IMG/VR virus record: IMGVR_UViG_2061766007_000705
Length of the DNA: 64,000 bases
From: a virus
Lineage: Duplodnaviria > Caudoviricetes
Direction: 5' to 3' (one strand)
Shown: positions 1-64,000 of the stretch, one piece after another
Position numbering within the stretch: position 1 is the first letter of the stretch
Layout of the letters: each line of letters begins with the position of its first letter
Position numbers and translations under genes: made by a program
Notes under the pieces: model-generated
Databases searched by the model: none
Seen by the model: the letters and a program-made list of their open reading frames with translations, nothing else
What the model was told of the DNA's origin: nothing

Positions 1-300
1 CTTATTTTTTTTGCGGTCTCGATATGCTTTCTTATAGGCTTTAAGCAAATCTTTTATAGCTTGTTTTGTAATAGCCTCTGGTATCTCATTAAGCCAAACA
101 TAGTCTGAATTATTATGTTTTAAATCTTGTAAATGTTTCATCAAGTCAGACATAGATGCATATCGTCTTTCTTCTTTCCATACCTTATCATAGAAAGTTT
201 TACTTTCATTCCAAGCAAAGCGATTTGCATCTGTAAAACGGAAAAAATCTGCTATTTGTTCTTTATTTGGTTGTAATCTTACCACTTTTCCTATTAGCAT
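1..300 (-). CDS. tnpB: TnpB-family RNA-guided nuclease, N-terminal part (runs off the window)
   Basis: Not in the ORF track. Manual translation from ATG at 300 gives MLIGKVVRLQPNKEQIADFFRFTDANRFAWNE...VWLNEIPEAITKQAIKDLLKAY, the typical TnpB/OrfB N-terminus. No tnpA lies upstream. Confidence 0.85.
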   Translation of the reverse strand, partial: MLIGKVVRLQPNKEQIADFFRFTDANRFAWNESKTFYDKVWKEERRYASMSDLMKHLQDLKHNNSDYVWLNEIPEAITKQAIKDLLKAYKKAYRDRKKNK

Positions 301-385
301 TTCAATTTCCTTTATTAGTATTCTACAAATTGTAAAATCCATAACAAATTTAACTTTTTATAAATTTTCGGTTACCTATTTTGAT

Positions 386-423
386 AAAATGGGAGTTTAT
401 CATAAAGACTCACTCCCATTTTT
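386..423 (-). terminator. Intrinsic terminator after the Sak4-like gene
   Basis: Stem AAAATGGGAGT / ACTCCCATTTT with A/T tracts. Confidence 0.7.
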
Positions 424-440
424 AATTTATATAAGACTAA

Positions 441-1550
441 TTATTTTAATACTTCCATATACTTTTCAAGAGTTTCCATAGGGAAGTCTGCTACATTCTT
501 ATACATATCTGGTGTAATACTATATTCTTCATTAATAGTCTTAATCATACCCAACTTTTCAGATGTAAGAGACTTAGCCTTAGATTGGAAAATTTCAAGC
601 ATTTCTTTCTTCTTACTGATTTCTTCTTCAGCAGTCTTCTTTGCCTTTTCAACCTTCTGAGCCTTTTCAACGTTTGTTTCACGTTCCTTATTTTCGTTGT
701 CTTGCATCTTCTTAATGTCCTTTTCAGAAACATTATCGGTCATCATAGAACCCTTTACACCCATTTCAAATGCACTCATAAATGAATCTGCTGAAAGAGG
801 GAGTTTTTCTGGAAGACCAGTGAATCTACCGCCTGCATCTACAAGACCATTGGACTGGAAATACATTACTCTACTGCTACCAATCTGTTTACCATCCTTA
901 ATGTCTCTTTCAATTACAATATTGACAATCATCTGACAAATATCAGCGATTGGGTTATAATAAGTGGTGAAAAGATTGTTAGTAACCTGTTCGTATTGCT
1001 CACCAGTAACTGGGTCAGTCTTATCCTTATTCTTTGTATGTGCGAGAATGAATACTGCATAACCAACTGAACGAAGTCTACCAACTTGTTCAAGTATAAG
1101 TTCTACAATCTTACGTCCAGCTGCCCCGTAACCCCCAAGGGCTGAATTAACCGATTCAGGATACGAACCCTTAAGTTTTCTATGAAGTTCAAATACTTCT
1201 TTTGTAGCAACTTCAACAACCTTATCAAGAGTATCAAGGCAAACCATTTCAATACCATACTCTGCTTTGTTCTCTACAAGGTCATCTACAATCTGTACAA
1301 AACCACGATTGCCGTCTTCATCTTCTTCAGCATCCCATTCAGTTACCTTTTCAAACTGTAACTTATCGAGAGCGAGATAACCTTCCTCATCTGCGAAAGA
1401 AAGGAGAAGACCTTTCTCTTCATTGCCATCAAAATTCTTTAATACAAGGTCTCTAAAAAGAGTTGACTTACCACTCTTAGGTTGTCCCATAATCAGATAT
1501 GGTGGATAACTTCTTAAATCTACCTTTACAACGTTTTTCTTAAAACCCAT
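441..1550 (-). CDS. AAA_24 / Sak4-like ATPase (single-strand annealing recombination protein)
   Basis: Walker A GQPKSGKST, Walker B CLDTLD, ILAH motif; adjacent to SSB-like gene. Confidence 0.8.
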   Translation of the reverse strand: MGFKKNVVKVDLRSYPPYLIMGQPKSGKSTLFRDLVLKNFDGNEEKGLLLSFADEEGYLALDKLQFEKVTEWDAEEDEDGNRGFVQIVDDLVENKAEYGIEMVCLDTLDKVVEVATKEVFELHRKLKGSYPESVNSALGGYGAAGRKIVELILEQVGRLRSVGYAVFILAHTKNKDKTDPVTGEQYEQVTNNLFTTYYNPIADICQMIVNIVIERDIKDGKQIGSSRVMYFQSNGLVDAGGRFTGLPEKLPLSADSFMSAFEMGVKGSMMTDNVSEKDIKKMQDNENKERETNVEKAQKVEKAKKTAEEEISKKKEMLEIFQSKAKSLTSEKLGMIKTINEEYSITPDMYKNVADFPMETLEKYMEVLK

Positions 1551-1564
1551 AATCTCACCTTCCT

Positions 1565-2773
1565 TTAGTTAGCATCAAACAGGAAACTAAGGTCTACACC
1601 ATCTTCTGTTGTAGGTGCTGGAGTAGTTTCTTCCTTCTTTTCTTCCTTCTTTGGTGCTTCCTCTGTATTGTTAGTAGGAGTATCATCGTTATCAATTACA
1701 TCACTGTACATAACAACTTCATCCATCTTGTACTTTTCTGGAGTGTAGTTAATGCGAACATCAACACCACCATCTTCCTTAACACTCTTGGTCGTTGAAG
1801 GTCTTACCCAAATCATTCTCTTTTCACGAGTTCCAGTGATTACACTCTTTGCAATCGCTTCATCTTCGGTAATAACACCCATATTCACAAGGTCTCTCAT
1901 ATTATCAGGAAGGTCATCTACAGTCATAGATGATGTCTGCACACCCTCACAAAGTTCTCCTTCTACTACGAGTTCTGAATACCAATTCTTTTTACCAGTA
2001 AAGAAAGACTTAATCTGTAACTTTAACTGTTCTTCAGTATATCTACCAAGGTCAATATCAAATGACTTTGGATAAGCAACATTCTGCTTAATTTCCTTAC
2101 CATCATACTTACCAAGATAGTCTACCACATAACCATATACAGTAAGACAATTCTTTTCTGTATCCTTCTTCTTAGAAAGTGAATCAGTCGTGAGAAGGAA
2201 TGACTGTGTAAATGAAGACTTAAAGTTCTCTGCTGGTGTATCAGATGCCATAGCATATACGGATGTAATCTTCTTTCTTGTCTGTACTTCGTCATTGTAA
2301 ATAGAATATTCAAGATTACCACTTACACGAACAATCATATCATTCTGAAGATTTTCATTGAGATAGGCAATAGCATCGTAAGATGATAAAAACTTTTCTG
2401 TTACATACTTATCATCCTTATCTTTAACTAAAGAAATCTTAATAAAACAATTTTCACCAATGTCTTCAAGAACACTTGCATCGTTTCTATCAGCCCAATC
2501 AATAGTAAAACTGTTAGAATAATCATCCTTTACCTTTTCTCCGTCCATCTTCTTGCCGTGAACATAGATAGGATAATTCTTTTCTGGGTTGTAACCACCC
2601 ATCATTTCACCATAAACTACATTACCATTACCACAATCTACACCAATGTTTGCCTTGTTGTAAATGAAACCACTATCAGAAGTGTTATCAAGGCTGAAGG
2701 TATAATTGTTAATCTTGGCTCTACCTACAAGTGTAAAGTAAGAAGAACCCTTTTTCATAATGTTTTCTGACAT
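1565..2773 (-). CDS. Putative single-stranded DNA-binding protein (tandem OB folds, acidic tail)
   Basis: Beta-rich, VRVSGNLEY motif, acidic C-terminus ending DLSFLFDAN; paired with Sak4-like ATPase. Confidence 0.65.
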   Translation of the reverse strand: MSENIMKKGSSYFTLVGRAKINNYTFSLDNTSDSGFIYNKANIGVDCGNGNVVYGEMMGGYNPEKNYPIYVHGKKMDGEKVKDDYSNSFTIDWADRNDASVLEDIGENCFIKISLVKDKDDKYVTEKFLSSYDAIAYLNENLQNDMIVRVSGNLEYSIYNDEVQTRKKITSVYAMASDTPAENFKSSFTQSFLLTTDSLSKKKDTEKNCLTVYGYVVDYLGKYDGKEIKQNVAYPKSFDIDLGRYTEEQLKLQIKSFFTGKKNWYSELVVEGELCEGVQTSSMTVDDLPDNMRDLVNMGVITEDEAIAKSVITGTREKRMIWVRPSTTKSVKEDGGVDVRINYTPEKYKMDEVVMYSDVIDNDDTPTNNTEEAPKKEEKKEETTPAPTTEDGVDLSFLFDAN

Positions 2774-2827
2774 AACTTTTTAATCCTTTCTTTGAATTTT
2801 AAATAATTGATTTATTTCAATAAACAT

Positions 2828-2856
2828 ATTATAACATAAAGAATATCAAAAGTCAA
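2828..2856 (-). promoter_or_regulatory. SigA-type promoter for the SSB/Sak4 operon
   Basis: TTGACT-N17-TATAAT with extended -10 TG. Confidence 0.85.
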
Positions 2857-2932
2857 GTAACTTTTAGCAAAATTTTCTATTTTTTTATAATATTTCTAAA
2901 AATTAACACAATTTTTGACGCATAAAAAATAT

Positions 2933-3028
2933 GTTCAATATGTAGTACTAGATGTTGTATATATATTTTATCACACCACTATATATGGTATGTTTTTTCC
3001 AAAAAATGCATATAAAAATCGAATTTTA
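2933..3028. promoter_or_regulatory. Composite element copy 1: NrdR-box-like palindromes plus TAAAAA-TCGA-ATTTTA inverted repeat
   Basis: Boxes at 2945-2960 and 2976-2991 (31 bp apart), an extra overlapping box at 2933-2948, inverted repeat at 3013-3028. Confidence 0.7.
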
Positions 3029-3035
3029 TTTCAGA

Positions 3036-3332
3036 CTATTTAATTATATACTTCTCTATTATTTCCATCGCTCTTCCTAAGCCAAATTCAAATTTATTAT
3101 CAGGCGATTCATCCTTGTCATCAATTCCTAATATATGATGCTTGTATAAATCAAAATCTTCCTGAACTGCTTTTACCTCTTCTTCAATATCGAAAATAAT
3201 CTCACGAAGTATTCTTGATACAATCTGTGGAGTATTATCATAGTTCATTTTACATACTGCAACAGTATCTAATGATTCATCTATTTCTTTAATTGTATCT
3301 TCGTACAAAAGGGTCAAATTTCCAATCTGCAT
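3036..3332 (-). CDS. Hypothetical protein
   Basis: ORF in tightly packed small-gene array. Confidence 0.6.
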   Translation of the reverse strand: MQIGNLTLLYEDTIKEIDESLDTVAVCKMNYDNTPQIVSRILREIIFDIEEEVKAVQEDFDLYKHHILGIDDKDESPDNKFEFGLGRAMEIIEKYIIK

Positions 3333-3492
3333 TATGGTATTCTAGGTATTCTACTTCATCCAACAGTTCAAGTATAAGGTCATGCTCTTCATAAAGTAAT
3401 TGATTAGTACGATTAAGTTCTAAAGACCTTTTAACTCTATCTAATTTTTCAATCTGTCTTTCACAATGTTTTCGTAAATCTTCTCTCGTCAT
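3289..3492 (-). CDS. Hypothetical protein (likely start MTREDL)
   Basis: RBS AGAAAGGA before ATG at 3492. Confidence 0.65.
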   Translation of the reverse strand: MTREDLRKHCERQIEKLDRVKRSLELNRTNQLLYEEHDLILELLDEVEYLEYHNADWKFDPFVRRYN

Positions 3493-3493
3493 T

Positions 3494-3697
3494 TTATTTT
3501 CCTTTCTGATAGGGATTATCCCAAAAGTCATATTCAATTGTCATCATACGACCATCCCTATTTTCACCTATTACATCAATCCAATATACACCGTCATTAT
3601 CATCGTATTGGTCAAGATTAAAAGATAAATATGGAAAAACAGCTAAAAGTATATCTTTATTAGTTGGATTATCTGGTACATTAATCGTTAATTGCAT
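3494..3697 (-). CDS. Hypothetical protein (P-x-x-x-TN...W-x-N-x-x-Y small domain)
   Basis: RBS GAGGA; resembles the C-terminus of 7188..7712. Confidence 0.65.
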   Translation of the reverse strand: MQLTINVPDNPTNKDILLAVFPYLSFNLDQYDDNDGVYWIDVIGENRDGRMMTIEYDFWDNPYQKGK

Positions 3698-3863
3698 TTT
3701 GATTCCTCTTTTCATTTATATTAGGTAATGTGCTACTATCCCATAATTCTAAATTTTCTTCAAGGGTTTTATTTTCTTTCTCAGACATAATGGAAAATAT
3801 TGACATCGCTTCTCTAAATTCAGAACTTGCTTCACATATTATTTTAAATAATTCTTTATTCAT
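3681..3863 (-). CDS. Hypothetical protein
   Basis: ORF with GGGAG RBS. Confidence 0.55.
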   Translation of the reverse strand: MNKELFKIICEASSEFREAMSIFSIMSEKENKTLEENLELWDSSTLPNINEKRNQNAIND

Positions 3864-3878
3864 TTTAAAATCTCCCTA

Positions 3879-4316
3879 TTAAATATCACCAGGTATATAG
3901 CCTAAATATTCATATTCGTCTAGCCCATAAGTATACACATCTAATCCAATATAATTATATTGTTTTTTAAACTCTGCTTGATTTCTGTTAATAAACTCCC
4001 AATACTGATGTTTTGTAACCAATCCATCGGTACTCAAACTCAATCTATTACCAATAACTTCTGCATAGTTTATTTGTTTTTCTGTTGGTCTTAATTCCTT
4101 TGGAAGTTTCCACTCTATATCATCTTTATCGTAATCACTCTCATCAAAATCTTGACAAGATTCTGATTCTACTGTGCACTTTATCTTACACTCACTACAA
4201 CTATATCGAGTGAGTTTTGCAATATATGATTCTGTCCAAAATCCATCGTCTATTCTCGTTCTATCAACATACTTACTAGACTTTTTCATTTCCTTACTAC
4301 AATTAGGACACTTCAT
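3879..4316 (-). CDS. Hypothetical zinc-ribbon protein
   Basis: CPNC...CSEC; PTEKQINYA motif. Confidence 0.7.
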   Translation of the reverse strand: MKCPNCSKEMKKSSKYVDRTRIDDGFWTESYIAKLTRYSCSECKIKCTVESESCQDFDESDYDKDDIEWKLPKELRPTEKQINYAEVIGNRLSLSTDGLVTKHQYWEFINRNQAEFKKQYNYIGLDVYTYGLDEYEYLGYIPGDI

Positions 4317-4380
4317 TTGTTATCATTCCTTCCTACTATACTTTCATCTTACTATCATCTTTCTCTATTAATCTTGTAAT

Positions 4381-4551
4381 TTAGTCATTATCGTCATCAG
4401 CATATTCCACACTATCAAAAGCATTTTTGCCCCATTCTAGAAGTCTCTCAAACTCTTCTTCTGTGAAACCCCACATATTGCACAGTTCACCAAGACTATC
4501 TCTTCGACATTCTTCGTTGATTGCGTAAACTATTTTTTCGCCTTTAGTCAT
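4381..4551 (-). CDS. Hypothetical protein (likely start MTKGEK)
   Basis: RBS AAGGAG before ATG at 4551. Confidence 0.6.
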   Translation of the reverse strand: MTKGEKIVYAINEECRRDSLGELCNMWGFTEEEFERLLEWGKNAFDSVEYADDDND

Positions 4552-4552
4552 T

Positions 4553-4981
4553 TTATATCTCTCCTTCTTCCATTTCTTTATCAAATAAGATTTCATCAAT
4601 TACACCAATAGCGTCATAAATATCTTCATAGTTAATTTTATAACCACCTAAATCATATGAGTCAAAATTAAAATTTTCTTTATTCTGAAATAATCTAAAT
4701 ATTATATTAAGAACTTTTTTCTCTGCACACATTATAGCAAGATGCTTACCTTCCCATAAGTAATTTCCGTAAAAGTCTCTTTCATTGAATGCACTCTTAT
4801 ATTTTAGATAATCAGATAAGCACTCTACAATAGTTGCTTCGAAAATTGTCGTTCTATCAAATTTACCTAAATACTCTCTTACTCGTTTATCGTTTTTAAA
4901 CTCATCTATTTCTTTTAAACATTTTTCTTTGAGTTGTGTTACTAATTCTTCTCTTTGCGTATCATAATTAATCATAGGCAA
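4553..4981 (-). CDS. Hypothetical protein
   Basis: ORF in array. Confidence 0.65.
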   Translation of the reverse strand: MPMINYDTQREELVTQLKEKCLKEIDEFKNDKRVREYLGKFDRTTIFEATIVECLSDYLKYKSAFNERDFYGNYLWEGKHLAIMCAEKKVLNIIFRLFQNKENFNFDSYDLGGYKINYEDIYDAIGVIDEILFDKEMEEGEI

Positions 4982-5213
4982 TATTATTTTTTACTGTAAG
5001 TGTTGCATCAACTAAATTAACTGCCGTATTTGCATACATCCAATCAGTACAACCAGTATCTAATTTAACAACAAGTATTAATTTATTATCCTCTCTGTCA
5101 AAATCATCTTCGTTTGTTACAACATAAAAAGCATCATTAGTTTCTATAATCTGTCCTGCTTCTGCATTTCCTAATTTACAAGCATACACTTTTCTTTCAT
5201 CCTTTATCTTCAT
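4968..5213 (-). CDS. Hypothetical protein (likely start MKIKDE)
   Basis: RBS GGAAAGGA before ATG at 5213. Confidence 0.65.
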   Translation of the reverse strand: MKIKDERKVYACKLGNAEAGQIIETNDAFYVVTNEDDFDREDNKLILVVKLDTGCTDWMYANTAVNLVDATLTVKNNIAYD

Positions 5214-5302
5214 ACTTTTTTCCTTTCCTATTCTGTTTACAACACTCAGATAAACCACAACCAGTTTTATTTTGAAGTTCTTTGACTTCTTGAATTAATC
5301 TA

Positions 5303-5782
5303 TTACTGTCCATCTACCGTCCATTTTTGAAGTTCATAATCCCATTCAAACTTTATAAGTTTTCCCTTACCACCGTAAACATAAAATAAGTCGAATTCAC
5401 CAGTTTCAATAAAAGAATGAATTGCTGATAAATTTAATTCAATTAGCCTAGAACGTTCAATTAACCTTTCCCTATCTGATTGTTTACTTTTATTAATACC
5501 TATTTTATTAAATCTTTCATAATCATCTTTATCAAGATTACGAGCAGACATTTTAGAAGAATGTATTACAGCTCTAAAATCATGGAAAAAAGTCATAGGA
5601 ACACTTGCAAGTTGAATATTGGTATTATTTTTCTTTGCTTCTTTACAAAGTTCGTAAAACATTTCTTCAAGTTCATATAAAAGGTCAAAATATCCTTTAT
5701 AGTATCTTAGATTAGTTTCAAAATCAAGTCTAAAAGGATTTTCTTTTATTCTATCATGAATTTCTAACATTTTTTCATACAT
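5303..5782 (-). CDS. Hypothetical protein
   Basis: ORF with GAGG RBS. Confidence 0.7.
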   Translation of the reverse strand: MYEKMLEIHDRIKENPFRLDFETNLRYYKGYFDLLYELEEMFYELCKEAKKNNTNIQLASVPMTFFHDFRAVIHSSKMSARNLDKDDYERFNKIGINKSKQSDRERLIERSRLIELNLSAIHSFIETGEFDLFYVYGGKGKLIKFEWDYELQKWTVDGQ

Positions 5783-5801
5783 AATTATACCTCATTCTTT
5801 A

Positions 5802-5990
5802 CTATGCCATATAATAACCTTTAACTTTTGACTGTTCCCATTCATCAATCGTAAATATTCTGTTAATCTGTTCTTTTTGTCCATAACAATCAACAATAGC
5901 TTTTACTCGATAATACTCTCGCCCATTTTCGGGATTTTGGATTTTCTGTTCGCTTATTACCTCATCAATATAATGTTCTAATAGATTCAT
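5802..5990 (-). CDS. Hypothetical protein
   Basis: ORF with GAGG RBS. Confidence 0.65.
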   Translation of the reverse strand: MNLLEHYIDEVISEQKIQNPENGREYYRVKAIVDCYGQKEQINRIFTIDEWEQSKVKGYYMA

Positions 5991-5996
5991 GTTTCC

Positions 5997-6164
5997 TCAC
6001 TTCCCTCGCATCTCACTTTCAAGTTTATATTTATATTCAGTAAGTGCTTTTTTGACTACATTCTTCTCTTCGTCATACATTAACATGGGTGTTTTCACAT
6101 TTTTAATTACACCCAATACCATATCTACAAATATCAACTCTTTTTCAATTTCTTCTCTGGTCAT
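5997..6164 (-). CDS. Hypothetical 55-aa protein (not in ORF track)
   Basis: MTREEIEKELIFVDMVLG...ESEMRGK*; fills a gap in the array, RBS present. Confidence 0.6.
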   Translation of the reverse strand: MTREEIEKELIFVDMVLGVIKNVKTPMLMYDEEKNVVKKALTEYKYKLESEMRGK

Positions 6165-6167
6165 TCC

Positions 6168-6341
6168 TTACCCCCTCGATTCTGCTTTATCTGCAATTGC
6201 TTTGTTCATAGCATCTTCTATTGCTTTTATTCTATCTGAATTACCACCCATAAAAATAGCCACTCTTTTTACATCACATATAGCCATTTCTTTTATTTCT
6301 TCCTCATTCCGACAAGCGGAGTACTTTTCATAGTACGTCAT
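6168..6341 (-). CDS. Hypothetical 57-aa protein (not in ORF track)
   Basis: MTYYEKYSACRNEEEIKE...DKAESRG*; ATGA overlap with the upstream stop. Confidence 0.6.
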   Translation of the reverse strand: MTYYEKYSACRNEEEIKEMAICDVKRVAIFMGGNSDRIKAIEDAMNKAIADKAESRG

Positions 6342-6523
6342 TCATTACCTTCACTTTCTATTAATGGGCAATTTACAGAATTATAACCCAAAGGACAAGA
6401 TATTTTAATATCTACGTATTGATATGTGCTAAAATAACTTTCTTGAGATATTGGACATTTCTTACAATCTCCACATTTAAAATCATTTGGTACATTAAGT
6501 AATACATTTAATCTGACTTTCAT
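6338..6523 (-). CDS. Small Cys-rich hypothetical protein
   Basis: CGDCKKCP...CPL...CPL. Confidence 0.65.
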   Translation of the reverse strand: MKVRLNVLLNVPNDFKCGDCKKCPISQESYFSTYQYVDIKISCPLGYNSVNCPLIESEGNE

Positions 6524-6551
6524 TCTAATCCCTCACTTTCTGCCTATCTGC

Positions 6552-6824
6552 CTATCTGCTAACAACCTTAATTAGGTCGAACAGTTCCTTCGCCTTATCA
6601 TTGGGTACAAGTCCAATTTCTTCCTCATCAGCATATACAAGTTGATAGTTCTGTGTTACAAGGTCGCAAACTTCAATTTCTGACATAACTGCCAACTCTT
6701 CAGCAGATGCTAATTCATCATCTAAAGCTATTTTCCTTATTCCTCTGCACATTCCGAGGTAATTTAATTTACTTGCTAATTCTCTTCCATCCATATTAGT
6801 CCTCATTTTCCAATTTCCACCCAT
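6552..6824 (-). CDS. Hypothetical protein
   Basis: ORF in array; true start probably a downstream Met. Confidence 0.6.
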   Translation of the reverse strand: MGGNWKMRTNMDGRELASKLNYLGMCRGIRKIALDDELASAEELAVMSEIEVCDLVTQNYQLVYADEEEIGLVPNDKAKELFDLIKVVSR

Positions 6825-7191
6825 AATGCTTGGCTACTTTTTTGAACTGTTCAATGTGATAGTATCCATCTTCGCCATCAAGATTCAGTCCGTTTTCCAA
6901 AACCTTACACCAAGAGTTTACGACCATTGCCATTAATTCTGACGAAATACCTCTTTCATCAACCGCTTTTTCATATCCGAATTCAACGTCCGATTTCAAC
7001 TGTGCGATGATATTTTCTTCCGTCCATTCTTTTGGAACTGGTGGTTCTTCTCCTTCTGTCAATTTAAATCCGTACTCTTCCCATTCAGTATACGGTAAAA
7101 AATTCAAGAATCTTTTCGTCCATCTTCTGTCAAGAAAAATATCTTCTTCAAATTCATCGTGATGTTCTTTTACATATTCTAATGTTTTCAT
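6796..7191 (-). CDS. Hypothetical protein
   Basis: ORF in array, ATGA-coupled to upstream gene. Confidence 0.7.
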   Translation of the reverse strand: MKTLEYVKEHHDEFEEDIFLDRRWTKRFLNFLPYTEWEEYGFKLTEGEEPPVPKEWTEENIIAQLKSDVEFGYEKAVDERGISSELMAMVVNSWCKVLENGLNLDGEDGYYHIEQFKKVAKHYGWKLENED

Positions 7192-7712
7192 TCTGTTTCC
7201 TCGCTTTCCTTATATGATGTATTCATCCACCTATCAGTAACCTTAAATACTATTGTGCCATCTTTACCATGAATATCGACACAGTTTTTATCTATATCTA
7301 AGATAATATTTAAGACTTCTCCATTCGTGGCACCCTCAGGGATGGTTATTGTGTTTTCTATAGGAGCATTCTCCACTGACATCTTACATAATTCATCCAT
7401 TAAATTATTAATAAACTCAGAAGCATTTTCTTTCCAATGAATTATCGTTGTATCTTTGTCTCTCCTTACACAAATTCCTACTTTATCATTAAAAGTATCT
7501 TTATTAATGATAAGATGAAATAACGCCCTATCTACATTATATTCCATATCAAACCACGTATATGTATTTTCAATGTTAATACTGTCCATATCGTTAAGAT
7601 ATTCTAATACAGTATCAAGTTTTTCTTTTACACCATTATCAAAAACAACATATTTAGTTGTGACAGTTTCTTCAATTATCTTCATTATTTGTTTCCTTTC
7701 TGATTCTTTCAA
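7188..7712 (-). CDS. Hypothetical protein
   Basis: ORF in array; start probably 7685. Confidence 0.65.
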   Translation of the reverse strand: MKESERKQIMKIIEETVTTKYVVFDNGVKEKLDTVLEYLNDMDSINIENTYTWFDMEYNVDRALFHLIINKDTFNDKVGICVRRDKDTTIIHWKENASEFINNLMDELCKMSVENAPIENTITIPEGATNGEVLNIILDIDKNCVDIHGKDGTIVFKVTDRWMNTSYKESEETE

Positions 7713-7905
7713 CTAAATCAGTGAAAGCCACTGTTTCGAAAAAATTACCAATTATACCACCACTATTAAGTGTATCGTACTTGATTAAAAATCCATCAAC
7801 ATATTCAGCACCCAAATTTTCTTCTACCCATTTAGCACCATTACTTCTTAAATTTGTTTCTTTACACTCTTCTTTACACTTAAAAATACGACTTAAAATC
7901 TGCAT
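7672..7905 (-). CDS. Hypothetical protein
   Basis: GGGGAG RBS. Confidence 0.6.
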   Translation of the reverse strand: MQILSRIFKCKEECKETNLRSNGAKWVEENLGAEYVDGFLIKYDTLNSGGIIGNFFETVAFTDLVERIRKETNNEDN

Positions 7906-7917
7906 TTTATTCTCCCC

Positions 7918-8334
7918 CTAAATACAATGTTTGCAATCATATTCATCTGCTCTCATCCAAACGTTGAAATACTTACAGTAAAAATCACTATAACCGCTAT
8001 ATCCTTCAGCATTCCTACATCTTGAACATGATGATTCATCCTTCGACTTGTCAACTATATCTTCAAATTCTAAAGTTGTTGTTCTTATTACTTTAATTAA
8101 ACGAAAAGAACCTTTTTCATACTTAGTTAAACCTTGTATGATTTCTTCAGCAAAATCCTTATCCAGATATAATCGGATTTTATTTACATCCGTTCCATAA
8201 CTTGGTCTATTAACTCTTATTACACTTTCTTTGTCTAATCCATATGCATTATATGAATAAAGATATTTATTCGTGTCTGTGTTAAGTATACAATAATTTA
8301 TTTCTTCCTTAACAATTGTTGTGTTATTCTTCAT
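7918..8334 (-). CDS. Hypothetical protein with C-terminal Cys cluster (first gene of the array)
   Basis: RBS GGAAAGGA before MKNNTT; CSRC...C...CKHC. Confidence 0.65.
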   Translation of the reverse strand: MKNNTTIVKEEINYCILNTDTNKYLYSYNAYGLDKESVIRVNRPSYGTDVNKIRLYLDKDFAEEIIQGLTKYEKGSFRLIKVIRTTTLEFEDIVDKSKDESSCSRCRNAEGYSGYSDFYCKYFNVWMRADEYDCKHCI

Positions 8335-8385
8335 ATCTGTTTTCCTTTCCATATAAAATGATTGCTTTATTTTTAACTTACACAT

Positions 8386-8414
8386 ATTATAACTCAAAAC
8401 AAACTGTTTGTCAA
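8386..8414 (-). promoter_or_regulatory. SigA promoter driving the small-gene array
   Basis: TTGACA-N17-TATAAT, perfect consensus. Confidence 0.85.
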
Positions 8415-8474
8415 TAGGGTTTCGTCTTAAAATAAAAAATTTTTTAAAAAAGTTGCAAAAATATGCTAACCCAC

Positions 8475-8503
8475 TTGCAACATAAATATAAATATGTTAT
8501 AAT
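8475..8503 (+). promoter_or_regulatory. SigA promoter for dUTPase (divergent)
   Basis: TTGCAA-N17-TATAAT with extended -10 TG. Confidence 0.8.
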
Positions 8504-8556
8504 ATGGTAGTAAATAGGCACATAGCCAAATATCAAAATAAAGAAAGGATTAAAAT

Positions 8557-9084
8557 ATGTATTTTGAAAAAGTAAGTTTTGAACAGTACAAGAAATCTAT
8601 TGGTGGAGACCTTACAGAAGAAGAACTCAAGTCAGAATATGATGATATTAAACTTCCAAAGAGAGCAACAAAATGGTCTGCTGGATATGATTTCTTTGCT
8701 CCATTTGATATTGACCTTGCACCTGGAGAGTCAATTGCAGTTCCAACTGGTATCAGATGGAAGTGCTCACACGAACTTGAAGTTATGAGTTTTGCAAAGC
8801 CTACATTTGTATTAAAAGTTTATCCTCGTTCTGGACTTGGTTTTAAGCATTTTGTTGGACTTGCTAATACAGTTGGAATTATTGATGAAGATTATTATCA
8901 ATCAGAAAATGAAGGTCATATCTTTGTCAAACTTGTTAATAATGGCAGTGAAAATGTAACAATTAATAAGAATCAAGGTTTTGCACAAGGTATTATTGTT
9001 AATTTCTGGGTGTGCGATGACGATACTGGTTTCATTGACGGCGAACAAAGAAATGGTGGTATGGGTAGCACAGATAACAAGTAA
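8557..9084 (+). CDS. dut: Trimeric dUTPase
   Basis: Five motifs: AGYDF, RSGLG, GIIDEDY, AQGI, RNGGMGST. Confidence 0.95.
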   Translation: MYFEKVSFEQYKKSIGGDLTEEELKSEYDDIKLPKRATKWSAGYDFFAPFDIDLAPGESIAVPTGIRWKCSHELEVMSFAKPTFVLKVYPRSGLGFKHFVGLANTVGIIDEDYYQSENEGHIFVKLVNNGSENVTINKNQGFAQGIIVNFWVCDDDTGFIDGEQRNGGMGSTDNK

Positions 9085-9110
9085 AATTAAATAGTATAAA
9101 TTTTACTGCT

Positions 9111-9152
9111 AAAAAAAGGGTTTTGAAGTAATTTTCAAAACCCTTTCTTTTT
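9111..9152. terminator. Bidirectional terminator between dut and the convergent lysis genes
   Basis: AAAGGGTTTTGAA / TTCAAAACCCTTT flanked by A and T tracts. Confidence 0.85.
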
Positions 9153-9160
9153 AATTTACA

Positions 9161-9661
9161 TTACTCTTCATCTAAATTTTGACAATGTGGATTGTTAGTA
9201 CAAGCAACAAAAGGCTTCTCCATAAGTTCATTATAACAATGTTCTACATAAGAATTACCTTTAAGTATTTCCGAATATGTCGTATAAAGAAAAATTAAAT
9301 TTTGTCTTTCATATTCAGGGAGATTGACATCTTCTGGAATGTAGCGATAATATAAATGTGTAATAGAATTACGCAAAATACTCTTTAAGCACTCTTGCAT
9401 ATCATTAACATTTTTCTCGTACCTTTCATTATTCTTTTCTTGTTCAGACAATTGGTTTTTGAACCTTTCAGAAAGGTCTTGAACCATTTTCTTAACATCC
9501 TCAATCAACTCATTTTGTTCATCGTCTTTTTTTGCTTGCTCATATTTTGTTGTTATATGTTCTATTAGTCTATCCCTCAGTGGTTTGAGCAACAATGTTG
9601 ACAATGTAATTAAAGTAATTATACCACTGCAAATAGTAATGATTAATTTAAATGTTTCCAA
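9161..9661 (-). CDS. Lysis-cassette membrane protein (holin-like; N-terminal TM plus coiled coil)
   Basis: Hydrophobic N-terminus; LRNSI...Y..Y...GN.Y pattern common in Firmicute phage lysis modules. Confidence 0.6.
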   Translation of the reverse strand: METFKLIITICSGIITLITLSTLLLKPLRDRLIEHITTKYEQAKKDDEQNELIEDVKKMVQDLSERFKNQLSEQEKNNERYEKNVNDMQECLKSILRNSITHLYYRYIPEDVNLPEYERQNLIFLYTTYSEILKGNSYVEHCYNELMEKPFVACTNNPHCQNLDEE

Positions 9662-9739
9662 GATATTCCTCGCTTTCTCTGTAAGCCCTTAATCTAATTG
9701 CAAATGAACAAGAAAATCCAACATCTGCAATTAATCAGT

Positions 9740-10138
9740 TTACTTTTTTAATGTGTTAACTTTACTTTCAATTTTCTCCGTAATGTAAGAATCTAAGTCC
9801 TTATAAGCCAAAGCAAGATATTTTCTTGCTTCATCAGTAAGAATAGAATTAACCGCTTCATAAGTCATTCTAAATGCTTCTTTCTGTGCTTCTTCATCGA
9901 ACATATTCTTATCCTTTAATGCACTTACATATGTTTGATTAGTTGCAATTACACAATTACTAATAGTTTCTCCAAGCATATAAATATACGATTGAAGTTT
10001 TTCATCAGTAATATTTTCATTAATCTCAAATGTCTTTTTCTTAACAAGTGCAATAATATAACCCGATACTACTGCCAAAATAGGAACTAAACAAACATTG
10101 CAAATATCTGTTAAAATCTGTAATACGTTACTATTCAT
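9740..10138 (-). CDS. Holin (LL-H-like)
   Basis: One N-terminal TM; V.ATNQTYV..LK...F..E.QKEAF and I..KIES.V motifs; near endolysin. Confidence 0.75.
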   Translation of the reverse strand: MNSNVLQILTDICNVCLVPILAVVSGYIIALVKKKTFEINENITDEKLQSYIYMLGETISNCVIATNQTYVSALKDKNMFDEEAQKEAFRMTYEAVNSILTDEARKYLALAYKDLDSYITEKIESKVNTLKK

Positions 10139-10610
10139 CTTTTTTCCTCGACTTTCTATTTTTTCTAACTGCTTTTGCTACAACTTCTACTTCTGCTTCC
10201 TTTGGTTCTTCAATCTCAGTATCTTCAGAACTATCCGTTGTATCATTGATGTCCATATTATTCTTTACGTTTTCTACAATATCTTCAGAACAATCAGAAC
10301 ACTCATTATCATAAATATCTTCCATTAATTCAGTTTCATCCGTTTCATCAGTTTCTTCTTCAAGAATATCTTTAATATGAGTTGGTATTTCATCTATAAA
10401 ATTTACTTTACCAACTGCACCAAAACTTTCTCTCTTCTCAAAGAGTGCTTTGGCTGAATATGCAAAAAACGTTGCAATAATTGACGTAATTGCAGTAACA
10501 GCTATTGTTTCAGCAATTTGGTCTTTACCCATAAATGCTAATATGAAACTAAGATATACCCAAGAAATAGATACCGATAGAATTACAATAACTGCTTTTT
10601 TTGTAAACAT
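10131..10610 (-). CDS. Two-TM membrane protein with acidic tail (holin/antiholin candidate)
   Basis: Two hydrophobic helices; lies between endolysin and holin. Confidence 0.6.
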   Translation of the reverse strand: MFTKKAVIVILSVSISWVYLSFILAFMGKDQIAETIAVTAITSIIATFFAYSAKALFEKRESFGAVGKVNFIDEIPTHIKDILEEETDETDETELMEDIYDNECSDCSEDIVENVKNNMDINDTTDSSEDTEIEEPKEAEVEVVAKAVRKNRKSRKKDE

Positions 10611-10627
10611 TATTTCACCACTTTTCT

Positions 10628-11353
10628 TTATAATTGGTTAGGATATAGTTCAAGTAATTTATCTAATGTCTGACCACCACATATACCATCTACTTTCAGT
10701 TTATATTTTTGTTGAAATAACTTAACTGCATTTTCTGTGTTTCCACCAAATAAACCATCTTCTTGAAGTTTTATCCCTAAATTACTTTGGTTTAATAACT
10801 CTTGTAACTTTTTAACCTCTAACACATATCCATCACTCTTTTCATCATTTTCAATACTAAGCGGATGCATTATTGTTTGAGATTTATAATTTGTAATAAA
10901 TTCTAATGGGTTTATTACTTCCCAATTCTTCTTATCTTTACTTATGTGAATTTCATAATGCAAATGAACACCTGCTGATTTTCCAGTGTTTCCCAATGTT
11001 GCAATTACTTTTCCAGCAAGACAAGAATCCCCTTTCTGTACTTTAATAGAACCATTAGCCAAATGTTGTGCTAAAAATCTAATGTAATACCCTTTAACCT
11101 TTCTATAAAATTGTAAAATTACAACATTACCTCTTGCATTATTCCAATATATATCTTCAACAATACATCTAAAAGGGGCATAGAGATTGCCTGAAGAAGC
11201 AATATCTATGCCATTATGAAATGTTCTTTTATGTGTTATAGGATGTATTCTATAACCATAATATGAAGATATGCGAATTGTGTCGCAAGGAAGATGTTGA
11301 CAAATAGAAGGTATTTTGTATGTCTTTTTTGTGTTCGTACTCATAATTATCAC
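10628..11353 (-). CDS. Endolysin: M23 peptidase plus peptidoglycan-binding domain
   Basis: HNGID and HLHYE zinc motifs; VKKLQ...DGLFG..T..AVK.FQ....LKVDGICG. Confidence 0.92.
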   Translation of the reverse strand: MIIMSTNTKKTYKIPSICQHLPCDTIRISSYYGYRIHPITHKRTFHNGIDIASSGNLYAPFRCIVEDIYWNNARGNVVILQFYRKVKGYYIRFLAQHLANGSIKVQKGDSCLAGKVIATLGNTGKSAGVHLHYEIHISKDKKNWEVINPLEFITNYKSQTIMHPLSIENDEKSDGYVLEVKKLQELLNQSNLGIKLQEDGLFGGNTENAVKLFQQKYKLKVDGICGGQTLDKLLELYPNQL

Positions 11354-11363
11354 CTTGCTTGTT

Positions 11364-14300
11364 TTAATCTTCTTTAATTAAATATATACGATATATAAAT
11401 GCTTCTCCAATACGAGGATAAATATACATATTACCTTGCCTTTGTTTTTGTCCAAATGTAAAAATATCTATATATTGTCTATCCGTTTGTTTGTCTGATA
11501 AAACATATGGTAATGTTAAAATTTCTCCAAGTCTTGTATCACCTTGTGTCAATGCATCAGTATAAGTATATTCATCGCCACTCATTTGATAACAAACATT
11601 CCAAAAAGTTGTTTTTGATGTGTTAAATCTAATACAATATACCACTTTAATCTTTTGAGCAGACAAACACCATTGTTCTTCAGATTTTTTAAAAGAACAG
11701 TCAAGAAGATTAAATCTTTCATACATCCAACTACCGCCATTTCCAACTTTTAAAATTAATGGGTCTCCTCGATATTCATAAACATTACTATTTTCATAAG
11801 CTCTCAAATCTTTATAAGTATAACCATAAGTATTGCCAGAATCCCAAAAATCATAAAGATACTTAACTTTATCAGATTGCCATATTGTATATACTTTAAA
11901 ATCTGTTCTACTAATATTAGCATTTGATTCATCTGCAATACATACACCTTTAGGTTGTCTTGTAGCAGTGTTCTGTCTTGCATCTTCAATTATAGTTAAA
12001 TCTGACAAATCTAAAAGAACACAATATACTTTTCGTTCTTTTGTTACTTCAACAAATGATTTATGAGCAATGAGACCAGTATAAAGTTTTTCAGCATATT
12101 CACTATTTCCTATTGCAACATTTTGTACATCATCATTTATTGATTGTGCTTCAAATATAACTAAATATTTTTCACCAAATTTAAGAGATTTTGCTTCACT
12201 AATATATTCTGCTGGTTTACATACATAAACATTATTAGCACACAAATCTTCACATTCAAAATAACCAAGACTTCCATCGTATGTGCATCTGCAATATACA
12301 CAATCATTAAATACACTAGTACAAGCATCAATATTTGTATAAACATCAATGCAAATATTGTTTTCATTGAATATTATATCATACTCATAATTATCATTTG
12401 ACAAATGACCTTTTTCATTTATTGCTAATTCTTCAATTGAATCACCAGAAATTTCATCCATTATAAATAAAGTATTATCTCCGTTATTATAAATATATAA
12501 ACCCTCATCATCTGTTGATTTAATAATTTCCGAATTATTCTTATCACTATAAAGACACCTAAACCAATTAATGTTTATTGTTGCTTCATCTCCATGTTTT
12601 AATTTATTATTAAAACAAATAGTATTTTTTATTTTATTCTTTGGCAAATTATTATAAGTTTGATAATTATTATCATATACTCCACCATGCACTAAACCAA
12701 TTGGTTCAACACCCGATAATGTCAAATTAATATTAGCACCGATGTCTACTTGATAATCTTGTACAAAAGCTGCTTGATTATTATATGATGCAACAAATCT
12801 ATATTGTTTTTGTGTATTTTCTAAATCTAAAGGTACATTAAAAGTCAAAGAATTAGCACCTTGAATTGCAGTACTTCCTTCATACCATTGATAAGTTAAA
12901 GGTTTATCACTAAGATAATCTAATGATTGAATGATTTGACCTTCAGTTTCATTATAACCATAACTAAGTGATTTTTTTATTACAGTCTGTTCATCAGACA
13001 AGATAACACAACAATTTTTCTTTCTTGCATAAAATCCATTTGGTGTAAATGTAATTGTCTCACCTTCAACTTGATTATCAACCATAAATCTTACATAATA
13101 CTCACCAGTGATATTTTCAACATTTAAGATAATGCTACCTTTTCCTTCATTGGTTATTGATGTATTTGTTTGAATATCAAAAGCAGGTTCATTATTTGTA
13201 CCATATTGGTCACTTTTAATAAATGTATCTAACCCAATATATATTTTACTATTTTCGCCTATGAGATTTGAAACTATATAATTTAAATATACTTCATCAT
13301 AATTAGTGACATCAATTGGAGATTTAGTAGTATAGCCACACATACAATGTATTAAATTATCATTTTTTACAATTGTCGAGTTTCCTTGTCCACTCCATTG
13401 ATTATTACTATATGATTTATTCCACTTAATTTGTCCAATATTATAATAATTAGGACGAAGTGCTTTGTGTTTAGTAATTTGAAGTGAGTTAATTGCAGTT
13501 TTTTTATTAACGATATTTGTATTAAGATGAGAAGTTACTTGACAATAATAATATCTCTCTTTGTTTATCACATCATTAAATATAGGCTTATAAATTTGTT
13601 CAGTTGCACCATTAATTATTATTAAATGCTTAGTACTATACTTATTCTTATATGGGTTTTCATACCATTGATATGTAAATGTATGATTCTCTATTGGTTC
13701 AACCTCAGCCTTAAGAGAATTATCTGTAAGAAGCGTAAGAGTTACTTTTGGAGTAGTTGCAGATGTTTCATCAGCATTAACACTAAAACTAATAATATTT
13801 GAATTAAGAGTTTCAGTTAACCTACTTTCAGTTCTTAAAGCAGTAACACTACAATAATAATATTCTATTGTTTCACCTAATTTACCAATAGGGATATTAT
13901 ATATAGATTCAATAGCATCATCTATTTTTTGTGCATTATAACCACTTAAATCATCACATTTATACCACTGATACGATAAAGTGTGATTATCTTCCACCGT
14001 TGCTTCAATACTAATTGATACAGATTCGTAACCATAATCAACTGTAATATTTTGTGGCTGAGTAACAATTGTCGGTGGAGTTGCAGGTATCATATTTTTC
14101 TTTGATAAAGATTGTGGAATTAAATATACTCTATGTATTCTTATATCGGCAGTTTGTTCAGGATAATAGAATGAACTTGCACCAAAATTAAGATAATAAG
14201 AACCAGTAACAGAACTTATATCCATTTTCTTTGTATGTAATTTTAAATCTGTATAATTAGCAAAATCACCAGTGCAATTACCAGTATAATCGAATCTAAC

Positions 14301-17300
14301 ATAATCATTATATGCTCCATTTCTTGGCTCATTACTTAAACCTAAATCAATGGAATGTTGTTGAGACCAAGCATCACCCAATGCAACATATTGAAAATCA
14401 ACGCATAATTTATCATAATACGTTAAATCAACTGGTTGGTCTGTGCAGTATCCGCTACTACCATATAATGAAGTAGAATCATCTACTAATCTCATATATC
14501 TACTTTCTTTTGTTCCACCAAATCCAACTGTTCCAAAATATGTAGAGTAGAATTTATTATTCCAACCACCTACAATTTCCGCACATTCGTCACCTTGATT
14601 ATAAACCATAACTGGTTCTGCTTCTATTGTAACTGTTGATATATCAGATAACGTAACAATAGATAAATTGTCCATTAAATTAGTGTATCTTGTTGTGGTT
14701 AATTCACAATAATAATATAAAACAGTACCATTCATTTCACCTAAAGGAATTTCAAATGTAGAATTTGTTGCTCCTTCAATTAAACGTGAATGTGTTTTTT
14801 CCAAATCATCAGTTTCATACCATTGATAAGTTACATCGTGATTATTATCTGTTGTAGTAGTTATATTAATAACGTCAGATGTTTTATAATTACAAGGTAA
14901 TGTAATACTTTGTGGTTGTTTTACAATTGTTGCAGGTGTTGGAGCAGTATCATCATGTTTAACTCTAACTGTTGCTACATCTGTAATATAAGAAGCAGTT
15001 TTACCATTATTATCTCTCATTGCGCTAATTTCACAATAATAATAATTTGTACTACAACCTTCAAGACCATTTGATATATTATACGTAGAACTATTCGTAC
15101 CAACCTTGATAGGAGATTGTTTGTCAATTGTATTGCATTTATACCATTGATATTTAAGAGTGTGACCTGCTAAATCTACTGTAGGGGTTACAGATAATAT
15201 TTGATTATTATAACCATAATCTAATTCAAGAACATTTGTTATGCTATGTATAGGTTGTACCGCTGGGTCATCTGTGGCATCTTCAAGTTCTATATTACCA
15301 CTTGTTTTACCATTTTCATCTATCATTGTATAAATGAAAACATTGGAAAGGTAACCACCACCATCAAAAGATAAATCAAATAATTCATTTTTATCTTGGT
15401 CTGTAAGGTCAATTTCAATATAATAAGTATGATTTGTATTAGAAGTTTTAATATTTTGTTCATCTATATCATAATTAATTTTTAATTGTTCATTATCATC
15501 GTTTTGATAGTCAAATAAAACAATATATTTTTCTTTACCCTTTAATACATTTAATAACTTAATATTATCATTAATGCCAACCTTATTTCCTTTATAATCA
15601 TCGTCAATAAATATTGTGGTGTCAGTACTTTGTGTACTTGCCCATTTGTCAAATAAAATATGCCTTTTATAAGCAAATGTTTTAATATTTTCAACTCTAT
15701 GGTCATTATAATAATCAATTAAACTATATAAAGCATCCAATGTGTTGTTTACATTTTTAAGAATATCATCATATGTAATAATATAAAATGGTGAATTTAA
15801 CATATTAAATGATAAATTTTGTGTGAAATATTCTTTCCACCATTTATATTTATCAGATTCACATACAATAAAAAATGCAATATTTGGATTATCTGTTTGA
15901 TTAGTCTCAATGATTAAAGAAACTATTTCGTTACAATCATCATCAGATGAGCATATACAAAAACAACAATCTGAAGATAATACATCATTACGATTGTATG
16001 TAAAATTATTTTTTTTAGATACACATTTGGATGACCATCCAGTACCATCCCCACCATAATAAATACTTATAGCATTATTAATTTCATTATAAAATTTAAC
16101 AACTTTACTATCTGTTTCGTTTTTATAATATAATAAATAATTTATTGTGTAATCAGGTAAAACGGCAATACTAGTAAATGTTCCATCACATCCACCTGTT
16201 CCACTACAACGTTTTGAATAAGTTCTTTGTAAAGTAAACAAGAAATTATCTTTAAATTTTTCACCACCAAGGGGACTGCGGAAAGTTGATTCTTCCCAAC
16301 CATCAACACTAATATAAGAACTCCATTCATTTTTCTTACGTACTACATCAAATTTAACATAACCATTTATTGGTAATTGTTTTAATATATATGTCATTAT
16401 TTCTTCAGCACGTGATTGCGAAGGGAGTATTGGTACATCTTTCAAAGATTCATAAGTAGTAGGAATATCACTAATGCCAATAAATGTATGAATATTTACA
16501 AGGTCTTCTCTGCCTTCTTCGTAAAGACATTGGATACCATTTTTTTCATCTTGATTACCAACGATAATAAAAATATCGGGATGATTTTTATTGCATTTTT
16601 CCCAATATTTTGCTTCTTCCCAAATTTCATTTAAAGCGCAATCAAAATTACCATAATATCCAATATTATAAGTTTCAACACCATTAAATGACTTTAATCC
16701 ATAAAGACCATCTACAATTTCATTAATGGCATTAATATCTTCAATATCATTACTAATAGATAAAACACCAATTTTAATCGGAGTTTCCCAATAGTCTTCC
16801 AACATTTCTTCACATTCTGATTTAGTCATAAATGTTTCAGACAAACGTTCTTCTCTCATATCTTCATTAATGAAATAAATTTTTTGAATTTGACAAGAAT
16901 TATTAGCCATAATTCTAATGTAGAATTCATCAACAATATCATTAATGTCAACATAAGTATATCCTAATGTCGTTGTGACATTTGTAAGTGTTTTATCAAA
17001 CTTATTGACTTTACCTTTATTCTTATCTCTTAATTTAGTATCTAAACCAATAGTAATTGAACCTGTATGTTCTACACATAATTTGGTATAATTATTTAAA
17101 TTAACCTTAACTTGTGTAGAAAAACCACTGCCATTATTTAATTCAAGATACTTTTCTTTTTTATTACCACTAAACGAGGTAGATGAATAACAACCATCAC
17201 CCCAAGTACCAGTAATATGAGGATTTTCATCACCATAATTATAAAGATAAAGCATTTCTTGATTTGGAGTAGGAGTAACAAACCCCCTCAGTAATTGAGG

Positions 17301-17732
17301 GGGCGTATTTTGATTTTGTCTATTTGTACTAAATAAATATACTTCTAAATTACCTATAAATGATGCTTTATCTTGAACTTCGGATTCTTTAAAAATATAA
17401 GAGGAACGGAATTTTCTTCTTTCTTTTAATAATGGTTGATATTGGTCATATACACTATCTGCACAAATAATAAATACTGATACGCTATTACCCATAATAT
17501 TATATATGTTATCAAGATATTGATTTATTTTATTATAGTCTTGCTCAGAAGCACAACCTAAGAAAAAACCTTTTGCATCGTGACGAGCCTTAGAAATTAC
17601 ATTATCTTCATATCGAAGATATTGAATTCCTTTTTTGTCAAAATAATCTTCAATTAATATTGATAATTGATTAGCGCAACTTAAATCACTTAATTTTAAT
17701 AAGTTCAAAAAAACTAATTTGGAAGAATCCAT
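11364..17732 (-). CDS. Giant multidomain protein (2122 aa): at least 5 Ig-like domains, repeated beta domains and alpha/beta domains including one KamE-like domain; putative virion adhesin
   Basis: Five YQWY-containing Ig-type repeats (four with YYYC); YNxGD...W repeats; lies between tail and lysis genes. Confidence 0.7.
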   Translation of the reverse strand: MDSSKLVFLNLLKLSDLSCANQLSILIEDYFDKKGIQYLRYEDNVISKARHDAKGFFLGCASEQDYNKINQYLDNIYNIMGNSVSVFIICADSVYDQYQPLLKERRKFRSSYIFKESEVQDKASFIGNLEVYLFSTNRQNQNTPPQLLRGFVTPTPNQEMLYLYNYGDENPHITGTWGDGCYSSTSFSGNKKEKYLELNNGSGFSTQVKVNLNNYTKLCVEHTGSITIGLDTKLRDKNKGKVNKFDKTLTNVTTTLGYTYVDINDIVDEFYIRIMANNSCQIQKIYFINEDMREERLSETFMTKSECEEMLEDYWETPIKIGVLSISNDIEDINAINEIVDGLYGLKSFNGVETYNIGYYGNFDCALNEIWEEAKYWEKCNKNHPDIFIIVGNQDEKNGIQCLYEEGREDLVNIHTFIGISDIPTTYESLKDVPILPSQSRAEEIMTYILKQLPINGYVKFDVVRKKNEWSSYISVDGWEESTFRSPLGGEKFKDNFLFTLQRTYSKRCSGTGGCDGTFTSIAVLPDYTINYLLYYKNETDSKVVKFYNEINNAISIYYGGDGTGWSSKCVSKKNNFTYNRNDVLSSDCCFCICSSDDDCNEIVSLIIETNQTDNPNIAFFIVCESDKYKWWKEYFTQNLSFNMLNSPFYIITYDDILKNVNNTLDALYSLIDYYNDHRVENIKTFAYKRHILFDKWASTQSTDTTIFIDDDYKGNKVGINDNIKLLNVLKGKEKYIVLFDYQNDDNEQLKINYDIDEQNIKTSNTNHTYYIEIDLTDQDKNELFDLSFDGGGYLSNVFIYTMIDENGKTSGNIELEDATDDPAVQPIHSITNVLELDYGYNNQILSVTPTVDLAGHTLKYQWYKCNTIDKQSPIKVGTNSSTYNISNGLEGCSTNYYYCEISAMRDNNGKTASYITDVATVRVKHDDTAPTPATIVKQPQSITLPCNYKTSDVINITTTTDNNHDVTYQWYETDDLEKTHSRLIEGATNSTFEIPLGEMNGTVLYYYCELTTTRYTNLMDNLSIVTLSDISTVTIEAEPVMVYNQGDECAEIVGGWNNKFYSTYFGTVGFGGTKESRYMRLVDDSTSLYGSSGYCTDQPVDLTYYDKLCVDFQYVALGDAWSQQHSIDLGLSNEPRNGAYNDYVRFDYTGNCTGDFANYTDLKLHTKKMDISSVTGSYYLNFGASSFYYPEQTADIRIHRVYLIPQSLSKKNMIPATPPTIVTQPQNITVDYGYESVSISIEATVEDNHTLSYQWYKCDDLSGYNAQKIDDAIESIYNIPIGKLGETIEYYYCSVTALRTESRLTETLNSNIISFSVNADETSATTPKVTLTLLTDNSLKAEVEPIENHTFTYQWYENPYKNKYSTKHLIIINGATEQIYKPIFNDVINKERYYYCQVTSHLNTNIVNKKTAINSLQITKHKALRPNYYNIGQIKWNKSYSNNQWSGQGNSTIVKNDNLIHCMCGYTTKSPIDVTNYDEVYLNYIVSNLIGENSKIYIGLDTFIKSDQYGTNNEPAFDIQTNTSITNEGKGSIILNVENITGEYYVRFMVDNQVEGETITFTPNGFYARKKNCCVILSDEQTVIKKSLSYGYNETEGQIIQSLDYLSDKPLTYQWYEGSTAIQGANSLTFNVPLDLENTQKQYRFVASYNNQAAFVQDYQVDIGANINLTLSGVEPIGLVHGGVYDNNYQTYNNLPKNKIKNTICFNNKLKHGDEATININWFRCLYSDKNNSEIIKSTDDEGLYIYNNGDNTLFIMDEISGDSIEELAINEKGHLSNDNYEYDIIFNENNICIDVYTNIDACTSVFNDCVYCRCTYDGSLGYFECEDLCANNVYVCKPAEYISEAKSLKFGEKYLVIFEAQSINDDVQNVAIGNSEYAEKLYTGLIAHKSFVEVTKERKVYCVLLDLSDLTIIEDARQNTATRQPKGVCIADESNANISRTDFKVYTIWQSDKVKYLYDFWDSGNTYGYTYKDLRAYENSNVYEYRGDPLILKVGNGGSWMYERFNLLDCSFKKSEEQWCLSAQKIKVVYCIRFNTSKTTFWNVCYQMSGDEYTYTDALTQGDTRLGEILTLPYVLSDKQTDRQYIDIFTFGQKQRQGNMYIYPRIGEAFIYRIYLIKED

Positions 17733-17743
17733 TCAAACACCCC

Positions 17744-20700
17744 CTATTCTGTTATCATTCCGTTGTTCATAGCATTAATTTCATTATAGGTATATTTTAC
17801 TTTATCAATCTTAGATAAATCAGTTGCAATTCTGTGAACAATGTAAGTTATAATATGCTCCGCAAATACACTGGAAGGAAATGCAGTATCAAGACCTATA
17901 TCTTTGCCAAATTCATTTGCAGTATCTAACGTATTATATGTTTTAGAATCAACAATACCAATTTGTAATTGATTATTATAAAAACCATACTGTTTTGCCA
18001 AGTCTAACATTTCTTGGAACTTGTATTTATCAACAGTTTCTCCTACATATATAATAGCATCTGTTGTTTTAAGTTTGTCATCTTTTATAAAAGACCTTAA
18101 GTCTGCTTCATTTTGAATAACACCAAAATTATTTACTGTAACATTTGAAAAATTAGAAAACTCTTGTACAAGAGAATCAAGACAATTTTCATTTTGGTCA
18201 TCCAAAGAGACAAAAGAAACATTAAGTTTCTTTTTAATGTTCTTATTGATGTAAATATCAGCATCTGATGATGTATATACGGTTTCATCTGGTGGTGTAA
18301 CAAAATGTCTATATTTATTTTTAGGTATTTCAAAATAAATTGTATGTATATTTAATTTAAGTATTGCTGTACCATAAGTAGGAGAATTACTTTGAGCAAC
18401 AATTTTAATACTATATTCTCCAGTTAATTCCCTAACATCTAAATCTAAAGATGTTTCATTAGGAGATACGGATATTGATTTATTTGAATCTACCAATTCA
18501 ACTTTTAATGAACCACCATATGGCGCACTGCCCTCAAATTCAAATTTTAAAAACATCAAATCAGTTACATCTATTTTATTCTTAGATATTGATGTAATAT
18601 TACACATAACCAATGAACCAGTAGCATTATAATTTATTGAAAAAATACTATCATTATCCCAACCACCAATTATATCATTATATTGTGTATCTTCTTTACG
18701 TAAATAAATTTTTTCCATTGGTTGATGTATTTCTTCATATTCTTTTAATTTGTTTTCTATATTTTCTTGTCTTTGTTGATGTCTTTGCTCTCTCTTTTGT
18801 TCTTCTTGCTCATTATCATAATGAGGTTCTTCAAATATAGGTGGAATACCATATTCTTCTTCATATTCATCGACCTCTAAATCATCAATTGCAAGTTGAT
18901 AAATATCATCATCTTGAATAACATCTTCTTCTTTAGCAATTAAATATATCTTATATATTTTAATTGCAACATTACCATAATTTGTTGATGAACTTAATTT
19001 AATATAATATTCTCCAATTACATTGTCAATGTCAAGAATAATTGTTTCTTTTGGATTATTAGAATTTTTATATTCTTTTGATATAATATATTCTGTATCA
19101 TATTGAATATCATTACTTATATCAGACGACAATCCTACATTTAATGACCAATTATAATAACTATTTCCATTACCTGTTTTTTCATATTCAATATATATTT
19201 TAGAATATTTAGTAAAATCAAATTTATTTTTAGAACTTAAAGCGCATTGCATATCAGTATATTGATTGGTCGTTGTATTTAAAGAGATATACGATAATTG
19301 TGTAGTTGCAGTTGCATTATTCCCATACAAACTAATATATCCACCAGTCCTATCCCAATATTCATTACCTTTATTATAAAGATATATTTTATTAGGAACT
19401 GGAGCATCTGGTTCATATAATTCTGGTAATGGTTCTTGTGTTGGAGTATACTCATAACTCAAATCTTCGTCATATTCATCCAAATAAATATTAAGTATTT
19501 TTAAATTATAGGTTTCCTCATAATATTTATTTCCCATTACAAAGTTTACATAATATTTACCTTTGACATTGGTAATATCTAATTCTTTTTTATATGTTGT
19601 ATTTAATGATAAGTCTGAATAACTCACAATAGGATTGATTTCAGAAGCACCAAATATACTATTAGTATTTGCTGGTATATCTTTATTACCATCAATATAA
19701 ATACTTCCAAAATACTCAGAATTTAAAGTAGTATGCAACCCAATTAAAAAATCAGTGTATCCATAATTATTAATAGTTGGTTGTCTAGTAGGTAATACTT
19801 CAAATTGATATTCAATACAAAATTTTTTATAATTAGAAATGTCAATTCTTTTATCGGTAGACAGTCCACCACAACGCCTTTCGTTGTTAGAAAGTAATTG
19901 TATATAATTTGGTTGTCTTACAATATTTGGTGGATAGTGTCTATCAGATGAAACATATCCACCTGTAATATAACAGTCTCGATAATGTATTTCATTCCAA
20001 CCATTTGTAATATCCGTACATTCATTACCTTCATTATACAAATAAATCCTATTATCATTAGGATATTTCTGTTTTTCTGTTTTCAATATACAATTCAATA
20101 TATAATTTGCATCTTTACTATCAGTAAATCCAAAATCATATCCAAACTTTTGCGCTATATTATTAGCAACTTCACTATTACAATATTTAGAAGATAAAAG
20201 AAGAATGTTTTTAGTATTGTTTAAATTATTTTGCTTAATTTCATCAACTATATTTTCACAATGCTTTTGTATATTACGTTTTGTCAAACTACCATCTGCA
20301 AATAAAAGAATGTCTATATTATTAAATTCATTATTTTGAATTAAATTATTTAATCTTTCGCTATCTACATAGTCAAAATTATAAAAATTAATATTCTGAT
20401 ATGTTTGTAATTCTTTCATTAAAGAATATGTGTTTGCGGTGATTTCATCTAAGCAACACAAACCTATATTTAATGAATTGTTAAAATATTTACCAATATA
20501 TTCTTCACATTCATTTTTATTACACGTTTGTTCTAATATTTCGTTTTCTTGCAAGTCAATTTTTGTTTTAGAGTTTTTATTATCAATTAAATAAACATTA
20601 TGAATTTGAACATCACAACCACCATATCTAAACCAACTTCGTACACTAAAATAAACATAATATTCACCTTTAAATGTTTTAATATTTAACTTTTTAATAT

Positions 20701-21586
20701 TATGACCATTTTTTTGATAATCTTCATTATCATCAAGATTTAAATTTGCTTTATCTACTTCAAATAGTCTGAGACTACTAATAGATAAATTATATCCACC
20801 ACTTCTTAATGTATCGGTGATACTTATGTCAAATGTTGAATTGTTTAAGGTATTTGTAGTATATTCAATACACAATTCTGTATAATTTGTTAAATCAATT
20901 TTATTCAATGTTGTAAATCCACTCGCAAAATCACAATTGTCAGTAGATTCACAAATAACAGATAAATAATTTTTATTTATTTTAGTACCATTATACCCAT
21001 TACGATATGTCAAATAATTTGAAGTCCACCCACCCGTAGTATCAAAACACATATCTCCTTTAGTATATAATGGAAGTATATCTTTCGGCTCATTGTTTGG
21101 GTTATAAGTATCTAAAAAACTTATATTAAAACCTTTACCACATATATGTTTTTCAAATTTAATATAATTAACAGTATATTTTGCCGAATCATATGTGAAT
21201 CCAATATAATATTTACCTTGTATATTGGATGTATCTACAGTTTTTGTATAACCCCTTTTTATTGTAGAACTACGATAATAAGAAAAAATTGTTTTAACAA
21301 AATTCTTATTTTCATCATATAATCTTATTTCATAAGTATATCTATAAGTATCAATATCAGTAAACGATGTTTGAATTTGTGTAATTTGATTACTTCCAAA
21401 GGAAGAGAAATTAATCATTTCAGTTGACATATATAAATTAGAAGAAACTGTCCATTGCATAGTATCAGTATGTATATTTGTCGGATAAATTTGAACGGTT
21501 TCTATACGTGGTGTATTTTTTATTTTTTCTTCTTCTTCATGAATTATATCATACTTTGTTTTTCTCTTTTTGTTTTTATCAAACAT
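17744..21586 (-). CDS. Large repeat protein (1280 aa): 4-5 repeated beta domains plus two KamE-like alpha/beta domains; putative virion accessory protein
   Basis: IYLYNxGxE...GGW...KID.T.Y...G.YY...I..IYL repeats shared with the neighbouring gene. Confidence 0.7.
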   Translation of the reverse strand: MFDKNKKRKTKYDIIHEEEEKIKNTPRIETVQIYPTNIHTDTMQWTVSSNLYMSTEMINFSSFGSNQITQIQTSFTDIDTYRYTYEIRLYDENKNFVKTIFSYYRSSTIKRGYTKTVDTSNIQGKYYIGFTYDSAKYTVNYIKFEKHICGKGFNISFLDTYNPNNEPKDILPLYTKGDMCFDTTGGWTSNYLTYRNGYNGTKINKNYLSVICESTDNCDFASGFTTLNKIDLTNYTELCIEYTTNTLNNSTFDISITDTLRSGGYNLSISSLRLFEVDKANLNLDDNEDYQKNGHNIKKLNIKTFKGEYYVYFSVRSWFRYGGCDVQIHNVYLIDNKNSKTKIDLQENEILEQTCNKNECEEYIGKYFNNSLNIGLCCLDEITANTYSLMKELQTYQNINFYNFDYVDSERLNNLIQNNEFNNIDILLFADGSLTKRNIQKHCENIVDEIKQNNLNNTKNILLLSSKYCNSEVANNIAQKFGYDFGFTDSKDANYILNCILKTEKQKYPNDNRIYLYNEGNECTDITNGWNEIHYRDCYITGGYVSSDRHYPPNIVRQPNYIQLLSNNERRCGGLSTDKRIDISNYKKFCIEYQFEVLPTRQPTINNYGYTDFLIGLHTTLNSEYFGSIYIDGNKDIPANTNSIFGASEINPIVSYSDLSLNTTYKKELDITNVKGKYYVNFVMGNKYYEETYNLKILNIYLDEYDEDLSYEYTPTQEPLPELYEPDAPVPNKIYLYNKGNEYWDRTGGYISLYGNNATATTQLSYISLNTTTNQYTDMQCALSSKNKFDFTKYSKIYIEYEKTGNGNSYYNWSLNVGLSSDISNDIQYDTEYIISKEYKNSNNPKETIILDIDNVIGEYYIKLSSSTNYGNVAIKIYKIYLIAKEEDVIQDDDIYQLAIDDLEVDEYEEEYGIPPIFEEPHYDNEQEEQKREQRHQQRQENIENKLKEYEEIHQPMEKIYLRKEDTQYNDIIGGWDNDSIFSINYNATGSLVMCNITSISKNKIDVTDLMFLKFEFEGSAPYGGSLKVELVDSNKSISVSPNETSLDLDVRELTGEYSIKIVAQSNSPTYGTAILKLNIHTIYFEIPKNKYRHFVTPPDETVYTSSDADIYINKNIKKKLNVSFVSLDDQNENCLDSLVQEFSNFSNVTVNNFGVIQNEADLRSFIKDDKLKTTDAIIYVGETVDKYKFQEMLDLAKQYGFYNNQLQIGIVDSKTYNTLDTANEFGKDIGLDTAFPSSVFAEHIITYIVHRIATDLSKIDKVKYTYNEINAMNNGMITE

Positions 21587-21620
21587 TTATTTCCCACCCT
21601 TTCCTTTCCCTTATTCTAAA

Positions 21621-21755
21621 TTAATTCGTAGGCTTATATTCGCCATTATCAAGTGCTTCTTGAACTTGTTCTTTATATTCCTCTGGAACATCATCTATAG
21701 TAATTCTTTTCATGCGAATCTGCATTACATAAAATTTAATACTTTTAATACCCAT
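21621..21755 (-). CDS. 44-aa CD1375/XkdX-like small tail-associated protein (not in ORF track)
   Basis: MGIKSIKFYVMQIRMKRITIDDVPEEYKEQVQEALD...; TIDDVP motif; GGGGG RBS. Confidence 0.7.
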   Translation of the reverse strand: MGIKSIKFYVMQIRMKRITIDDVPEEYKEQVQEALDNGEYKPTN

Positions 21756-21770
21756 AATTCAATCCCCCTT

Positions 21771-22067
21771 TTATCCCATCATCATTTCAAGTAAAACATC
21801 CTCAATTGCACTAATTCTTTCATCAATTGTATACTGAGGTTCATTATATGTTTCTGTCCATTCTTGAATAATTTTATTTCTTTTTTCTTTCCACGTAAAA
21901 CTATAAGAACAATGTTCCTTTGGTTCAGGTGGAGTTGTTTCTTCTACGGGTTTATATCCATTCTTTTTAAGAATTTCAACCGTAGGTGGAACATACCAAG
22001 TACCTTCATCTTTTAGCATAGAAGGAGCATATTCCAAATTTCCATCTATAAGTTTACCATATCTCAT
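21771..22067 (-). CDS. XkdW-like tail-fibre accessory protein (likely start MRYGKL)
   Basis: AGAAAGGA RBS; C-terminal ERISAIEDVLLEM; precedes the XkdX-like gene. Confidence 0.6.
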   Translation of the reverse strand: MRYGKLIDGNLEYAPSMLKDEGTWYVPPTVEILKKNGYKPVEETTPPEPKEHCSYSFTWKEKRNKIIQEWTETYNEPQYTIDERISAIEDVLLEMMMG

Positions 22068-22091
22068 TATCTTGTATCCTTTCTTGACAAC

Positions 22092-22177
22092 ACACCATAT
22101 ATAGTATATACACATAAAATGTACTACTATATATGGTGTATATATACCAAATTTTTGCATATAAAATGTAAATTTTA
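22092..22177. promoter_or_regulatory. Composite element copy 2: NrdR-box-like pair plus TAAAAT-GTAA-ATTTTA
   Basis: Boxes at 22092-22107 and 22124-22139 (32 bp apart); inverted repeat at 22162-22177. Confidence 0.75.
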
Positions 22178-22244
22178 AATTAAAATATATTCAATTGTCT
22201 ATTTAATTGTATATTAAATTGTCAAACCATTAAATCAATTCAAA

Positions 22245-23438
22245 TTATTCTTCTTCAACAATAGTTTCTGTACAAGTACCCAAAATATAATCACCATAAT
22301 ATGAAAATACTATTTCATAATATCTATTAGTGATAAATTCAATACTTTCATTAGACCAAACAATAGGTGTTCCATTAGAAGCACTAAATGTAAAGTTTGT
22401 ATTAGCACATTTAAATGAAATAAACCATTCATTAAAATCATTTTCATTTAAATAGTTACAACTAAGGATAATTGAACTTGATTTATCTGCGAAGTTAAAA
22501 ATTTTATAACAATAATTAGAATCAAGTCTAAAAATATTGTCATTCTCCACACCATCAACATTAACATATTCAGCACGAAGTGTATTAACCTTTGCTTCAA
22601 GTTCATTCATTTTTGAAATTAATTGTACCGCACTTGAATTATTAACTTTAGATTCAAGTTCGCTAACTTTTGTGCTTACTTCTGAAATATTCATATTATT
22701 TACTTTATTTTCAATTTGTGTAACTTTGTTAGACATTACACCAATATTAACTTCACCAACGTTGTTTTGAAGTTGTTCAATCTGTTGATTGATTGTATTT
22801 ACACCCAAATTACCAATTTTATTATCAATTTTATTTTCAAGTTCTAAAATTTGATTTGGAATAGTGGTTTTCTCTAACTCAGTTACTTTTGTTTGAATAA
22901 CATTAACATCAAGATTACTCATTTCTTCAATTTTTGCATTAATACCATTAATATCAAGGGCATCAATTTTATTTTCGATTTGAGTTAAATCTAAATTTTT
23001 AATCCTTTGAAATTCTTCTGCAATTCTATCTGCATCTACATTATCTAATGTTTCTTGAAATTCTTCAAGTTTTTGTCCTATTGTTGTATTATTATCTTCA
23101 AATTCTTGTCTAAGAACTTTAATTTGATTTTCTGGTCTTTGTCTTTCTGCTTCTTGACGAGCAATTTCCATCTGTTCAATATAAGGTTGCTTTTCTTCGT
23201 CAGTAACCTCAACCACCTCGCCGTTGATGTACTTGTATAGTGGCAAGCACATACTGTCAATGAGTAGTGGGTTTTCATCAGAAAGTTCACCGTTGATAAT
23301 CAATCTGAATTGCTGACCGCCTTGCTCATTGATACAAATATCATTTTCGTTTGGCTTTTCATACGCATCCGAAAAACCGTGGATAATAATACCGTTATCG
23401 TCTGTTCGGATATAGTGTTTATTATAAATAAGTTCCAT
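22245..23438 (-). CDS. Tail-fibre-associated protein (chaperone-like N-terminus, long coiled coil, beta C-terminus)
   Basis: KHYI...GFSDA...DICINE.GG.QFRL N-terminal motif; heptad repeats; directly downstream of the fibre gene. Confidence 0.6.
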   Translation of the reverse strand: MELIYNKHYIRTDDNGIIIHGFSDAYEKPNENDICINEQGGQQFRLIINGELSDENPLLIDSMCLPLYKYINGEVVEVTDEEKQPYIEQMEIARQEAERQRPENQIKVLRQEFEDNNTTIGQKLEEFQETLDNVDADRIAEEFQRIKNLDLTQIENKIDALDINGINAKIEEMSNLDVNVIQTKVTELEKTTIPNQILELENKIDNKIGNLGVNTINQQIEQLQNNVGEVNIGVMSNKVTQIENKVNNMNISEVSTKVSELESKVNNSSAVQLISKMNELEAKVNTLRAEYVNVDGVENDNIFRLDSNYCYKIFNFADKSSSIILSCNYLNENDFNEWFISFKCANTNFTFSASNGTPIVWSNESIEFITNRYYEIVFSYYGDYILGTCTETIVEEE

Positions 23439-23448
23439 TTTGTGCCTC

Positions 23449-25206
23449 CTACCACGAATTATCGAGCATTAAAATACCGTGTGGTGAACCGCTGTCAAGC
23501 ATACCATCACCACCATATCTTTGATTAACAATAATCATATTTGCGCTTCCACTATTCCCTTCAACATAAGCATATTTACCGTCTAAATCTGCAAACGGTA
23601 TCGTTGTGGCTGAACCACTATGCGAGTTTCGCCAAAAACCCCAAATTTTCACCATGCTGTTTACTCTAATAGGTAGCGGTAAAAAGAAAGTTATGGAGGT
23701 ATCTGTGCTATTGTATTCATGTATCGTTGCAATATTGTGTCCCCAACCGTGCGATTCATATACTACGCGGAAAGGCAAACACTTCAATAATTCGGTATCT
23801 TTGTTCATCCTTATCCCGCTCTTTATATCTTTGTAAAGGGTGGATTTTTCGCCAAACTCAAACTTTGCTGCTGATATTTCTATTTCATTTACTGATTGGT
23901 TAATTACTTCAAGTCTGAATAGATAATCTCTATCGTTTGTATTTTCAAGCATCACTATGTGTACACGAAAATCATCTGTCCTTATAGCCTCTACCCATTG
24001 AGCCGAATTAGTGCGAGCGGGAATAGTTACTGTTCCGCTATAAATAGTATCGTATATTTTCACAGATACCGTCGCCTTTTCCCCGATATGAGTGTCTAAA
24101 ATATGTCGTGGTTGCATCTGTGCTATGGTAGGATTTACCGAAACTCTTGATAATAGAATACCAAGAGTATCACCAAGAAATCTTACTGTACCGTAATTGT
24201 GCCAAAAGTCAAATCCGACACCATTCTCGCCATACCCCACCTTATAGTCTGCGCTCCACGGGATGCAATACAAAGTGTTATTGATTTGTACATAGCCAAA
24301 ATTAGCGGTTTGGTAAAAGCCATTCAGCGGTTCTGTGGTAGTGCCTAATGGTGTTGTAAGGGATGTATCTGATGCCGCATAATATGTTGTACCCGTTGGA
24401 ATAATGTAAGCAGGCAACTGCCTTATGTGAAAATAAGGATTAACAAGGAGATTTTCGTTGTAGGACTGTTTGTCTACATAAGTTTTTATACCACCACTTT
24501 CTACAAATTTTGTAGAATTTTCTGTAGGTTCTGTATCTGGATTAGTACCCTTTTGGATAACTGGATTATTTAAGGTAACTACTTTATTACTTGCACTTGG
24601 TTGTGCATCAAATACAAGTGCATCTTGCTTATTATTCCATGTAGTTTTTTCTGTATCGGTTACAGTTCTGTGAGTAGAATCTTCTTCAAGGTCTGTAATA
24701 CTATCTCCATTTTTAACCAACTTTGTACCGCCACTACTATCATCATTACAACCTACATAAACATCACCTTTCAAATGTTTATTACCATTCCAATCAGTTG
24801 CTTCAATATTCTTTCTATTGTCATCGGCAGTACCATTACCAATAATATCAGCATATACACTACTACTATCTTCAACATTATATCTACCTTGTACGTGTTG
24901 ATTTGGAGATGATGCTATATTATCAGTACCACCAGCTACAAAAGAATTAGTACCTATCGCACTACCAGTTTTTCTATTAATAGAAAAAGAACCACTTCCA
25001 ACTGGATTAGATTTATCCATTTTATTATTTTCAACAGTAGTCAATCTATTTCCAAGAGTTGTATTTACATTTCCGATTGATGTATTTAAACTAGAAAGTG
25101 CGTTATTAGTTTCACTAAAATTACCATTGATTTTATTAGCAAACTGTTGTCCACTATCACCACCGTAAGGTGGGTCACCTGCTATAATTTGTTCATAATT
25201 AGGCAT
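23449..25206 (-). CDS. Tail fibre / receptor-binding protein
   Basis: N-terminal GDS...FANKINGNF.E anchor; QHVQGRYN...IIGNG repeat; VTDTEKTTWNNKQ; NENLLVNPYF-type distal domain. Confidence 0.75.
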   Translation of the reverse strand: MPNYEQIIAGDPPYGGDSGQQFANKINGNFSETNNALSSLNTSIGNVNTTLGNRLTTVENNKMDKSNPVGSGSFSINRKTGSAIGTNSFVAGGTDNIASSPNQHVQGRYNVEDSSSVYADIIGNGTADDNRKNIEATDWNGNKHLKGDVYVGCNDDSSGGTKLVKNGDSITDLEEDSTHRTVTDTEKTTWNNKQDALVFDAQPSASNKVVTLNNPVIQKGTNPDTEPTENSTKFVESGGIKTYVDKQSYNENLLVNPYFHIRQLPAYIIPTGTTYYAASDTSLTTPLGTTTEPLNGFYQTANFGYVQINNTLYCIPWSADYKVGYGENGVGFDFWHNYGTVRFLGDTLGILLSRVSVNPTIAQMQPRHILDTHIGEKATVSVKIYDTIYSGTVTIPARTNSAQWVEAIRTDDFRVHIVMLENTNDRDYLFRLEVINQSVNEIEISAAKFEFGEKSTLYKDIKSGIRMNKDTELLKCLPFRVVYESHGWGHNIATIHEYNSTDTSITFFLPLPIRVNSMVKIWGFWRNSHSGSATTIPFADLDGKYAYVEGNSGSANMIIVNQRYGGDGMLDSGSPHGILMLDNSW

Positions 25207-25241
25207 AAGTGTTTCCCCTTTCTTTTAAATTTATATATATA

Positions 25242-25388
25242 AAACTACATATAGTATATTTATAATATATGTCCAATATATAGTAGATTGATGAAATTTT
25301 ACTATACTATATATTGTATCTTTTATTTTTAAATATACTATATATGGTATATTTTTTGTTAAAAAAGTAGAATAAAATCCTCATTTTA
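25242..25388. promoter_or_regulatory. Composite element copy 3: four NrdR-box-like palindromes plus TAAAAT-CCTC-ATTTTA
   Basis: Boxes start at 25242, 25271, 25304 and 25335; inverted repeat at 25373-25388. Confidence 0.75.
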
Positions 25389-25390
25389 AT

Positions 25391-25693
25391 TTACTGTCCG
25401 TCAAGATTTGTTCCATTTTTCATAGATACATACCCATTACCAAAATTCCCACCTTTACCTTTTAGTATTACCACATCTCCTACAGATAATACTTGTCCAG
25501 TCTGATTAAGCATATTTGTATATGTGCCTTGTTCTCCTGGTAAATCTACATTTACAGTACCATCATTATTAACTTCTGATACAGTACCAGTAATTACAAA
25601 TTCTACATTTTGCATTGCATCTTTAATTTCTTTTTTAACAATTGTTTTAATTATATCTATTAATTGATTCAATTCGCTTTGTGTCATCTGCAT
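25391..25693 (-). CDS. Small baseplate/spike-like OB-fold protein
   Basis: GTVSEV..DGTVNV...L.VGD.V; follows the hub gene. Confidence 0.55.
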   Translation of the reverse strand: MQMTQSELNQLIDIIKTIVKKEIKDAMQNVEFVITGTVSEVNNDGTVNVDLPGEQGTYTNMLNQTGQVLSVGDVVILKGKGGNFGNGYVSMKNGTNLDGQ

Positions 25694-25704
25694 AAAAACA
25701 CCCC

Positions 25705-26913
25705 CTAACCAATTGACGGATAATATGGTAAACTTCCTACATTAGAGCAAGTAATTGTTATTGTAGAATCAGTCGCTAATGGAATACTAATTGACTGAAT
25801 AACAAATCTACTTTCTTCAAAATTATAATATTTATCTGTTAATTTGATACAATTATTTACATCCAAATGTATCATATAAATTGAACTAATATTAATTGTT
25901 TGTTGCAAGATACTAATTTTATTCAACTCATATTCTGCTCTTTGTTGTGCTAATTCAGTTGAATGTATATTTGAATCTTCATAATATAAATTTTTTGTAC
26001 CAATTAAAGAAATACGTGTAGGACTTTGCGGATTATGATTTTCTGCTACACCACGATAAATTGCTTGTGAAGAAGTATTAGAACCAATTATAATTACACG
26101 ATTTTTAACTTTACTAAAATCGTATGTAGTTTCGGAACTTATATATTCCATTTCATTAGTAGTATATTTCCATAATATAGGTTTATTAACATTCGCAATA
26201 TCTTCAATACCAGAGCGAATATTTAAATATCCATTTTCATCATAATAAATATCACAGCCAAGCATTTCTGCTAATTCTATTAATATAGAACCTAAAGATT
26301 CATTAGGAGATTTAGATATGCGATACACTGTCGTTTCATGTGCATACATACTATCAAACATTACATCTTTAATGTCAATAGGTAATCCGTTACCATTATC
26401 TAATTTTAAAATGTATTCACAAGCATCTCTTACATTAGAGTTAACATTAACTTCATATACTGCATCTAATACACCACCAAGTGTACCATCTAATAACGCA
26501 AATTTATCATAACATTGAATGTTAATATTTTTTTCTCCATTATTATGTATTGAATTAGGATTTGCAATAACAAATATTCCAGCACTTTTATATATTTTAT
26601 CACCGTTGCTTGTTTCAATTCCCAACTCTAATTTAAATTTAGTATTAATCCAAATCAATCCTTGAATAGAAGGAGTGAACCGTCCATCCATATTGTTTAA
26701 TGTAAAATTTAATGACCTTCTTTGACCTTGGTTATAATTTATATTTAATGTGCCAGAATTAGCAATTAAATATTCTGTAATATCTTCACGCACTGATTCA
26801 TCAGCGTGTAATAATGATAATCTAAAAATAGGTTTTAAAATTCTACCTTTGATATTGTTGATATAATTATCATATGGATATTCATTAAAATTATAAATTG
26901 CCAAATAGTTCAC
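25705..26913 (-). CDS. Baseplate hub / Tal-like tail protein
   Basis: RRSLNFTL, YYDENG.L, NRVIIIG, A.QRA.YEL motifs; downstream of tape measure. Confidence 0.65.
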   Translation of the reverse strand: MNYLAIYNFNEYPYDNYINNIKGRILKPIFRLSLLHADESVREDITEYLIANSGTLNINYNQGQRRSLNFTLNNMDGRFTPSIQGLIWINTKFKLELGIETSNGDKIYKSAGIFVIANPNSIHNNGEKNINIQCYDKFALLDGTLGGVLDAVYEVNVNSNVRDACEYILKLDNGNGLPIDIKDVMFDSMYAHETTVYRISKSPNESLGSILIELAEMLGCDIYYDENGYLNIRSGIEDIANVNKPILWKYTTNEMEYISSETTYDFSKVKNRVIIIGSNTSSQAIYRGVAENHNPQSPTRISLIGTKNLYYEDSNIHSTELAQQRAEYELNKISILQQTINISSIYMIHLDVNNCIKLTDKYYNFEESRFVIQSISIPLATDSTITITCSNVGSLPYYPSIG

Positions 26914-26928
26914 CCCTTTCTATTTATA

Positions 26929-27840
26929 TTATAAATCTTTTACTTGAACAAATGAAAAATCAACTTTAACAATTTGCTCATAACTTTTATCAATAATTTC
27001 AAATGCGTTTTCTGTAATATCTACAATCCAACCATTTCCTTTTCTGTCTTTAAGAATTTTTAAATTACCGTTATTTACCATACTCTTAAATTGCTCCATC
27101 ATTTCAGCAGTATCAACATACTTCCCAGTATTTGGTATTACATTACTTAAGAATGCGGTAATATTACTACTAATATAATTCTTTTGTCCAACAAGAATTT
27201 TAGGAAATTGTGTAAAATTATCAATAATATTTTTATCAATATTTTGTTTTAATTCACCAGATTGTAAATTAGTATTAAATAACCAAATATTATTTTCATC
27301 AACAACATATGATTTAACACCATTTTCTTCAATTTCTTTTAAATCAATCAAAGACCAAGCATCCCAACAAGTTTTAACATAATCTGTCTCAAAAAGTGGG
27401 GATAATGTATTTTCTGTTTCAGCAAAAATTACATATTGATATTCAGAATCATTTACTACATTAAAATCTTTAAGTGAAAATTCATCCGCATTTACCTTAC
27501 CAAGATATTTTAATGTTTGATTATTTCTTTGTCTAACGTAAACATGCCAATATGTAACGCTTTCTGTTAATTCATTAGATGTTAAGTTACCTGAATTAAG
27601 ATTATGATTAAATACGCATAATAGTAATGTATTACCATCCCATTCAGGTTTATATAAAGCACTATTAACTTCATTTATTTCATCTTGTGTTAATACTTTA
27701 TTTTTAATCCAAAGATAATTACACAATATTTGATTATATGTTAACATACCCAATCTATTATCACCATTATCTCCATTACCATTTGAAGAAAATGTTCCTG
27801 CTGATGAATTAAGCGTAATGCTATTATAATTTAATCCCAT
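26929..27840 (-). CDS. Tail/baseplate protein (Dit-like C-terminal region)
   Basis: FN3-like segment plus KILKDRKG motif; synteny. Confidence 0.55.
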   Translation of the reverse strand: MGLNYNSITLNSSAGTFSSNGNGDNGDNRLGMLTYNQILCNYLWIKNKVLTQDEINEVNSALYKPEWDGNTLLLCVFNHNLNSGNLTSNELTESVTYWHVYVRQRNNQTLKYLGKVNADEFSLKDFNVVNDSEYQYVIFAETENTLSPLFETDYVKTCWDAWSLIDLKEIEENGVKSYVVDENNIWLFNTNLQSGELKQNIDKNIIDNFTQFPKILVGQKNYISSNITAFLSNVIPNTGKYVDTAEMMEQFKSMVNNGNLKILKDRKGNGWIVDITENAFEIIDKSYEQIVKVDFSFVQVKDL

Positions 27841-27851
27841 AATTCACCATC

Positions 27852-29717
27852 CTATCTATATAATACATCTGTTTTCAAGAGTTTATAATCTTTCAGCAGA
27901 ACACCACCAACAAGAGTGCTATTAACTGGACGGAAAATATTAGGTAATGAAGTTGAAATTCTTTCAACTTGAATTGTTGTAGGTAACAATGTTAATTTAA
28001 ACCAATATGGTGATACATTCATATCAGTATCAATATCCATTCCATCTATAGTATGAGGTCTTGCATTTGGAATTTCTACATCTACACTTCCAATATAATG
28101 TTCATCCATATTATAAATTTCGTAATAAAAAGTTCCATGTCCAAACCAATCCATATTAGTCGTTTGGTTTAATTGACCATAATTTTCTTTTCTAACATTA
28201 CCACCAGTCGCATATCTTACACTATAATATGGCATAGGATATGGAGAAACAATTAAACTTGTACCATCATAATAATAATTAACATTATTATATTCATACA
28301 TTGATGTACTTAAAGGTATTCTTTCATCAGTCCAAGCGGTTTCTGTTGCAGTATATAGTAAATTATTTGATGTATTATAAAATATTTCACCTTCATTAAA
28401 ATTAATCGGAAAACTATTTCCCATATAATCTATATGTATTTTAACAGTTGTTTCCATACGAATAACTTCTACTGCAATAGAATCAACTGTTGGAGACCAA
28501 CTATTAATTTGTGGTGTAAAATTATAATCATATCCAATAAAAGTATCATTTCCACTTTCATATATATCTTTTTCATATCTTACTTCGTATGGACAAAAAT
28601 AAACACATACAGTATTTTCTTGTGGTATGTCCAATGCTTTAGTGAATTGTTGTGGAGTCCAAATAATACTTTGTTGTTCGTCAAGATTAACACTTGTTAC
28701 ACCACTAAATGGGTTATTGTTTCTATATACTAAATCATCAGTAATTACACTTTGTGTTTCAGTATTAATACCAACACCTTTAGTCGTGTATAGATTAGAC
28801 CACTCTACTTCAATACAAGTTTTATCATTAATAGATATACCTTGTGCTTTTACATCTACTGTATAAGTATCATACAATACATCAAATGTATTTGACAATT
28901 CTTCGCACACACTATCATCTTGCGTAACTAATAAAACTTTAACTTTATACGTTCTGCCACTAATCAAACCATCAAATTTATATTGTATTGTACCTTGATA
29001 TATCAATTCTGATTCTTGTACAATGTTATTACCTTCATCATATAAAATCCATTGAAAATATTTATAATTAACATTTTGTGCTTGATTGTATGTAGCAGTA
29101 AATGTATAATCTTTTCTATTAACTGTTTCTGAAGGTACATTATCTATAACAACAGTTGGAGTAGTTCTTGCTTTAAAATAAGTGTCATCAGAAATTATAT
29201 AATCAGATAAAATAGTATATAATGTTCCAACAGAAGGAGCTTCGGAAAATGCACTCGAAACTGTAATTTCGCCAGTTTCATTATTGTAACGTGTAATTTT
29301 CCGCATTTCAGTACCAATTTGAATATAGTGTCCTACAGTAATTAAATATTGTACTTTAATAAATATATGTGTTGTAGTAGATGTACCACTATTGGTTACT
29401 GCACCATTTGTTACATATATTGATGGAGTACTCTCATATAATTTAACATTCCACACATAATCATACCCATTAGCCATATGGTTGTTTGGTTCAGAATTAG
29501 ATGGTACTATAATAGATAATATATCATCATTATATATTGGTTCACTTGGAATTTCCTCTTTTGTATATTTAGTAGTTCCTGACAAATCTTTGATAGTGAT
29601 TAAATATTTTGAAATTGTTGTAGAACCGATTGCGTTTATTACACATGAAAATTGATTACTTGTAGTAACATCTATATCTGTATAATAAGGCATCATATGA
29701 GATGGTTTATATAACAA
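27852..29717 (-). CDS. Tail/baseplate protein with FN3-like beta-sandwich domains
   Basis: Beta-rich; FDGLISGRTYKV; directly after tape measure. Confidence 0.55.
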   Translation of the reverse strand: MLYKPSHMMPYYTDIDVTTSNQFSCVINAIGSTTISKYLITIKDLSGTTKYTKEEIPSEPIYNDDILSIIVPSNSEPNNHMANGYDYVWNVKLYESTPSIYVTNGAVTNSGTSTTTHIFIKVQYLITVGHYIQIGTEMRKITRYNNETGEITVSSAFSEAPSVGTLYTILSDYIISDDTYFKARTTPTVVIDNVPSETVNRKDYTFTATYNQAQNVNYKYFQWILYDEGNNIVQESELIYQGTIQYKFDGLISGRTYKVKVLLVTQDDSVCEELSNTFDVLYDTYTVDVKAQGISINDKTCIEVEWSNLYTTKGVGINTETQSVITDDLVYRNNNPFSGVTSVNLDEQQSIIWTPQQFTKALDIPQENTVCVYFCPYEVRYEKDIYESGNDTFIGYDYNFTPQINSWSPTVDSIAVEVIRMETTVKIHIDYMGNSFPINFNEGEIFYNTSNNLLYTATETAWTDERIPLSTSMYEYNNVNYYYDGTSLIVSPYPMPYYSVRYATGGNVRKENYGQLNQTTNMDWFGHGTFYYEIYNMDEHYIGSVDVEIPNARPHTIDGMDIDTDMNVSPYWFKLTLLPTTIQVERISTSLPNIFRPVNSTLVGGVLLKDYKLLKTDVLYR

Positions 29718-29765
29718 AATTCTTCCCCCTTTCTTGAAAATTATATCTATATATATTCAAAATAA

Positions 29766-29795
29766 AACTGACTGCCATATTTCAGACAGTCAGTT
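29766..29795 (-). terminator. Hairpin after tape measure gene
   Basis: AACTGACTG / CAGTCAGTT followed by a T tract on the minus strand. Confidence 0.6.
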
Positions 29796-29802
29796 ATAAA
29801 AT

Positions 29803-32800
29803 TTAATTAAGGACTGCAACAAGATTTCTCATTTGACTAATAAAGTCATTCGCATCCTTGCAAGTAACATTCATAGTACTAATATTTACAGAATTATCTG
29901 AATTATTAGTAGTATTAGTATTATTACCAATCGCAGTATTTGGTATAGATTGAAGTTTTAACATATCAAATAATGATGAAGAACCATAAAGATAACGAAG
30001 TTCCGATAATCTTTTTTGGAAATCAATATTTGCAGACGGTTCAAGCATTTTCTTTGTAACATCAGGCGGAATAACTATTTCATTCTCAGTAGTTGCCTTA
30101 ATACCACCAAGACCATAGAGTACACCGCCACTGTCATATTTAATTGAACCATCATTTGTACTGTATGTTTTTCCATTCTTTGTGATAGTTGTTGAACCAT
30201 CAGAATTCTTTGTCCAAGTACTACCATCACTCATTTTTTGTTGTGAACCCGCAGGCGCAGAACCAATAAATGCGAGACCCGCAGCTGAACCTACATTATA
30301 ATTTCCACCACCACTTGATGATGAACTACCACTCGAACTACTACCACTACGATTTCCACTACCAGTATTACTATTATTATTTGTATTACCAGTGTTGTAA
30401 TTCTGAACTGATGCATTACCATATGCTGATTGGTTTGCCTCATTTCGTCTTGATGTTTCAGAAGCTGCATTGTTTAATGTTGCAACAACTTTATCGTATA
30501 CGGCATATAAATCATTATAATTTGCATCTGTTATAGTTGATTGACCATTGTTTGTAAAATTACTTAAATCAGCTATTTTAACTGAACCACTACCTTGTTT
30601 CATAAAAATACCGCCACCAGTTACAACGACTTCACCATCTTTTACATTAGTTAAAGTGTCTCCACCTTGTGGCATAAGATGTACTTTTACAGACGAACCG
30701 CTATTATCTGAAATTGTTGATTGTTTTGTTGAAGCAACCTTTTGGGTAACTCCATCACTTCCACCGTTTGCAGTCCATCCTTGTGTTATACCAGTTCCAT
30801 TAAGTGCTTTTATCCAATTTGTAGATTCTGCTTCCATTTGTTCTTGCAACTCATATTGAGCAATCATTCCAAGTAATTCTTCATAAGCCTTTTTAGCCCT
30901 ATTGCAAGCATCAACAAATTTATCAGCAAATGTATTAAATTTACTTGATTGAGAATTTAGCACTGTGTCAAATGTAGTCATTCCACGTGTTAAAATATTA
31001 CTAATATCACTTTCAGTTGCACTAATTTTAGTTTTTACACCATCAGCGGTTGTATTGACAACATTAATCACTTCGCCAGTTTTTGAATCAATTTGAACTA
31101 CAAGCCCATCTAGTTCGTTTTTAATAGCTTTATTAGTGTTTTGAGTAATAGTAGTGAGAGATTTTTCCGCTTCTTTTAAAATTTTTTCTCTTGCGTTTTT
31201 ACCAAGAGTAGCGTTAAGTGTTAAATCATCTTCAAATCTCTTTTGTTTATCAACAACATCTTGATATAATTGAACATAATCTTTCCAAGCATCAATTTCA
31301 GTATCAATCAATTTAACTCTTGCATCAGTTTGTTGTTCCACTAATTGAGTTTGTTTAGATTGTACATCACCTTGGTCTGCTTCCCAATGCCAACCTAACT
31401 TATCACTATAAACTCTCTTATTCTTTTGACCTTGAAGGAGTCTAATTTCTTCTTTAATAGCACTCACTTTACGCTCTTGCAATCTTGCATCAGCCATCTT
31501 TAAAGCATTTTGAAGTTCATTAAGAGCAGTGATTTTTTCCTCAGTATTTTCCAAAGAATAAGCAGTTTGTAATCTCTTTTCAGCCGAATCAACTACAGAC
31601 TGCAACCAACTTGCATTACTACGATAAATAGCACTTAATTCTTCATTACCTGCAAGCAACTCATCATTAGCACTTTTTTCCATTTCTAAAATCTGAACAC
31701 GATATTCGCCTAATTGTGTAATAACGTCTTTAGATTTTTCCAATGGAGTTATCTTTTCGTAATCAACTAAATCATCTATAATTTCAGGCAATTTAGATAG
31801 TGTGTTTTGATATTCTTTTGCTAAATCATAACTCTTTTCATAATTGTCAATGACTTTTCCCCAAGCATCTGCAATTTCATTAGCATAACGAACTGGGTCA
31901 AGTGCTTTAAGTTTACGCATATATTCATATGCATTTTTTGCAGCTGTTTCAGCAAGTTGAATAGATTTAGTATTGGCTTGTATCCAATCTGTACTACCTA
32001 AAACCGCAGTTGATTTAATAGTATTAAGAGCACTTAATTCTTGATTTAGTCTCTTTTCATTATAATCATAAGCATCTTTAAGTTTCTTCAATCTAAGGTC
32101 AGCAATTTTGTTTTCTGCTTCCCACCATCTTTCTTGAAGTTCTGTAATTTCTTCAGAAGATTCAGCATAACCCTTTTTACGAAGTTTATCTGCTTCTTCG
32201 TGTGCTCTATTCATAATAGACTGATAGAGTTGAATTTGCTTTTCATATTCTTCTTGATATGCTGGTTTACCAACTTCAAGTTTTTCTTGTTTATATTCAG
32301 ATAACTTAATAAGATGTTTTTGTGCTTTTAAGAAACTATCCCATTCTTTCAGAACATCTTCTTTAGTTGTTTTAGATGTACTACTATTACCATCATTTTC
32401 TTCGTCACCTGTTTCAGTAGTAGGAGTGGTAGTGTCTTTCTTTTTATTACGCATCATAGTTAAATGCATTAGATGTTCTTGTTGTTTTTCATCTTCCGCT
32501 ACACTAATCTTATTAACAGAATCTATAAAGCCTTGCGCCCATAAATCACCAGTTAATGTACCATATCTATGAGCAGTTCCTTTTATCCATTCAAATACTG
32601 AATTAAATTTACTTTTAATAGATTGTCTAACTTTATTCCAGGTACTATCAGAATTTGTTTGGATATTACTTAACATAGTGTTGATTTTCTTTTGAATGTC
32701 AGCATTAGTTAAATTTGTTTTACCATTAGCAATTTTTCTTAATTCATCTAATGTTAAACCTGTATTTTCAAGTACTGCATCTTTAATTTCTGGATTTGCT

Positions 32801-35800
32801 TCAAGTTCATCAGCAATTTCGGAAATCATATTACGCACACCTTGTTTAGTAGATTCGGTTGCATTTTCATCTAAATGAATTTGAATACCCATATCGGTTT
32901 GTTGAATTACATCTTCTAAACCTTCTAAATTTTCAAATATTTTGAACATATTAGAAAATGAACGACCATTGGTAATTTGTTCTTGAGTATTTTGTAATTC
33001 TTCTACAACTTTACCATTAGCATCAACCCATTTTTGTGATTGTTCATCAAATGTGGCATTCAATTCATCTGCTCTCATTGATAAAAGCGCATTAAGTTGT
33101 TCTACTTTATCAGCATAAAGTTGTGCATTACTAATTGCACCAGATTCCCATTGCTGATATGCTTGATTACCCAAGTCTGTAATTGTACTTAATTGTTCCT
33201 TTTGTAAATTTAATGCACTCTTGGTATCATTTTTATTTTTACCAAGATATTCATCTGAATCAAAATTATTGGTTAAATCGGCAATCTTACCAAAAGCATT
33301 ATCCAAACCTTCAACACCATCCGATGAAAGTTGTGTATTAATATCCTTTAATCCTTCTGCAAAATTTTTAAGACCAGTTTTTGTAGCATTATCGCTAATT
33401 TCATCTAATATTGTATTAGATTCATCAAGTCTTTTCTTTAAAATGGTATTAATACCTTCTGTTGTCATAGCGGTAACTTCGCCATACTTCATTAGATATT
33501 CATTCCACTGTTCCCATTGCGAAATTAATTCTTTATATTCATCTGTGCTTTCATCAGGTGCATATTGAAAAGCTGTGGTAAAATATTCATTGGTTTTAGA
33601 TATAAAGCCATCAATATTTTGTTTTACCTTAATATAATCACTTTGTTCATCTTTTGATAATTCATCACCTTTAGCAATTTTTTCTTCATATTTTTCCTTT
33701 TGCTGAATCCATCTATCAAATTCACCAGTACCAGTTGTTTCACTATAACCACCAAAGGCGTGTATGTTTGGTCCTGTATTTTCATTAAAAAATTTTGCAA
33801 ACTGTTGCTTTATTCCTAATTGAGCAGTATTATATGCTTCTTGATTTTTTAATTCAATTTCTTCTTTAAGTAATTCAATATTCTTTTCAAGAAGTTCTTT
33901 TTGAATTTGTAATTTTTTTAATTCATTTTGCTCAACTAATGTAGGAGAACCAATATTATTTAATTCATTAATTCTATCTTGAATAGTTTTTAATTCATCC
34001 GAAGCAGTATTAAGTTGATTATTAACTTCTTCTTGTTTTTCATTAATTCTATCAAGTTCTTTATCTACAGTTTTAGCAGTTGCACTATAGACACCTATAG
34101 CAGTCATAAAGGTTACAACAGTTGTTAACATACCTACAGGTGATGCTAAGAAATTAACAATACTTAGAGCAGTATTTTTTATTAATCCACCAAGACCTTT
34201 AAGAATGCCACCTTGTGCAACTAATTCTTGATTTTGTACTGCAATTTGAATAGTTTTTGCTTCTTCGGTAGTTAATTGTTCTTTTCCAGTTGTAGTAAGT
34301 ATTTTTTCAGTAAGAATTTGAATTTGTTCTTGTTTATTTTTACCACGAAGTAAAGCCAAATCTTTTTCATCTAATGCAACATCAAATTCTTTAAGTACCT
34401 TATCTTTAACACTTAATGCATATTCACTTTCTGTAAAAGCAATAATCTTTTTCTCTTTCAATAATTTTTCATCAATTAATTTATTAGAATAAGCATCAAG
34501 AACAAGTCCTTCTTCTTTAAGTTTATTTAATTGAGCAGTATCATCCCAAATTTTAACTTGTTGTCCATTGACAGGTATAGTTGCATTTTGAAGAAATGTT
34601 TTTTGTAATGATTTATTTTTCATTTGATTAAGTTTATCAACAAAATCTTCTGTCGTGGCATTACTAAGAATTTCACCACCAAATGAAACATCACCTAAAA
34701 GTTTAATTTGTTTTACAAATTCAGCAACTTTTGGAATTGCAAATTTACTTCCTAATACTGCTAAACCAGTACCTAAAGCAACTAATGGTGCTTTTACTTC
34801 AAAAAGACTTTTTGTTAATTTACCAAAAGCATTTGCTAAATCAAGAACAAATTTAACCGTTTCTTCAAATCCTTCTTGATATACTATTTCTTGGAATGTT
34901 GCTTTTAATTGATTTGTTTTTGCTTCAATAGATTGTAAGTATACTTCATATTTTTGTGCAGTATATCCAGTAGCTTCGCCAGCATCTTCAATGTGTTTCT
35001 TAACTAAATCCCAATTTTCCATAATAGCTAAGAACATTTCCTTCTGACGTACGCCTGCCATAGCAGTAGCAATTTGTTGATTTTGTACTTCGGTATTTTC
35101 TTTCCATTTTGCAGAAAGTTGGTCGAGCACATCAAACATTTCATAAATGTCGCCTTCAGTATTTCTAATTGAAATACCAAATTTATTTAATACTTTTTCA
35201 ACATCATTAATTGCTTCGCCTTCATCGTCAATATTCTTACCAGCTGCAATATTACTATATCTTGCAGTAAGTGTTTTAATACTTTCACCAATGGTGCTTG
35301 CACTTCTACGAGTTGTTTCGGAAACTGTAGTAATAATAGAAGCAAGTTCTTTCCACTCTATACCTGCTACTCTTGATGAGTTTGCAGAGTGTTGGAAAGC
35401 CTCAGCAATTTCTTGTGCGGAAGTAGCTGCGGTTACGTCTAATTTATTAAATACGTCTACAACTTCTTCTGCTTCATCAGCTGTTAATTTATAACCATTG
35501 AGAACTGCAATAAGTTTTTCAGAAGCATCATCAGAACTCATACCTGAAATCTTACTAAACATTGTAGAGATTTTTAACAATTTGTTAGTATCTTCTACAG
35601 ACATACCTGCTCTTAACCAAGTTTCAGCACCTTGAGCTACTGCATCTACAGTAGAACCAAGTTCTATAGCAAATTCTGAATATGTCTTTTTAAGTTGTTG
35701 CATTTGCTCATTGTTGTAATTAGTAACCATCTGAAGATTAGTAAATGCTTGATTCAATTCATTTATTGTACTAATTGCTTGTTTGAATGAGTTAATTGCA

Positions 35801-36930
35801 GTCCATAAAGTTCTATATACAACAGTATAGTTTACAATACGAGCAGCTGCATCTTTCCAACCTGAAGCAAGGTCTTTGAAGAATGTCTTAGTAATTGAAG
35901 AAGTAGCTGCATACTGTTGTCTAACTAATTTTAATCCATTAAGAGTTTGTTGTTTTACATTATCATATTGTGCTAAAACTCTTTGTGCGTTTTCAACTTC
36001 ACGTTGAGCATTTGCATATTTACTTTTAGAAACACCTTTTTTTCTAACTGCTTCGCCATTTTCATCTTTAATTTGCATATTGGATAAATTATCTTGAGCA
36101 ATCTTTAAACTTTCTTGTGCTTCTTGTTTCATTAAATCAAGATTTTGAATTCTTAATTTAATTTCTTTTTGTAAATCTGCAATATATGTTTTTCTTTCAG
36201 TAGTTTTATTGCCAGTTTTAGACATTTGAGTTTGTGTTTTAATTAACTCTTTTTGTAATTTTAATACTTGCTCTTGTTCAGTTTGATATTGTATTATATT
36301 ACGATTTGCATTTTCAAATGATAAACCAAAAGCATCATCATATCTTTTGTAATCAAAAGCTTCAGCTGCTTTTGCATATTGACCACCCATTGATTTAAGG
36401 TCAGTAAGCATTTTATCAAATTCTTTACTTAACTCATTATATCTTTTTTGTAGAATAGTTGCATTTTTACTATCCGCTTCAACTGGTAACAAGCCCTCTT
36501 TTTTCATTTGTTTGGAAACATCATTAAGTTCTTTATATTTAGTAGCGACATTTCCAATTTCTCTTGTATAAATTTTTGTTTGATTAATGGTATCAGTCAT
36601 TACGCCTACACCCTTTTTATTAAAGTTTGTAAAAGCGTATGTCATACCATTAATGGTCATAGTCATAGATTTGATACTTCCATCTGTAGCATCAATTATT
36701 CTCTGTACAGAGGTAACTTGACCTGCAAATTTTTTAGATAATTCAATTTTAGAAGCTTCTGACTTTATCTTATGTAATTGTTCAAAAACTGATTTATCAA
36801 TACCATATCTTAACTTAAATTCTCTATCACTAACACCAGCCTCAATTGATTTAGCAGCTTGGTTAATTACTTGGTCTATATTAGATTTAAATATAATTTT
36901 AAAATCTTCTCCCATAGTAGGCATAATCAC
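29803..36930 (-). CDS. Tail tape measure protein
   Basis: 2375 aa, helical; TP901-type core (AFTNLQMVT...IGESIKT...AGVRQ); C-terminal YDSGG...GG motif. Confidence 0.93.
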   Translation of the reverse strand: MIMPTMGEDFKIIFKSNIDQVINQAAKSIEAGVSDREFKLRYGIDKSVFEQLHKIKSEASKIELSKKFAGQVTSVQRIIDATDGSIKSMTMTINGMTYAFTNFNKKGVGVMTDTINQTKIYTREIGNVATKYKELNDVSKQMKKEGLLPVEADSKNATILQKRYNELSKEFDKMLTDLKSMGGQYAKAAEAFDYKRYDDAFGLSFENANRNIIQYQTEQEQVLKLQKELIKTQTQMSKTGNKTTERKTYIADLQKEIKLRIQNLDLMKQEAQESLKIAQDNLSNMQIKDENGEAVRKKGVSKSKYANAQREVENAQRVLAQYDNVKQQTLNGLKLVRQQYAATSSITKTFFKDLASGWKDAAARIVNYTVVYRTLWTAINSFKQAISTINELNQAFTNLQMVTNYNNEQMQQLKKTYSEFAIELGSTVDAVAQGAETWLRAGMSVEDTNKLLKISTMFSKISGMSSDDASEKLIAVLNGYKLTADEAEEVVDVFNKLDVTAATSAQEIAEAFQHSANSSRVAGIEWKELASIITTVSETTRRSASTIGESIKTLTARYSNIAAGKNIDDEGEAINDVEKVLNKFGISIRNTEGDIYEMFDVLDQLSAKWKENTEVQNQQIATAMAGVRQKEMFLAIMENWDLVKKHIEDAGEATGYTAQKYEVYLQSIEAKTNQLKATFQEIVYQEGFEETVKFVLDLANAFGKLTKSLFEVKAPLVALGTGLAVLGSKFAIPKVAEFVKQIKLLGDVSFGGEILSNATTEDFVDKLNQMKNKSLQKTFLQNATIPVNGQQVKIWDDTAQLNKLKEEGLVLDAYSNKLIDEKLLKEKKIIAFTESEYALSVKDKVLKEFDVALDEKDLALLRGKNKQEQIQILTEKILTTTGKEQLTTEEAKTIQIAVQNQELVAQGGILKGLGGLIKNTALSIVNFLASPVGMLTTVVTFMTAIGVYSATAKTVDKELDRINEKQEEVNNQLNTASDELKTIQDRINELNNIGSPTLVEQNELKKLQIQKELLEKNIELLKEEIELKNQEAYNTAQLGIKQQFAKFFNENTGPNIHAFGGYSETTGTGEFDRWIQQKEKYEEKIAKGDELSKDEQSDYIKVKQNIDGFISKTNEYFTTAFQYAPDESTDEYKELISQWEQWNEYLMKYGEVTAMTTEGINTILKKRLDESNTILDEISDNATKTGLKNFAEGLKDINTQLSSDGVEGLDNAFGKIADLTNNFDSDEYLGKNKNDTKSALNLQKEQLSTITDLGNQAYQQWESGAISNAQLYADKVEQLNALLSMRADELNATFDEQSQKWVDANGKVVEELQNTQEQITNGRSFSNMFKIFENLEGLEDVIQQTDMGIQIHLDENATESTKQGVRNMISEIADELEANPEIKDAVLENTGLTLDELRKIANGKTNLTNADIQKKINTMLSNIQTNSDSTWNKVRQSIKSKFNSVFEWIKGTAHRYGTLTGDLWAQGFIDSVNKISVAEDEKQQEHLMHLTMMRNKKKDTTTPTTETGDEENDGNSSTSKTTKEDVLKEWDSFLKAQKHLIKLSEYKQEKLEVGKPAYQEEYEKQIQLYQSIMNRAHEEADKLRKKGYAESSEEITELQERWWEAENKIADLRLKKLKDAYDYNEKRLNQELSALNTIKSTAVLGSTDWIQANTKSIQLAETAAKNAYEYMRKLKALDPVRYANEIADAWGKVIDNYEKSYDLAKEYQNTLSKLPEIIDDLVDYEKITPLEKSKDVITQLGEYRVQILEMEKSANDELLAGNEELSAIYRSNASWLQSVVDSAEKRLQTAYSLENTEEKITALNELQNALKMADARLQERKVSAIKEEIRLLQGQKNKRVYSDKLGWHWEADQGDVQSKQTQLVEQQTDARVKLIDTEIDAWKDYVQLYQDVVDKQKRFEDDLTLNATLGKNAREKILKEAEKSLTTITQNTNKAIKNELDGLVVQIDSKTGEVINVVNTTADGVKTKISATESDISNILTRGMTTFDTVLNSQSSKFNTFADKFVDACNRAKKAYEELLGMIAQYELQEQMEAESTNWIKALNGTGITQGWTANGGSDGVTQKVASTKQSTISDNSGSSVKVHLMPQGGDTLTNVKDGEVVVTGGGIFMKQGSGSVKIADLSNFTNNGQSTITDANYNDLYAVYDKVVATLNNAASETSRRNEANQSAYGNASVQNYNTGNTNNNSNTGSGNRSGSSSSGSSSSSGGGNYNVGSAAGLAFIGSAPAGSQQKMSDGSTWTKNSDGSTTITKNGKTYSTNDGSIKYDSGGVLYGLGGIKATTENEIVIPPDVTKKMLEPSANIDFQKRLSELRYLYGSSSLFDMLKLQSIPNTAIGNNTNTTNNSDNSVNISTMNVTCKDANDFISQMRNLVAVLN

Positions 36931-36942
36931 GTTACCCCCTTT

Positions 36943-37485
36943 CTATAAAAAATTAAATTCTCTTGGCAAAAACATATCTGCTAATGTTTCTGCATCACTA
37001 AAATTATCACTATGATTTACATACCATTGTTCTATTGTTTTCATATTATTAGACATATACCTTTCTGTAGCATCAGTATACTGTATAGGCTCTCTCCACG
37101 TAGTGCCTTCTTCATCAATCCATTGTGGTAGCATATTAGCAACACTCGTACCCCCAAATGTTGCGTGAGCATTAAACATACCACTACCATCTTCACTAAA
37201 TATAGCATTAGAATTACCACTACTTTGATTAAGATGTGCTTTCATTTTACGTGCATCAATTGTCACACCCCAACCTCTTGATGTTCTATTTACAGTAATT
37301 GCATTAATAAATTCATATGTTCTTTCATACCATTCTGGTGTGTATGTAAGATACCATTCTTCCCAAATATAATTACTCATAAAATTAGATGCTACACAGG
37401 CACAGAAGTGCTCAAATGGTTCACCAAACCGTTGTAATGCATCCACTAAATCTGACATATTTCTTATATTACGTCTATTTGCCAT
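36943..37485 (-). CDS. Putative tail completion protein (HK97 gp10-like)
   Basis: Y..Y.P..YERT motif; synteny. Confidence 0.45.
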   Translation of the reverse strand: MANRRNIRNMSDLVDALQRFGEPFEHFCACVASNFMSNYIWEEWYLTYTPEWYERTYEFINAITVNRTSRGWGVTIDARKMKAHLNQSSGNSNAIFSEDGSGMFNAHATFGGTSVANMLPQWIDEEGTTWREPIQYTDATERYMSNNMKTIEQWYVNHSDNFSDAETLADMFLPREFNFL

Positions 37486-37507
37486 TTGAGCACTTCCTTT
37501 CTTTTAA

Positions 37508-38245
37508 TTATTTTTCTTGTGACTGTTGAATTAATTCAACAGAACTATCATAAATAGTATCTTTAATTTTGTTTAATGCAGGGTCATTATCACTCATAAT
37601 TTCCATTACATTATTTAATTTATTTACATCTAATGAATTAAATGCTTCAACTGTGTCTTTAGACATTTGATTTAAATCAGTATTAAAATCAACGTTTTGT
37701 ACATAATTAAGAGCAGATACATTAGAGTATACTACCATATTATGAGACATTTTTACCCAAGTCTCATAATCTTCAAAAACTTTATCATATATATAATTGT
37801 AAAGTCCACTCTGCTTAACAATATCATAATTTTCAGAATTAATGTATGTTAATGAATAATCAATATTTGTATATGTGAATAATACAAACAAAGTATTAAA
37901 CATTTCAGTCTGCGCAGCTAATTCGATTGGACTATCTTTAATCTGAATAATTATTTCATTAAAAATATTAAGCCAACCACATTTAACATCAAATGTGATA
38001 TATGTATCAACTTCTACATTTTTATCAAGCCACTTATAAAAAGAATCTTTGGTTTTCTTTTTAGAAATAACTTCTTTACATTTAGTAAGTACTTTATTAA
38101 ACTCTATTTTATTAGCATCAATGGTATTTGTTGTATAATCTACTACCTCAGTATTTACATCAACCTCGTGTCCTACAATTTCTTCAATTGCAATTTTTAT
38201 ATCTTGGTTGGTAAATTCTTCAATATTTTTCTTTTTAGTAGCCAT
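37508..38245 (-). CDS. Hypothetical tail-module protein (assembly chaperone candidate)
   Basis: Position upstream of tape measure. Confidence 0.5.
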   Translation of the reverse strand: MATKKKNIEEFTNQDIKIAIEEIVGHEVDVNTEVVDYTTNTIDANKIEFNKVLTKCKEVISKKKTKDSFYKWLDKNVEVDTYITFDVKCGWLNIFNEIIIQIKDSPIELAAQTEMFNTLFVLFTYTNIDYSLTYINSENYDIVKQSGLYNYIYDKVFEDYETWVKMSHNMVVYSNVSALNYVQNVDFNTDLNQMSKDTVEAFNSLDVNKLNNVMEIMSDNDPALNKIKDTIYDSSVELIQQSQEK

Positions 38246-38261
38246 AATTTAATCCTTTCTT

Positions 38262-39362
38262 CTATTTCTCATTCTGAAAATCTTCTTTTTCTTCATCTTC
38301 TAATATCTTTCCGATATTCTTTTCAAGTATTTTATCAAACTTATCAAGGTCTTTATATTCCTTCTCTTCTCTCGAAGTATCATCATATACTCGAACCATA
38401 TCATTACTATGCCAACCCATAATAGCAGTAATAGTTTCATAAGATAAGCCTGCTTTAACCCATTCTGTTACTGTTCTATGTCTGCAACAGTGAAAATAAA
38501 AATCTACTTTTTCGTGCTTTTTATTAGACGGGTCTAAATAAGTTAAATAATTACTATATCCTTCTTTCCATCTTTGACAACGACTAACAGAAATAGGACT
38601 GCCATCAATATTTATAAATAAAAAATTATGGTCTTCCACTTTTAACTCTTTAAGAATTTTCTTTCTTTCTGCTTTCCATTCATAAAATGCTGGTAAAAAT
38701 GAATCTTTTAATATGAATTTATAATCCATATAACCATCTTTACCTCTACCTTTACATTTTACCTTTTGGGTTGTCTTTAAAAATAAACCATTAAAACCAG
38801 TGCTATCTTCATCAATCATATCTACTGTGATACGACAAAGTTCACTAATTCTCATTCCAGAATTAATAGCCAACATTAAGAAACAATATTCTTGAACACT
38901 TCTATTCGCCTTTACCCAAGGTAAAAGATTATTAAGTTGTTCATCTCTTAATACAGTTTTAGTTCTAACTGGTGTTTTAATCAATCTATCTATTTTAGGA
39001 AACAAATTTCTATAATTAGGATATTCATCATCAAGAATATTTTCAATGAATTTACCCAATGAATTTAATGAACTATGACAACGATTTTCTCTTGCACCAT
39101 TCCATTTTAAGTCATCAACAGTATAATTAAAAAAATCCATTATCTCTGATTTACGAATATCTATAATACTTTTATTGTTATTATATTTTACATTCCAACA
39201 AAAGAAAATATTATAATCAGAACGATAATTTTTAATTGTCATTGGTGAACATTTTGTACCTAAATTTTTAAGATACTTATCCATTATTCTTTTATTAATT
39301 GGATTAATCTGTGCGATAGTCTCGTCATCAGTAATTTTTATTCGTGTTGTCTGTCTACTCAT
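38262..39362 (-). CDS. Tyrosine recombinase embedded in the tail module (SPbeta YomM-like)
   Basis: Intact catalytic set: SGMRISEL (R), KGRGK (K), HCCRH (HxxR), MGWHS (W), VRVY (Y); N-terminal core-binding domain. Confidence 0.9.
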   Translation of the reverse strand: MSRQTTRIKITDDETIAQINPINKRIMDKYLKNLGTKCSPMTIKNYRSDYNIFFCWNVKYNNNKSIIDIRKSEIMDFFNYTVDDLKWNGARENRCHSSLNSLGKFIENILDDEYPNYRNLFPKIDRLIKTPVRTKTVLRDEQLNNLLPWVKANRSVQEYCFLMLAINSGMRISELCRITVDMIDEDSTGFNGLFLKTTQKVKCKGRGKDGYMDYKFILKDSFLPAFYEWKAERKKILKELKVEDHNFLFINIDGSPISVSRCQRWKEGYSNYLTYLDPSNKKHEKVDFYFHCCRHRTVTEWVKAGLSYETITAIMGWHSNDMVRVYDDTSREEKEYKDLDKFDKILEKNIGKILEDEEKEDFQNEK

Positions 39363-39397
39363 ATCAATCCATCCTCATATTAAATAATATAATATCC

Positions 39398-39694
39398 TTA
39401 CACAATAGGTGACACAGATACAATATGGAAACCATTAAAATCTGTATATTTCACTTCTACATATTGTGTATTAAATGTACCTTTAACCATATATCCATTG
39501 CCACCAATTTCAATGGAAGTTTTATTTCTACTTGGATATACACAAATCACCTTACCGTGTGTAGTTTTTACATCATTTCTCTTTGGTTCTTCAACTACAG
39601 TTTCTTCAATTTCATCTGTTGTAATTTCTTCTGTTACTTCGAAATTACCTTCAATAACATTATCATTATAACGATTCTTCTTATTCTTAGCCAT
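39398..39694 (-). CDS. Hypothetical protein
   Basis: ORF with GAAAGGAAGG RBS. Confidence 0.65.
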   Translation of the reverse strand: MAKNKKNRYNDNVIEGNFEVTEEITTDEIEETVVEEPKRNDVKTTHGKVICVYPSRNKTSIEIGGNGYMVKGTFNTQYVEVKYTDFNGFHIVSVSPIV

Positions 39695-39713
39695 TTGTAA
39701 CCTTCCTTTCTAA

Positions 39714-39902
39714 TTATTTATTAGCATTAGTTTCTATATTACAACCATTCGTTTTATAGAATGCGGAATTTTCAACTTTACGTTTCTCCCTACAATAATA
39801 TGTGTATGGACATATCTGATTAGTAATGTCACACATACCTATTGCTTGAGAGCCACGAGAAGCATCCCGAAAATATTTACAGTTACCATTATTATTGTCC
39901 AT
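39714..39902 (-). CDS. Small Cys-rich protein (likely start MDNNNG)
   Basis: Five Cys; GGGGAG RBS; a terminator lies just upstream. Confidence 0.6.
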   Translation of the reverse strand: MDNNNGNCKYFRDASRGSQAIGMCDITNQICPYTYYCREKRKVENSAFYKTNGCNIETNANK

Positions 39903-39943
39903 ACTCTTTCTCCCTTTAAAAACATTCTTAAAAATCAGCAAAA

Positions 39944-39988
39944 AATTAGGGTACGTTTTCGATAAAAATCGGTGAACGCACCCTAATT
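39944..39988 (-). terminator. Terminator after major tail gene
   Basis: AATTAGGGT / ACCCTAATT stem with T tract. Confidence 0.65.
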
Positions 39989-40021
39989 ATATTTAATTGT
40001 ATATCAAACTATTTGGTCTGA

Positions 40022-41110
40022 TTAGTTAGTAACCTCTACATTTGCAGTAGCAGTCCAAGTTGTAGGTACAGTAGCACCATTGGACAGAGTAGCAGTTACA
40101 ACAGCTGTACCAGCAGTATCACCCGCAGTAACAACACCAGTAGTAGCATTTACAGTTGTTCCAGTTGCAGTACCTTCCTCAATGGAGAATGTAAGACCTT
40201 GAGTTGGTGCATACGGAGCTCCAGTTACAGGAATTACAAGGCAGTTAACTGTTGCAGTACCAGTGCCCTTTACAATTTCAATATCAGAGTTAGTTACTAC
40301 AAATGCCTTAAGGTCAGAATAAGGTTCTTGACCATAGATAGTCTCCTTAATCTGAGCATAGATTTCTGTGGATGTGCAACCACCAGAAGTGGAATTGCTA
40401 TAAGCAAGAGCACGACCACTAAGCGGAGTATTGGAAATACCACTCGAAGTCATCTGAAGAGTAAGAGCAGATGGATTCAGTTGTACTGTAGGTACTTCAA
40501 CTTCAATCTCACCAATTACGGAAGAAGAAGAATCAGCCTTACCGCTTTCAGAAGCACCAAGTTGAGCCTTCATAACAATTCTAACAATAGAAGGAACAAG
40601 ATTTGCATCTACTTCCATATACTTAGTGTTAGTATCTTGTACATTGAAGGTTACACAATAAGTACCGTCAGCAATAGAACCACTTTTTGGAGCGAATGTA
40701 GAACCAGTAAATACTACCTCAGTAGTGTTACCATCTTTATCTTCTACAAAACCCATAACTGCACCAGTTACAAATGCAGAGTTAACTGGAGTACCAGTAG
40801 TTACTGTACCACTATTGCTTGTAACTGTAACAGTTTCGGACACCTGACGGATACCGTTTGCTTGAATAGTAGAACCAATAGATGGAGCGAGAAGTTCCAT
40901 ATTCCACTGCTGGTCAGTCAGTTTAATGTTAAACTCAGCAGTGTGGTAATAAACGAACTGAAGTTTATTGCCCTTGCCTGCTCTTGCATCTTCATTTGAA
41001 ATAGTAGTTTCAATTGAAGAATCAATAAGTGTCTGTGACTTGAAAAGCAGTTCAGATGTGCCAGTCTTATAGCCGTATACGTCAGCTACTGAAAATAAAA
41101 ACTTTTTCAA
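40022..41110 (-). CDS. Major tail tube protein with C-terminal Ig-like domain
   Basis: Ser/Thr/Gly-rich beta protein; C-terminal V.ATTGVVTA...GTAVVTAT Big_2-like segment; TTG start. Confidence 0.8.
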   Translation of the reverse strand: MKKFLFSVADVYGYKTGTSELLFKSQTLIDSSIETTISNEDARAGKGNKLQFVYYHTAEFNIKLTDQQWNMELLAPSIGSTIQANGIRQVSETVTVTSNSGTVTTGTPVNSAFVTGAVMGFVEDKDGNTTEVVFTGSTFAPKSGSIADGTYCVTFNVQDTNTKYMEVDANLVPSIVRIVMKAQLGASESGKADSSSSVIGEIEVEVPTVQLNPSALTLQMTSSGISNTPLSGRALAYSNSTSGGCTSTEIYAQIKETIYGQEPYSDLKAFVVTNSDIEIVKGTGTATVNCLVIPVTGAPYAPTQGLTFSIEEGTATGTTVNATTGVVTAGDTAGTAVVTATLSNGATVPTTWTATANVEVTN

Positions 41111-41137
41111 CGCAGTTTCCTCACTTTCTTTTATTAA

Positions 41138-41944
41138 TTAATTTGCTTTCGCTATACCATTAGTATTTGCGAATTTATCGTAATCAGTTACATTCTTAGT
41201 AACGTCATTATCTATCTTTGACAACCAATGTGGCGGTCTATTGGATTCATCAAATTGACCAAATCCACTCATAGATGCTTGTGTTAAAATTTTATAATTT
41301 ATCAACAAATCCGAACGCTCTAAGAACTTTTTAAACTTTCTAATGGAAAGTTCTTTTATTGTGTTTATATCAAACCCAGTCACTAAAGACAAACTCACTA
41401 CCCTATCTTCCAACGAAGAATCTTCGGCTTGTGAATTCTTTAATGATAAGGTTTTACTTAATTCATACCTTACCCTCGGGTCGAGTGTAAAGAGAGTTAA
41501 ATCTATATCATTTTGCATACAAATAATCTGTCTAATATTATCAAAATCTTTTGAATTAATTTTAATTTCATTAAATCCTAATAAATTACGTCCTTTTTCA
41601 TCTGTAAAAATCAAAAGTTGATTATTTGCATCAAAAAAATCTATGTTAAAACATAGACTAAGCAATTTGATAACTTGTGTGTTTAATAATTCTTCTGGAT
41701 GTTTCGTTGACCTATACAATACATAATCTAAATATGTCATTTGATATATACTTAAATTATCTTTTCCTTCTTCATCATTGTATTGGTCTAATAATAGACA
41801 ACGATTACATAAATTAAAATCTACATAATCTTTTACTTTAATAGGAAATATATCAACAAAACCTTCAACACATTGATATTTAATTGGTTCATCAAAAGTT
41901 ATTTCTTTTTCAAAAATTAAATCTAAATGTTCTAATTTTTCCAT
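41138..41944 (-). CDS. Tail assembly protein (putative chaperone)
   Basis: Synteny with SPbeta-like tail module. Confidence 0.5.
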   Translation of the reverse strand: MEKLEHLDLIFEKEITFDEPIKYQCVEGFVDIFPIKVKDYVDFNLCNRCLLLDQYNDEEGKDNLSIYQMTYLDYVLYRSTKHPEELLNTQVIKLLSLCFNIDFFDANNQLLIFTDEKGRNLLGFNEIKINSKDFDNIRQIICMQNDIDLTLFTLDPRVRYELSKTLSLKNSQAEDSSLEDRVVSLSLVTGFDINTIKELSIRKFKKFLERSDLLINYKILTQASMSGFGQFDESNRPPHWLSKIDNDVTKNVTDYDKFANTNGIAKAN

Positions 41945-41970
41945 TTATCAAAGTCTCCTAATCCATATAT

Positions 41971-42576
41971 TTAATCAGCGACTTTGCAACCGACAACAAG
42001 TTTAATACCGCAATAGTTACGATTGTTATAAAGACCAAATTCTACTTTAGTTTTATAACCACCATCCATATCAAAAAATAACCTACCAACTGAACCAACT
42101 TCAGCACCATTGAGTGTTTCAAGAACTTGTTGTAAAAGAACTTCTAACCTATTTTCATAAGTTACACTTTTTTGTCCTTCTTCTTCACCTAAATCACTCA
42201 TAATCTGAATACACTTCATATGTGTAATTAATTCAATAGTGTAATAAGATGTAGAAGCAACTCTATTGTTTGGAAGAATACTTGATAAATAAATTCTAAT
42301 CATTGTTTGTGCAACATCGTTTGCATCATCAAGAAATGGTTGTCTAAAAACGCCTCTTTGTGTAGCATCATCTAATACCCAACGACTACCATCCCAAACA
42401 CTTCCCTTATAAATTAAATTTTGCTTTTCTTCTAAAGTCAAATTGTTCTTCAATAACGCATCGGTGTCAGGGTACTTTAATAACTTCCAAATGATTTCAT
42501 TTTCAAACAATCTATTGATAATGGCATCGGGAATGTATCTTAATGAAGTATATTTATTATATGTATTAATCTCCAT
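41971..42576 (-). CDS. Putative tail terminator / head-tail protein
   Basis: WKLLKY...DAL motif; synteny. Confidence 0.5.
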   Translation of the reverse strand: MEINTYNKYTSLRYIPDAIINRLFENEIIWKLLKYPDTDALLKNNLTLEEKQNLIYKGSVWDGSRWVLDDATQRGVFRQPFLDDANDVAQTMIRIYLSSILPNNRVASTSYYTIELITHMKCIQIMSDLGEEEGQKSVTYENRLEVLLQQVLETLNGAEVGSVGRLFFDMDGGYKTKVEFGLYNNRNYCGIKLVVGCKVAD

Positions 42577-43589
42577 TAATAAGCACCCCCTAACATAATA
42601 TCTATATTTATCTTTTCTTCCGTTATATTATTCTTACACTCTATTACAATAGGTGCAGTAAGATACTTTTTAATATTTTTAATTGTAAAATGATTATCAT
42701 CTACAACAGTAAATTCATATCTACTTGTTGGTACGACATCATTAATTATAGTAAATGTAAAAGTATCAGTTGTTACATTACCATCTACAAATCTGAAACA
42801 ACTAAACTCAGTTGTTTGACCTTGTAATACAGTATGATTTTCTGGTAAAATTTCAGTATATTCTTCTTGTTGTGCAGTATTATCAATTACAGGCATACCA
42901 CCATTAAGTCTATCATCAAAATCATCTGTACTTTGAATTGTATCCAAAGTTGCTTCAACTCTAATGAGTGGACTTCCTTTTTCGTCAAAAGTAGTATCGC
43001 TTAAATAATTGATAACTGATTTAACTTTATATGCTTGATTGTAACCAATTAAAAATCTATCATTAATTGAAATATCTTTTGTGATGTCATTCATTTGTAG
43101 CCAAATGGCAATAGCACCTTGTGGCACATCAACTGAATTATTATAATACACACTACCAAATTTTAAAGCAGGGTCAATAACACAAGGCTCTTTGTAAATA
43201 ACATTTTGTTTATTAATAAAAGTCAAATAATTATTACACCTATGAATAACGCAATTCTTTGTAGGTGAACTATATTTCTGTATATTTACTGTAAGCCAAA
43301 TGCTATTTTTATATCTATATTTTTGCCCCATAATTGGATTTTCATCAACATTAAAAATTAATGCCAACCAATCATCGGATAATGCCAAACCCGTACCTGG
43401 GTCGGTGACACTTGTTAGTCTTATGTTAATATTTTCGTATTCGTTTTGACCTATAGCCAATTGCCTTTCAATCTCAAACCAATTATAAGCATTTCTGTAT
43501 TGACGTGACATAAATGCATTCCATCCGTTTTGACGTTTTACATTTGGTGGTACACGTAATGGTAACGAAGCATCCCAATATTTACCCAT
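42576..43589 (-). CDS. Putative head-closure protein with C-terminal Ig-like region
   Basis: Synteny; beta-rich. Confidence 0.5.
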   Translation of the reverse strand: MGKYWDASLPLRVPPNVKRQNGWNAFMSRQYRNAYNWFEIERQLAIGQNEYENINIRLTSVTDPGTGLALSDDWLALIFNVDENPIMGQKYRYKNSIWLTVNIQKYSSPTKNCVIHRCNNYLTFINKQNVIYKEPCVIDPALKFGSVYYNNSVDVPQGAIAIWLQMNDITKDISINDRFLIGYNQAYKVKSVINYLSDTTFDEKGSPLIRVEATLDTIQSTDDFDDRLNGGMPVIDNTAQQEEYTEILPENHTVLQGQTTEFSCFRFVDGNVTTDTFTFTIINDVVPTSRYEFTVVDDNHFTIKNIKKYLTAPIVIECKNNITEEKINIDIMLGGAY

Positions 43590-43600
43590 TGTATCACCAC

Positions 43601-43945
43601 CTATTCTTCATCGGTGCGGGTATAATTTGATTGTATCTTTTTACAAATGTTGATTAATCCGAATACTTGAGACCTTAATATATCGTGGTCATCAATTGTA
43701 ATATCTTTCAACCCCTCGACAATATTTCTCATAGTTTCAAATTCGGCAATGTTTTCATAGTTTCTTACGCAACCAGACAATTCAATCTTTAACTTTACTA
43801 ATGATTTCTGATAATTATCGTATGCAACCTCACGTGGAACTACTGTATCCGTATCGTTATTTACACGACCTTCCATAGTACATAATAAAGCATAAAATGA
43901 TGAAATTAATTTGGTGCAGTAATTATTTAGTACGTTTTTATTCAT
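43601..43945 (-). CDS. Hypothetical protein
   Basis: ORF in head-tail module. Confidence 0.6.
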   Translation of the reverse strand: MNKNVLNNYCTKLISSFYALLCTMEGRVNNDTDTVVPREVAYDNYQKSLVKLKIELSGCVRNYENIAEFETMRNIVEGLKDITIDDHDILRSQVFGLINICKKIQSNYTRTDEE

Positions 43946-43967
43946 TAGTCTATCCCTTCTTATTACT

Positions 43968-44417
43968 TTACCAACTTTGTAATGTTGGATTGTTTAACCA
44001 ATCAGCATTACTGTAACCGTATTCTGAAATCATACGGTCACACTCTTCTGTGACAACATTGTAATACTCTTTCTTTGCATTAAGATTTTGAGCTGATGAA
44101 TGTGTCTTAAAATCTCTGTCATTTAATGGATTATCTATTTGGGTTACATTACTAATCCTTTTCTTCAACCATACCTTATGCATTAATTTAGATAAGATTG
44201 TTTTCTCTACATCCGTTAATGTTACGTTAAAGTGTGCTTCTTCATCATCCCTATCGGACAAATCTTTTTTACACTTTGAAAACTCAGCAATCGCCAACAT
44301 CAAAAACCCTTGCAAATATGTCTGAAAATCACTGGGTGAAACATCATACAATTCTTTCAATTCGTAATCATCCACAACTTGAGTGAATAAATCATAAATT
44401 TCATCATATGTTGTCAT
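43968..44417 (-). CDS. Putative head-tail adaptor
   Basis: Helical; T.Y.EIY..F...DF...S.A..L pattern; synteny. Confidence 0.55.
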   Translation of the reverse strand: MTTYDEIYDLFTQVVDDYELKELYDVSPSDFQTYLQGFLMLAIAEFSKCKKDLSDRDDEEAHFNVTLTDVEKTILSKLMHKVWLKKRISNVTQIDNPLNDRDFKTHSSAQNLNAKKEYYNVVTEECDRMISEYGYSNADWLNNPTLQSW

Positions 44418-44429
44418 AATTTTTCACCA

Positions 44430-45152
44430 TTATTTTTCTGATTCTATTTCTTTAACAGTTTCTTCATAATGCATATAATCATCAACCATTGTATCAATAT
44501 TGACCTTGCAATCCTTATTGATAACATTGATTATATTCATAGATACATCTTGATTATCAACAACTGCCTTAACAACATTGTTAATTACTGCTTTCTTCTG
44601 AGAAGATGATAATTTTGTGAAAATAGGTTCAAATTCATCTACGCTCTTATTAACGAGTTCATCCAAAGCCTGCTTATTTAAAATTTCATCATAATTAGCC
44701 TTTAAGCCTTGTGCACTTACAACTTTTTCATTCAGAATGTAAAAAGCACCTTCCATTGCCAACTTACGATGGTTTCTAACGATTTCCATAATATCAGAAT
44801 AAATAATATTCTGTACTTCGCCATACTCACCAAAGTTATAGAACTTACCTTTTCCAGCCTTCAGAATCAGTCTTGTAGAAGCAAGTGACATAACTGGGAT
44901 ATATCTATCTGGACGAATTACAATCTCGTCATAATCTTCAATTTCACTTTGCTGAACTTCTACATTATTTGTAGTTGTATTTGCAACAACTGTATTCTGT
45001 GTGTTTGCAAGATTCTCAATGAGTTTCTTCATTTCATCAAGTTGAGACTGCATATCGCTAACAGTGTTTGTAAGTTGTGCATTTTCCATTTCCAATTGTG
45101 CCTTAGTTTTAGTATTTGCTGTTGTTGTTGTCTTAGACTTAGTATTAGCCAT
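44430..45152 (-). CDS. Hypothetical head-module protein
   Basis: Follows major capsid gene, as in SPbeta-like phages. Confidence 0.6.
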   Translation of the reverse strand: MANTKSKTTTTANTKTKAQLEMENAQLTNTVSDMQSQLDEMKKLIENLANTQNTVVANTTTNNVEVQQSEIEDYDEIVIRPDRYIPVMSLASTRLILKAGKGKFYNFGEYGEVQNIIYSDIMEIVRNHRKLAMEGAFYILNEKVVSAQGLKANYDEILNKQALDELVNKSVDEFEPIFTKLSSSQKKAVINNVVKAVVDNQDVSMNIINVINKDCKVNIDTMVDDYMHYEETVKEIESEK

Positions 45153-45197
45153 AATTTTCGTTCCTTTCTTCTTTTAATCGAAATATCCTTAAACAAA

Positions 45198-45225
45198 GTG
45201 GGGAGATAAATTAATATCTCCCCAC
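45198..45225 (-). terminator. Terminator after major capsid gene
   Basis: GTGGGGAGATA / TATCTCCCCAC. Confidence 0.75.
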
Positions 45226-45257
45226 AAAATGTATGTGTACGAATTAATCAGTATTAA

Positions 45258-46358
45258 TTACTGAAGTACATAAAGAGCTGCTACAGACGAAGTAGCAATT
45301 GCAGTACCCCAAGACTTAATCATAGTGGTGTCAGACTGGAGGTTAGCATTTTCAAAGTGGTTAGTTGTGTTGGAGAGAGTGTTGCCCTCGATGCAGAGTT
45401 TAACTGGCTTGCTCTGCGGAGCGATGATATAGAGTTTATCATCATCAAGCAGAGTAGCGAATGGGTTCTCCCAATCTGCAACCTGCGGAAGTTCAAGAGT
45501 GTCATAACCAGAAATAGTCTGAATATAACCAACCTTTACGTAATCACTCTGAATGTCATATCTATAGTTTGCATTTGCAGGAAGTACCTTTGCAAGAGCA
45601 GCTTTAGTACCTACAACGATAGGCTTCATACCACCGTTCCAAGCGGAAACCTTTGTCGCAAGGTCAACGAGAGTACCTTGGTCGAATGCACCAGTAACCT
45701 TAAGAGCAGTGTTAGAAGGAGTAGTAGGAAGATTGTTCATAGCAGTGTTGAATGCTACATAGCAATCATAAGCCATCTGAGTCTCAATGCTTCTAATAGC
45801 TTTGATAGCGAACTCAGCCAGAGATTCCTTACCACAGAGAACTCTGTAAAGGGAAACCTGTACAGTGATTTCTCTTGCTTCTGGAATAACGTTTACTTGA
45901 CCTCTGAACTGCTTTGTGCTTTCAACCTTTCTGCGACCTCTACCGTGCTTTGATACGAGGAACAGGTCTCTAGGCTGAACGTCAAATGAGAAGGAATCGC
46001 CCCAATCACCTACACGTACTTCTGTGTAAAGACCAGTGTCTTCGATAATAGTCTCAGGAAGAACCATATCAATCATAGCACCGATAACTGCAAATGTCGC
46101 CCAAATTACGTTAGGGTTCATAGCAAACGAAGCCATTGGAAGATTACCGATATTGGAAACCTGGGATACTCTCTCGATTTCAGAGAAGAGAGCCTTGTTG
46201 ATTGCTTCTTCCTTCTGAACGAGGTCTTTGGAAGTATCGAAAGTTACCTTTGAGCCATAGTTCTGAGACTTGTAGTGATTAAAATAATCACGGAAACTCT
46301 CATATACAGACATATTGTCGCCTGCAAATGTTACGATTTTATCTGAATAAATAGCCAT
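45258..46358 (-). CDS. Major capsid protein
   Basis: 366 aa; codon bias of a highly expressed gene; follows protease/scaffold and decoration genes; followed by a terminator. Confidence 0.82.
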   Translation of the reverse strand: MAIYSDKIVTFAGDNMSVYESFRDYFNHYKSQNYGSKVTFDTSKDLVQKEEAINKALFSEIERVSQVSNIGNLPMASFAMNPNVIWATFAVIGAMIDMVLPETIIEDTGLYTEVRVGDWGDSFSFDVQPRDLFLVSKHGRGRRKVESTKQFRGQVNVIPEAREITVQVSLYRVLCGKESLAEFAIKAIRSIETQMAYDCYVAFNTAMNNLPTTPSNTALKVTGAFDQGTLVDLATKVSAWNGGMKPIVVGTKAALAKVLPANANYRYDIQSDYVKVGYIQTISGYDTLELPQVADWENPFATLLDDDKLYIIAPQSKPVKLCIEGNTLSNTTNHFENANLQSDTTMIKSWGTAIATSSVAALYVLQ

Positions 46359-46389
46359 AATGGATTTTTCTCCTTTCCTTAAAATTTAA

Positions 46390-46908
46390 TTAGTTATTAA
46401 CAACTCTTAACTGATAAGCAGTAACTCTCTGAGTGTCACCAAGAGAACCATTACCGATGGAAACATAAGTAACCTTCTCAATAAGTGCACAGAAAGTATC
46501 AGTAGCAGCTGCTGTTGCAAATACGAGTTTGCCAGTTGCATCAATAACAACGTGGGTATCGCCAGATGCATAAGTATCTTCACCAATCTGAGTGAATGTA
46601 AGAATATCTTCTACCTGTGGCTTGAAGCCCTGGAATACGGAACCAGAAGCGATAGAATAATTTCTTGGGTCTGGGTCAAGACCTTTATATTTACCGTCTG
46701 TTACGTTTACTTCTGGGTCATATGCCATCCAAATACCAACAGTTTTACCTACTGGCTTTGTGCAAGTATGACAATCCTTCTGACCTGCGGTAGTGGACAG
46801 AGCACCCATAACAATTGGGTCACCATTGTGCAGTACGGCAGGAGCGATAAATGAAGCCTGAAAAGTATCTTCATTAGACACTAAGTTCTGAATAAGTACA
46901 TTAGCCAT
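46390..46908 (-). CDS. Capsid decoration/cement protein
   Basis: Beta-rich, 172 aa, between scaffold and capsid genes. Confidence 0.6.
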   Translation of the reverse strand: MANVLIQNLVSNEDTFQASFIAPAVLHNGDPIVMGALSTTAGQKDCHTCTKPVGKTVGIWMAYDPEVNVTDGKYKGLDPDPRNYSIASGSVFQGFKPQVEDILTFTQIGEDTYASGDTHVVIDATGKLVFATAAATDTFCALIEKVTYVSIGNGSLGDTQRVTAYQLRVVNN

Positions 46909-46936
46909 AATTAAAATTTCCTCACTTTCTCAAAAA

Positions 46937-48796
46937 TTAATCATCCCAAACAAATCTTTTTTCGTGTTTGGTAGTTGTGTTATTGTTTGCGTTATTGTTA
47001 AAAGACAATCCCATCTTTGTGATGTCATCATCTTTCTTAGCATTAGTAGTAGAGAACATAAATGCTTTGGAGTAAACCTTTTCTTTCCAACTTTCGATAT
47101 TTTCAAACGAGAAGTTTTGAGCATCAGTTTTCCAAGAATCAAGTTCTTCCATAGGAATATTAGCGCATCTATCTTGAACTTCCATAATAGTTGACATTAC
47201 AACTTGATTCTTCTTTTCGTTCTCGATAGAAGCCTTGAACTCTCTGAGTTCTTCGCATTCTTTCTTGAGTGCTTCAAAATCAGCCTTAAGTTGCTCATAA
47301 TCCATTTCAACTGTAATTTCGCCATCTTCTTCTTTGTTTTCCTCAGAAGTTTCATCAGCACAGTCTACTTTTTCACATTCAGTCTTTTCACACTCAGTCT
47401 TTTCGCATTCTGTCTTTTCACATTCAGCCTTTTCTTCACTAAATTCCTCTTTGGATTCAGTATTGTCTGTATTTTCTTCGCTGAAATTTTCAACTTCTTC
47501 TGTCTTTTCTGTTTCGTCACTGAAATTTTCTGTAAGAGTTTCTTCAGCAGTTTCTTCTACCTTTTCGGAGTTATTTTCTACAATCTCTTGTTCAGTTTCA
47601 GCAGACATTGTTTCAACAGTTACTTCTTTTTCTTCAGTATTTGTAGTCTCTTCAGAAAATTCAACTGTTTCTTCAGTAGTCTTTTCAACTACTTCATCTT
47701 CAGACATATTAAGAACTTCGTTGTCTTGAATATTTTCAGTTTTAACTTCGTTATTCATAGCGTTATTCTCAACATCAAACAAAACATTATCGTTTTGTTG
47801 CGTTAATGCCTCCTTCCTTTCATTATTTTCATTATTAACAATAGTATCATTAGCAACAAAATAACGATTAATTGTGTTATCTATATTGTCTAATTCACTA
47901 AAAATTTGACTTAACCATTCATAACCTTCAACACCACCCCAAAGTTGATAACGTACATATTCAAGTGTTATCTCATTATCACCTTGAAGTTTTTGTAATC
48001 CTTTTACGGATGGATAATATCTCTTATAGTGTCTTGCTTTATTAATGTCTATAGTATCGTGTGTAGATAAATATCTTGCAGTAGCCATAGATACACTATC
48101 ATAAGTAAAACCATATTCTTCTTGTAATTCCAAAGCTCTTTTTGCAATATTTTTAATATTCTCTGGAATAGCCCAAGTGTTATTACTAAAATCAATTCTA
48201 TGACGATATACACTTGTTGCTTCTTCTACGAAACCTTGTACATTTTCATCAGAGAATTTTGTAATCTCTATTTTTGCACCTTTACAAGCAGGCATATGGT
48301 CTAAACCTAAAACAGTTACACCCATAAAACAAAATTCAGTTATATATGTTTTGTCATCTTCCTCATTGTATTCAGTATCGGTTACATATATTTCCATAGA
48401 AACGTCTCTATGGTTCAGACCGTCATCAAATATATCGTATGCCCATTCCGCATAAATCTTAGAAATAATGGCATTTGCCACAATATAATTGATACCTCTG
48501 TCATCTTTTTTAATGACAATTTTGCTTTCTTTTGGGAAGAAACCCAATATCAATTGAGCAGAACCTTCGTGCCCCATAAAATCGCTTCCATCAAAGCCCG
48601 CTACCAAAAACTTATTATAGAGGGTAGGAATTGCATTAACTAACGCATTATGAGTAATAGGCATTTCATGAGCATTATCACCTTCACAACAAACCCACAC
48701 TTCAGCGATTGCTAATTGTTCATCGGACAGTTCTTTCAACATACTAATCTTGTCAATCTTAAACTTCATTATTTCTTTGTCCATTAGAAAACCCAC
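46937..48796 (-). CDS. Prohead protease / scaffold fusion
   Basis: N-terminal HK97-type protease motifs (MGHE, VSMEI, FMGVTVLG...PAC); long acidic C-terminal scaffold. Confidence 0.8.
   Translation of the reverse strand: MGFLMDKEIMKFKIDKISMLKELSDEQLAIAEVWVCCEGDNAHEMPITHNALVNAIPTLYNKFLVAGFDGSDFMGHEGSAQLILGFFPKESKIVIKKDDRGINYIVANAIISKIYAEWAYDIFDDGLNHRDVSMEIYVTDTEYNEEDDKTYITEFCFMGVTVLGLDHMPACKGAKIEITKFSDENVQGFVEEATSVYRHRIDFSNNTWAIPENIKNIAKRALELQEEYGFTYDSVSMATARYLSTHDTIDINKARHYKRYYPSVKGLQKLQGDNEITLEYVRYQLWGGVEGYEWLSQIFSELDNIDNTINRYFVANDTIVNNENNERKEALTQQNDNVLFDVENNAMNNEVKTENIQDNEVLNMSEDEVVEKTTEETVEFSEETTNTEEKEVTVETMSAETEQEIVENNSEKVEETAEETLTENFSDETEKTEEVENFSEENTDNTESKEEFSEEKAECEKTECEKTECEKTECEKVDCADETSEENKEEDGEITVEMDYEQLKADFEALKKECEELREFKASIENEKKNQVVMSTIMEVQDRCANIPMEELDSWKTDAQNFSFENIESWKEKVYSKAFMFSTTNAKKDDDITKMGLSFNNNANNNTTTKHEKRFVWDD
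47360..47434 (-). repeat. 15-bp tandem repeat encoding (EKxEC) x5
   Basis: EKAEC EKTEC EKTEC EKTEC EKVDC. Confidence 0.85.
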
Positions 48797-48805
48797 ACCC
48801 CCTTT

Positions 48806-50404
48806 CTATTGATATTCTCTTGAAGTTGCACCACTATCTTTTAAGTCGCTACTATCTTTCTTTGGCGCACCCTTACCATCATCTACACCATTATTTTTAT
48901 CACTATTAGTATAAATATTAAGCATTGGAGTAAGCAAATCGCTAAATCCAGTTGCCTTTGTCTTTTCTAATGATTTCATCAAATGATGTGGTGGAATCTG
49001 TAATGCATAAGCAAGTCTATCTGGCATTACAACACCTACTGATGAATATTTTAAGAATTCATCCATTCTTCTATCCTTGTCAAGAAATGTGTTGTTACCA
49101 CCAAGATAAATCTTAAATTTATATTTCTTAGTGAGACCATTGATGTAATATTCTAAGAACAATTCAAAATACTTGTACATATATTCAACTGCCATAACAT
49201 CCATATCTACACTTAATTGTGTTTCCATAACGTTGAGTTTTTCACTACCGTCAAATATAAGTCTTGTATTTACACCACTCATAGAAGCAGTGGTCTTTGC
49301 ATAATCATCTAAGATATTCTTACTATTATTAAAATCAAAATCTAATGTTTTTACATCACTAAACGGAACTGCACCAGTTTTGATAACATCACCAATAGCA
49401 TTTTTAAGTAAGCCCAAGAATTTTCCAGCTGTATCAGCATCAAGAGCTACCATATCCTTAACATTACCGCCTTTTGGATTGTTAAGCATAGGAATTAAGC
49501 CTACCATTATTTTTGTACAAGCAATTATATCTTTATTTTTTTGCAGTTTACGTTTTAATGGCAATAATGCCACATCTTGGAAAAGAGGGGCAAAAAATGG
49601 AATTCGTGTTGCAAGTTCAGGTTGTAATTTCCAACACCAAAAACCATTTCTTGGATTTGTCTGAACATACATTCCATATTTACCATTTCTATATGAATTT
49701 GCTGGATTATAATTTCCTTGAGCATCAAAGAATGTATCTTTGTACATTTCCTTAAACACAGAAGGATACATATCTAGAGACACACCAGTTTGTAAAAACC
49801 AAGTCATATCAAAATCAAACAAAATGCCATAATCCCATTTACCAGTAATTAAACAATAATCTTGAGGTAACTCTTGAAGAGTATACTTCATAGCATCACG
49901 TCTAAATACCCAAAATGTTGCATCTTGTCTCATTGATTCACGCATTACTTTTGTGAATTCTTGTTTAATGTCAAATTTATCTATAAAATCACAGACAATT
50001 TTATAGTCCTTCTTATATTCTTTTTTATTATAATCCCCTAATTCAGCATTATAACAAACAATGTCTCTTATATCAAAAGAGAGTAAATTTGACATATAAT
50101 TCATAAGTCTCTTATAAAGCATTGAAGTTAACTCAAAGAACTCTGAATATCCAATTAATTCTTTTTCACTGTTCTTTGGATTAGCCATAGCCCTATCAAG
50201 AGCATCTTCCTCTGATTGTAAAGGATTAAGGTTGATGTCCTTCATCCTTTCGTTGATTAAAAGGGGTGAAGAAGCAATTTTATAATTGTAAAGCGAATTT
50301 GCAAATGTCAGAACATCATATAGTTCTTGGTCGCTGATTTCTTCATCGTGTTGAATATTTTCAACTTCTAATTCTTTCAACTTTGCCATTTTCTCAGTTC
50401 TCAC
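48806..50404 (-). CDS. Portal protein
   Basis: 532 aa between terminase and protease; C-terminal GAPKK..S.L.DSG..SRE tail. Confidence 0.82.
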   Translation of the reverse strand: MRTEKMAKLKELEVENIQHDEEISDQELYDVLTFANSLYNYKIASSPLLINERMKDINLNPLQSEEDALDRAMANPKNSEKELIGYSEFFELTSMLYKRLMNYMSNLLSFDIRDIVCYNAELGDYNKKEYKKDYKIVCDFIDKFDIKQEFTKVMRESMRQDATFWVFRRDAMKYTLQELPQDYCLITGKWDYGILFDFDMTWFLQTGVSLDMYPSVFKEMYKDTFFDAQGNYNPANSYRNGKYGMYVQTNPRNGFWCWKLQPELATRIPFFAPLFQDVALLPLKRKLQKNKDIIACTKIMVGLIPMLNNPKGGNVKDMVALDADTAGKFLGLLKNAIGDVIKTGAVPFSDVKTLDFDFNNSKNILDDYAKTTASMSGVNTRLIFDGSEKLNVMETQLSVDMDVMAVEYMYKYFELFLEYYINGLTKKYKFKIYLGGNNTFLDKDRRMDEFLKYSSVGVVMPDRLAYALQIPPHHLMKSLEKTKATGFSDLLTPMLNIYTNSDKNNGVDDGKGAPKKDSSDLKDSGATSREYQ

Positions 50405-50419
50405 TCCTTTCTATTTTTA

Positions 50420-52246
50420 TTAGAATAAATTCGCATATCCAGCCAGAAATTCTAAATCATTTTGATTCGATTTTTGCGGATTAATAATTGTATCTCTACG
50501 TTTCTGTTGTAAATAATAACCTAATAAAGCAAGTGTATAAGCACGGTCATCGTGCATTTTTCTTTCTTTATCTGGTGGTAATGAATATCTGTGACTGCCA
50601 TTTGTACCTTCGAAACGATACATATTTACAACTTCTTCTTTCAATAAGTCCATTTGTGTATATGAAGCCTTTTCGTCATTTGATAACATATGAGCCTTAC
50701 CTTCATCTTCATCACCATTGAGGAATACAAAGTCTTTCCCATTGTATTCAACTGTAAATGTTATAAGACCTAATCCTATCATTTCTACAAGTGCATCATA
50801 CATAAGTGTTTTATATTTCGTTGGTTCTAACAATTTGATTTTATCATCAGCATTTGGATATAAGTACGCAATATCCTCATATCTTTCTAAGTCAATAAGA
50901 CCTCTATGCTCTCTACCAAAATCATCTTGCCAATCCCTAACTAACCAGTCACCAATATTAACACCGCCACCACCTGCACCTGCATCAATAAGAATACATT
51001 CTATGTTTTCATAATCAGCTGCAAGTTTACCATTAAAATCAAGAATTAAATTCTTCAACATACCAACTTGTTGAACTGTATCTAATGGCGTGTGTCTCTT
51101 CTTCAATTCATCGGCTAATGAGAAACAATTTACTATTCTCATTCTCCAACCCACTTCTTCACTAAATTCTAATTTACCCACTGTAATAATAGAGTTATCG
51201 TATGAACGAGCAGGGTCATATGCAATCACATATTTACTTTTATTGTCAGAATTGGAATATTCTGGTAAATATACTTCACTATTTTTAATTATTGAAGCCC
51301 TCTTAATTGCTTGTTTATCCCCACCATCCTTCATAAACTTATTGTAATACTCACGCAAAGCCTTTTCAGGATTATTACGAAATGCAGTATCAACTACTTC
51401 CTTTGTTAACAATGGTTTGTATTCAATACCTCTAACAGTAGGTGCTAATGGAATATTGCAATCAATATCAGCAACAAAATAATTTGGATTACCTAATATC
51501 ATTTGTTTAGAATAATCTCTATATAATCCCCAATAATGAGTATCTACATTACTGGCAGATGATGCAACAATTCTTTGGTTTGGTAAACTTATTGGTTTAT
51601 AAGAATAATCATTGGATAATGTATCTGTACCCAAACTAAAGTCTTTTGACTGTGTTAAGAATGGTTCAGTTGCAGTAAACAATTCTTCTGGGAAAAATCC
51701 TGCTTCATCATAAAAATTTACTGTCGCTCTTTTACCTCTTAACAGATTTGTGTTACCTGCAAGAGAGCGAATCTCAGAACCATTATACAATCTACAATAC
51801 CATTGTGATTCTTCTTTACTAAAACCATTACCTTGATTCGTATGAACGAGTTCGTTCATAAATACATCTGTACAAGATGTTAAAGATTCAATTTGCTTTT
51901 GCGCTATCTTTTTTATCTTGTCAAATGTTTCTGCCGACTGTCCAGCAGAACCAGCTATAATATAAATTTGACTATTTGGTATCAGCATTGCTCTCGCCAT
52001 CATATATGGTGCTCCTAAGAATGACTTACCTGCATTTCTGCATAAACACCATAAAACGTGAGAACGATACCAAGTATTCCAATATATATACTTTTGATAA
52101 TCCATTAAATAAATACCAAGAACTTTTTCACAAAAGGAAATAGGATTTGCTCTGCCCCATTGAATAATTTCACCATATTTAATAAGTGATTCATATTTTC
52201 TTTGAGACATTTCAAGTGGAGTTTCTTTTACTATAAATTCCATCAA
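50420..52246 (-). CDS. Terminase large subunit
   Basis: Walker A CRNAGKS, LRGKR, Walker B FYDEAG, nuclease YDPARSYD and HDDRAY. Confidence 0.93.
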   Translation of the reverse strand: MMEFIVKETPLEMSQRKYESLIKYGEIIQWGRANPISFCEKVLGIYLMDYQKYIYWNTWYRSHVLWCLCRNAGKSFLGAPYMMARAMLIPNSQIYIIAGSAGQSAETFDKIKKIAQKQIESLTSCTDVFMNELVHTNQGNGFSKEESQWYCRLYNGSEIRSLAGNTNLLRGKRATVNFYDEAGFFPEELFTATEPFLTQSKDFSLGTDTLSNDYSYKPISLPNQRIVASSASNVDTHYWGLYRDYSKQMILGNPNYFVADIDCNIPLAPTVRGIEYKPLLTKEVVDTAFRNNPEKALREYYNKFMKDGGDKQAIKRASIIKNSEVYLPEYSNSDNKSKYVIAYDPARSYDNSIITVGKLEFSEEVGWRMRIVNCFSLADELKKRHTPLDTVQQVGMLKNLILDFNGKLAADYENIECILIDAGAGGGGVNIGDWLVRDWQDDFGREHRGLIDLERYEDIAYLYPNADDKIKLLEPTKYKTLMYDALVEMIGLGLITFTVEYNGKDFVFLNGDEDEGKAHMLSNDEKASYTQMDLLKEEVVNMYRFEGTNGSHRYSLPPDKERKMHDDRAYTLALLGYYLQQKRRDTIINPQKSNQNDLEFLAGYANLF

Positions 52247-53529
52247 TTTTCACCATCTACAAGAAGCGTTCTTTTCTGAATGTTTGCTTCTTCCTTTTGT
52301 GCTTTTTCTTTTTTCTTGGCTTCATAACCGTCTCTATAATCTTGTAATTCTGATAATTCTTTATGGACTTCTTCTACCTCACGAGTTTTCATTTCATTAT
52401 CTCTTTTAAGTAGACGATTTTCCTCTTGAAGACTATCATAATTCTTTTGCAACAATTCAAGCATTTCTTTTTGCTGAACAACCATTGCTTCATAATCGTT
52501 TTCATCAAGCATAAGTTGTTTTTTGATATTACCGTTGCTAATTTCCGCAATTTTTTCAAATGCTTCACAAGTTTTTATATCAAATAGATTAATATCTGCT
52601 GGTCTTATTTTTTTATCACGTAATTCAGCAATCAAACCACTAAATGTACCTTCACCTTTATTTTTAACATTATTCTTAGATTGAGTAATACCATTTTCTT
52701 TTGCATAAGATAAAATTTGTGTAAGCAAATTTTTCTTAATGTCAATAAGTGATTTTAATTTAGCCGAATTAAGTTCCAAATTATCTTTATCTTCCATAAT
52801 ACTATTGATTGCTTCATCAAAACTTTCAATTTGGCTGAATGTTTTAACAATAGAAATAACGGAAGTTAACTTAAAACTATCTTTAATCGTAGTTTCATCA
52901 AGATAACTCAATATTGTATTATAAAGATATGATTTTTCATTTGGATTAGCATCCTCAAACGGGTCAAAACCACAAAGGAACATTACTTCCTTTCTATTTT
53001 CTCTATCTCTTTCAGATAATTCCATATCTTTTTCATATATATCAACGGGAGTATCATTTACGATTTTTCTATCCGTTTCTATCGAATCCTTAAAAGTTTT
53101 ACCCTTATATTGTCTCATACTTCCAATCTTCTGAAAGTAAATACGAGGAGTAACACTATTTCCTGCTTCTGCTTGTTTTTCTGCGACTTTACAAACATTC
53201 GGGTCAAAATACGAATCAGTATATCTACACAGTAAAAACATAGCAAAAACTGGGTCAGTATATATTTCTAAGAGTTCTGTATACAGTCTAACTGCACAAT
53301 CCTTACAAATAAACATTTTATTTTTATTATTTCTACAAATCTTACTATTAGAATCGTAGAAATAATGAATTGGTCGATTCCTTCTACACATCAGACAAGG
53401 TAACATATCCGATGTCGAAATTTCATCTTCGTAATTATCTAATTTAGTTTTTTCTTTATATTTTACACTTGCTACTGCTTCTAAATCAGTTGTAGCAGGT
53501 ACTTTCTTTGGTCTACCTCTTTTCGCCAC
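52243..53529 (-). CDS. Zn-finger protein preceding the terminase (small-terminase candidate)
   Basis: CLMC...CKDC; G.DPF motif; C-terminal coiled coil; overlaps terminase start. Confidence 0.55.
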   Translation of the reverse strand: MAKRGRPKKVPATTDLEAVASVKYKEKTKLDNYEDEISTSDMLPCLMCRRNRPIHYFYDSNSKICRNNKNKMFICKDCAVRLYTELLEIYTDPVFAMFLLCRYTDSYFDPNVCKVAEKQAEAGNSVTPRIYFQKIGSMRQYKGKTFKDSIETDRKIVNDTPVDIYEKDMELSERDRENRKEVMFLCGFDPFEDANPNEKSYLYNTILSYLDETTIKDSFKLTSVISIVKTFSQIESFDEAINSIMEDKDNLELNSAKLKSLIDIKKNLLTQILSYAKENGITQSKNNVKNKGEGTFSGLIAELRDKKIRPADINLFDIKTCEAFEKIAEISNGNIKKQLMLDENDYEAMVVQQKEMLELLQKNYDSLQEENRLLKRDNEMKTREVEEVHKELSELQDYRDGYEAKKKEKAQKEEANIQKRTLLVDGEN

Positions 53530-53558
53530 ACTCTATGCTCCTTTCTCTAAAAATCAAA

Positions 53559-53596
53559 AACGGAAGTAGTAAGGAACTCGATTTACTACTTCCGTT
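53559..53596 (-). terminator. Intrinsic terminator
   Basis: 14-bp stem AACGGAAGTAGTAA / TTACTACTTCCGTT plus T tract. Confidence 0.75.
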
Positions 53597-53619
53597 ATGC
53601 GTGGTATTACACCACCAAA

Positions 53620-54795
53620 CTATACTACAATTCGTAAAATTTCTTTCGCAACATATTCTTTTGTAACGATAATTAAATTTTGAGAAGGACTACCATTAAG
53701 ACGAAGTGACAATGCATAATCGTCAGTACCCATCAACGATGAATTACTAATAAGTAGCGTATCATTTTGTTCATCTGCACTAAAATGATGCATATGAGCA
53801 CTTAATATCATATCAAAATGTTGTTGCGTAAGTGTAGTTAAATTGTTAATAATACTTTTTTGTTTATCTTTGTGACCGTGTACACCACAAACCTTATGAC
53901 CTAATACTTCAAAAGTAACAATATCATCTGAATAAATATTATCAATATATGCAATATTAGGCAATCTTGTCTTCAAATACCATCTTGTTAATCTCGCAAA
54001 AGATTCTAAATCAAGACTATCTGAAATCTTTGGTGTAACTCTACTGTGATTATCAAGTACATCACCATATACAACTTCTGTATACTTAGAAATCTCAAAT
54101 ATCATCTGAGCCAAGAGTTCGCTAACTTCAATAATTTGGCTAATAACATCTAGACGATTATTAATTCTCAATTGCAAGTGAATATTACCTGAAATTAAAT
54201 CACCTAAATTGATGACATATAACTTATTTATCTTTCTTGACTTGATATAATTTATAGTATTTAATGTGAGTGTTTCAATTCTTTGTTTTGCAACATCAGG
54301 ATTATAACTATTAAAATAATTATCTATTTCAATACCATAATGCCAATCTGAAATACACAGAATTGCTTCGCATTCACTATCTTTATATGGGATAGGTTTT
54401 ACATTGAGAGTTAAATCTTTAAGATTTATATTCTCACAAGCTTCTTTTGCAATCTCTTTAAGAGTTTCTTCACGAGAAATTCTTCGATACATTGCTCTGA
54501 TTTGACTGCGTTCATCTGCCAACTTAATACGTTCTTTTTGAATTTCGTCTGTAGCGTTTTCATCTTCGATAGAACAACCATTTTTAACATCATTCATACA
54601 GGTATCATATCCATCTTTGTAGTCCGTATACCACCTACGATATGTTGTTATAGAACGTTCTTTTCCAAATTCTTCGTTCAGAATGTCGGCAACTTCTTGC
54701 CAAGACAAACCATAAGTATCTCGCATATCACAGATGCGAAATTTATACTGTTTTTCAGTTTCGCCTCTATTTCGCTTACATATACTTGAAATCAT
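53620..54795 (-). CDS. Calcineurin-like metallophosphoesterase with N-terminal HTH
   Basis: SDWH, GDLI, DNH, HGH, AHMHH motifs; SWQEVADILN helix-turn-helix. Confidence 0.85.
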   Translation of the reverse strand: MISSICKRNRGETEKQYKFRICDMRDTYGLSWQEVADILNEEFGKERSITTYRRWYTDYKDGYDTCMNDVKNGCSIEDENATDEIQKERIKLADERSQIRAMYRRISREETLKEIAKEACENINLKDLTLNVKPIPYKDSECEAILCISDWHYGIEIDNYFNSYNPDVAKQRIETLTLNTINYIKSRKINKLYVINLGDLISGNIHLQLRINNRLDVISQIIEVSELLAQMIFEISKYTEVVYGDVLDNHSRVTPKISDSLDLESFARLTRWYLKTRLPNIAYIDNIYSDDIVTFEVLGHKVCGVHGHKDKQKSIINNLTTLTQQHFDMILSAHMHHFSADEQNDTLLISNSSLMGTDDYALSLRLNGSPSQNLIIVTKEYVAKEILRIVV

Positions 54796-54814
54796 TAGAA
54801 ATCACCTACCAATT

Positions 54815-55456
54815 TTAATAAAGTTCATCTAATGATTCGATGATACCATCACAAACACCTAACTCTATTTGTTTTTCAGGTTCAATATACCATTCTTTCC
54901 TTTGCTTCTTAGAGTAAAGTTTAGAATCAATGTTTGTTCTTTCAAGTACAAACTCTTTTATTTTTGTCTCAACTTCCTTAAGATTATCAACCATATCAAA
55001 CATTTGTTGAGTATTTGCGTTTACTGTACCACTACCTTGATGAATAAGATACTCTGCGTGTGGCATCGTATATCTTTTATCGCAAGCAAGGAAAATAATA
55101 GCAGCTGCTGAATAACAGTAAGAAACATTATATCCAAATACTGGTGTTTTACTTGCCATAATGACATCAATAGCACTATTCATAATACCAACATCACCAC
55201 CGCAAGAACTAAAAATAAGTTTAATTGGCTTTCTTTCCTCAATAGGAAGGTCTTTATCTTCTTTATTGTATTGAATAATAGGCTTGATAACAGATTCAAA
55301 TGTAAACATATCAATATCTTCTACCCAAAGACATCTATCTTCAATACTCTGATACAGATTCTTAACTGATAAGTTAGGTAACTGTAAATTCCAAGGTGTC
55401 TGTGCTAACATTACATTATCACTACATTCACAATCTTTTCTAAAATTTCTTCTCAT
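54815..55456 (-). CDS. clpP: ClpP-like protease
   Basis: PIKL...S.GG, CYSAAA (Ser), IHQG (His), ELGVCDGII. Confidence 0.85.
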   Translation of the reverse strand: MRRNFRKDCECSDNVMLAQTPWNLQLPNLSVKNLYQSIEDRCLWVEDIDMFTFESVIKPIIQYNKEDKDLPIEERKPIKLIFSSCGGDVGIMNSAIDVIMASKTPVFGYNVSYCYSAAAIIFLACDKRYTMPHAEYLIHQGSGTVNANTQQMFDMVDNLKEVETKIKEFVLERTNIDSKLYSKKQRKEWYIEPEKQIELGVCDGIIESLDELY

Positions 55457-55480
55457 TTATTATCCTTTTATCCTTTCGTC

Positions 55481-56683
55481 TTAAATTTGGTCAATTAAAG
55501 TTGCAAATTTAGAACGATAATTATGTTTCAATTTAATACAACCAAAATCTTCATGGTCTTTGAATACTTCAATTATTCTTTCCATTCCGCTTTGACCGAT
55601 ATTAACATCTTTTTGTTCTAAAATGTCACCTTCAATTATTATTTTACATCCGTCTTTACAACGAGATATAATTGTTTTACAAATATACGGAGATAGGTTT
55701 TGACCTTCCGTAACAATAACAATATCATCTTCTAAAAATTCCATACCACGCATATGCACAGTTGGAACAATTTCAAGTTTATCTGTTTGCATTAAATAAT
55801 TTACACCATCTATACCACCTAACTTACTTTTCAAAATATTACCAATATTTGAATCCATTAATTTTTCATTCAAATTGCCAGGCAAATAACCTATTTCAAA
55901 AGCACCTTTGAGTGGTACATTAGTTGCAACAATCCATAATTTTCTACATTTATTTTTTTCTAATTGATTTAATGCATAAGATAATGATATAAGTGTCTTA
56001 CCACTACCTTGTTTACCGTACAAAATTGTCATCTGATTATTTCTCAATGAATCAAAAGCACAACTTTGTATTTCATCTTTTGGTGAAACCGCACCTATAT
56101 ATGCGTTGGCATTACACTTATTATATTGCAGTGTAATTAATTTTTCTCCATTCCATCTTCTACATTCAATTAATTTATCATTTTCATCATATAAAATGAG
56201 ATATTCATTAATGAGTAAATCATATATATTTTCATCTATATTTTCATAAATATATGCTAATTGTTCACTATTAACATTAATCTTTCTATAACCCTTATAG
56301 GTTTCTTTTGGAATATAATCTTGATAATCTTTAATATTAATTCCTAAACATCTACATTTCTCTATAACATTTATGTCCATAGATAATGCAATAATATCAG
56401 CATCTATATTATGTTGAACATAATACATAGATGCTATAATTGAATTATCTGGTTTAGCAAGCGACAATGGTATTTCAGACATTTCAATAACATATTCAAT
56501 CTTATCTTGATATGTGAGCAATTTTCTCATACCACATCTTGCTCTATAAGACTTGTTTTCATTATCACTTGTTTTTAACTTATCAAGTTCTTCCAATACA
56601 GTCATTGGAACATAAATTTTTTCATATTCTGATAAATCTATATCATTCATCAAAATATTAGTGTCAATAATACATTTTGCCAA
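55481..56683 (-). CDS. phoH: PIN-PhoH (PhoH2-type) protein
   Basis: PIN: IDTNIL, VLEELDKLK; PhoH: GKQGSGKT, IGYLPG, MRG, EGQN, EGD..Q.D, YRS. Confidence 0.92.
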   Translation of the reverse strand: MAKCIIDTNILMNDIDLSEYEKIYVPMTVLEELDKLKTSDNENKSYRARCGMRKLLTYQDKIEYVIEMSEIPLSLAKPDNSIIASMYYVQHNIDADIIALSMDINVIEKCRCLGINIKDYQDYIPKETYKGYRKINVNSEQLAYIYENIDENIYDLLINEYLILYDENDKLIECRRWNGEKLITLQYNKCNANAYIGAVSPKDEIQSCAFDSLRNNQMTILYGKQGSGKTLISLSYALNQLEKNKCRKLWIVATNVPLKGAFEIGYLPGNLNEKLMDSNIGNILKSKLGGIDGVNYLMQTDKLEIVPTVHMRGMEFLEDDIVIVTEGQNLSPYICKTIISRCKDGCKIIIEGDILEQKDVNIGQSGMERIIEVFKDHEDFGCIKLKHNYRSKFATLIDQI

Positions 56684-56701
56684 AAATAGTTCACAACCCT
56701 T

Positions 56702-56881
56702 CTACTTAGTTTCGTCTTTATCCTCTTTAATGATATGGGCTTTGAAAACTGAATTCATGCGGTCATAATCTGCATCAGAAAGATAAAGAGTTTTTCTATT
56801 TGCTGAAGAAATAACTTTATACTTCGGTTTGAATCCTAAACTCTGTGCCATTCTGAATGTCTGTCTTTTTACTGATACCAT
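56702..56881 (-). CDS. Hypothetical 59-aa protein (not in ORF track)
   Basis: MVSVKRQTFRMAQSLGF...DKDETK*; AGAAAGGA upstream. Confidence 0.55.
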   Translation of the reverse strand: MVSVKRQTFRMAQSLGFKPKYKVISSANRKTLYLSDADYDRMNSVFKAHIIKEDKDETK

Positions 56882-56969
56882 ATTATCATCTATTTATCCT
56901 TTCTTAATTCACTTACGGCTAGAAACCCCTTTGCTTTAGCAGAGAGGAAAAGCCATACTCATTAAATTC

Positions 56970-58223
56970 TTACACCGTTAAAGCGGTATATTTTCTCAAT
57001 TCAATTAAATAACTACTGTTTGGCTGAATAAGTCGTAATTTCTTGCAACTTACAGAGCCTTTATTTACTTTTGTGCCATCAAGAGTGCGAATATCAAAGA
57101 AACCACTATTTCTTCTAGCAAATATAGTATAGATGTTACCTTTATATGTTACGGTATCGAATAATCTAAACCCTCTAACTTCATATTCTGCTTGATTGCG
57201 CTTTCTGATGCCACCTTTTAAAATAGTTTGTTTATGTATCTGACGATTATGACATCTTATTTTCTTTTGGTAATATACTGTACCATCTGATAATGCCAAT
57301 GGATTTCCGCTAATACAACGAGCGTCTATATGATGTTCTTTTGGCAAACCGTTTTCAATACGAATATTTTTAGTAATATATCCGTATGTCAGTCTTACAT
57401 TTGGATATATTTCTTTTAATTTGTTGTATAAATTCCACCTTAAAATTCCCATAAAGGTTGCATCTTTAAAGGACATCCCTCTTTTTATAGTTTTTGGTAG
57501 TTTTACAGTTCCTTTATGATATTCTGTGTGACAAGTCTCACATAAAGTAATTAGATTATTTGGAGCATTACCACCTGTTTTTCTACTTTCTATGTGATGT
57601 ACATTAAGCCTCTTGTCTTTTGATTTACCTTTACAACATTGGCACTGATGTCCATCACGAAAGAGAACATATTCTCTAACATTCCAAAAACCTAATTGTT
57701 CTCCTTGTTGATATTCTGTACCACTTATTTCAGGATTTTTAATCTTTTGCATATCAAAACTTGCTACTTCTACAATAATTTTGTTAATAGGTAAAATTTC
57801 GTGTACCTTACGTACAACTGTTAAGTGACTATCTACTTTATTTTGAACTGAAGGTGCTAACCATCCGTCTTTACGTTTACGATTATTGAAACGAGGTTTA
57901 CGGTATCTGGTTTTATGATTTCTTCTAATTTTGCGATTTTCCCTTCTGTTCGATAGTAGTTTAACAATATCATTTCTTAGTTCTACATCAGACTCAAATA
58001 ATACCTTGTCTTTTGTAGTTGCTGAAAGTCCGATATGTTTACTTCCACTATCTACTCCTAAAGCAATCTCTTGTGTATAGTTCGTGCTACTATACAACAG
58101 TTGTATTGTAAACGGACACCTATTTATCACCTTTGCTTTGCCTTGTTTTAGAAGAACACGCACTTTAGCATAGTTTTCTGTAGGCATTAAAGGTTGTCCG
58201 TCTTTACTTATGACATAAACCAT
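56970..58223 (-). CDS. iscB: IscB RNA-guided endonuclease
   Basis: PLMP; RuvC-I LGVDSGSKHIG; Arg-rich bridge helix; RuvC-II VEVASFD; HNH CQCC...HHI...N...NL..LC..CH; RuvC-III HHIDA; ATG at 58223 follows GAAAGGAG. Confidence 0.96.
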   Translation of the reverse strand: MVYVISKDGQPLMPTENYAKVRVLLKQGKAKVINRCPFTIQLLYSSTNYTQEIALGVDSGSKHIGLSATTKDKVLFESDVELRNDIVKLLSNRRENRKIRRNHKTRYRKPRFNNRKRKDGWLAPSVQNKVDSHLTVVRKVHEILPINKIIVEVASFDMQKIKNPEISGTEYQQGEQLGFWNVREYVLFRDGHQCQCCKGKSKDKRLNVHHIESRKTGGNAPNNLITLCETCHTEYHKGTVKLPKTIKRGMSFKDATFMGILRWNLYNKLKEIYPNVRLTYGYITKNIRIENGLPKEHHIDARCISGNPLALSDGTVYYQKKIRCHNRQIHKQTILKGGIRKRNQAEYEVRGFRLFDTVTYKGNIYTIFARRNSGFFDIRTLDGTKVNKGSVSCKKLRLIQPNSSYLIELRKYTALTV

Positions 58224-58239
58224 AAGTCTGTCTCCTTTC

Positions 58240-58513
58240 CAACTCAATTAAGAGTTAATTACTCACTCCGAAGAGTGGTTAAGCGTACCATCGCCAATGT
58301 TAATGAAAGGTTTTATATGTCTGCAACACTATCCCTACCCAACAAGATTGTTTAATCACAGACCGTAGTGTTTGGAACTTGGTACTACATTCCAAAGTAC
58401 CTATATATTCTCTCTTAACGTAGTTCTCGAAGAACTTAGGCTATTAAACTTGGGATACTAACAACCAAAGGCTGTCAAAATCCCCAATGTTTTAGCATCG
58501 TGGGCAATTTAAC
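58240..58513 (-). ncRNA. omegaRNA (HEARO-type) scaffold
   Basis: Conserved blocks CCTAAGT..ACTACGTT, ATATAGGTAC, GGAATGT..CCAAGTTCC, GATTAAACA, AACATTGGCGATGG directly upstream of iscB. Confidence 0.88.
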
Positions 58514-58618
58514 TAAATTTGGGACGGAATTTGGGATGGATGTATCCCTATCCCATAAAAATACTATGATTTCGATTAAAAATGCCTTTAATTGTTAAGA
58601 TTTCAACGATTATAAGGG

Positions 58619-59281
58619 TTAATTGTTTAACACTTTTTTAGGAAACCTTACAAAATCAACATTTATAACTATCTCATCATTAATAATCTCACAACATTTT
58701 AATTGTTTAATTTGTTTAATAAATTTATCTTTATTCTTTTTATCTTTATTCAAGACTTCCATAGCATAGTCTACAGAAATCTTTCCATCGTTTACATATG
58801 GAAATAAAGAAATAAATAAGCCAAGCAAATGATAAGATACATTTAAATCATTTATCAATTGAGGATAGACAATGATTTGCGTATCATTACCGTAGGATTG
58901 TATAATTTTGTAATTTAGTCTTAAAACATTCCAGTTGTAGTTTGAACGTATAATTTTGCTCACAGATGCACCTTTACGTACGTGAAAACCCTTATTAATT
59001 TTAGTCTTATAACTCCTACCCTTTACTGCGAATAAAATCTGAGTTTTAATACATTTGTTAAAAAACTGATTACAATTAGTTGGAGATACTTTTAAGATGT
59101 TGTTTAAATATGGTTTTGAAACTCCCCAAAGATTATTTAATCTTAAATTATTTCTTTTATCAATATATAAACACAACTTAAATATTTTACCTTTATCGGA
59201 GAATGATAAGTCACCATATTCCCACCAAAGTGGCTTATCACTCTCACAATTAATATAAATTGTCTTTAGCATTCTTCCCAT
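58619..59281 (-). CDS. Basic hypothetical protein, possibly DNA-binding
   Basis: Lys-rich; overlaps the end of the RNAP gene. Confidence 0.6.
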   Translation of the reverse strand: MGRMLKTIYINCESDKPLWWEYGDLSFSDKGKIFKLCLYIDKRNNLRLNNLWGVSKPYLNNILKVSPTNCNQFFNKCIKTQILFAVKGRSYKTKINKGFHVRKGASVSKIIRSNYNWNVLRLNYKIIQSYGNDTQIIVYPQLINDLNVSYHLLGLFISLFPYVNDGKISVDYAMEVLNKDKKNKDKFIKQIKQLKCCEIINDEIVINVDFVRFPKKVLNN

Positions 59282-61941
59282 TCCTCAAAACATTGAATAA
59301 TTTTTTCTGCTTCATCAACATAATTTGTTGGGACTTCAGGATATTTAACTGTAAATCTTTTACCTAAATATTCATATTCACCTTTGTCATCAAGAGCAGG
59401 AAGTGGAATAGGAATATATGAACTTTTCAAATTGCTTAAGATTCCTTCTGAAGCAACCTTCCAAATAAACTTTTTGGATTTTTTAGGATATTTACAATAA
59501 CAAATATCAACTACTATGTTTGCCAATTCTTTTGGATTAGAACAAATTTTTTTACACTCATTACGATATTCTTCGTAATACTTATTCCAATCAAACTCAA
59601 AATCTGGTATTAGTGATTCATCAAGAAGCGGATAGTTTTCTCTAATCCAATCCATATTTTCACCAACTCTATAATTTGAAAATTTATGTTGCTCTTTTGT
59701 CAACTCTGACATTTCCTTATAGAATCTTAAAAATACTTCTTCAATCTGTTTGTACTTATCACTATTTCTATCAACTATTATTGTCCTATCAGTCATAATA
59801 CTATAATCAAAATCCTTATCAATTTTATGACTGTTTCTACCGTGCAACACTTTCTTTTCCCAATGTTCAATTTGGTAGCACATATAGTTCATATTTGTTT
59901 CTGCATAATTCCACTTCTTCATAGTCTTATAATAATCACCAGCATATTTCATAAAATATGGTAATGGTTTTGAATATTTTGCTATGTGTCGTGGAATATT
60001 CATCATCACACCAGTTTTACTAAAGTCAATATTTTTACCATTTACAATTGACAATAAATCAATATAGTGTAAATACTTACTTCGTCTTTTCGTATCTATA
60101 ACTGGTGTATCTGTTAAATTTCCATTTTCATCAACGTATTCACCATCTTCGTTCTTGTAAAATACGTTTTTATTATAATAACAAGTAGCACAATTACTTG
60201 TTTCACCTATCAGCGAATGAAGTGTTCTCATTACAAGTTTAACTTGATTATCAAGAGTAACATCTTCTTCAAGAGAAGTAATTTTATCTTCAATATCAAT
60301 TACTATTGGTAAATCTCTATTGATGCCTTTTAAGAATATCTTATTATTCACAACATTAACAAGGTCTCCGTCAAAATCAGCACCAGATAACCTTGCAGTA
60401 AGAATACTGTTACAATTAACCATAGCAACATTTGTTAAATGACTACACCATCTATTAATATCGTCATTCTGTACTGCTTTAAGTATTGCGTGTTCAGATT
60501 GTGCTAAATGTGGATTTCTTTCTAATGCATATTCACCATTATATACACCATTCTTTCCCTTTGACCAAAATTCATCTGATTGCAGTGAACCTTCAATTGG
60601 GACTATACCATCCGTAAGATATTGTAAAAACATAATTAAATCTGGACAAAGAAATTTGAATGTTGACTTCAAATATATCTTTCCACATTTCATATCATCT
60701 ACATATTTTCTGAATAGTGAAATAAGATAATTACGAACACTTTCCTCTTTAATCATATCTGAATTATAAAGAATAGATTGAACATAATCATTCAATGCGT
60801 GTTGTTTATCATATCTCAATCCCAAGAAACAATATGTATAAAATGGATTATCATATACAACTTTATTTATCCAATCAATACTATCTTGATAAAGTTTTGC
60901 AAAATCAGATTGAGATAATTCCAAATCTTGCAATATTTGATAATTTGCTCTTGTATAAATTGGTTCTTCTTCTATAGTGAAATTCCATTTTGCCACTCCA
61001 AAGCAATACTGATACTTCTTAAAATTTACCCAATAATCTTCCCAATCTTTATGAGTATTGGTTAAATTAAAATACTTATAACCTTTGTACATAGATTCGG
61101 TCATAATAATCATAATGTCATCTACATTATGTTTCCAACCCCAAATATCAGTTATATACTTTACATTGTGTTCTTTAAGATATACACTATAGTCAAGTTG
61201 ATGAACAAGTCCTTTAATAAAAGGCAATCTAACTTGAATTGTTGTTGGAACTTCATCAAGTCCAAGAAGTACTCTCAACTGTTCTGCTATTGCTGGATGC
61301 ATAATTCCCATTCCATCAAAAGCGTTTATTTCTAAATCAACAACATCATTCTCGATATTTTTCTGCTTCCAAATTCGTGTTTCACCATCTTCGGTTGTGT
61401 ATTCTGTTTCTTCATCAACAACATATTTTATGTTTTGATTCTTAATTGTTCTCTTGTAATCTGGAATTACAATTATTTTTGGTAGCCAATTCTCAATACA
61501 ATGACAAGATGATAATGATAATCCTCTGTATGCCATATACTTTGACAATACAGTTTTCTTGACTTCAACACCCAAACCTATTCTTTCACTGAGTTCTTCA
61601 GAAAGTGTTTCGTCAACATAACTCAAAATACCATTTCTTGTCATACTTGCTGACCTTTCAGATAAAACATAATGCTTATCATTAATATTAAATCCTTCTC
61701 TTATTAACTTTTCAAGGTTCTCTTTATCTGATTTACTACCACGAATATCAACAAATACTATGTATGGATTGTACTTACTAATGTTTTTAGTAATCAATCT
61801 TATCTGCCGTAGCATCTGCGAATCATTTTGTTTAATTAAATACTTTTTCTCTTGTTTTTTGTCAAAATGCAAGTCAAACTGACTCACTACAATTTCTCTA
61901 AACTTGAATTTCCTTACCACATATAAAGGTGGAGCATACAT
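59266..61941 (-). CDS. yonO: YonO-like single-subunit DNA-dependent RNA polymerase
   Basis: Catalytic GADFDGD; RSASM.R, DG.G, Q.R.P..KG, RNPH, IDF.KTG motifs; upstream of late genes as in SPbeta. Confidence 0.9.
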   Translation of the reverse strand: MYAPPLYVVRKFKFREIVVSQFDLHFDKKQEKKYLIKQNDSQMLRQIRLITKNISKYNPYIVFVDIRGSKSDKENLEKLIREGFNINDKHYVLSERSASMTRNGILSYVDETLSEELSERIGLGVEVKKTVLSKYMAYRGLSLSSCHCIENWLPKIIVIPDYKRTIKNQNIKYVVDEETEYTTEDGETRIWKQKNIENDVVDLEINAFDGMGIMHPAIAEQLRVLLGLDEVPTTIQVRLPFIKGLVHQLDYSVYLKEHNVKYITDIWGWKHNVDDIMIIMTESMYKGYKYFNLTNTHKDWEDYWVNFKKYQYCFGVAKWNFTIEEEPIYTRANYQILQDLELSQSDFAKLYQDSIDWINKVVYDNPFYTYCFLGLRYDKQHALNDYVQSILYNSDMIKEESVRNYLISLFRKYVDDMKCGKIYLKSTFKFLCPDLIMFLQYLTDGIVPIEGSLQSDEFWSKGKNGVYNGEYALERNPHLAQSEHAILKAVQNDDINRWCSHLTNVAMVNCNSILTARLSGADFDGDLVNVVNNKIFLKGINRDLPIVIDIEDKITSLEEDVTLDNQVKLVMRTLHSLIGETSNCATCYYNKNVFYKNEDGEYVDENGNLTDTPVIDTKRRSKYLHYIDLLSIVNGKNIDFSKTGVMMNIPRHIAKYSKPLPYFMKYAGDYYKTMKKWNYAETNMNYMCYQIEHWEKKVLHGRNSHKIDKDFDYSIMTDRTIIVDRNSDKYKQIEEVFLRFYKEMSELTKEQHKFSNYRVGENMDWIRENYPLLDESLIPDFEFDWNKYYEEYRNECKKICSNPKELANIVVDICYCKYPKKSKKFIWKVASEGILSNLKSSYIPIPLPALDDKGEYEYLGKRFTVKYPEVPTNYVDEAEKIIQCFEEWEEC

Positions 61942-61997
61942 ACGATATTTTCCTCCAGTCTATTTTCTTATTTCTTTTAATCGGAAATTTGTTTATT

Positions 61998-62552
61998 TTA
62001 TATAATTGTTTTGTCTAATAGAATATTACATAACGTATCACAAACTTCTTTCAGTCCTTTAATATCACTTGCGATAAACTGATAATCCCATTCATCATAA
62101 TCGTCTAACTGTGTTTCACTCTTATGTGACTGTTGTTCCTTTGTCAATCCGTTATCAAAATCAGTTCTAATTACTCTTACTGTTATTACCTTATCTCCAA
62201 AGTATTCTTTTGGAATACTAATCTCATTTGGAAATCTCAAATCATCTACAAACACAAAATCAAAATCATCTTCAATAATCTTAATATCTTCACAAGTTCT
62301 AATTGCGTGAAAATTTGGCATATTCATTCCTTCACGAATCTTTTCTGTGCCTAACTTCTGCATTTGTGTTCTGCTTTCTTCTGTCTTTACACCATCCCAA
62401 CCATAAAAGTCTTTCATAATACTTTTAAGGTGACGAGCAAAGGCAGTTGTCGCACATTTATAACCCTTACTTTCCAAATATTCTGACATTAGTTTTGCAC
62501 TTGATGTCTTACCGTTCTGAGCCTTACCAGCTAACAAAATTACGTTTTTCAA
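61998..62552 (-). CDS. Deoxynucleoside monophosphate kinase
   Basis: GKAQNGKT, FA..LK, R..MQ.LGTE, DDLRFPNE, H.SE. Confidence 0.88.
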   Translation of the reverse strand: MKNVILLAGKAQNGKTSSAKLMSEYLESKGYKCATTAFARHLKSIMKDFYGWDGVKTEESRTQMQKLGTEKIREGMNMPNFHAIRTCEDIKIIEDDFDFVFVDDLRFPNEISIPKEYFGDKVITVRVIRTDFDNGLTKEQQSHKSETQLDDYDEWDYQFIASDIKGLKEVCDTLCNILLDKTII

Positions 62553-63136
62553 CCTTTATTACGCTCCATTCTTATAATTTTTAATACCTTAAACAAAATA
62601 CCAAACCAATTATTAACAACAATAATGTCTGAACTATCTTCAACTTGATTCCATTCAACATCACGATGTCCTCTAATTAAAATTTTATATTTTGCATTAG
62701 TCCCCATTAAAACATCAGTTTTGTCATCAATCATAATTCCGTGTAACATATCAACTTCTGTTTTAGCAACTACGAAATCACTCTTACCAACAAAAGTAAA
62801 CTTAAAACCAAGTGCTCTATTACACCAAGCAAACTTATGTTTTAAATTGTTAGTAGTACCAAGAGTAACAATGTTAATATCGCAAAACTTTGATAATATC
62901 TTCATTACAAAATTAAATCCTCTTTTGATTACAAGACCTTCAAAAAAATCTGTACTTGCAAACATTTCTTCAACTACACTATCAGTACACTCAGGATATA
63001 AATCTGTAGCATCATATCTTTTAAGTTTTCGCCAATTCTCCTTGTGATAATAATAATCACCCAACATTTCGACAAGACGTTTTGTAGAATTAACAATAGT
63101 GTCATCGAAATCAATATAAAGTTTCATCTTATTCAT
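62549..63136 (-). CDS. HAD-family 5'(3')-deoxyribonucleotidase-like protein
   Basis: IDFDDTIV, K..W, MIDD, WN motifs. Confidence 0.82.
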   Translation of the reverse strand: MNKMKLYIDFDDTIVNSTKRLVEMLGDYYYHKENWRKLKRYDATDLYPECTDSVVEEMFASTDFFEGLVIKRGFNFVMKILSKFCDINIVTLGTTNNLKHKFAWCNRALGFKFTFVGKSDFVVAKTEVDMLHGIMIDDKTDVLMGTNAKYKILIRGHRDVEWNQVEDSSDIIVVNNWFGILFKVLKIIRMERNKG

Positions 63137-63699
63137 AGTTTCTGTTTTCCTTTTCTCAACTCATCATATGTCTCATAATTATCCTTTACCCAATCAAATA
63201 CCACTTGCATATCATAAGTATATTTGGTTCTTAACAATGTTTGTGGTATCAATAATCCATTATACTTAATCACATCACTTTCATTGATGCTCTTTTTGGT
63301 AGTGTCTGCTACAAACTTAACAAAATCATATATGTGTATGAAGTATGTTCTGTTTTTATCTCTAAAATTAAGTAACAGACCTGCACATACACCATCTGTA
63401 TAAGCATTCCATAATCCTTTGATTTGATGTGCGTGTATTAATGTGTCTTTCTTTTTATCATCCATAGTGAATGAAAAACTTGTTCCAATTGTTGACTTAT
63501 TTTCTAAAGCCAACAGATAAGGAAACTTGTACGCAAGAAAATCAAATGGATTCTTGTTACTGAATTTTGTTGTTTCTGCTTGTACAAATGATTGTGGCGG
63601 GTCTGGTATCCTACAGTAATAAACATCGTCTATTTTTAATATACTTAATCTTATTTGGTTTTCAAACACCTTACCTTCGTTAACTTTTTTTGTTGCCAT
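63133..63699 (-). CDS. recU: RecU-like Holliday junction resolvase
   Basis: GKVFE, PFDF, ENKST, HQIKGL PD-(D/E)xK motifs. Confidence 0.85.
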   Translation of the reverse strand: MATKKVNEGKVFENQIRLSILKIDDVYYCRIPDPPQSFVQAETTKFSNKNPFDFLAYKFPYLLALENKSTIGTSFSFTMDDKKKDTLIHAHQIKGLWNAYTDGVCAGLLLNFRDKNRTYFIHIYDFVKFVADTTKKSINESDVIKYNGLLIPQTLLRTKYTYDMQVVFDWVKDNYETYDELRKGKQKL

Positions 63700-63727
63700 A
63701 AAATCTTGCCTTTCTGAATTTAATCCT

Positions 63728-63756
63728 ATTTTACCACAATTTTACAAAAATTTCAA
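63728..63756 (-). promoter_or_regulatory. SigA promoter for the recU-nucleotidase-kinase-yonO operon
   Basis: TTGAAA-N17-TAAAAT with extended -10 TG. Confidence 0.7.
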
Positions 63757-63900
63757 GTAACTTTATACAATTTTTTGCAAAAATTTTCTAAAAAATTTTT
63801 TTAAATTTTTTTATCGTCTGCAATCATTAAAATTTCAATGTTTATAGGCTCTCTTTTAAAATAAATACTATATTTTTTATAAAAAAACATTAAAAGCTAC

Positions 63901-63929
63901 TTGACATATAGCTAGCTATATGTTATAAT
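63901..63929 (+). promoter_or_regulatory. SigA promoter reading out of the window, with a palindromic spacer
   Basis: TTGACA-N17-TATAAT; perfect palindrome at 63904-63923; AAGGAAGG RBS downstream. Confidence 0.88.
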
Positions 63930-64000
63930 GTATGGGTGGAGGGGCGGGAATAGATAAACAATAAAAGGAAGGAAAATTTAAATTATAGTAATAATCTAAA

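Follow-up and report, generated by a model that had tools for sequence, protein, structure and literature searches.

What is the role of three short intergenic modules in the genome of a cattle-rumen phage, in which boxes resembling the operators of the repressor NrdR lie at a fixed distance from a small inverted repeat? A preliminary description proposed that recombination takes place at them, NrdR serving as an architectural accessory factor, and kept joint transcription control by NrdR and a second protein as the alternative. The stretch analysed here (the window, 64,000 nucleotides) leaves out about 14 kb of the phage genome.

Three modules at operon borders

The modules, S1, S2 and S3, mark operon borders in the window (Table 1), while its main structural operon has no module upstream. 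Since the minus strand carries every gene of the window, each module begins with the inverted repeat on its upstream, promoter-distal side, and its boxes point towards the gene that follows. In gene direction, the order is a stop codon, the dyad, 24–25 bp of phased A/T tracts and 2–4 boxes. The sequence reads as first described, with three co-oriented copies and boxes at the reported positions.

Table 1. Parts of modules S1–S3 and their neighbouring genes in the window
Feature	Position	Strand	Remarks
S1 dyad TAAAAT-TCGA-TTTTTA	3013..3028	-	7 nt past stop codon of gene 3036..3332
S1 NrdR-type box 1	2976..2991	-	core CCATATATAG 2979-2988
S1 extended -10-like TGTGaTAAAAT	2965..2975	-	candidate read from the sequence, in box 1/box 2 linker
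S1 box 2	2945..2960	-	core CAACATCTAG 2948-2957; 31 bp from box 1
S1 box 3	2933..2948	-	core CTACATATTG 2936-2945; 43-bp spacing to box 1, as in the long-spacer class; overlaps box 2
Strong sigma-70-type promoter TTGACT-17-TATAAT	2828..2856	-	separate, downstream of S1
S1 downstream genes	441..2773	-	YorF-like phrog_2367 (1565..2773), Sak4-like AAA_24 ATPase (441..1550)
S2 dyad TAAAAT-TTAC-ATTTTA	22162..22177	-	
S2 box 1	22124..22139	-	core 22127-22136
S2 box 2	22092..22107	-	core 22095-22104; 32 bp from box 1; box end 24 nt before ATG 22067
S2 downstream operon	9161..22067	-	98, 44, 1280 and 2122 aa proteins; M23/PG-binding endolysin 10628..11353; small lysis-region genes
S3 dyad TAAAAT-GAGG-ATTTTA	25373..25388	-	2 nt past stop codon of gene 25391..25693
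S3 four-box phased array	25242..25350	-	cores 25338-25347, 25307-25316, 25274-25283, 25245-25254; spacings 31, 33, 29 bp
S3 downstream genes	22245..25206	-	585-aa fibre-like protein (a lead only), 397-aa partner

The motif TAAAAW-N4-ATTTTA is found at the three dyads and once more at 7894 (0.75 copies expected); this last copy overlaps a start codon and is unrelated. In the modules, the dyad is fuller, (A/T)TAAAAT-N4-ATTTTAT, an AT-rich element of 18 bp with arms of 6–7 bp around a 4-bp centre. Its centres (TCGA, GTAA and CCTC) and its distance of 21–22 bp from the 16-bp box are those reported previously, the latter corresponding to 23, 24 and 24 bp when counted from the 12-mer ACCATATATAGT. 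As RNA, the dyad folds no better than shuffled sequence.

Sigma-70/SigA promoters have their -35 and -10 hexamers 16–18 bp apart; no convincing -35 element was found in the modules. In the window, a TTGnnA-like hexamer precedes core 1 by 8–9 bp; in most IMG/VR families, the distance is 7–8 bp. The -10 candidates are weak in S2 and S3 (S3 has TTAACA-16-TAGTAT), and the predicted transcription start of the S1 -10-like element falls on box 2. A second, strong promoter, which NrdR at S1 would not block, follows about 120 bp downstream of S1. This second promoter resembles a promoter at 63700-64000.

The genes that follow the modules are YorF/Sak4-like (S1), giant proteins with an endolysin (S2) and fibre-like (S3), so none of the modules is the promoter of a ribonucleotide reductase (RNR) operon, and the window has no RNR gene. 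The YorF-like and Sak4-like genes open an SPbeta-like replication module, whose next genes (YorH, DnaB and PolIII alpha) lie beyond the window.

The boxes and bacterial NrdR operators

Exact copies of ACCATATATAGT are present at 2978-2989(-), 22094-22105(+), 22126-22137(-) and 25337-25348(-), with a one-mismatch copy at 25306(-). Allowing at most one mismatch, 7 matches were observed against 0.82 expected, a number reached in 0 of 100 shuffles. Pairs of boxes 30–33 bp apart number four in the window, all inside S1–S3, compared to a mean of 0.04 in 200 simulated sequences.

Published criteria for NrdR sites are a conserved C4, A6, A8, T9, T11 and G13, an A/T content of 63% or more between C4 and G13, and a linker of 15–16 bp between boxes (14–17 tolerated) or, as a second optimum, 24–27 bp (PMC13584703, PMC12051234). 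All nine module cores, of the form C.A.AT.T.G, have these six bases, and 6–8 of the 8 positions between C4 and G13 are A/T in each of them. Core-to-core spacings are 31, 32, 33, 31 and 29 bp, and 43 bp for 2936/2979. Those of 31–33 bp correspond to linkers of 15–17 bp, within the NrdR range; the 29-bp spacing gives a linker of 13, outside the optimum, and the 43-bp spacing a linker of 27, which belongs to the long-spacer class.

A pair pattern built from the phage boxes, CCATATATAG-N21-23-CHATATATDG, was run against bacterial sequences. It matches at least 120 bacterial loci from many phyla, GC-rich genomes included, and a crude tblastn places an RNR-related gene within 1 kb of at least 37 of these 120. 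All ten flanking ORFs sampled encode Nrd proteins (NrdJ, NrdD, NrdA/E, NrdI, NrdR, NrdB and NrdG), which argues that the phage pairs are genuine NrdR-type operators. The flanks of the phage boxes also match those of real Bacillota nrd promoters (ATACCATATATAGTG...). Taken by sequence, spacing and this comparative test with bacterial nrd loci, the identification of the box pairs as NrdR operators, already suggested in the preliminary description, is strongly supported. NrdR is found in 77% of bacterial genomes, and DNA binding across species has been demonstrated for the E. coli and Streptomyces proteins (PMC13584703).

Like bacterial RNR promoters, the modules have partly palindromic 16-bp boxes, linkers of 15–16 bp with one long-spacer class, a four-box array, the same flanks as Bacillota nrd promoters and a box 2 near the start codon. 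In Listeria monocytogenes, nrdAB has two box pairs and the nrdDG ATG lies 13 bp after box 2 (PMC12051234); the geometry of S2 resembles this nrdDG arrangement and that of a further pair-carrying locus, L276. Unlike bacterial RNR promoters, the phage sites precede replication/recombination, fibre-like and lysis operons, and upstream they adjoin a conserved dyad that was not seen at the bacterial nrd promoters sampled.

The composite in other phages

Among the 93 distinct IMG/VR sites listed, the gap from dyad to core is 13–15 bp at 46, and every other gap length accounts for 0–4 sites. A second core follows 30–33 bp further on in 42 of these 46 sites. The gap in the window, 24–25 bp, is one helical turn longer, and one other locus (L344) has a 25-bp gap as well. 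The distribution of gaps has a sharp peak.

Over the 46 composites listed, the dyad consensus is ATAAAAt-N4-ATTTTATT, and 32 have a downstream ORF with a ribosome-binding-site-like motif, most often about 9 nt from box 2. The products of the genes that follow include GH25 endolysins at four loci and AAA_24/Sak4-like ATPases at three, besides radical SAM and GIY-YIG proteins, in phages whose gene content is otherwise unrelated. NrdR pairs without the dyad precede YorF-like and Sak4-like genes in three further lineages, with 27–50% identity to the gene after S1. No RNR gene was found near 110 viral loci with such pairs.

Neither the box pair nor the composite is present in the closest annotated relatives, TR-TP1 and the syntenic MT835481, which indicates that the cassette is dispensable for this type of phage. 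The genes after S2 and S3 also have no counterparts in relatives.

A probable promoter/operator cassette and the competing explanations

The presence of the same composite ahead of replication, lysis and fibre genes in dozens of phages points to transcription control rather than to a recombination site. We consider it probable that the modules serve the phage as compact promoter/operator cassettes, under the control of host NrdR and of a putative dyad-binding factor. This is close to the alternative offered in the preliminary description. Points against it are the missing -35 element, the weak -10 candidates of S2 and S3, the strong promoter that NrdR at S1 would leave free and the absence of the cassette from TR-TP1 and MT835481. 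No NrdR Zn-ribbon is encoded in five pair-carrying viral records (two of them complete), so the reader of the boxes is probably a host protein; that the host of this phage has NrdR is our assumption.

We infer NrdR binding, repression, timing and a role of the dyad at the modules as follows. The layout would be a dyad, a phased A/T-tract spacer, box 1, a 15–16 bp linker and box 2, with two extra boxes in S3; the linker holds a -10-like hexamer in most copies, and box 2 would cover the predicted transcription start. A host NrdR tetramer loaded with dATP and ATP would bind the box pair and shut the promoter. Phage DNA synthesis would then drain dATP, NrdR would leave the DNA, and the downstream operon would be expressed: replication/recombination for S1, giant-protein and lysis genes for S2, fibre-like genes for S3. 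The dyad may be a second upstream element of fixed orientation, either the site of a dimeric factor or an UP-element-like contact, acting from the same DNA face at about 27 or 37–38 bp from the centre of box 1. In pneumococcus, the NrdR regulon of the host becomes strongly derepressed during lytic infection by phage SpSL1 (PMC6755750).

Two known systems resemble this architecture in part. At the E. coli nrdDG promoter, activation comes from upstream FNR dyads and repression from NrdR boxes. Both there and in the phages, an upstream dyad with arms of 5–6 bp around a 4-bp centre has NrdR boxes downstream, and the position of the phage dyad varies by whole helical turns, as do class I/II activator sites. 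The phage ATAAAAT-N4-ATTTTAT differs from the FNR box (TTGAT-N4-ATCAA) and may be a mere UP-like A/T element. The PeSL cassettes of T4-type phages combine an early promoter with a real RNA stem-loop. They too are short composite regulatory cassettes, repeated at the borders of gene modules and common to several phages, but the phage dyad lacks an RNA fold beyond that of shuffled sequence and its cassette has operators for a host repressor.

The recombination reading makes the inverted repeat the core site of the recombinase encoded at 38262..39362. The tail module does contain a Phage_integrase-family gene, the sites flank a gene pair as direct repeats, and in L276 a distant recombinase homologue follows 1.1 kb downstream of the NrdR pair, although this pair lacks a dyad and stands at the head of an operon. 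The core of a tyrosine recombinase consists of inverted arms of about 9–13 bp around an overlap of 6–8 bp, which must be identical between partner sites. Xer cer cores have arms of about 11 bp around a 6–8 bp centre identical between partners, and cer/psi, with ArgR/PepA, likewise places a protein-binding array at a fixed distance beside a small dyad. In contrast, the phage arms, with the consensus ATAAAAT, span just 6–7 bp, their centre is 4 bp long, and translation starts lie right beside the site. The centres differ between the copies of the window and across the 46 sites listed, near-identical contigs sharing theirs. Moreover, MT835481 encodes an orthologous recombinase (32% identical, same position in the tail module) without any box pair, and in many unrelated phages the composite directly precedes the ribosome-binding sites of ordinary genes. 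No assembled contig is joined at 22170 or 25380. Short arms, differing centres, a site-less relative with the recombinase and a location before ordinary genes leave this reading unsupported, and we regard it as highly improbable. Equally improbable is that the YonO-like single-subunit RNA polymerase of the phage (59266..61941) uses the modules as its promoters. The phage encodes such a PF05183/YonO-type enzyme, and no promoter sequence is established for YonO (PMC5467207), yet TR-TP1 (polymerase 40% identical) and MT835481 lack such modules. A PF05183 gene is found in only one of five composite-carrying viral records and not in the complete 125-kb record, and the main structural operon, as noted, has no module upstream.

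Other explanations are less improbable, though still unlikely. The 8–9 boxes per genome, multiplied by phage replication, might titrate a scarce host repressor, derepress the RNR genes of the host (and of any phage) and raise dNTP supply, local control being secondary; such a sponge could operate alongside the promoter/operator cassette. The number of boxes is unusually high, with three modules including a four-box array compared to one or two pairs per genome in five other phages. S1 also lies too far away to repress the strong promoter downstream, and the derepression seen with SpSL1 would fit. However, a sponge requires no fixed orientation, no phased dyad and no position before ribosome-binding sites, all three of which are conserved, and most phages have only one or two pairs. 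With about the same low probability, a phage protein would be the reader of the boxes, of the dyad or of both; it could be a homologue of NrdR, or else an unrelated protein (a repressor or a late activator) mimicking NrdR specificity. nrdR homologues have been reported in gut phages (PMC10294663), and the 14 kb outside the window could encode an NrdR-like protein. The dyad was not seen adjoining the bacterial nrd promoters sampled and is present in just 2 of 401 bacterial genomes searched, a scarcity that suggests a phage-specific partner. Against a phage-encoded reader, neither an ATP-cone nor an NrdR Zn-ribbon was detected in the window proteins scanned or in the five viral records, and the phages carrying the composite are otherwise unrelated in gene content. 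Slightly less probable still, the composite could be a mobile regulatory cassette or module-boundary element that moves between phages and, through short homology, lets its flanking genes be exchanged. Such an element would be conceptually akin to the PeSL cassettes and could also coexist with the promoter/operator function. The fibre gene pair lies between S2 and S3, the genes after them lack counterparts in relatives, unrelated genes in unrelated phages are preceded by the same cassette, and modules coincide with operon borders. Nevertheless, copies share just about 12–16 bp of identity, a related RNA-library contig diverges at the gene boundary 23438 and not at a module, and no deletion or junction forms were seen among assembled contigs.

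Returning to the promoter/operator cassette, a broader proposal can be advanced tentatively. A widespread cassette (at least 46 distinct sites) may tie phage replication, lysis and host-recognition genes to the dATP/ATP status of the host, through borrowed NrdR and a putative dyad factor that acts on the same face of the DNA, with either one helical turn or two separating it from box 1 on the upstream side. If so, NrdR, so far regarded as specific for RNR genes, would also serve non-RNR genes of phages.

NrdR-type boxes in the three modules

The window carries three modules (S1, S2 and S3), exactly as the preliminary description had reported them and far beyond chance. Along the coding strand, the preceding gene ends at its stop codon and is followed by an AT-rich inverted repeat (the dyad, TAAAAT-N4-ATTTTA), then after 24–25 bp by the first core (C.A.AT.T.G) of two to four boxes, and then by the next gene. 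The gaps holding S1–S3 lack the ordinary GC-rich terminators that other intergenic gaps of the window carry, and no further intergenic dyad was found in the window.

An NrdR site is made up of a pair of 16-bp boxes with C4, A6, A8, T9, T11 and G13 conserved and an A/T content of at least 63% between C4 and G13; the linker is 15–16 bp long, although lengths of 14–17 bp are also tolerated and 24–27 bp forms a second optimum (PMC13584703, PMC12051234). All nine module cores conform to this base pattern. Pairs of cores 30–33 bp apart occur four times in the 64 kb, all inside S1–S3, against 0.04 expected. As an independent test, the phage-derived pair pattern was scanned over one genome per prokaryote species. 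This returned at least 120 bacterial loci from many phyla, including GC-rich ones (this count and those from IMG/VR are lower bounds, with families unevenly sampled). The flanking-ORF representatives of every larger cluster were Nrd proteins (10/10: NrdJ, NrdD, NrdA/E, NrdI, NrdR, NrdB and NrdG). Box flanks (ATACCATATATAGTG...) are also alike in real Bacillota nrd promoters and in the window phage. On sequence, spacing and comparative grounds, the window boxes qualify as NrdR-type operators, and this part of the preliminary description is strongly supported.

In Petrocella sp. FN5 (loci L143 and L166, two copies 4 kb apart) and a rumen Lachnospiraceae (L155), NrdR-type pairs lie inside a ~150-bp repeated element flanked by inverted GGTCAAAA...TTTTGACC arms, a bacterial composite with NrdR boxes that differs from the phage one.

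All three copies keep the dyad arms, whereas no position is shared among the 4-bp centres; this pattern suggests to us that the dyad binds a protein and is not just a trace of common descent. A/T tracts in the spacer between dyad and boxes are about one helical turn apart. Two other roles for the dyad were rejected. Its RNA folding is no better than that of shuffled sequence (z +0.8 to +0.9), against a hairpin or terminator, and a reading as a -10 hexamer served by a separate -35 is inconsistent among copies. The SPbeta region upstream of yonK holds no similar element.

Pairs and composites in other phages

The pair pattern was found in at least 110 IMG/VR contigs, and the DNA examined around the match encodes an RNR homologue in none of those listed. 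Five viral records hold one or two pairs each (reversed-pattern control, 0), and none of the five, two of which are complete, encodes an NrdR Zn-ribbon. As after S1, pairs precede YorF-like (phrog_2367) and Sak4-like genes in three more lineages (27–50% identity to the window protein); the YorF homologues of Clostridium phage c-st and Thomasclavelia phage TR-TP1 are without any box pair. At locus L257, a TTGACT -35 and the -10 flank box 2, and in a complete 180-kb phage (L276) a pair stands ~27 nt before the first ATG of a tail operon.

We then searched IMG/VR for the dyad with one core after it at any gap of 8–38 bp. Among the matches listed, the gap was 13–15 bp in 46 of 93 distinct sites, 42 of which had a second core 30–33 bp further on, and each other gap length accounted for 0–4 sites; one site, L344, combined the 25-bp gap of the window with a pair. 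Centre to centre, the dyad is ~27 bp from box 1 elsewhere and 37–38 bp in the window, a difference of one helical turn. The consensus of the 46 composites (dyad plus pair) extends the dyad to ATAAAAt-N4-ATTTTATT. In every composite examined the boxes lie between the dyad and the downstream gene, and in other phages box 2 is most commonly ~9 nt from an RBS-like motif. Products of the genes downstream of composites include GH25 endolysins, AAA_24/Sak4-like ATPases, a radical-SAM protein and a GIY-YIG endonuclease, besides proteins without assignment. A metagenome scan for the exact composite of the window (gap 20–27 bp, exact 12-mer) gave six matches, all unrelated, and a class-level genome search matched 2 of 401 genomes, one within a coding region.

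An initial loose pattern scan of IMG/VR returned mostly noise and brought up an unrelated repeat family. This highly conserved repeat of ~100 bp (L059, L076, L057 and L027; record ~13% complete at 74 kb), with the perfect palindrome ACCATATATGGT, recurs at intervals of a few kb in a very large virus, in either orientation and between convergent as well as divergent genes; the proteins of this virus are unrelated to those of the window. At 10240-10390 of L061, near the end of the stretch examined in a 25.6-kb viral contig, an iteron-like array of ACTACATAT(A/T/G)GT repeats could be a replication origin.

Gene content and relatives of the window phage

The window has a GC content of ~30% and all its genes are on the (-) strand. 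Several gene features mark it as an SPbeta-like siphophage: the RNA polymerase, the capsid, portal and tape-measure block, the endolysin, the recombinase within the tail module and the replication module (see table). The same phage is present in 68.4- and 67.8-kb contigs of one bovine rumen study, whose copies have an identical S3, and exact-protein look-ups gave the same phage only. Its nearest annotated relatives are the Thomasclavelia phages TR-TP1 and TR-TP2 (polymerase 40% identical; annotated 'RNA-dependent RNA polymerase' in TR-TP1) and human-gut contig MT835481. No close relative was found by megablast or by scans seeded with the 585-aa, 402-aa (tail) and 402-aa (YorF-like) proteins, the sole match of these scans being a distant locus without boxes (L088). 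The 585-, 397- and 402-aa proteins had no match in a PDB sequence search.

Features of the window
Feature	Position	Strand	Remark
S1	2933-3028	(-)	precedes YorF-like and Sak4-like genes
S2	22092-22177	(-)	precedes giant proteins and lysis genes
S3	25242-25388	(-)	precedes 585-aa fibre-like protein gene
Direct repeat GACAATT(T/G)AATATA	22180-22235	(-)	two copies, 25 bp apart, between stop codon of gene 22245..23438 and S2 dyad
YonO-type single-subunit/two-barrel RNA polymerase	59266..61941	(-)	PF05183, E 3e-21
Capsid, portal, tape-measure block		(-)	SPbeta-like siphophage marker
M23/PG-binding endolysin		(-)	SPbeta-like siphophage marker
Tyrosine recombinase	38262..39362	(-)	within tail module
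Replication module	runs past window start		YorH, DnaB, PD-(D/E)XK nuclease, PolIII alpha
IscB-type gene (RRXRR + HNH)	56970..58247	(-)	within 56970-58618
HEARO RNA	58279-58512	(-)	Rfam RF02033, 113.9 bits; precedes IscB-type gene
TnpB N-terminus	1-342	(-)	HTH_OrfB_IS605 domain
Sigma-70-type promoter	2822-2900	(-)	strong
Sigma-70-type promoter	63700-63790	(-)	strong

The position of the recombinase in the tail module is kept in MT835481 (35984-37427), beside a RecU-like resolvase homologous to window gene 63133..63699. By sequence, the IscB-type gene and the HEARO RNA form an OMEGA/IscB element with its guide RNA, between the RNA polymerase block and the structural genes. In the source contig, the gene call adjoining the TnpB N-terminus encodes a protein of 399 aa, OrfB_IS605/Cas12f-like, and stands between the Sak4-like and YorH-like replication genes. 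The two sigma-70-type promoters have a common extended upstream motif, TTTTTAGAAA...TTTTGC(T/A)AAA...AAAGTTACTTGA; they are probably phage early promoters, perhaps with a shared operator. The 585-aa gene (23438-24460 region) is partly covered by metatranscriptome contigs of three rumen studies, some 100% identical, although such RNA-library contigs carry no information on starts, strand or level. One contig of 2.3 kb follows the window over 23438-23677 and departs from it precisely at the gene boundary, suggesting a mosaic relative.

The recombination reading, and a proposed promoter function and switch

The modules had been read as recombination sites with NrdR as accessory factor for the tyrosine recombinase of the phage. 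This reading is at odds with the dyad, whose arms are 6–7 bp and whose 4-bp centres differ among copies. Moreover, MT835481, whose orthologous recombinase (32% identical) occupies the same position beside the RecU-like gene, is without any box pair, as is TR-TP1. Contigs of four runs contained no joint at a dyad centre over 18000-30000, which is weak evidence; the joints listed there have 20–21-nt sides and are probably spurious. That the modules serve as promoters for the YonO-like RNA polymerase is highly improbable, since relatives with the polymerase have no modules and the polymerase is absent from four of five composite-carrying records, including the complete one.

We propose a compact promoter with operators as the simplest model. 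The S1 linker holds an extended -10-like TGTGaTAAAAT; with this element, box 1 would fall within the promoter spacer and the predicted start site under box 2, the usual NrdR arrangement. At the same place, several IMG/VR families have TATAAT or TATAAG, and the -10 candidates of S2 and S3 are weaker than that of S1. The dyad may be the site of a dimeric factor or an UP-like A/T element, both compatible with its location upstream of the -35 region and with the whole-turn shift; its conservation points to a putative partner factor.

During lytic infection with a pneumococcal phage, the NrdR regulon of the host becomes strongly derepressed (PMC6755750). For this reason, we propose that the composite would hold the operons after it silent as long as dATP is abundant, and that phage DNA synthesis, by draining dATP, would release them.

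The literature presents NrdR as a repressor dedicated to ribonucleotide reductase genes. Within an incomplete coverage of the literature, we found no paper on phage-borne NrdR sites other than those of nrd genes. If phage operons for replication, lysis and fibres stand behind NrdR operators, the host dNTP sensor would be a timing or safety switch of phage development. These genes would be off at plentiful dATP, in the lysogen or before replication, and on once phage DNA synthesis drains it, and the NrdR regulon would extend to mobile elements.

Follow-up and report, generated by a model that had tools for sequence, protein, structure and literature searches.

Three highly diverged homologues of the KamE cobalamin-binding domain, lacking its cofactor-anchoring residues, in two giant proteins of an uncultured phage

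The siphophages of Firmicutes carry multi-domain adhesion and tail proteins, of the evolved Dit/Tal and Bpp types, that contain CBM and Ig-like modules. We know of no phage adhesion or tail protein that contains a derivative of a B12-binding domain, and our literature searches returned no paper describing tail proteins of phages with a domain of the B12 or KamE type and nothing relevant on flavodoxin-like domains in connection with tail fibres. Base-off/His-on B12-binding domains reportedly bear a fingerprint, attributed to Drennan, Ludwig and Matthews, of the form DxHxxG ... SxL ... GG. In lysine 5,6-aminomutase, the cobalt is ligated by His133 and the PLP imine is formed by Lys144 (PMC3958899). 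The Rossmann portion of KamE, the beta subunit of this enzyme (residues ~97-256; 1xrs_B, 8t0v, 9q1a; NCBIfam NF052385) is the counterpart of three domains, here called A, B and C, that we describe from a 64,000-nucleotide stretch of viral DNA (the window; IMG/VR record IMGVR_UViG_2061766007_000705). Unlike KamE, with whose consensus they are 20-23% identical, the phage domains have no N-terminal dimerisation domain and no KamD partner gene, and they occur as three copies within giant proteins, each behind a CBM-like jelly roll; the copies also lack His133, Gly136, the Lys144 loop, the SxL serine and the GG pair. No sequence-profile signal connects them with the B12 domain of ornithine 4,5-aminomutase (OraE; 3kp1/3kow), methylmalonyl-CoA mutase, glutamate mutase S or corrinoid proteins, and the fingerprint motifs that mark OraE and the other base-off/His-on B12 domains are missing from them.

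The three domains reside in two adjacent open reading frames on the minus strand, P0001 (1280 aa; 17744..21586) and P0002 (2122 aa; 11364..17732), whose jelly rolls are paralogous; no other open reading frame in the window resembles either. Both lie in the gene position of adhesion-type proteins, between the tail genes and the endolysin gene, with a tape measure (29803-36930, minus strand) and a tail protein (25705-26913, minus strand) upstream, and the M23 endolysin (10628-11353, minus strand) downstream. This placement at the far end of the tail module ahead of lysis, together with successive CBM-like jelly rolls and Ig-like domains, is shared with the adhesion proteins of Firmicutes siphophages, from which P0001 and P0002 differ in having no sequence relative in our searches; from the gene order, we infer that both are virion proteins. 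The source phage is uncultured, of low GC content and known solely from a metagenome contig. Its nearest phages, the Thomasclavelia phages TR-TP1 and TR-TP2, are distant and have no counterparts of the two giant genes, and a YonO-type RNA polymerase is common to the window phage and SPbeta.

P0001 has a beta region at its N-terminus and, besides domains A and B, four CBM-like jelly rolls and an acidic linker; P0002 combines jelly rolls with domain C, Ig-like (YQWY) repeats and further segments. Whole-protein searches of Pfam and PHROGs yielded no informative family for either, with no family for P0001 and sub-threshold Ig_3 and Hoc-like matches for P0002; the CBM-like and Ig-like modules are of the kind that characterizes adhesion-type proteins. 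Domain A (P0001 aa 344-510; 20057..20557, minus strand) is the nearest to KamE in sequence, domain B (P0001 aa 1090-1265; 17792..18319, minus strand) lies at the C-terminus of P0001, and domain C (P0002 aa 290-458; 16359..16865, minus strand) is the most diverged copy and retains KamE's YGL...YN(I/L)G segment. Each is an alpha/beta domain of ~165 aa, and all three were found on the minus strand within ~30 nt of where an initial annotation of the sequence had placed three mutually similar domains. That similarity exceeds chance: A and B share 25% identity across 154 aa (E 5e-10), and the matches of C to A (E 2e-5) and to B (E 1e-3) cover complementary halves. A profile of the three domains detected no fourth copy in the window and, in the other alpha/beta-looking parts of P0002 (aa 1-150 and 455-700) and at the ends of both proteins, nothing related to domains A-C or to KamE.

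Alignment also bears out the proposal that a beta repeat directly precedes every copy. These repeats, modelled as CBM-like jelly rolls, lie on the minus strand at 20558..21094 before domain A, at 18320..18724 before domain B, where the repeat is short but aligns with the others, and at 16866..17276 before domain C, as defined by BLASTP and alignment. BLASTP of P0001 160-405 against P0002 153-364 (E 1e-6) runs colinearly through the beta domain and into the start of the alpha/beta domain. Two further P0001 jelly rolls (18872..20062, minus strand, comprising 19481-20062 and 18872-19402) are followed by no KamE-like domain, and two further P0002 jelly rolls (13068..14627, minus strand, comprising 14103-14627 and 13068-13490) have Ig-like repeats between them. 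A model of the jelly roll and KamE-like didomain (pTM 0.47, linker pLDDT <50) gave no confident packing between the two parts. The copies resemble each other more than any of them resembles KamE, and they have their derived losses and preceding beta domain in common, in agreement with the earlier suggestion that the domain was amplified within the phage.

Searches in several libraries converge on KamE as the relative of these domains. A three-domain profile run against 177,635 PDB sequences placed 1xrs_B first (E 3.3e-8, with profile positions 6-161 aligned to KamE 97-256), and 8t0v and 9q1a followed at ~8e-7, ahead of ARF4 at 6e-3; no B12 protein other than KamE was returned at E<=10. Alignment of domains A-C to 98 KamE sequences with hhalign gave a probability of 97.5% (E 6e-12, 147 columns). 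A KamE HMM matches A, B and C individually and colinearly, with domain C aligning through aa 7-69 to HMM positions 92-158, and its observed scores were reached by 0/500, 0/500 and, for domain C, 1/500 shuffled copies. Of the 18,950 models in NCBIfam, that of KamE matches A best and is the only one to match B; the KamE equivalog NF052385 scores 20.9 bits for A and 15.5 bits for B, both below its 280-bit cutoff, and has no match to C. The KamE strings that the initial annotation had quoted agree with the residues of 1xrs_B, and its assertion of a specifically KamE ancestry, as opposed to a generic flavodoxin fold, is upheld by searches in which KamE ranks first and ornithine aminomutase second. 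Taken together, these results show that domains A-C share true, if highly diverged, homology with the Rossmann-type domain by which KamE binds adenosylcobalamin.

Structural prediction agrees with this assignment. The AF2 models of the domains adopt a Rossmann B12 fold with a preceding helix, nearest to KamE (Foldseek TM 0.67-0.69), and the homology likewise spans the full domain, including the helix before strand 1. Since these models were built on alignments of 3 and 7 sequences and may lean on remembered KamE structures, the fold does not count as evidence wholly independent of the sequence. A HMMER search of the three-domain profile against 1.84 billion protein representatives recovered, at E<=1e-3, the two proteins of the window and no KamE representative, so the sequence signal is significant only in targeted or smaller libraries; as some KamE sequences score as high as 47 bits with the same profile in a local run, the absence of KamE from that result probably reflects library size and 50% clustering. 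Relatives of the phage proteins themselves were not found by a word-indexed search of 5.8 billion clusters (which returned only the query for B within P0001, B alone and whole P0001), by tblastn of both giant proteins against 50,697 phage records or by an IMG/VR scan with the three-domain profile. An ESM Atlas feature search gave no usable match, and BFVD gave generic receiver and SGNH matches only, at E values of at least 3e-4. The collections searched contain no relatives from which conservation could be mapped.

Inspection of the cofactor-binding residues indicates that the enzymatic apparatus has been dismantled. As the initial annotation had noted, the cobalt ligand of DxHxxG is missing throughout, its position (His133) being occupied by I in A, Q in B and E in C; the Asp of the motif is kept in all three copies. 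The motif glycine (Gly136) is replaced by Asn in A, B and C in a merged MAFFT alignment, and hhalign puts that Asn one column earlier; under either alignment, none of the three copies has Gly at the motif position. The Lys144 loop is deleted, by 8 residues in A and B and by 5 in C, and no Lys remains there. In the merged alignment, none of the three copies keeps the SxL serine or either of the GG glycines, and A and B have an insertion of 4-7 residues at the GG site. In the cobalamin-binding fold, the motif glycine, the SxL serine and the GG pair line the nucleotide-tail pocket, the GG site being where the dimethylbenzimidazole tail would pack. The KamE HMM matches just positions 92-252 of 258, so that the N-terminal dimerisation domain (PF16554) is absent, with no Pfam match, and no gene for the TIM-barrel subunit KamD was found beside the giant open reading frames, whose neighbours are tail and lysis genes. 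The absence of both His133 and Lys144 bears out the view that aminomutase chemistry has been lost; with all cofactor-anchoring residues gone, domains A-C most likely work without a cofactor.

We therefore favor, as the probable history of the locus, a single capture of a KamE-derived domain, its duplication together with a CBM-like partner and its reuse, free of cofactor, as a module for structure or adhesion. One bacterial KamE copy would have been acquired long ago and fused behind a CBM-like jelly roll, and the resulting didomain would then have been duplicated both within and between the two adjacent giant genes. The KamE-like modules may now serve as compact globular units in bead-on-a-string distal tail or adhesion proteins, in which contact with glycans of the host cell wall would fall to the jelly rolls and Ig-like domains, with the KamE-like modules serving to space, stiffen or dock these.

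The same architecture might instead signify that the domains gained an activity toward small molecules or glycans, as esterase-like enzymes or as binders of sugars or nucleotides, working with the CBM-like domain in the manner of CE2 esterases. The succession of jelly roll and alpha/beta domain does resemble CE2 and SGNH esterases, which appear among the low-TM Foldseek matches for the didomain; viral SGNH hydrolases match at E ~1e-3, and esterases are frequent in phage fibres. Across the three copies, however, no Ser, His or Cys is invariant, and the GDS block with its catalytic Ser and the DxxH block of SGNH/CE2-type esterases are missing; SGNH folds superpose at TM 0.2-0.45, as compared with 0.67-0.69 for KamE, and the sequence profiles point to KamE, with no hydrolase among their matches. 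From these sequence comparisons, a gained activity of this type appears unlikely.

Retention of the ancestral ligand, the ligand hypothesis of the initial annotation, is a second alternative, in which the domains would have kept the capacity to bind a corrinoid in a non-canonical, His-off manner and the tail would be a carrier or sensor of B12, for instance to engage host B12-uptake proteins. Both the fold and the ancestry are those of a cobalamin-binding domain, and the DxHxxG Asp and an Asn close to it, invariant across the copies at the former cofactor face, could mark a ligand site that has been kept. Cobalamin is bound without a His ligand by other Rossmann B12 domains, such as those of the corrinoid iron-sulfur protein and B12-radical SAM enzymes, so loss of the histidine is by itself compatible with corrinoid binding. 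Set against this possibility are the loss from every copy of the His, the motif glycine, the SxL serine and the GG pair, the insertion at the GG site of A and B, and the failure of Pfam PF02310 (base-off/His-on B12-binding) to match A, B or C at E<=10; moreover, no cobalamin riboswitch was found in the window, and no B12-related family among the ~25 window proteins scanned. Corrinoid binding in the canonical mode is consequently unlikely as judged from these motifs, and His-off binding seems quite improbable. The fuller proposal, that tail-displayed domains would bind a corrinoid or corrinoid-like ligand on the host surface and so use B12 or the host's B12-capture machinery in adsorption or niche sensing, appears more improbable still. 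Corrinoid binding, bridging to B12 receptors and mimicry, the roles that the initial annotation had put forward, gained no support from the analysis.

The slightest chance attaches to the notion that the domains have no KamE ancestry and are generic flavodoxin-like domains (receiver, TIR or small-GTPase-like) whose likeness to KamE stems from convergence or composition, a reading largely refuted by the ranking of KamE first in four tests with different libraries and over the full domain with its extra N-terminal helix, by the failure of composition-preserving shuffles to reproduce the KamE scores, and by a graded likeness that falls from KamE through OraE and other B12 domains to generic folds, the nearest ESM Atlas clusters being B12-binding, KamE and OraE.

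The weight of the finding is limited by its origin in a single uncultured phage without relatives, and the proposed role draws on sequence and models. The finding nevertheless presents what appears a clear case in which a domain of a cofactor-dependent radical enzyme entered the tail-module proteins of a phage, was multiplied there and lost every residue that anchors a cofactor. For B12 enzymology, it would supply a natural, cofactor-less KamE Rossmann domain in which the residues that serve folding might be told apart from those that serve binding. Were corrinoid binding to prove true, phage adsorption would be tied to vitamin B12 ecology in anaerobic communities; as a structural or adhesive module, the KamE-derived domain would widen the repertoire of building blocks from which phages make their host-adhesion devices.

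The window has a base composition of about 30% G+C and carries almost every gene on the minus strand, with the terminase, portal and virion protein genes first in the direction of transcription, followed by a tape measure gene (2375 aa) and tail protein genes, then by two giant neighboring ORFs, P0001 (17744-21586, minus strand; 1280 aa) and P0002 (11364-17732, minus strand; 2122 aa), and, 3' of both, by an M23/PG-binding endolysin gene. At the equivalent position, Firmicutes siphophages carry genes for distal tail and adhesion proteins. Three alpha/beta domains lie in the giant ORFs where the initial annotation had placed them: A (P0001 aa 344-510; 20057-20557), B (P0001 aa 1090-1265; 17792-18319) and C (P0002 aa 290-458; 16359-16865). 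Their mutual similarity, also part of that annotation, is borne out, in that A and B share 25% identity across 154 residues (E 5e-10), while the first half of C resembles A (E 2e-5) and its second half B (E 1e-3). Moreover, P0001 aa 160-405 is colinear with P0002 aa 153-364 (E 1e-6), indicating that the duplicated unit comprises a beta domain together with an alpha/beta domain; a profile search of the window returned no fourth copy of the latter.

The three domains are very probably homologues, by ancestry, of KamE, the beta subunit of lysine 5,6-aminomutase, a likeness claimed at the outset and upheld by searches of different libraries. When a three-domain profile was run against all PDB sequences, the top three matches were the three KamE entries (1xrs_B at E 3.3e-8, with profile positions 6-161 aligned to KamE 97-256); the first non-KamE match was ARF4 (6e-3), and glutamate mutase, methylmalonyl-CoA mutase, methionine synthase and ornithine aminomutase were all absent at E<=10. 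Against the same sequences, A alone found KamE in a full-length alignment (E 0.004) and B alone matched only KamE chains (E 0.5). The NCBIfam KamE model NF052385 was likewise the top match for A (2.4e-4) and the only one for B (0.01), and the general B12-binding model of Pfam did not match the phage domains. A KamE profile was assembled from 98 ORFs, obtained from 120 genome-contig loci located through the back-translated motif GYDAGFGPG; hhalign paired it with the phage alignment over 147 columns (probability 97.5%, E 6e-12). Singly, A, B and C scored 24.6, 11.0 and 6.2 bits in the correct region of the KamE HMM, scores reached by 0, 0 and 1 of 500 shuffles, respectively. In reverse, the phage profile scored all 98 KamE sequences, those of Fusobacteriaceae and Clostridia highest, a ranking that may be an effect of base composition. 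One caveat on the homology is that the 1.84-billion-protein library yielded no KamE representatives at E 1e-3.

Structural comparison agrees with this assignment. For B, the AlphaFold model reached a pLDDT of 81, and its best Foldseek matches were to KamE (E 5e-8 to 1.6e-7, TM 0.66-0.69), with ornithine aminomutase and glutamate mutase next in rank, the outcome that the initial annotation had named as support. Such models draw on alignments of very few sequences, and the network may be reproducing KamE structures from its training. Domain A behaved similarly within a didomain model, which places no confident contact between jelly roll and KamE-like domain (pTM 0.47), and the closest ESM Atlas clusters were B12-binding, KamE and OraE.

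In KamE, His133 ligates cobalt in place of dimethylbenzimidazole, and PLP is bound as an imine to Lys144, in the Rossmann domain (PMC3958899). Loss of the cobalt ligand from every copy, as originally reported, is confirmed by our alignments: His133 is replaced by I, Q and E in A, B and C. The Asp of the DxHxxG motif is retained in all three; its Gly position holds Asn throughout the merged alignment, an Asn that hhalign offsets by one column, and neither alignment places Gly there in any copy. The Lys144 loop is deleted, the SxL serine has become D (A), G (B) and G (C), and the GG pair is replaced, with a 4-7 residue insertion at that point in A and B. Overall, the phage domains are 20-23% identical to the KamE consensus and keep 10-14 of its 57 most conserved columns. 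Unlike KamE, they have no N-terminal dimerization domain, and no KamD partner gene lies beside them. A, B and C have no Ser, His or Cys in common at any aligned position; an invariant Asp and an invariant Asn persist on the former cofactor face. Because the entire fingerprint is lost, canonical base-off/His-on cobalamin binding appears unlikely from sequence, and cobalamin binding in another mode is a minor possibility.

The three copies are nearer to each other than to KamE, and share both their losses and a preceding jelly roll; a single capture of a KamE domain by the phage, followed by duplication, would thus be the simplest history, and the capture and amplification originally proposed is favored on this ground. 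KamE occurs broadly across bacteria and archaea, while protein-cluster, 1.84-billion-protein, phage-record and IMG/VR searches found no relatives of the phage domain, leaving it an orphan. Transfer is more likely to have run from cell to phage than the other way. The low identity, together with a base composition resembling that of the host, suggests that it took place long ago.

The closest described phages, Thomasclavelia phages TR-TP1/TP2 from human feces, share a YonO-type RNA polymerase (40% identity) and a tail protein (29%) with this phage but lack the P0001 and P0002 genes. The window's polymerase (891 aa; 59266-61941, minus strand; Pfam RdRP E 3e-21) is 23% identical to SPbeta YonO. 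Nearby, an IscB-like protein with RRXRR and HNH (425 aa; 56970-58247, minus strand) is directly preceded by a full-length HEARO/omega RNA (58279-58512, minus strand; 113.9 bits), and the pair (56970-58512) appears to form a complete OMEGA-type RNA-guided nuclease unit within the phage. Other genes encode a PIN-PhoH fusion (400 aa; 55481-56683, minus strand), a tyrosine recombinase within the late operon, just 5' of the tape-measure region (38262-39362, minus strand; Phage_integrase E 4e-16), and a dUTPase, labeled by Pfam in a contig look-up, which is among the very few plus-strand genes (8557-9084).

P0001 and P0002 consist of CBM-like and Ig-like modules arranged in series. P0002 aa ~830-1650 holds at least five Ig-like repeats with a recurrent YQWY motif, alternating with jelly rolls and giving sub-threshold Ig_3 and Hoc-like matches; its aa 1-150 and 580-700 have an alpha/beta-looking pattern that profile comparison did not relate to the KamE-like domains. 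Between jelly rolls 3 and 4 of P0001 lies a strongly acidic, Glu/Gln-rich low-complexity linker (aa ~905-980; 18650-18870, minus strand), which gave rise to a false NuA4 match in Pfam.

The giant-ORF protein is recorded on two contigs, the longest of which, at 68.4 kb, comes from one public run, and KamE-like tail-region domains are so far known from this one uncultured phage. Our literature search found no paper on a B12 or aminomutase domain within phage tail proteins, and BFVD held no close viral structure; the phage thus carries an already known domain in degenerate form and in a novel setting. Gene position and the CBM-like and Ig-like strings suggest an adhesion device, in which the KamE-like domains would serve as cofactor-free globular modules, a structural role that we consider somewhat more likely than not.
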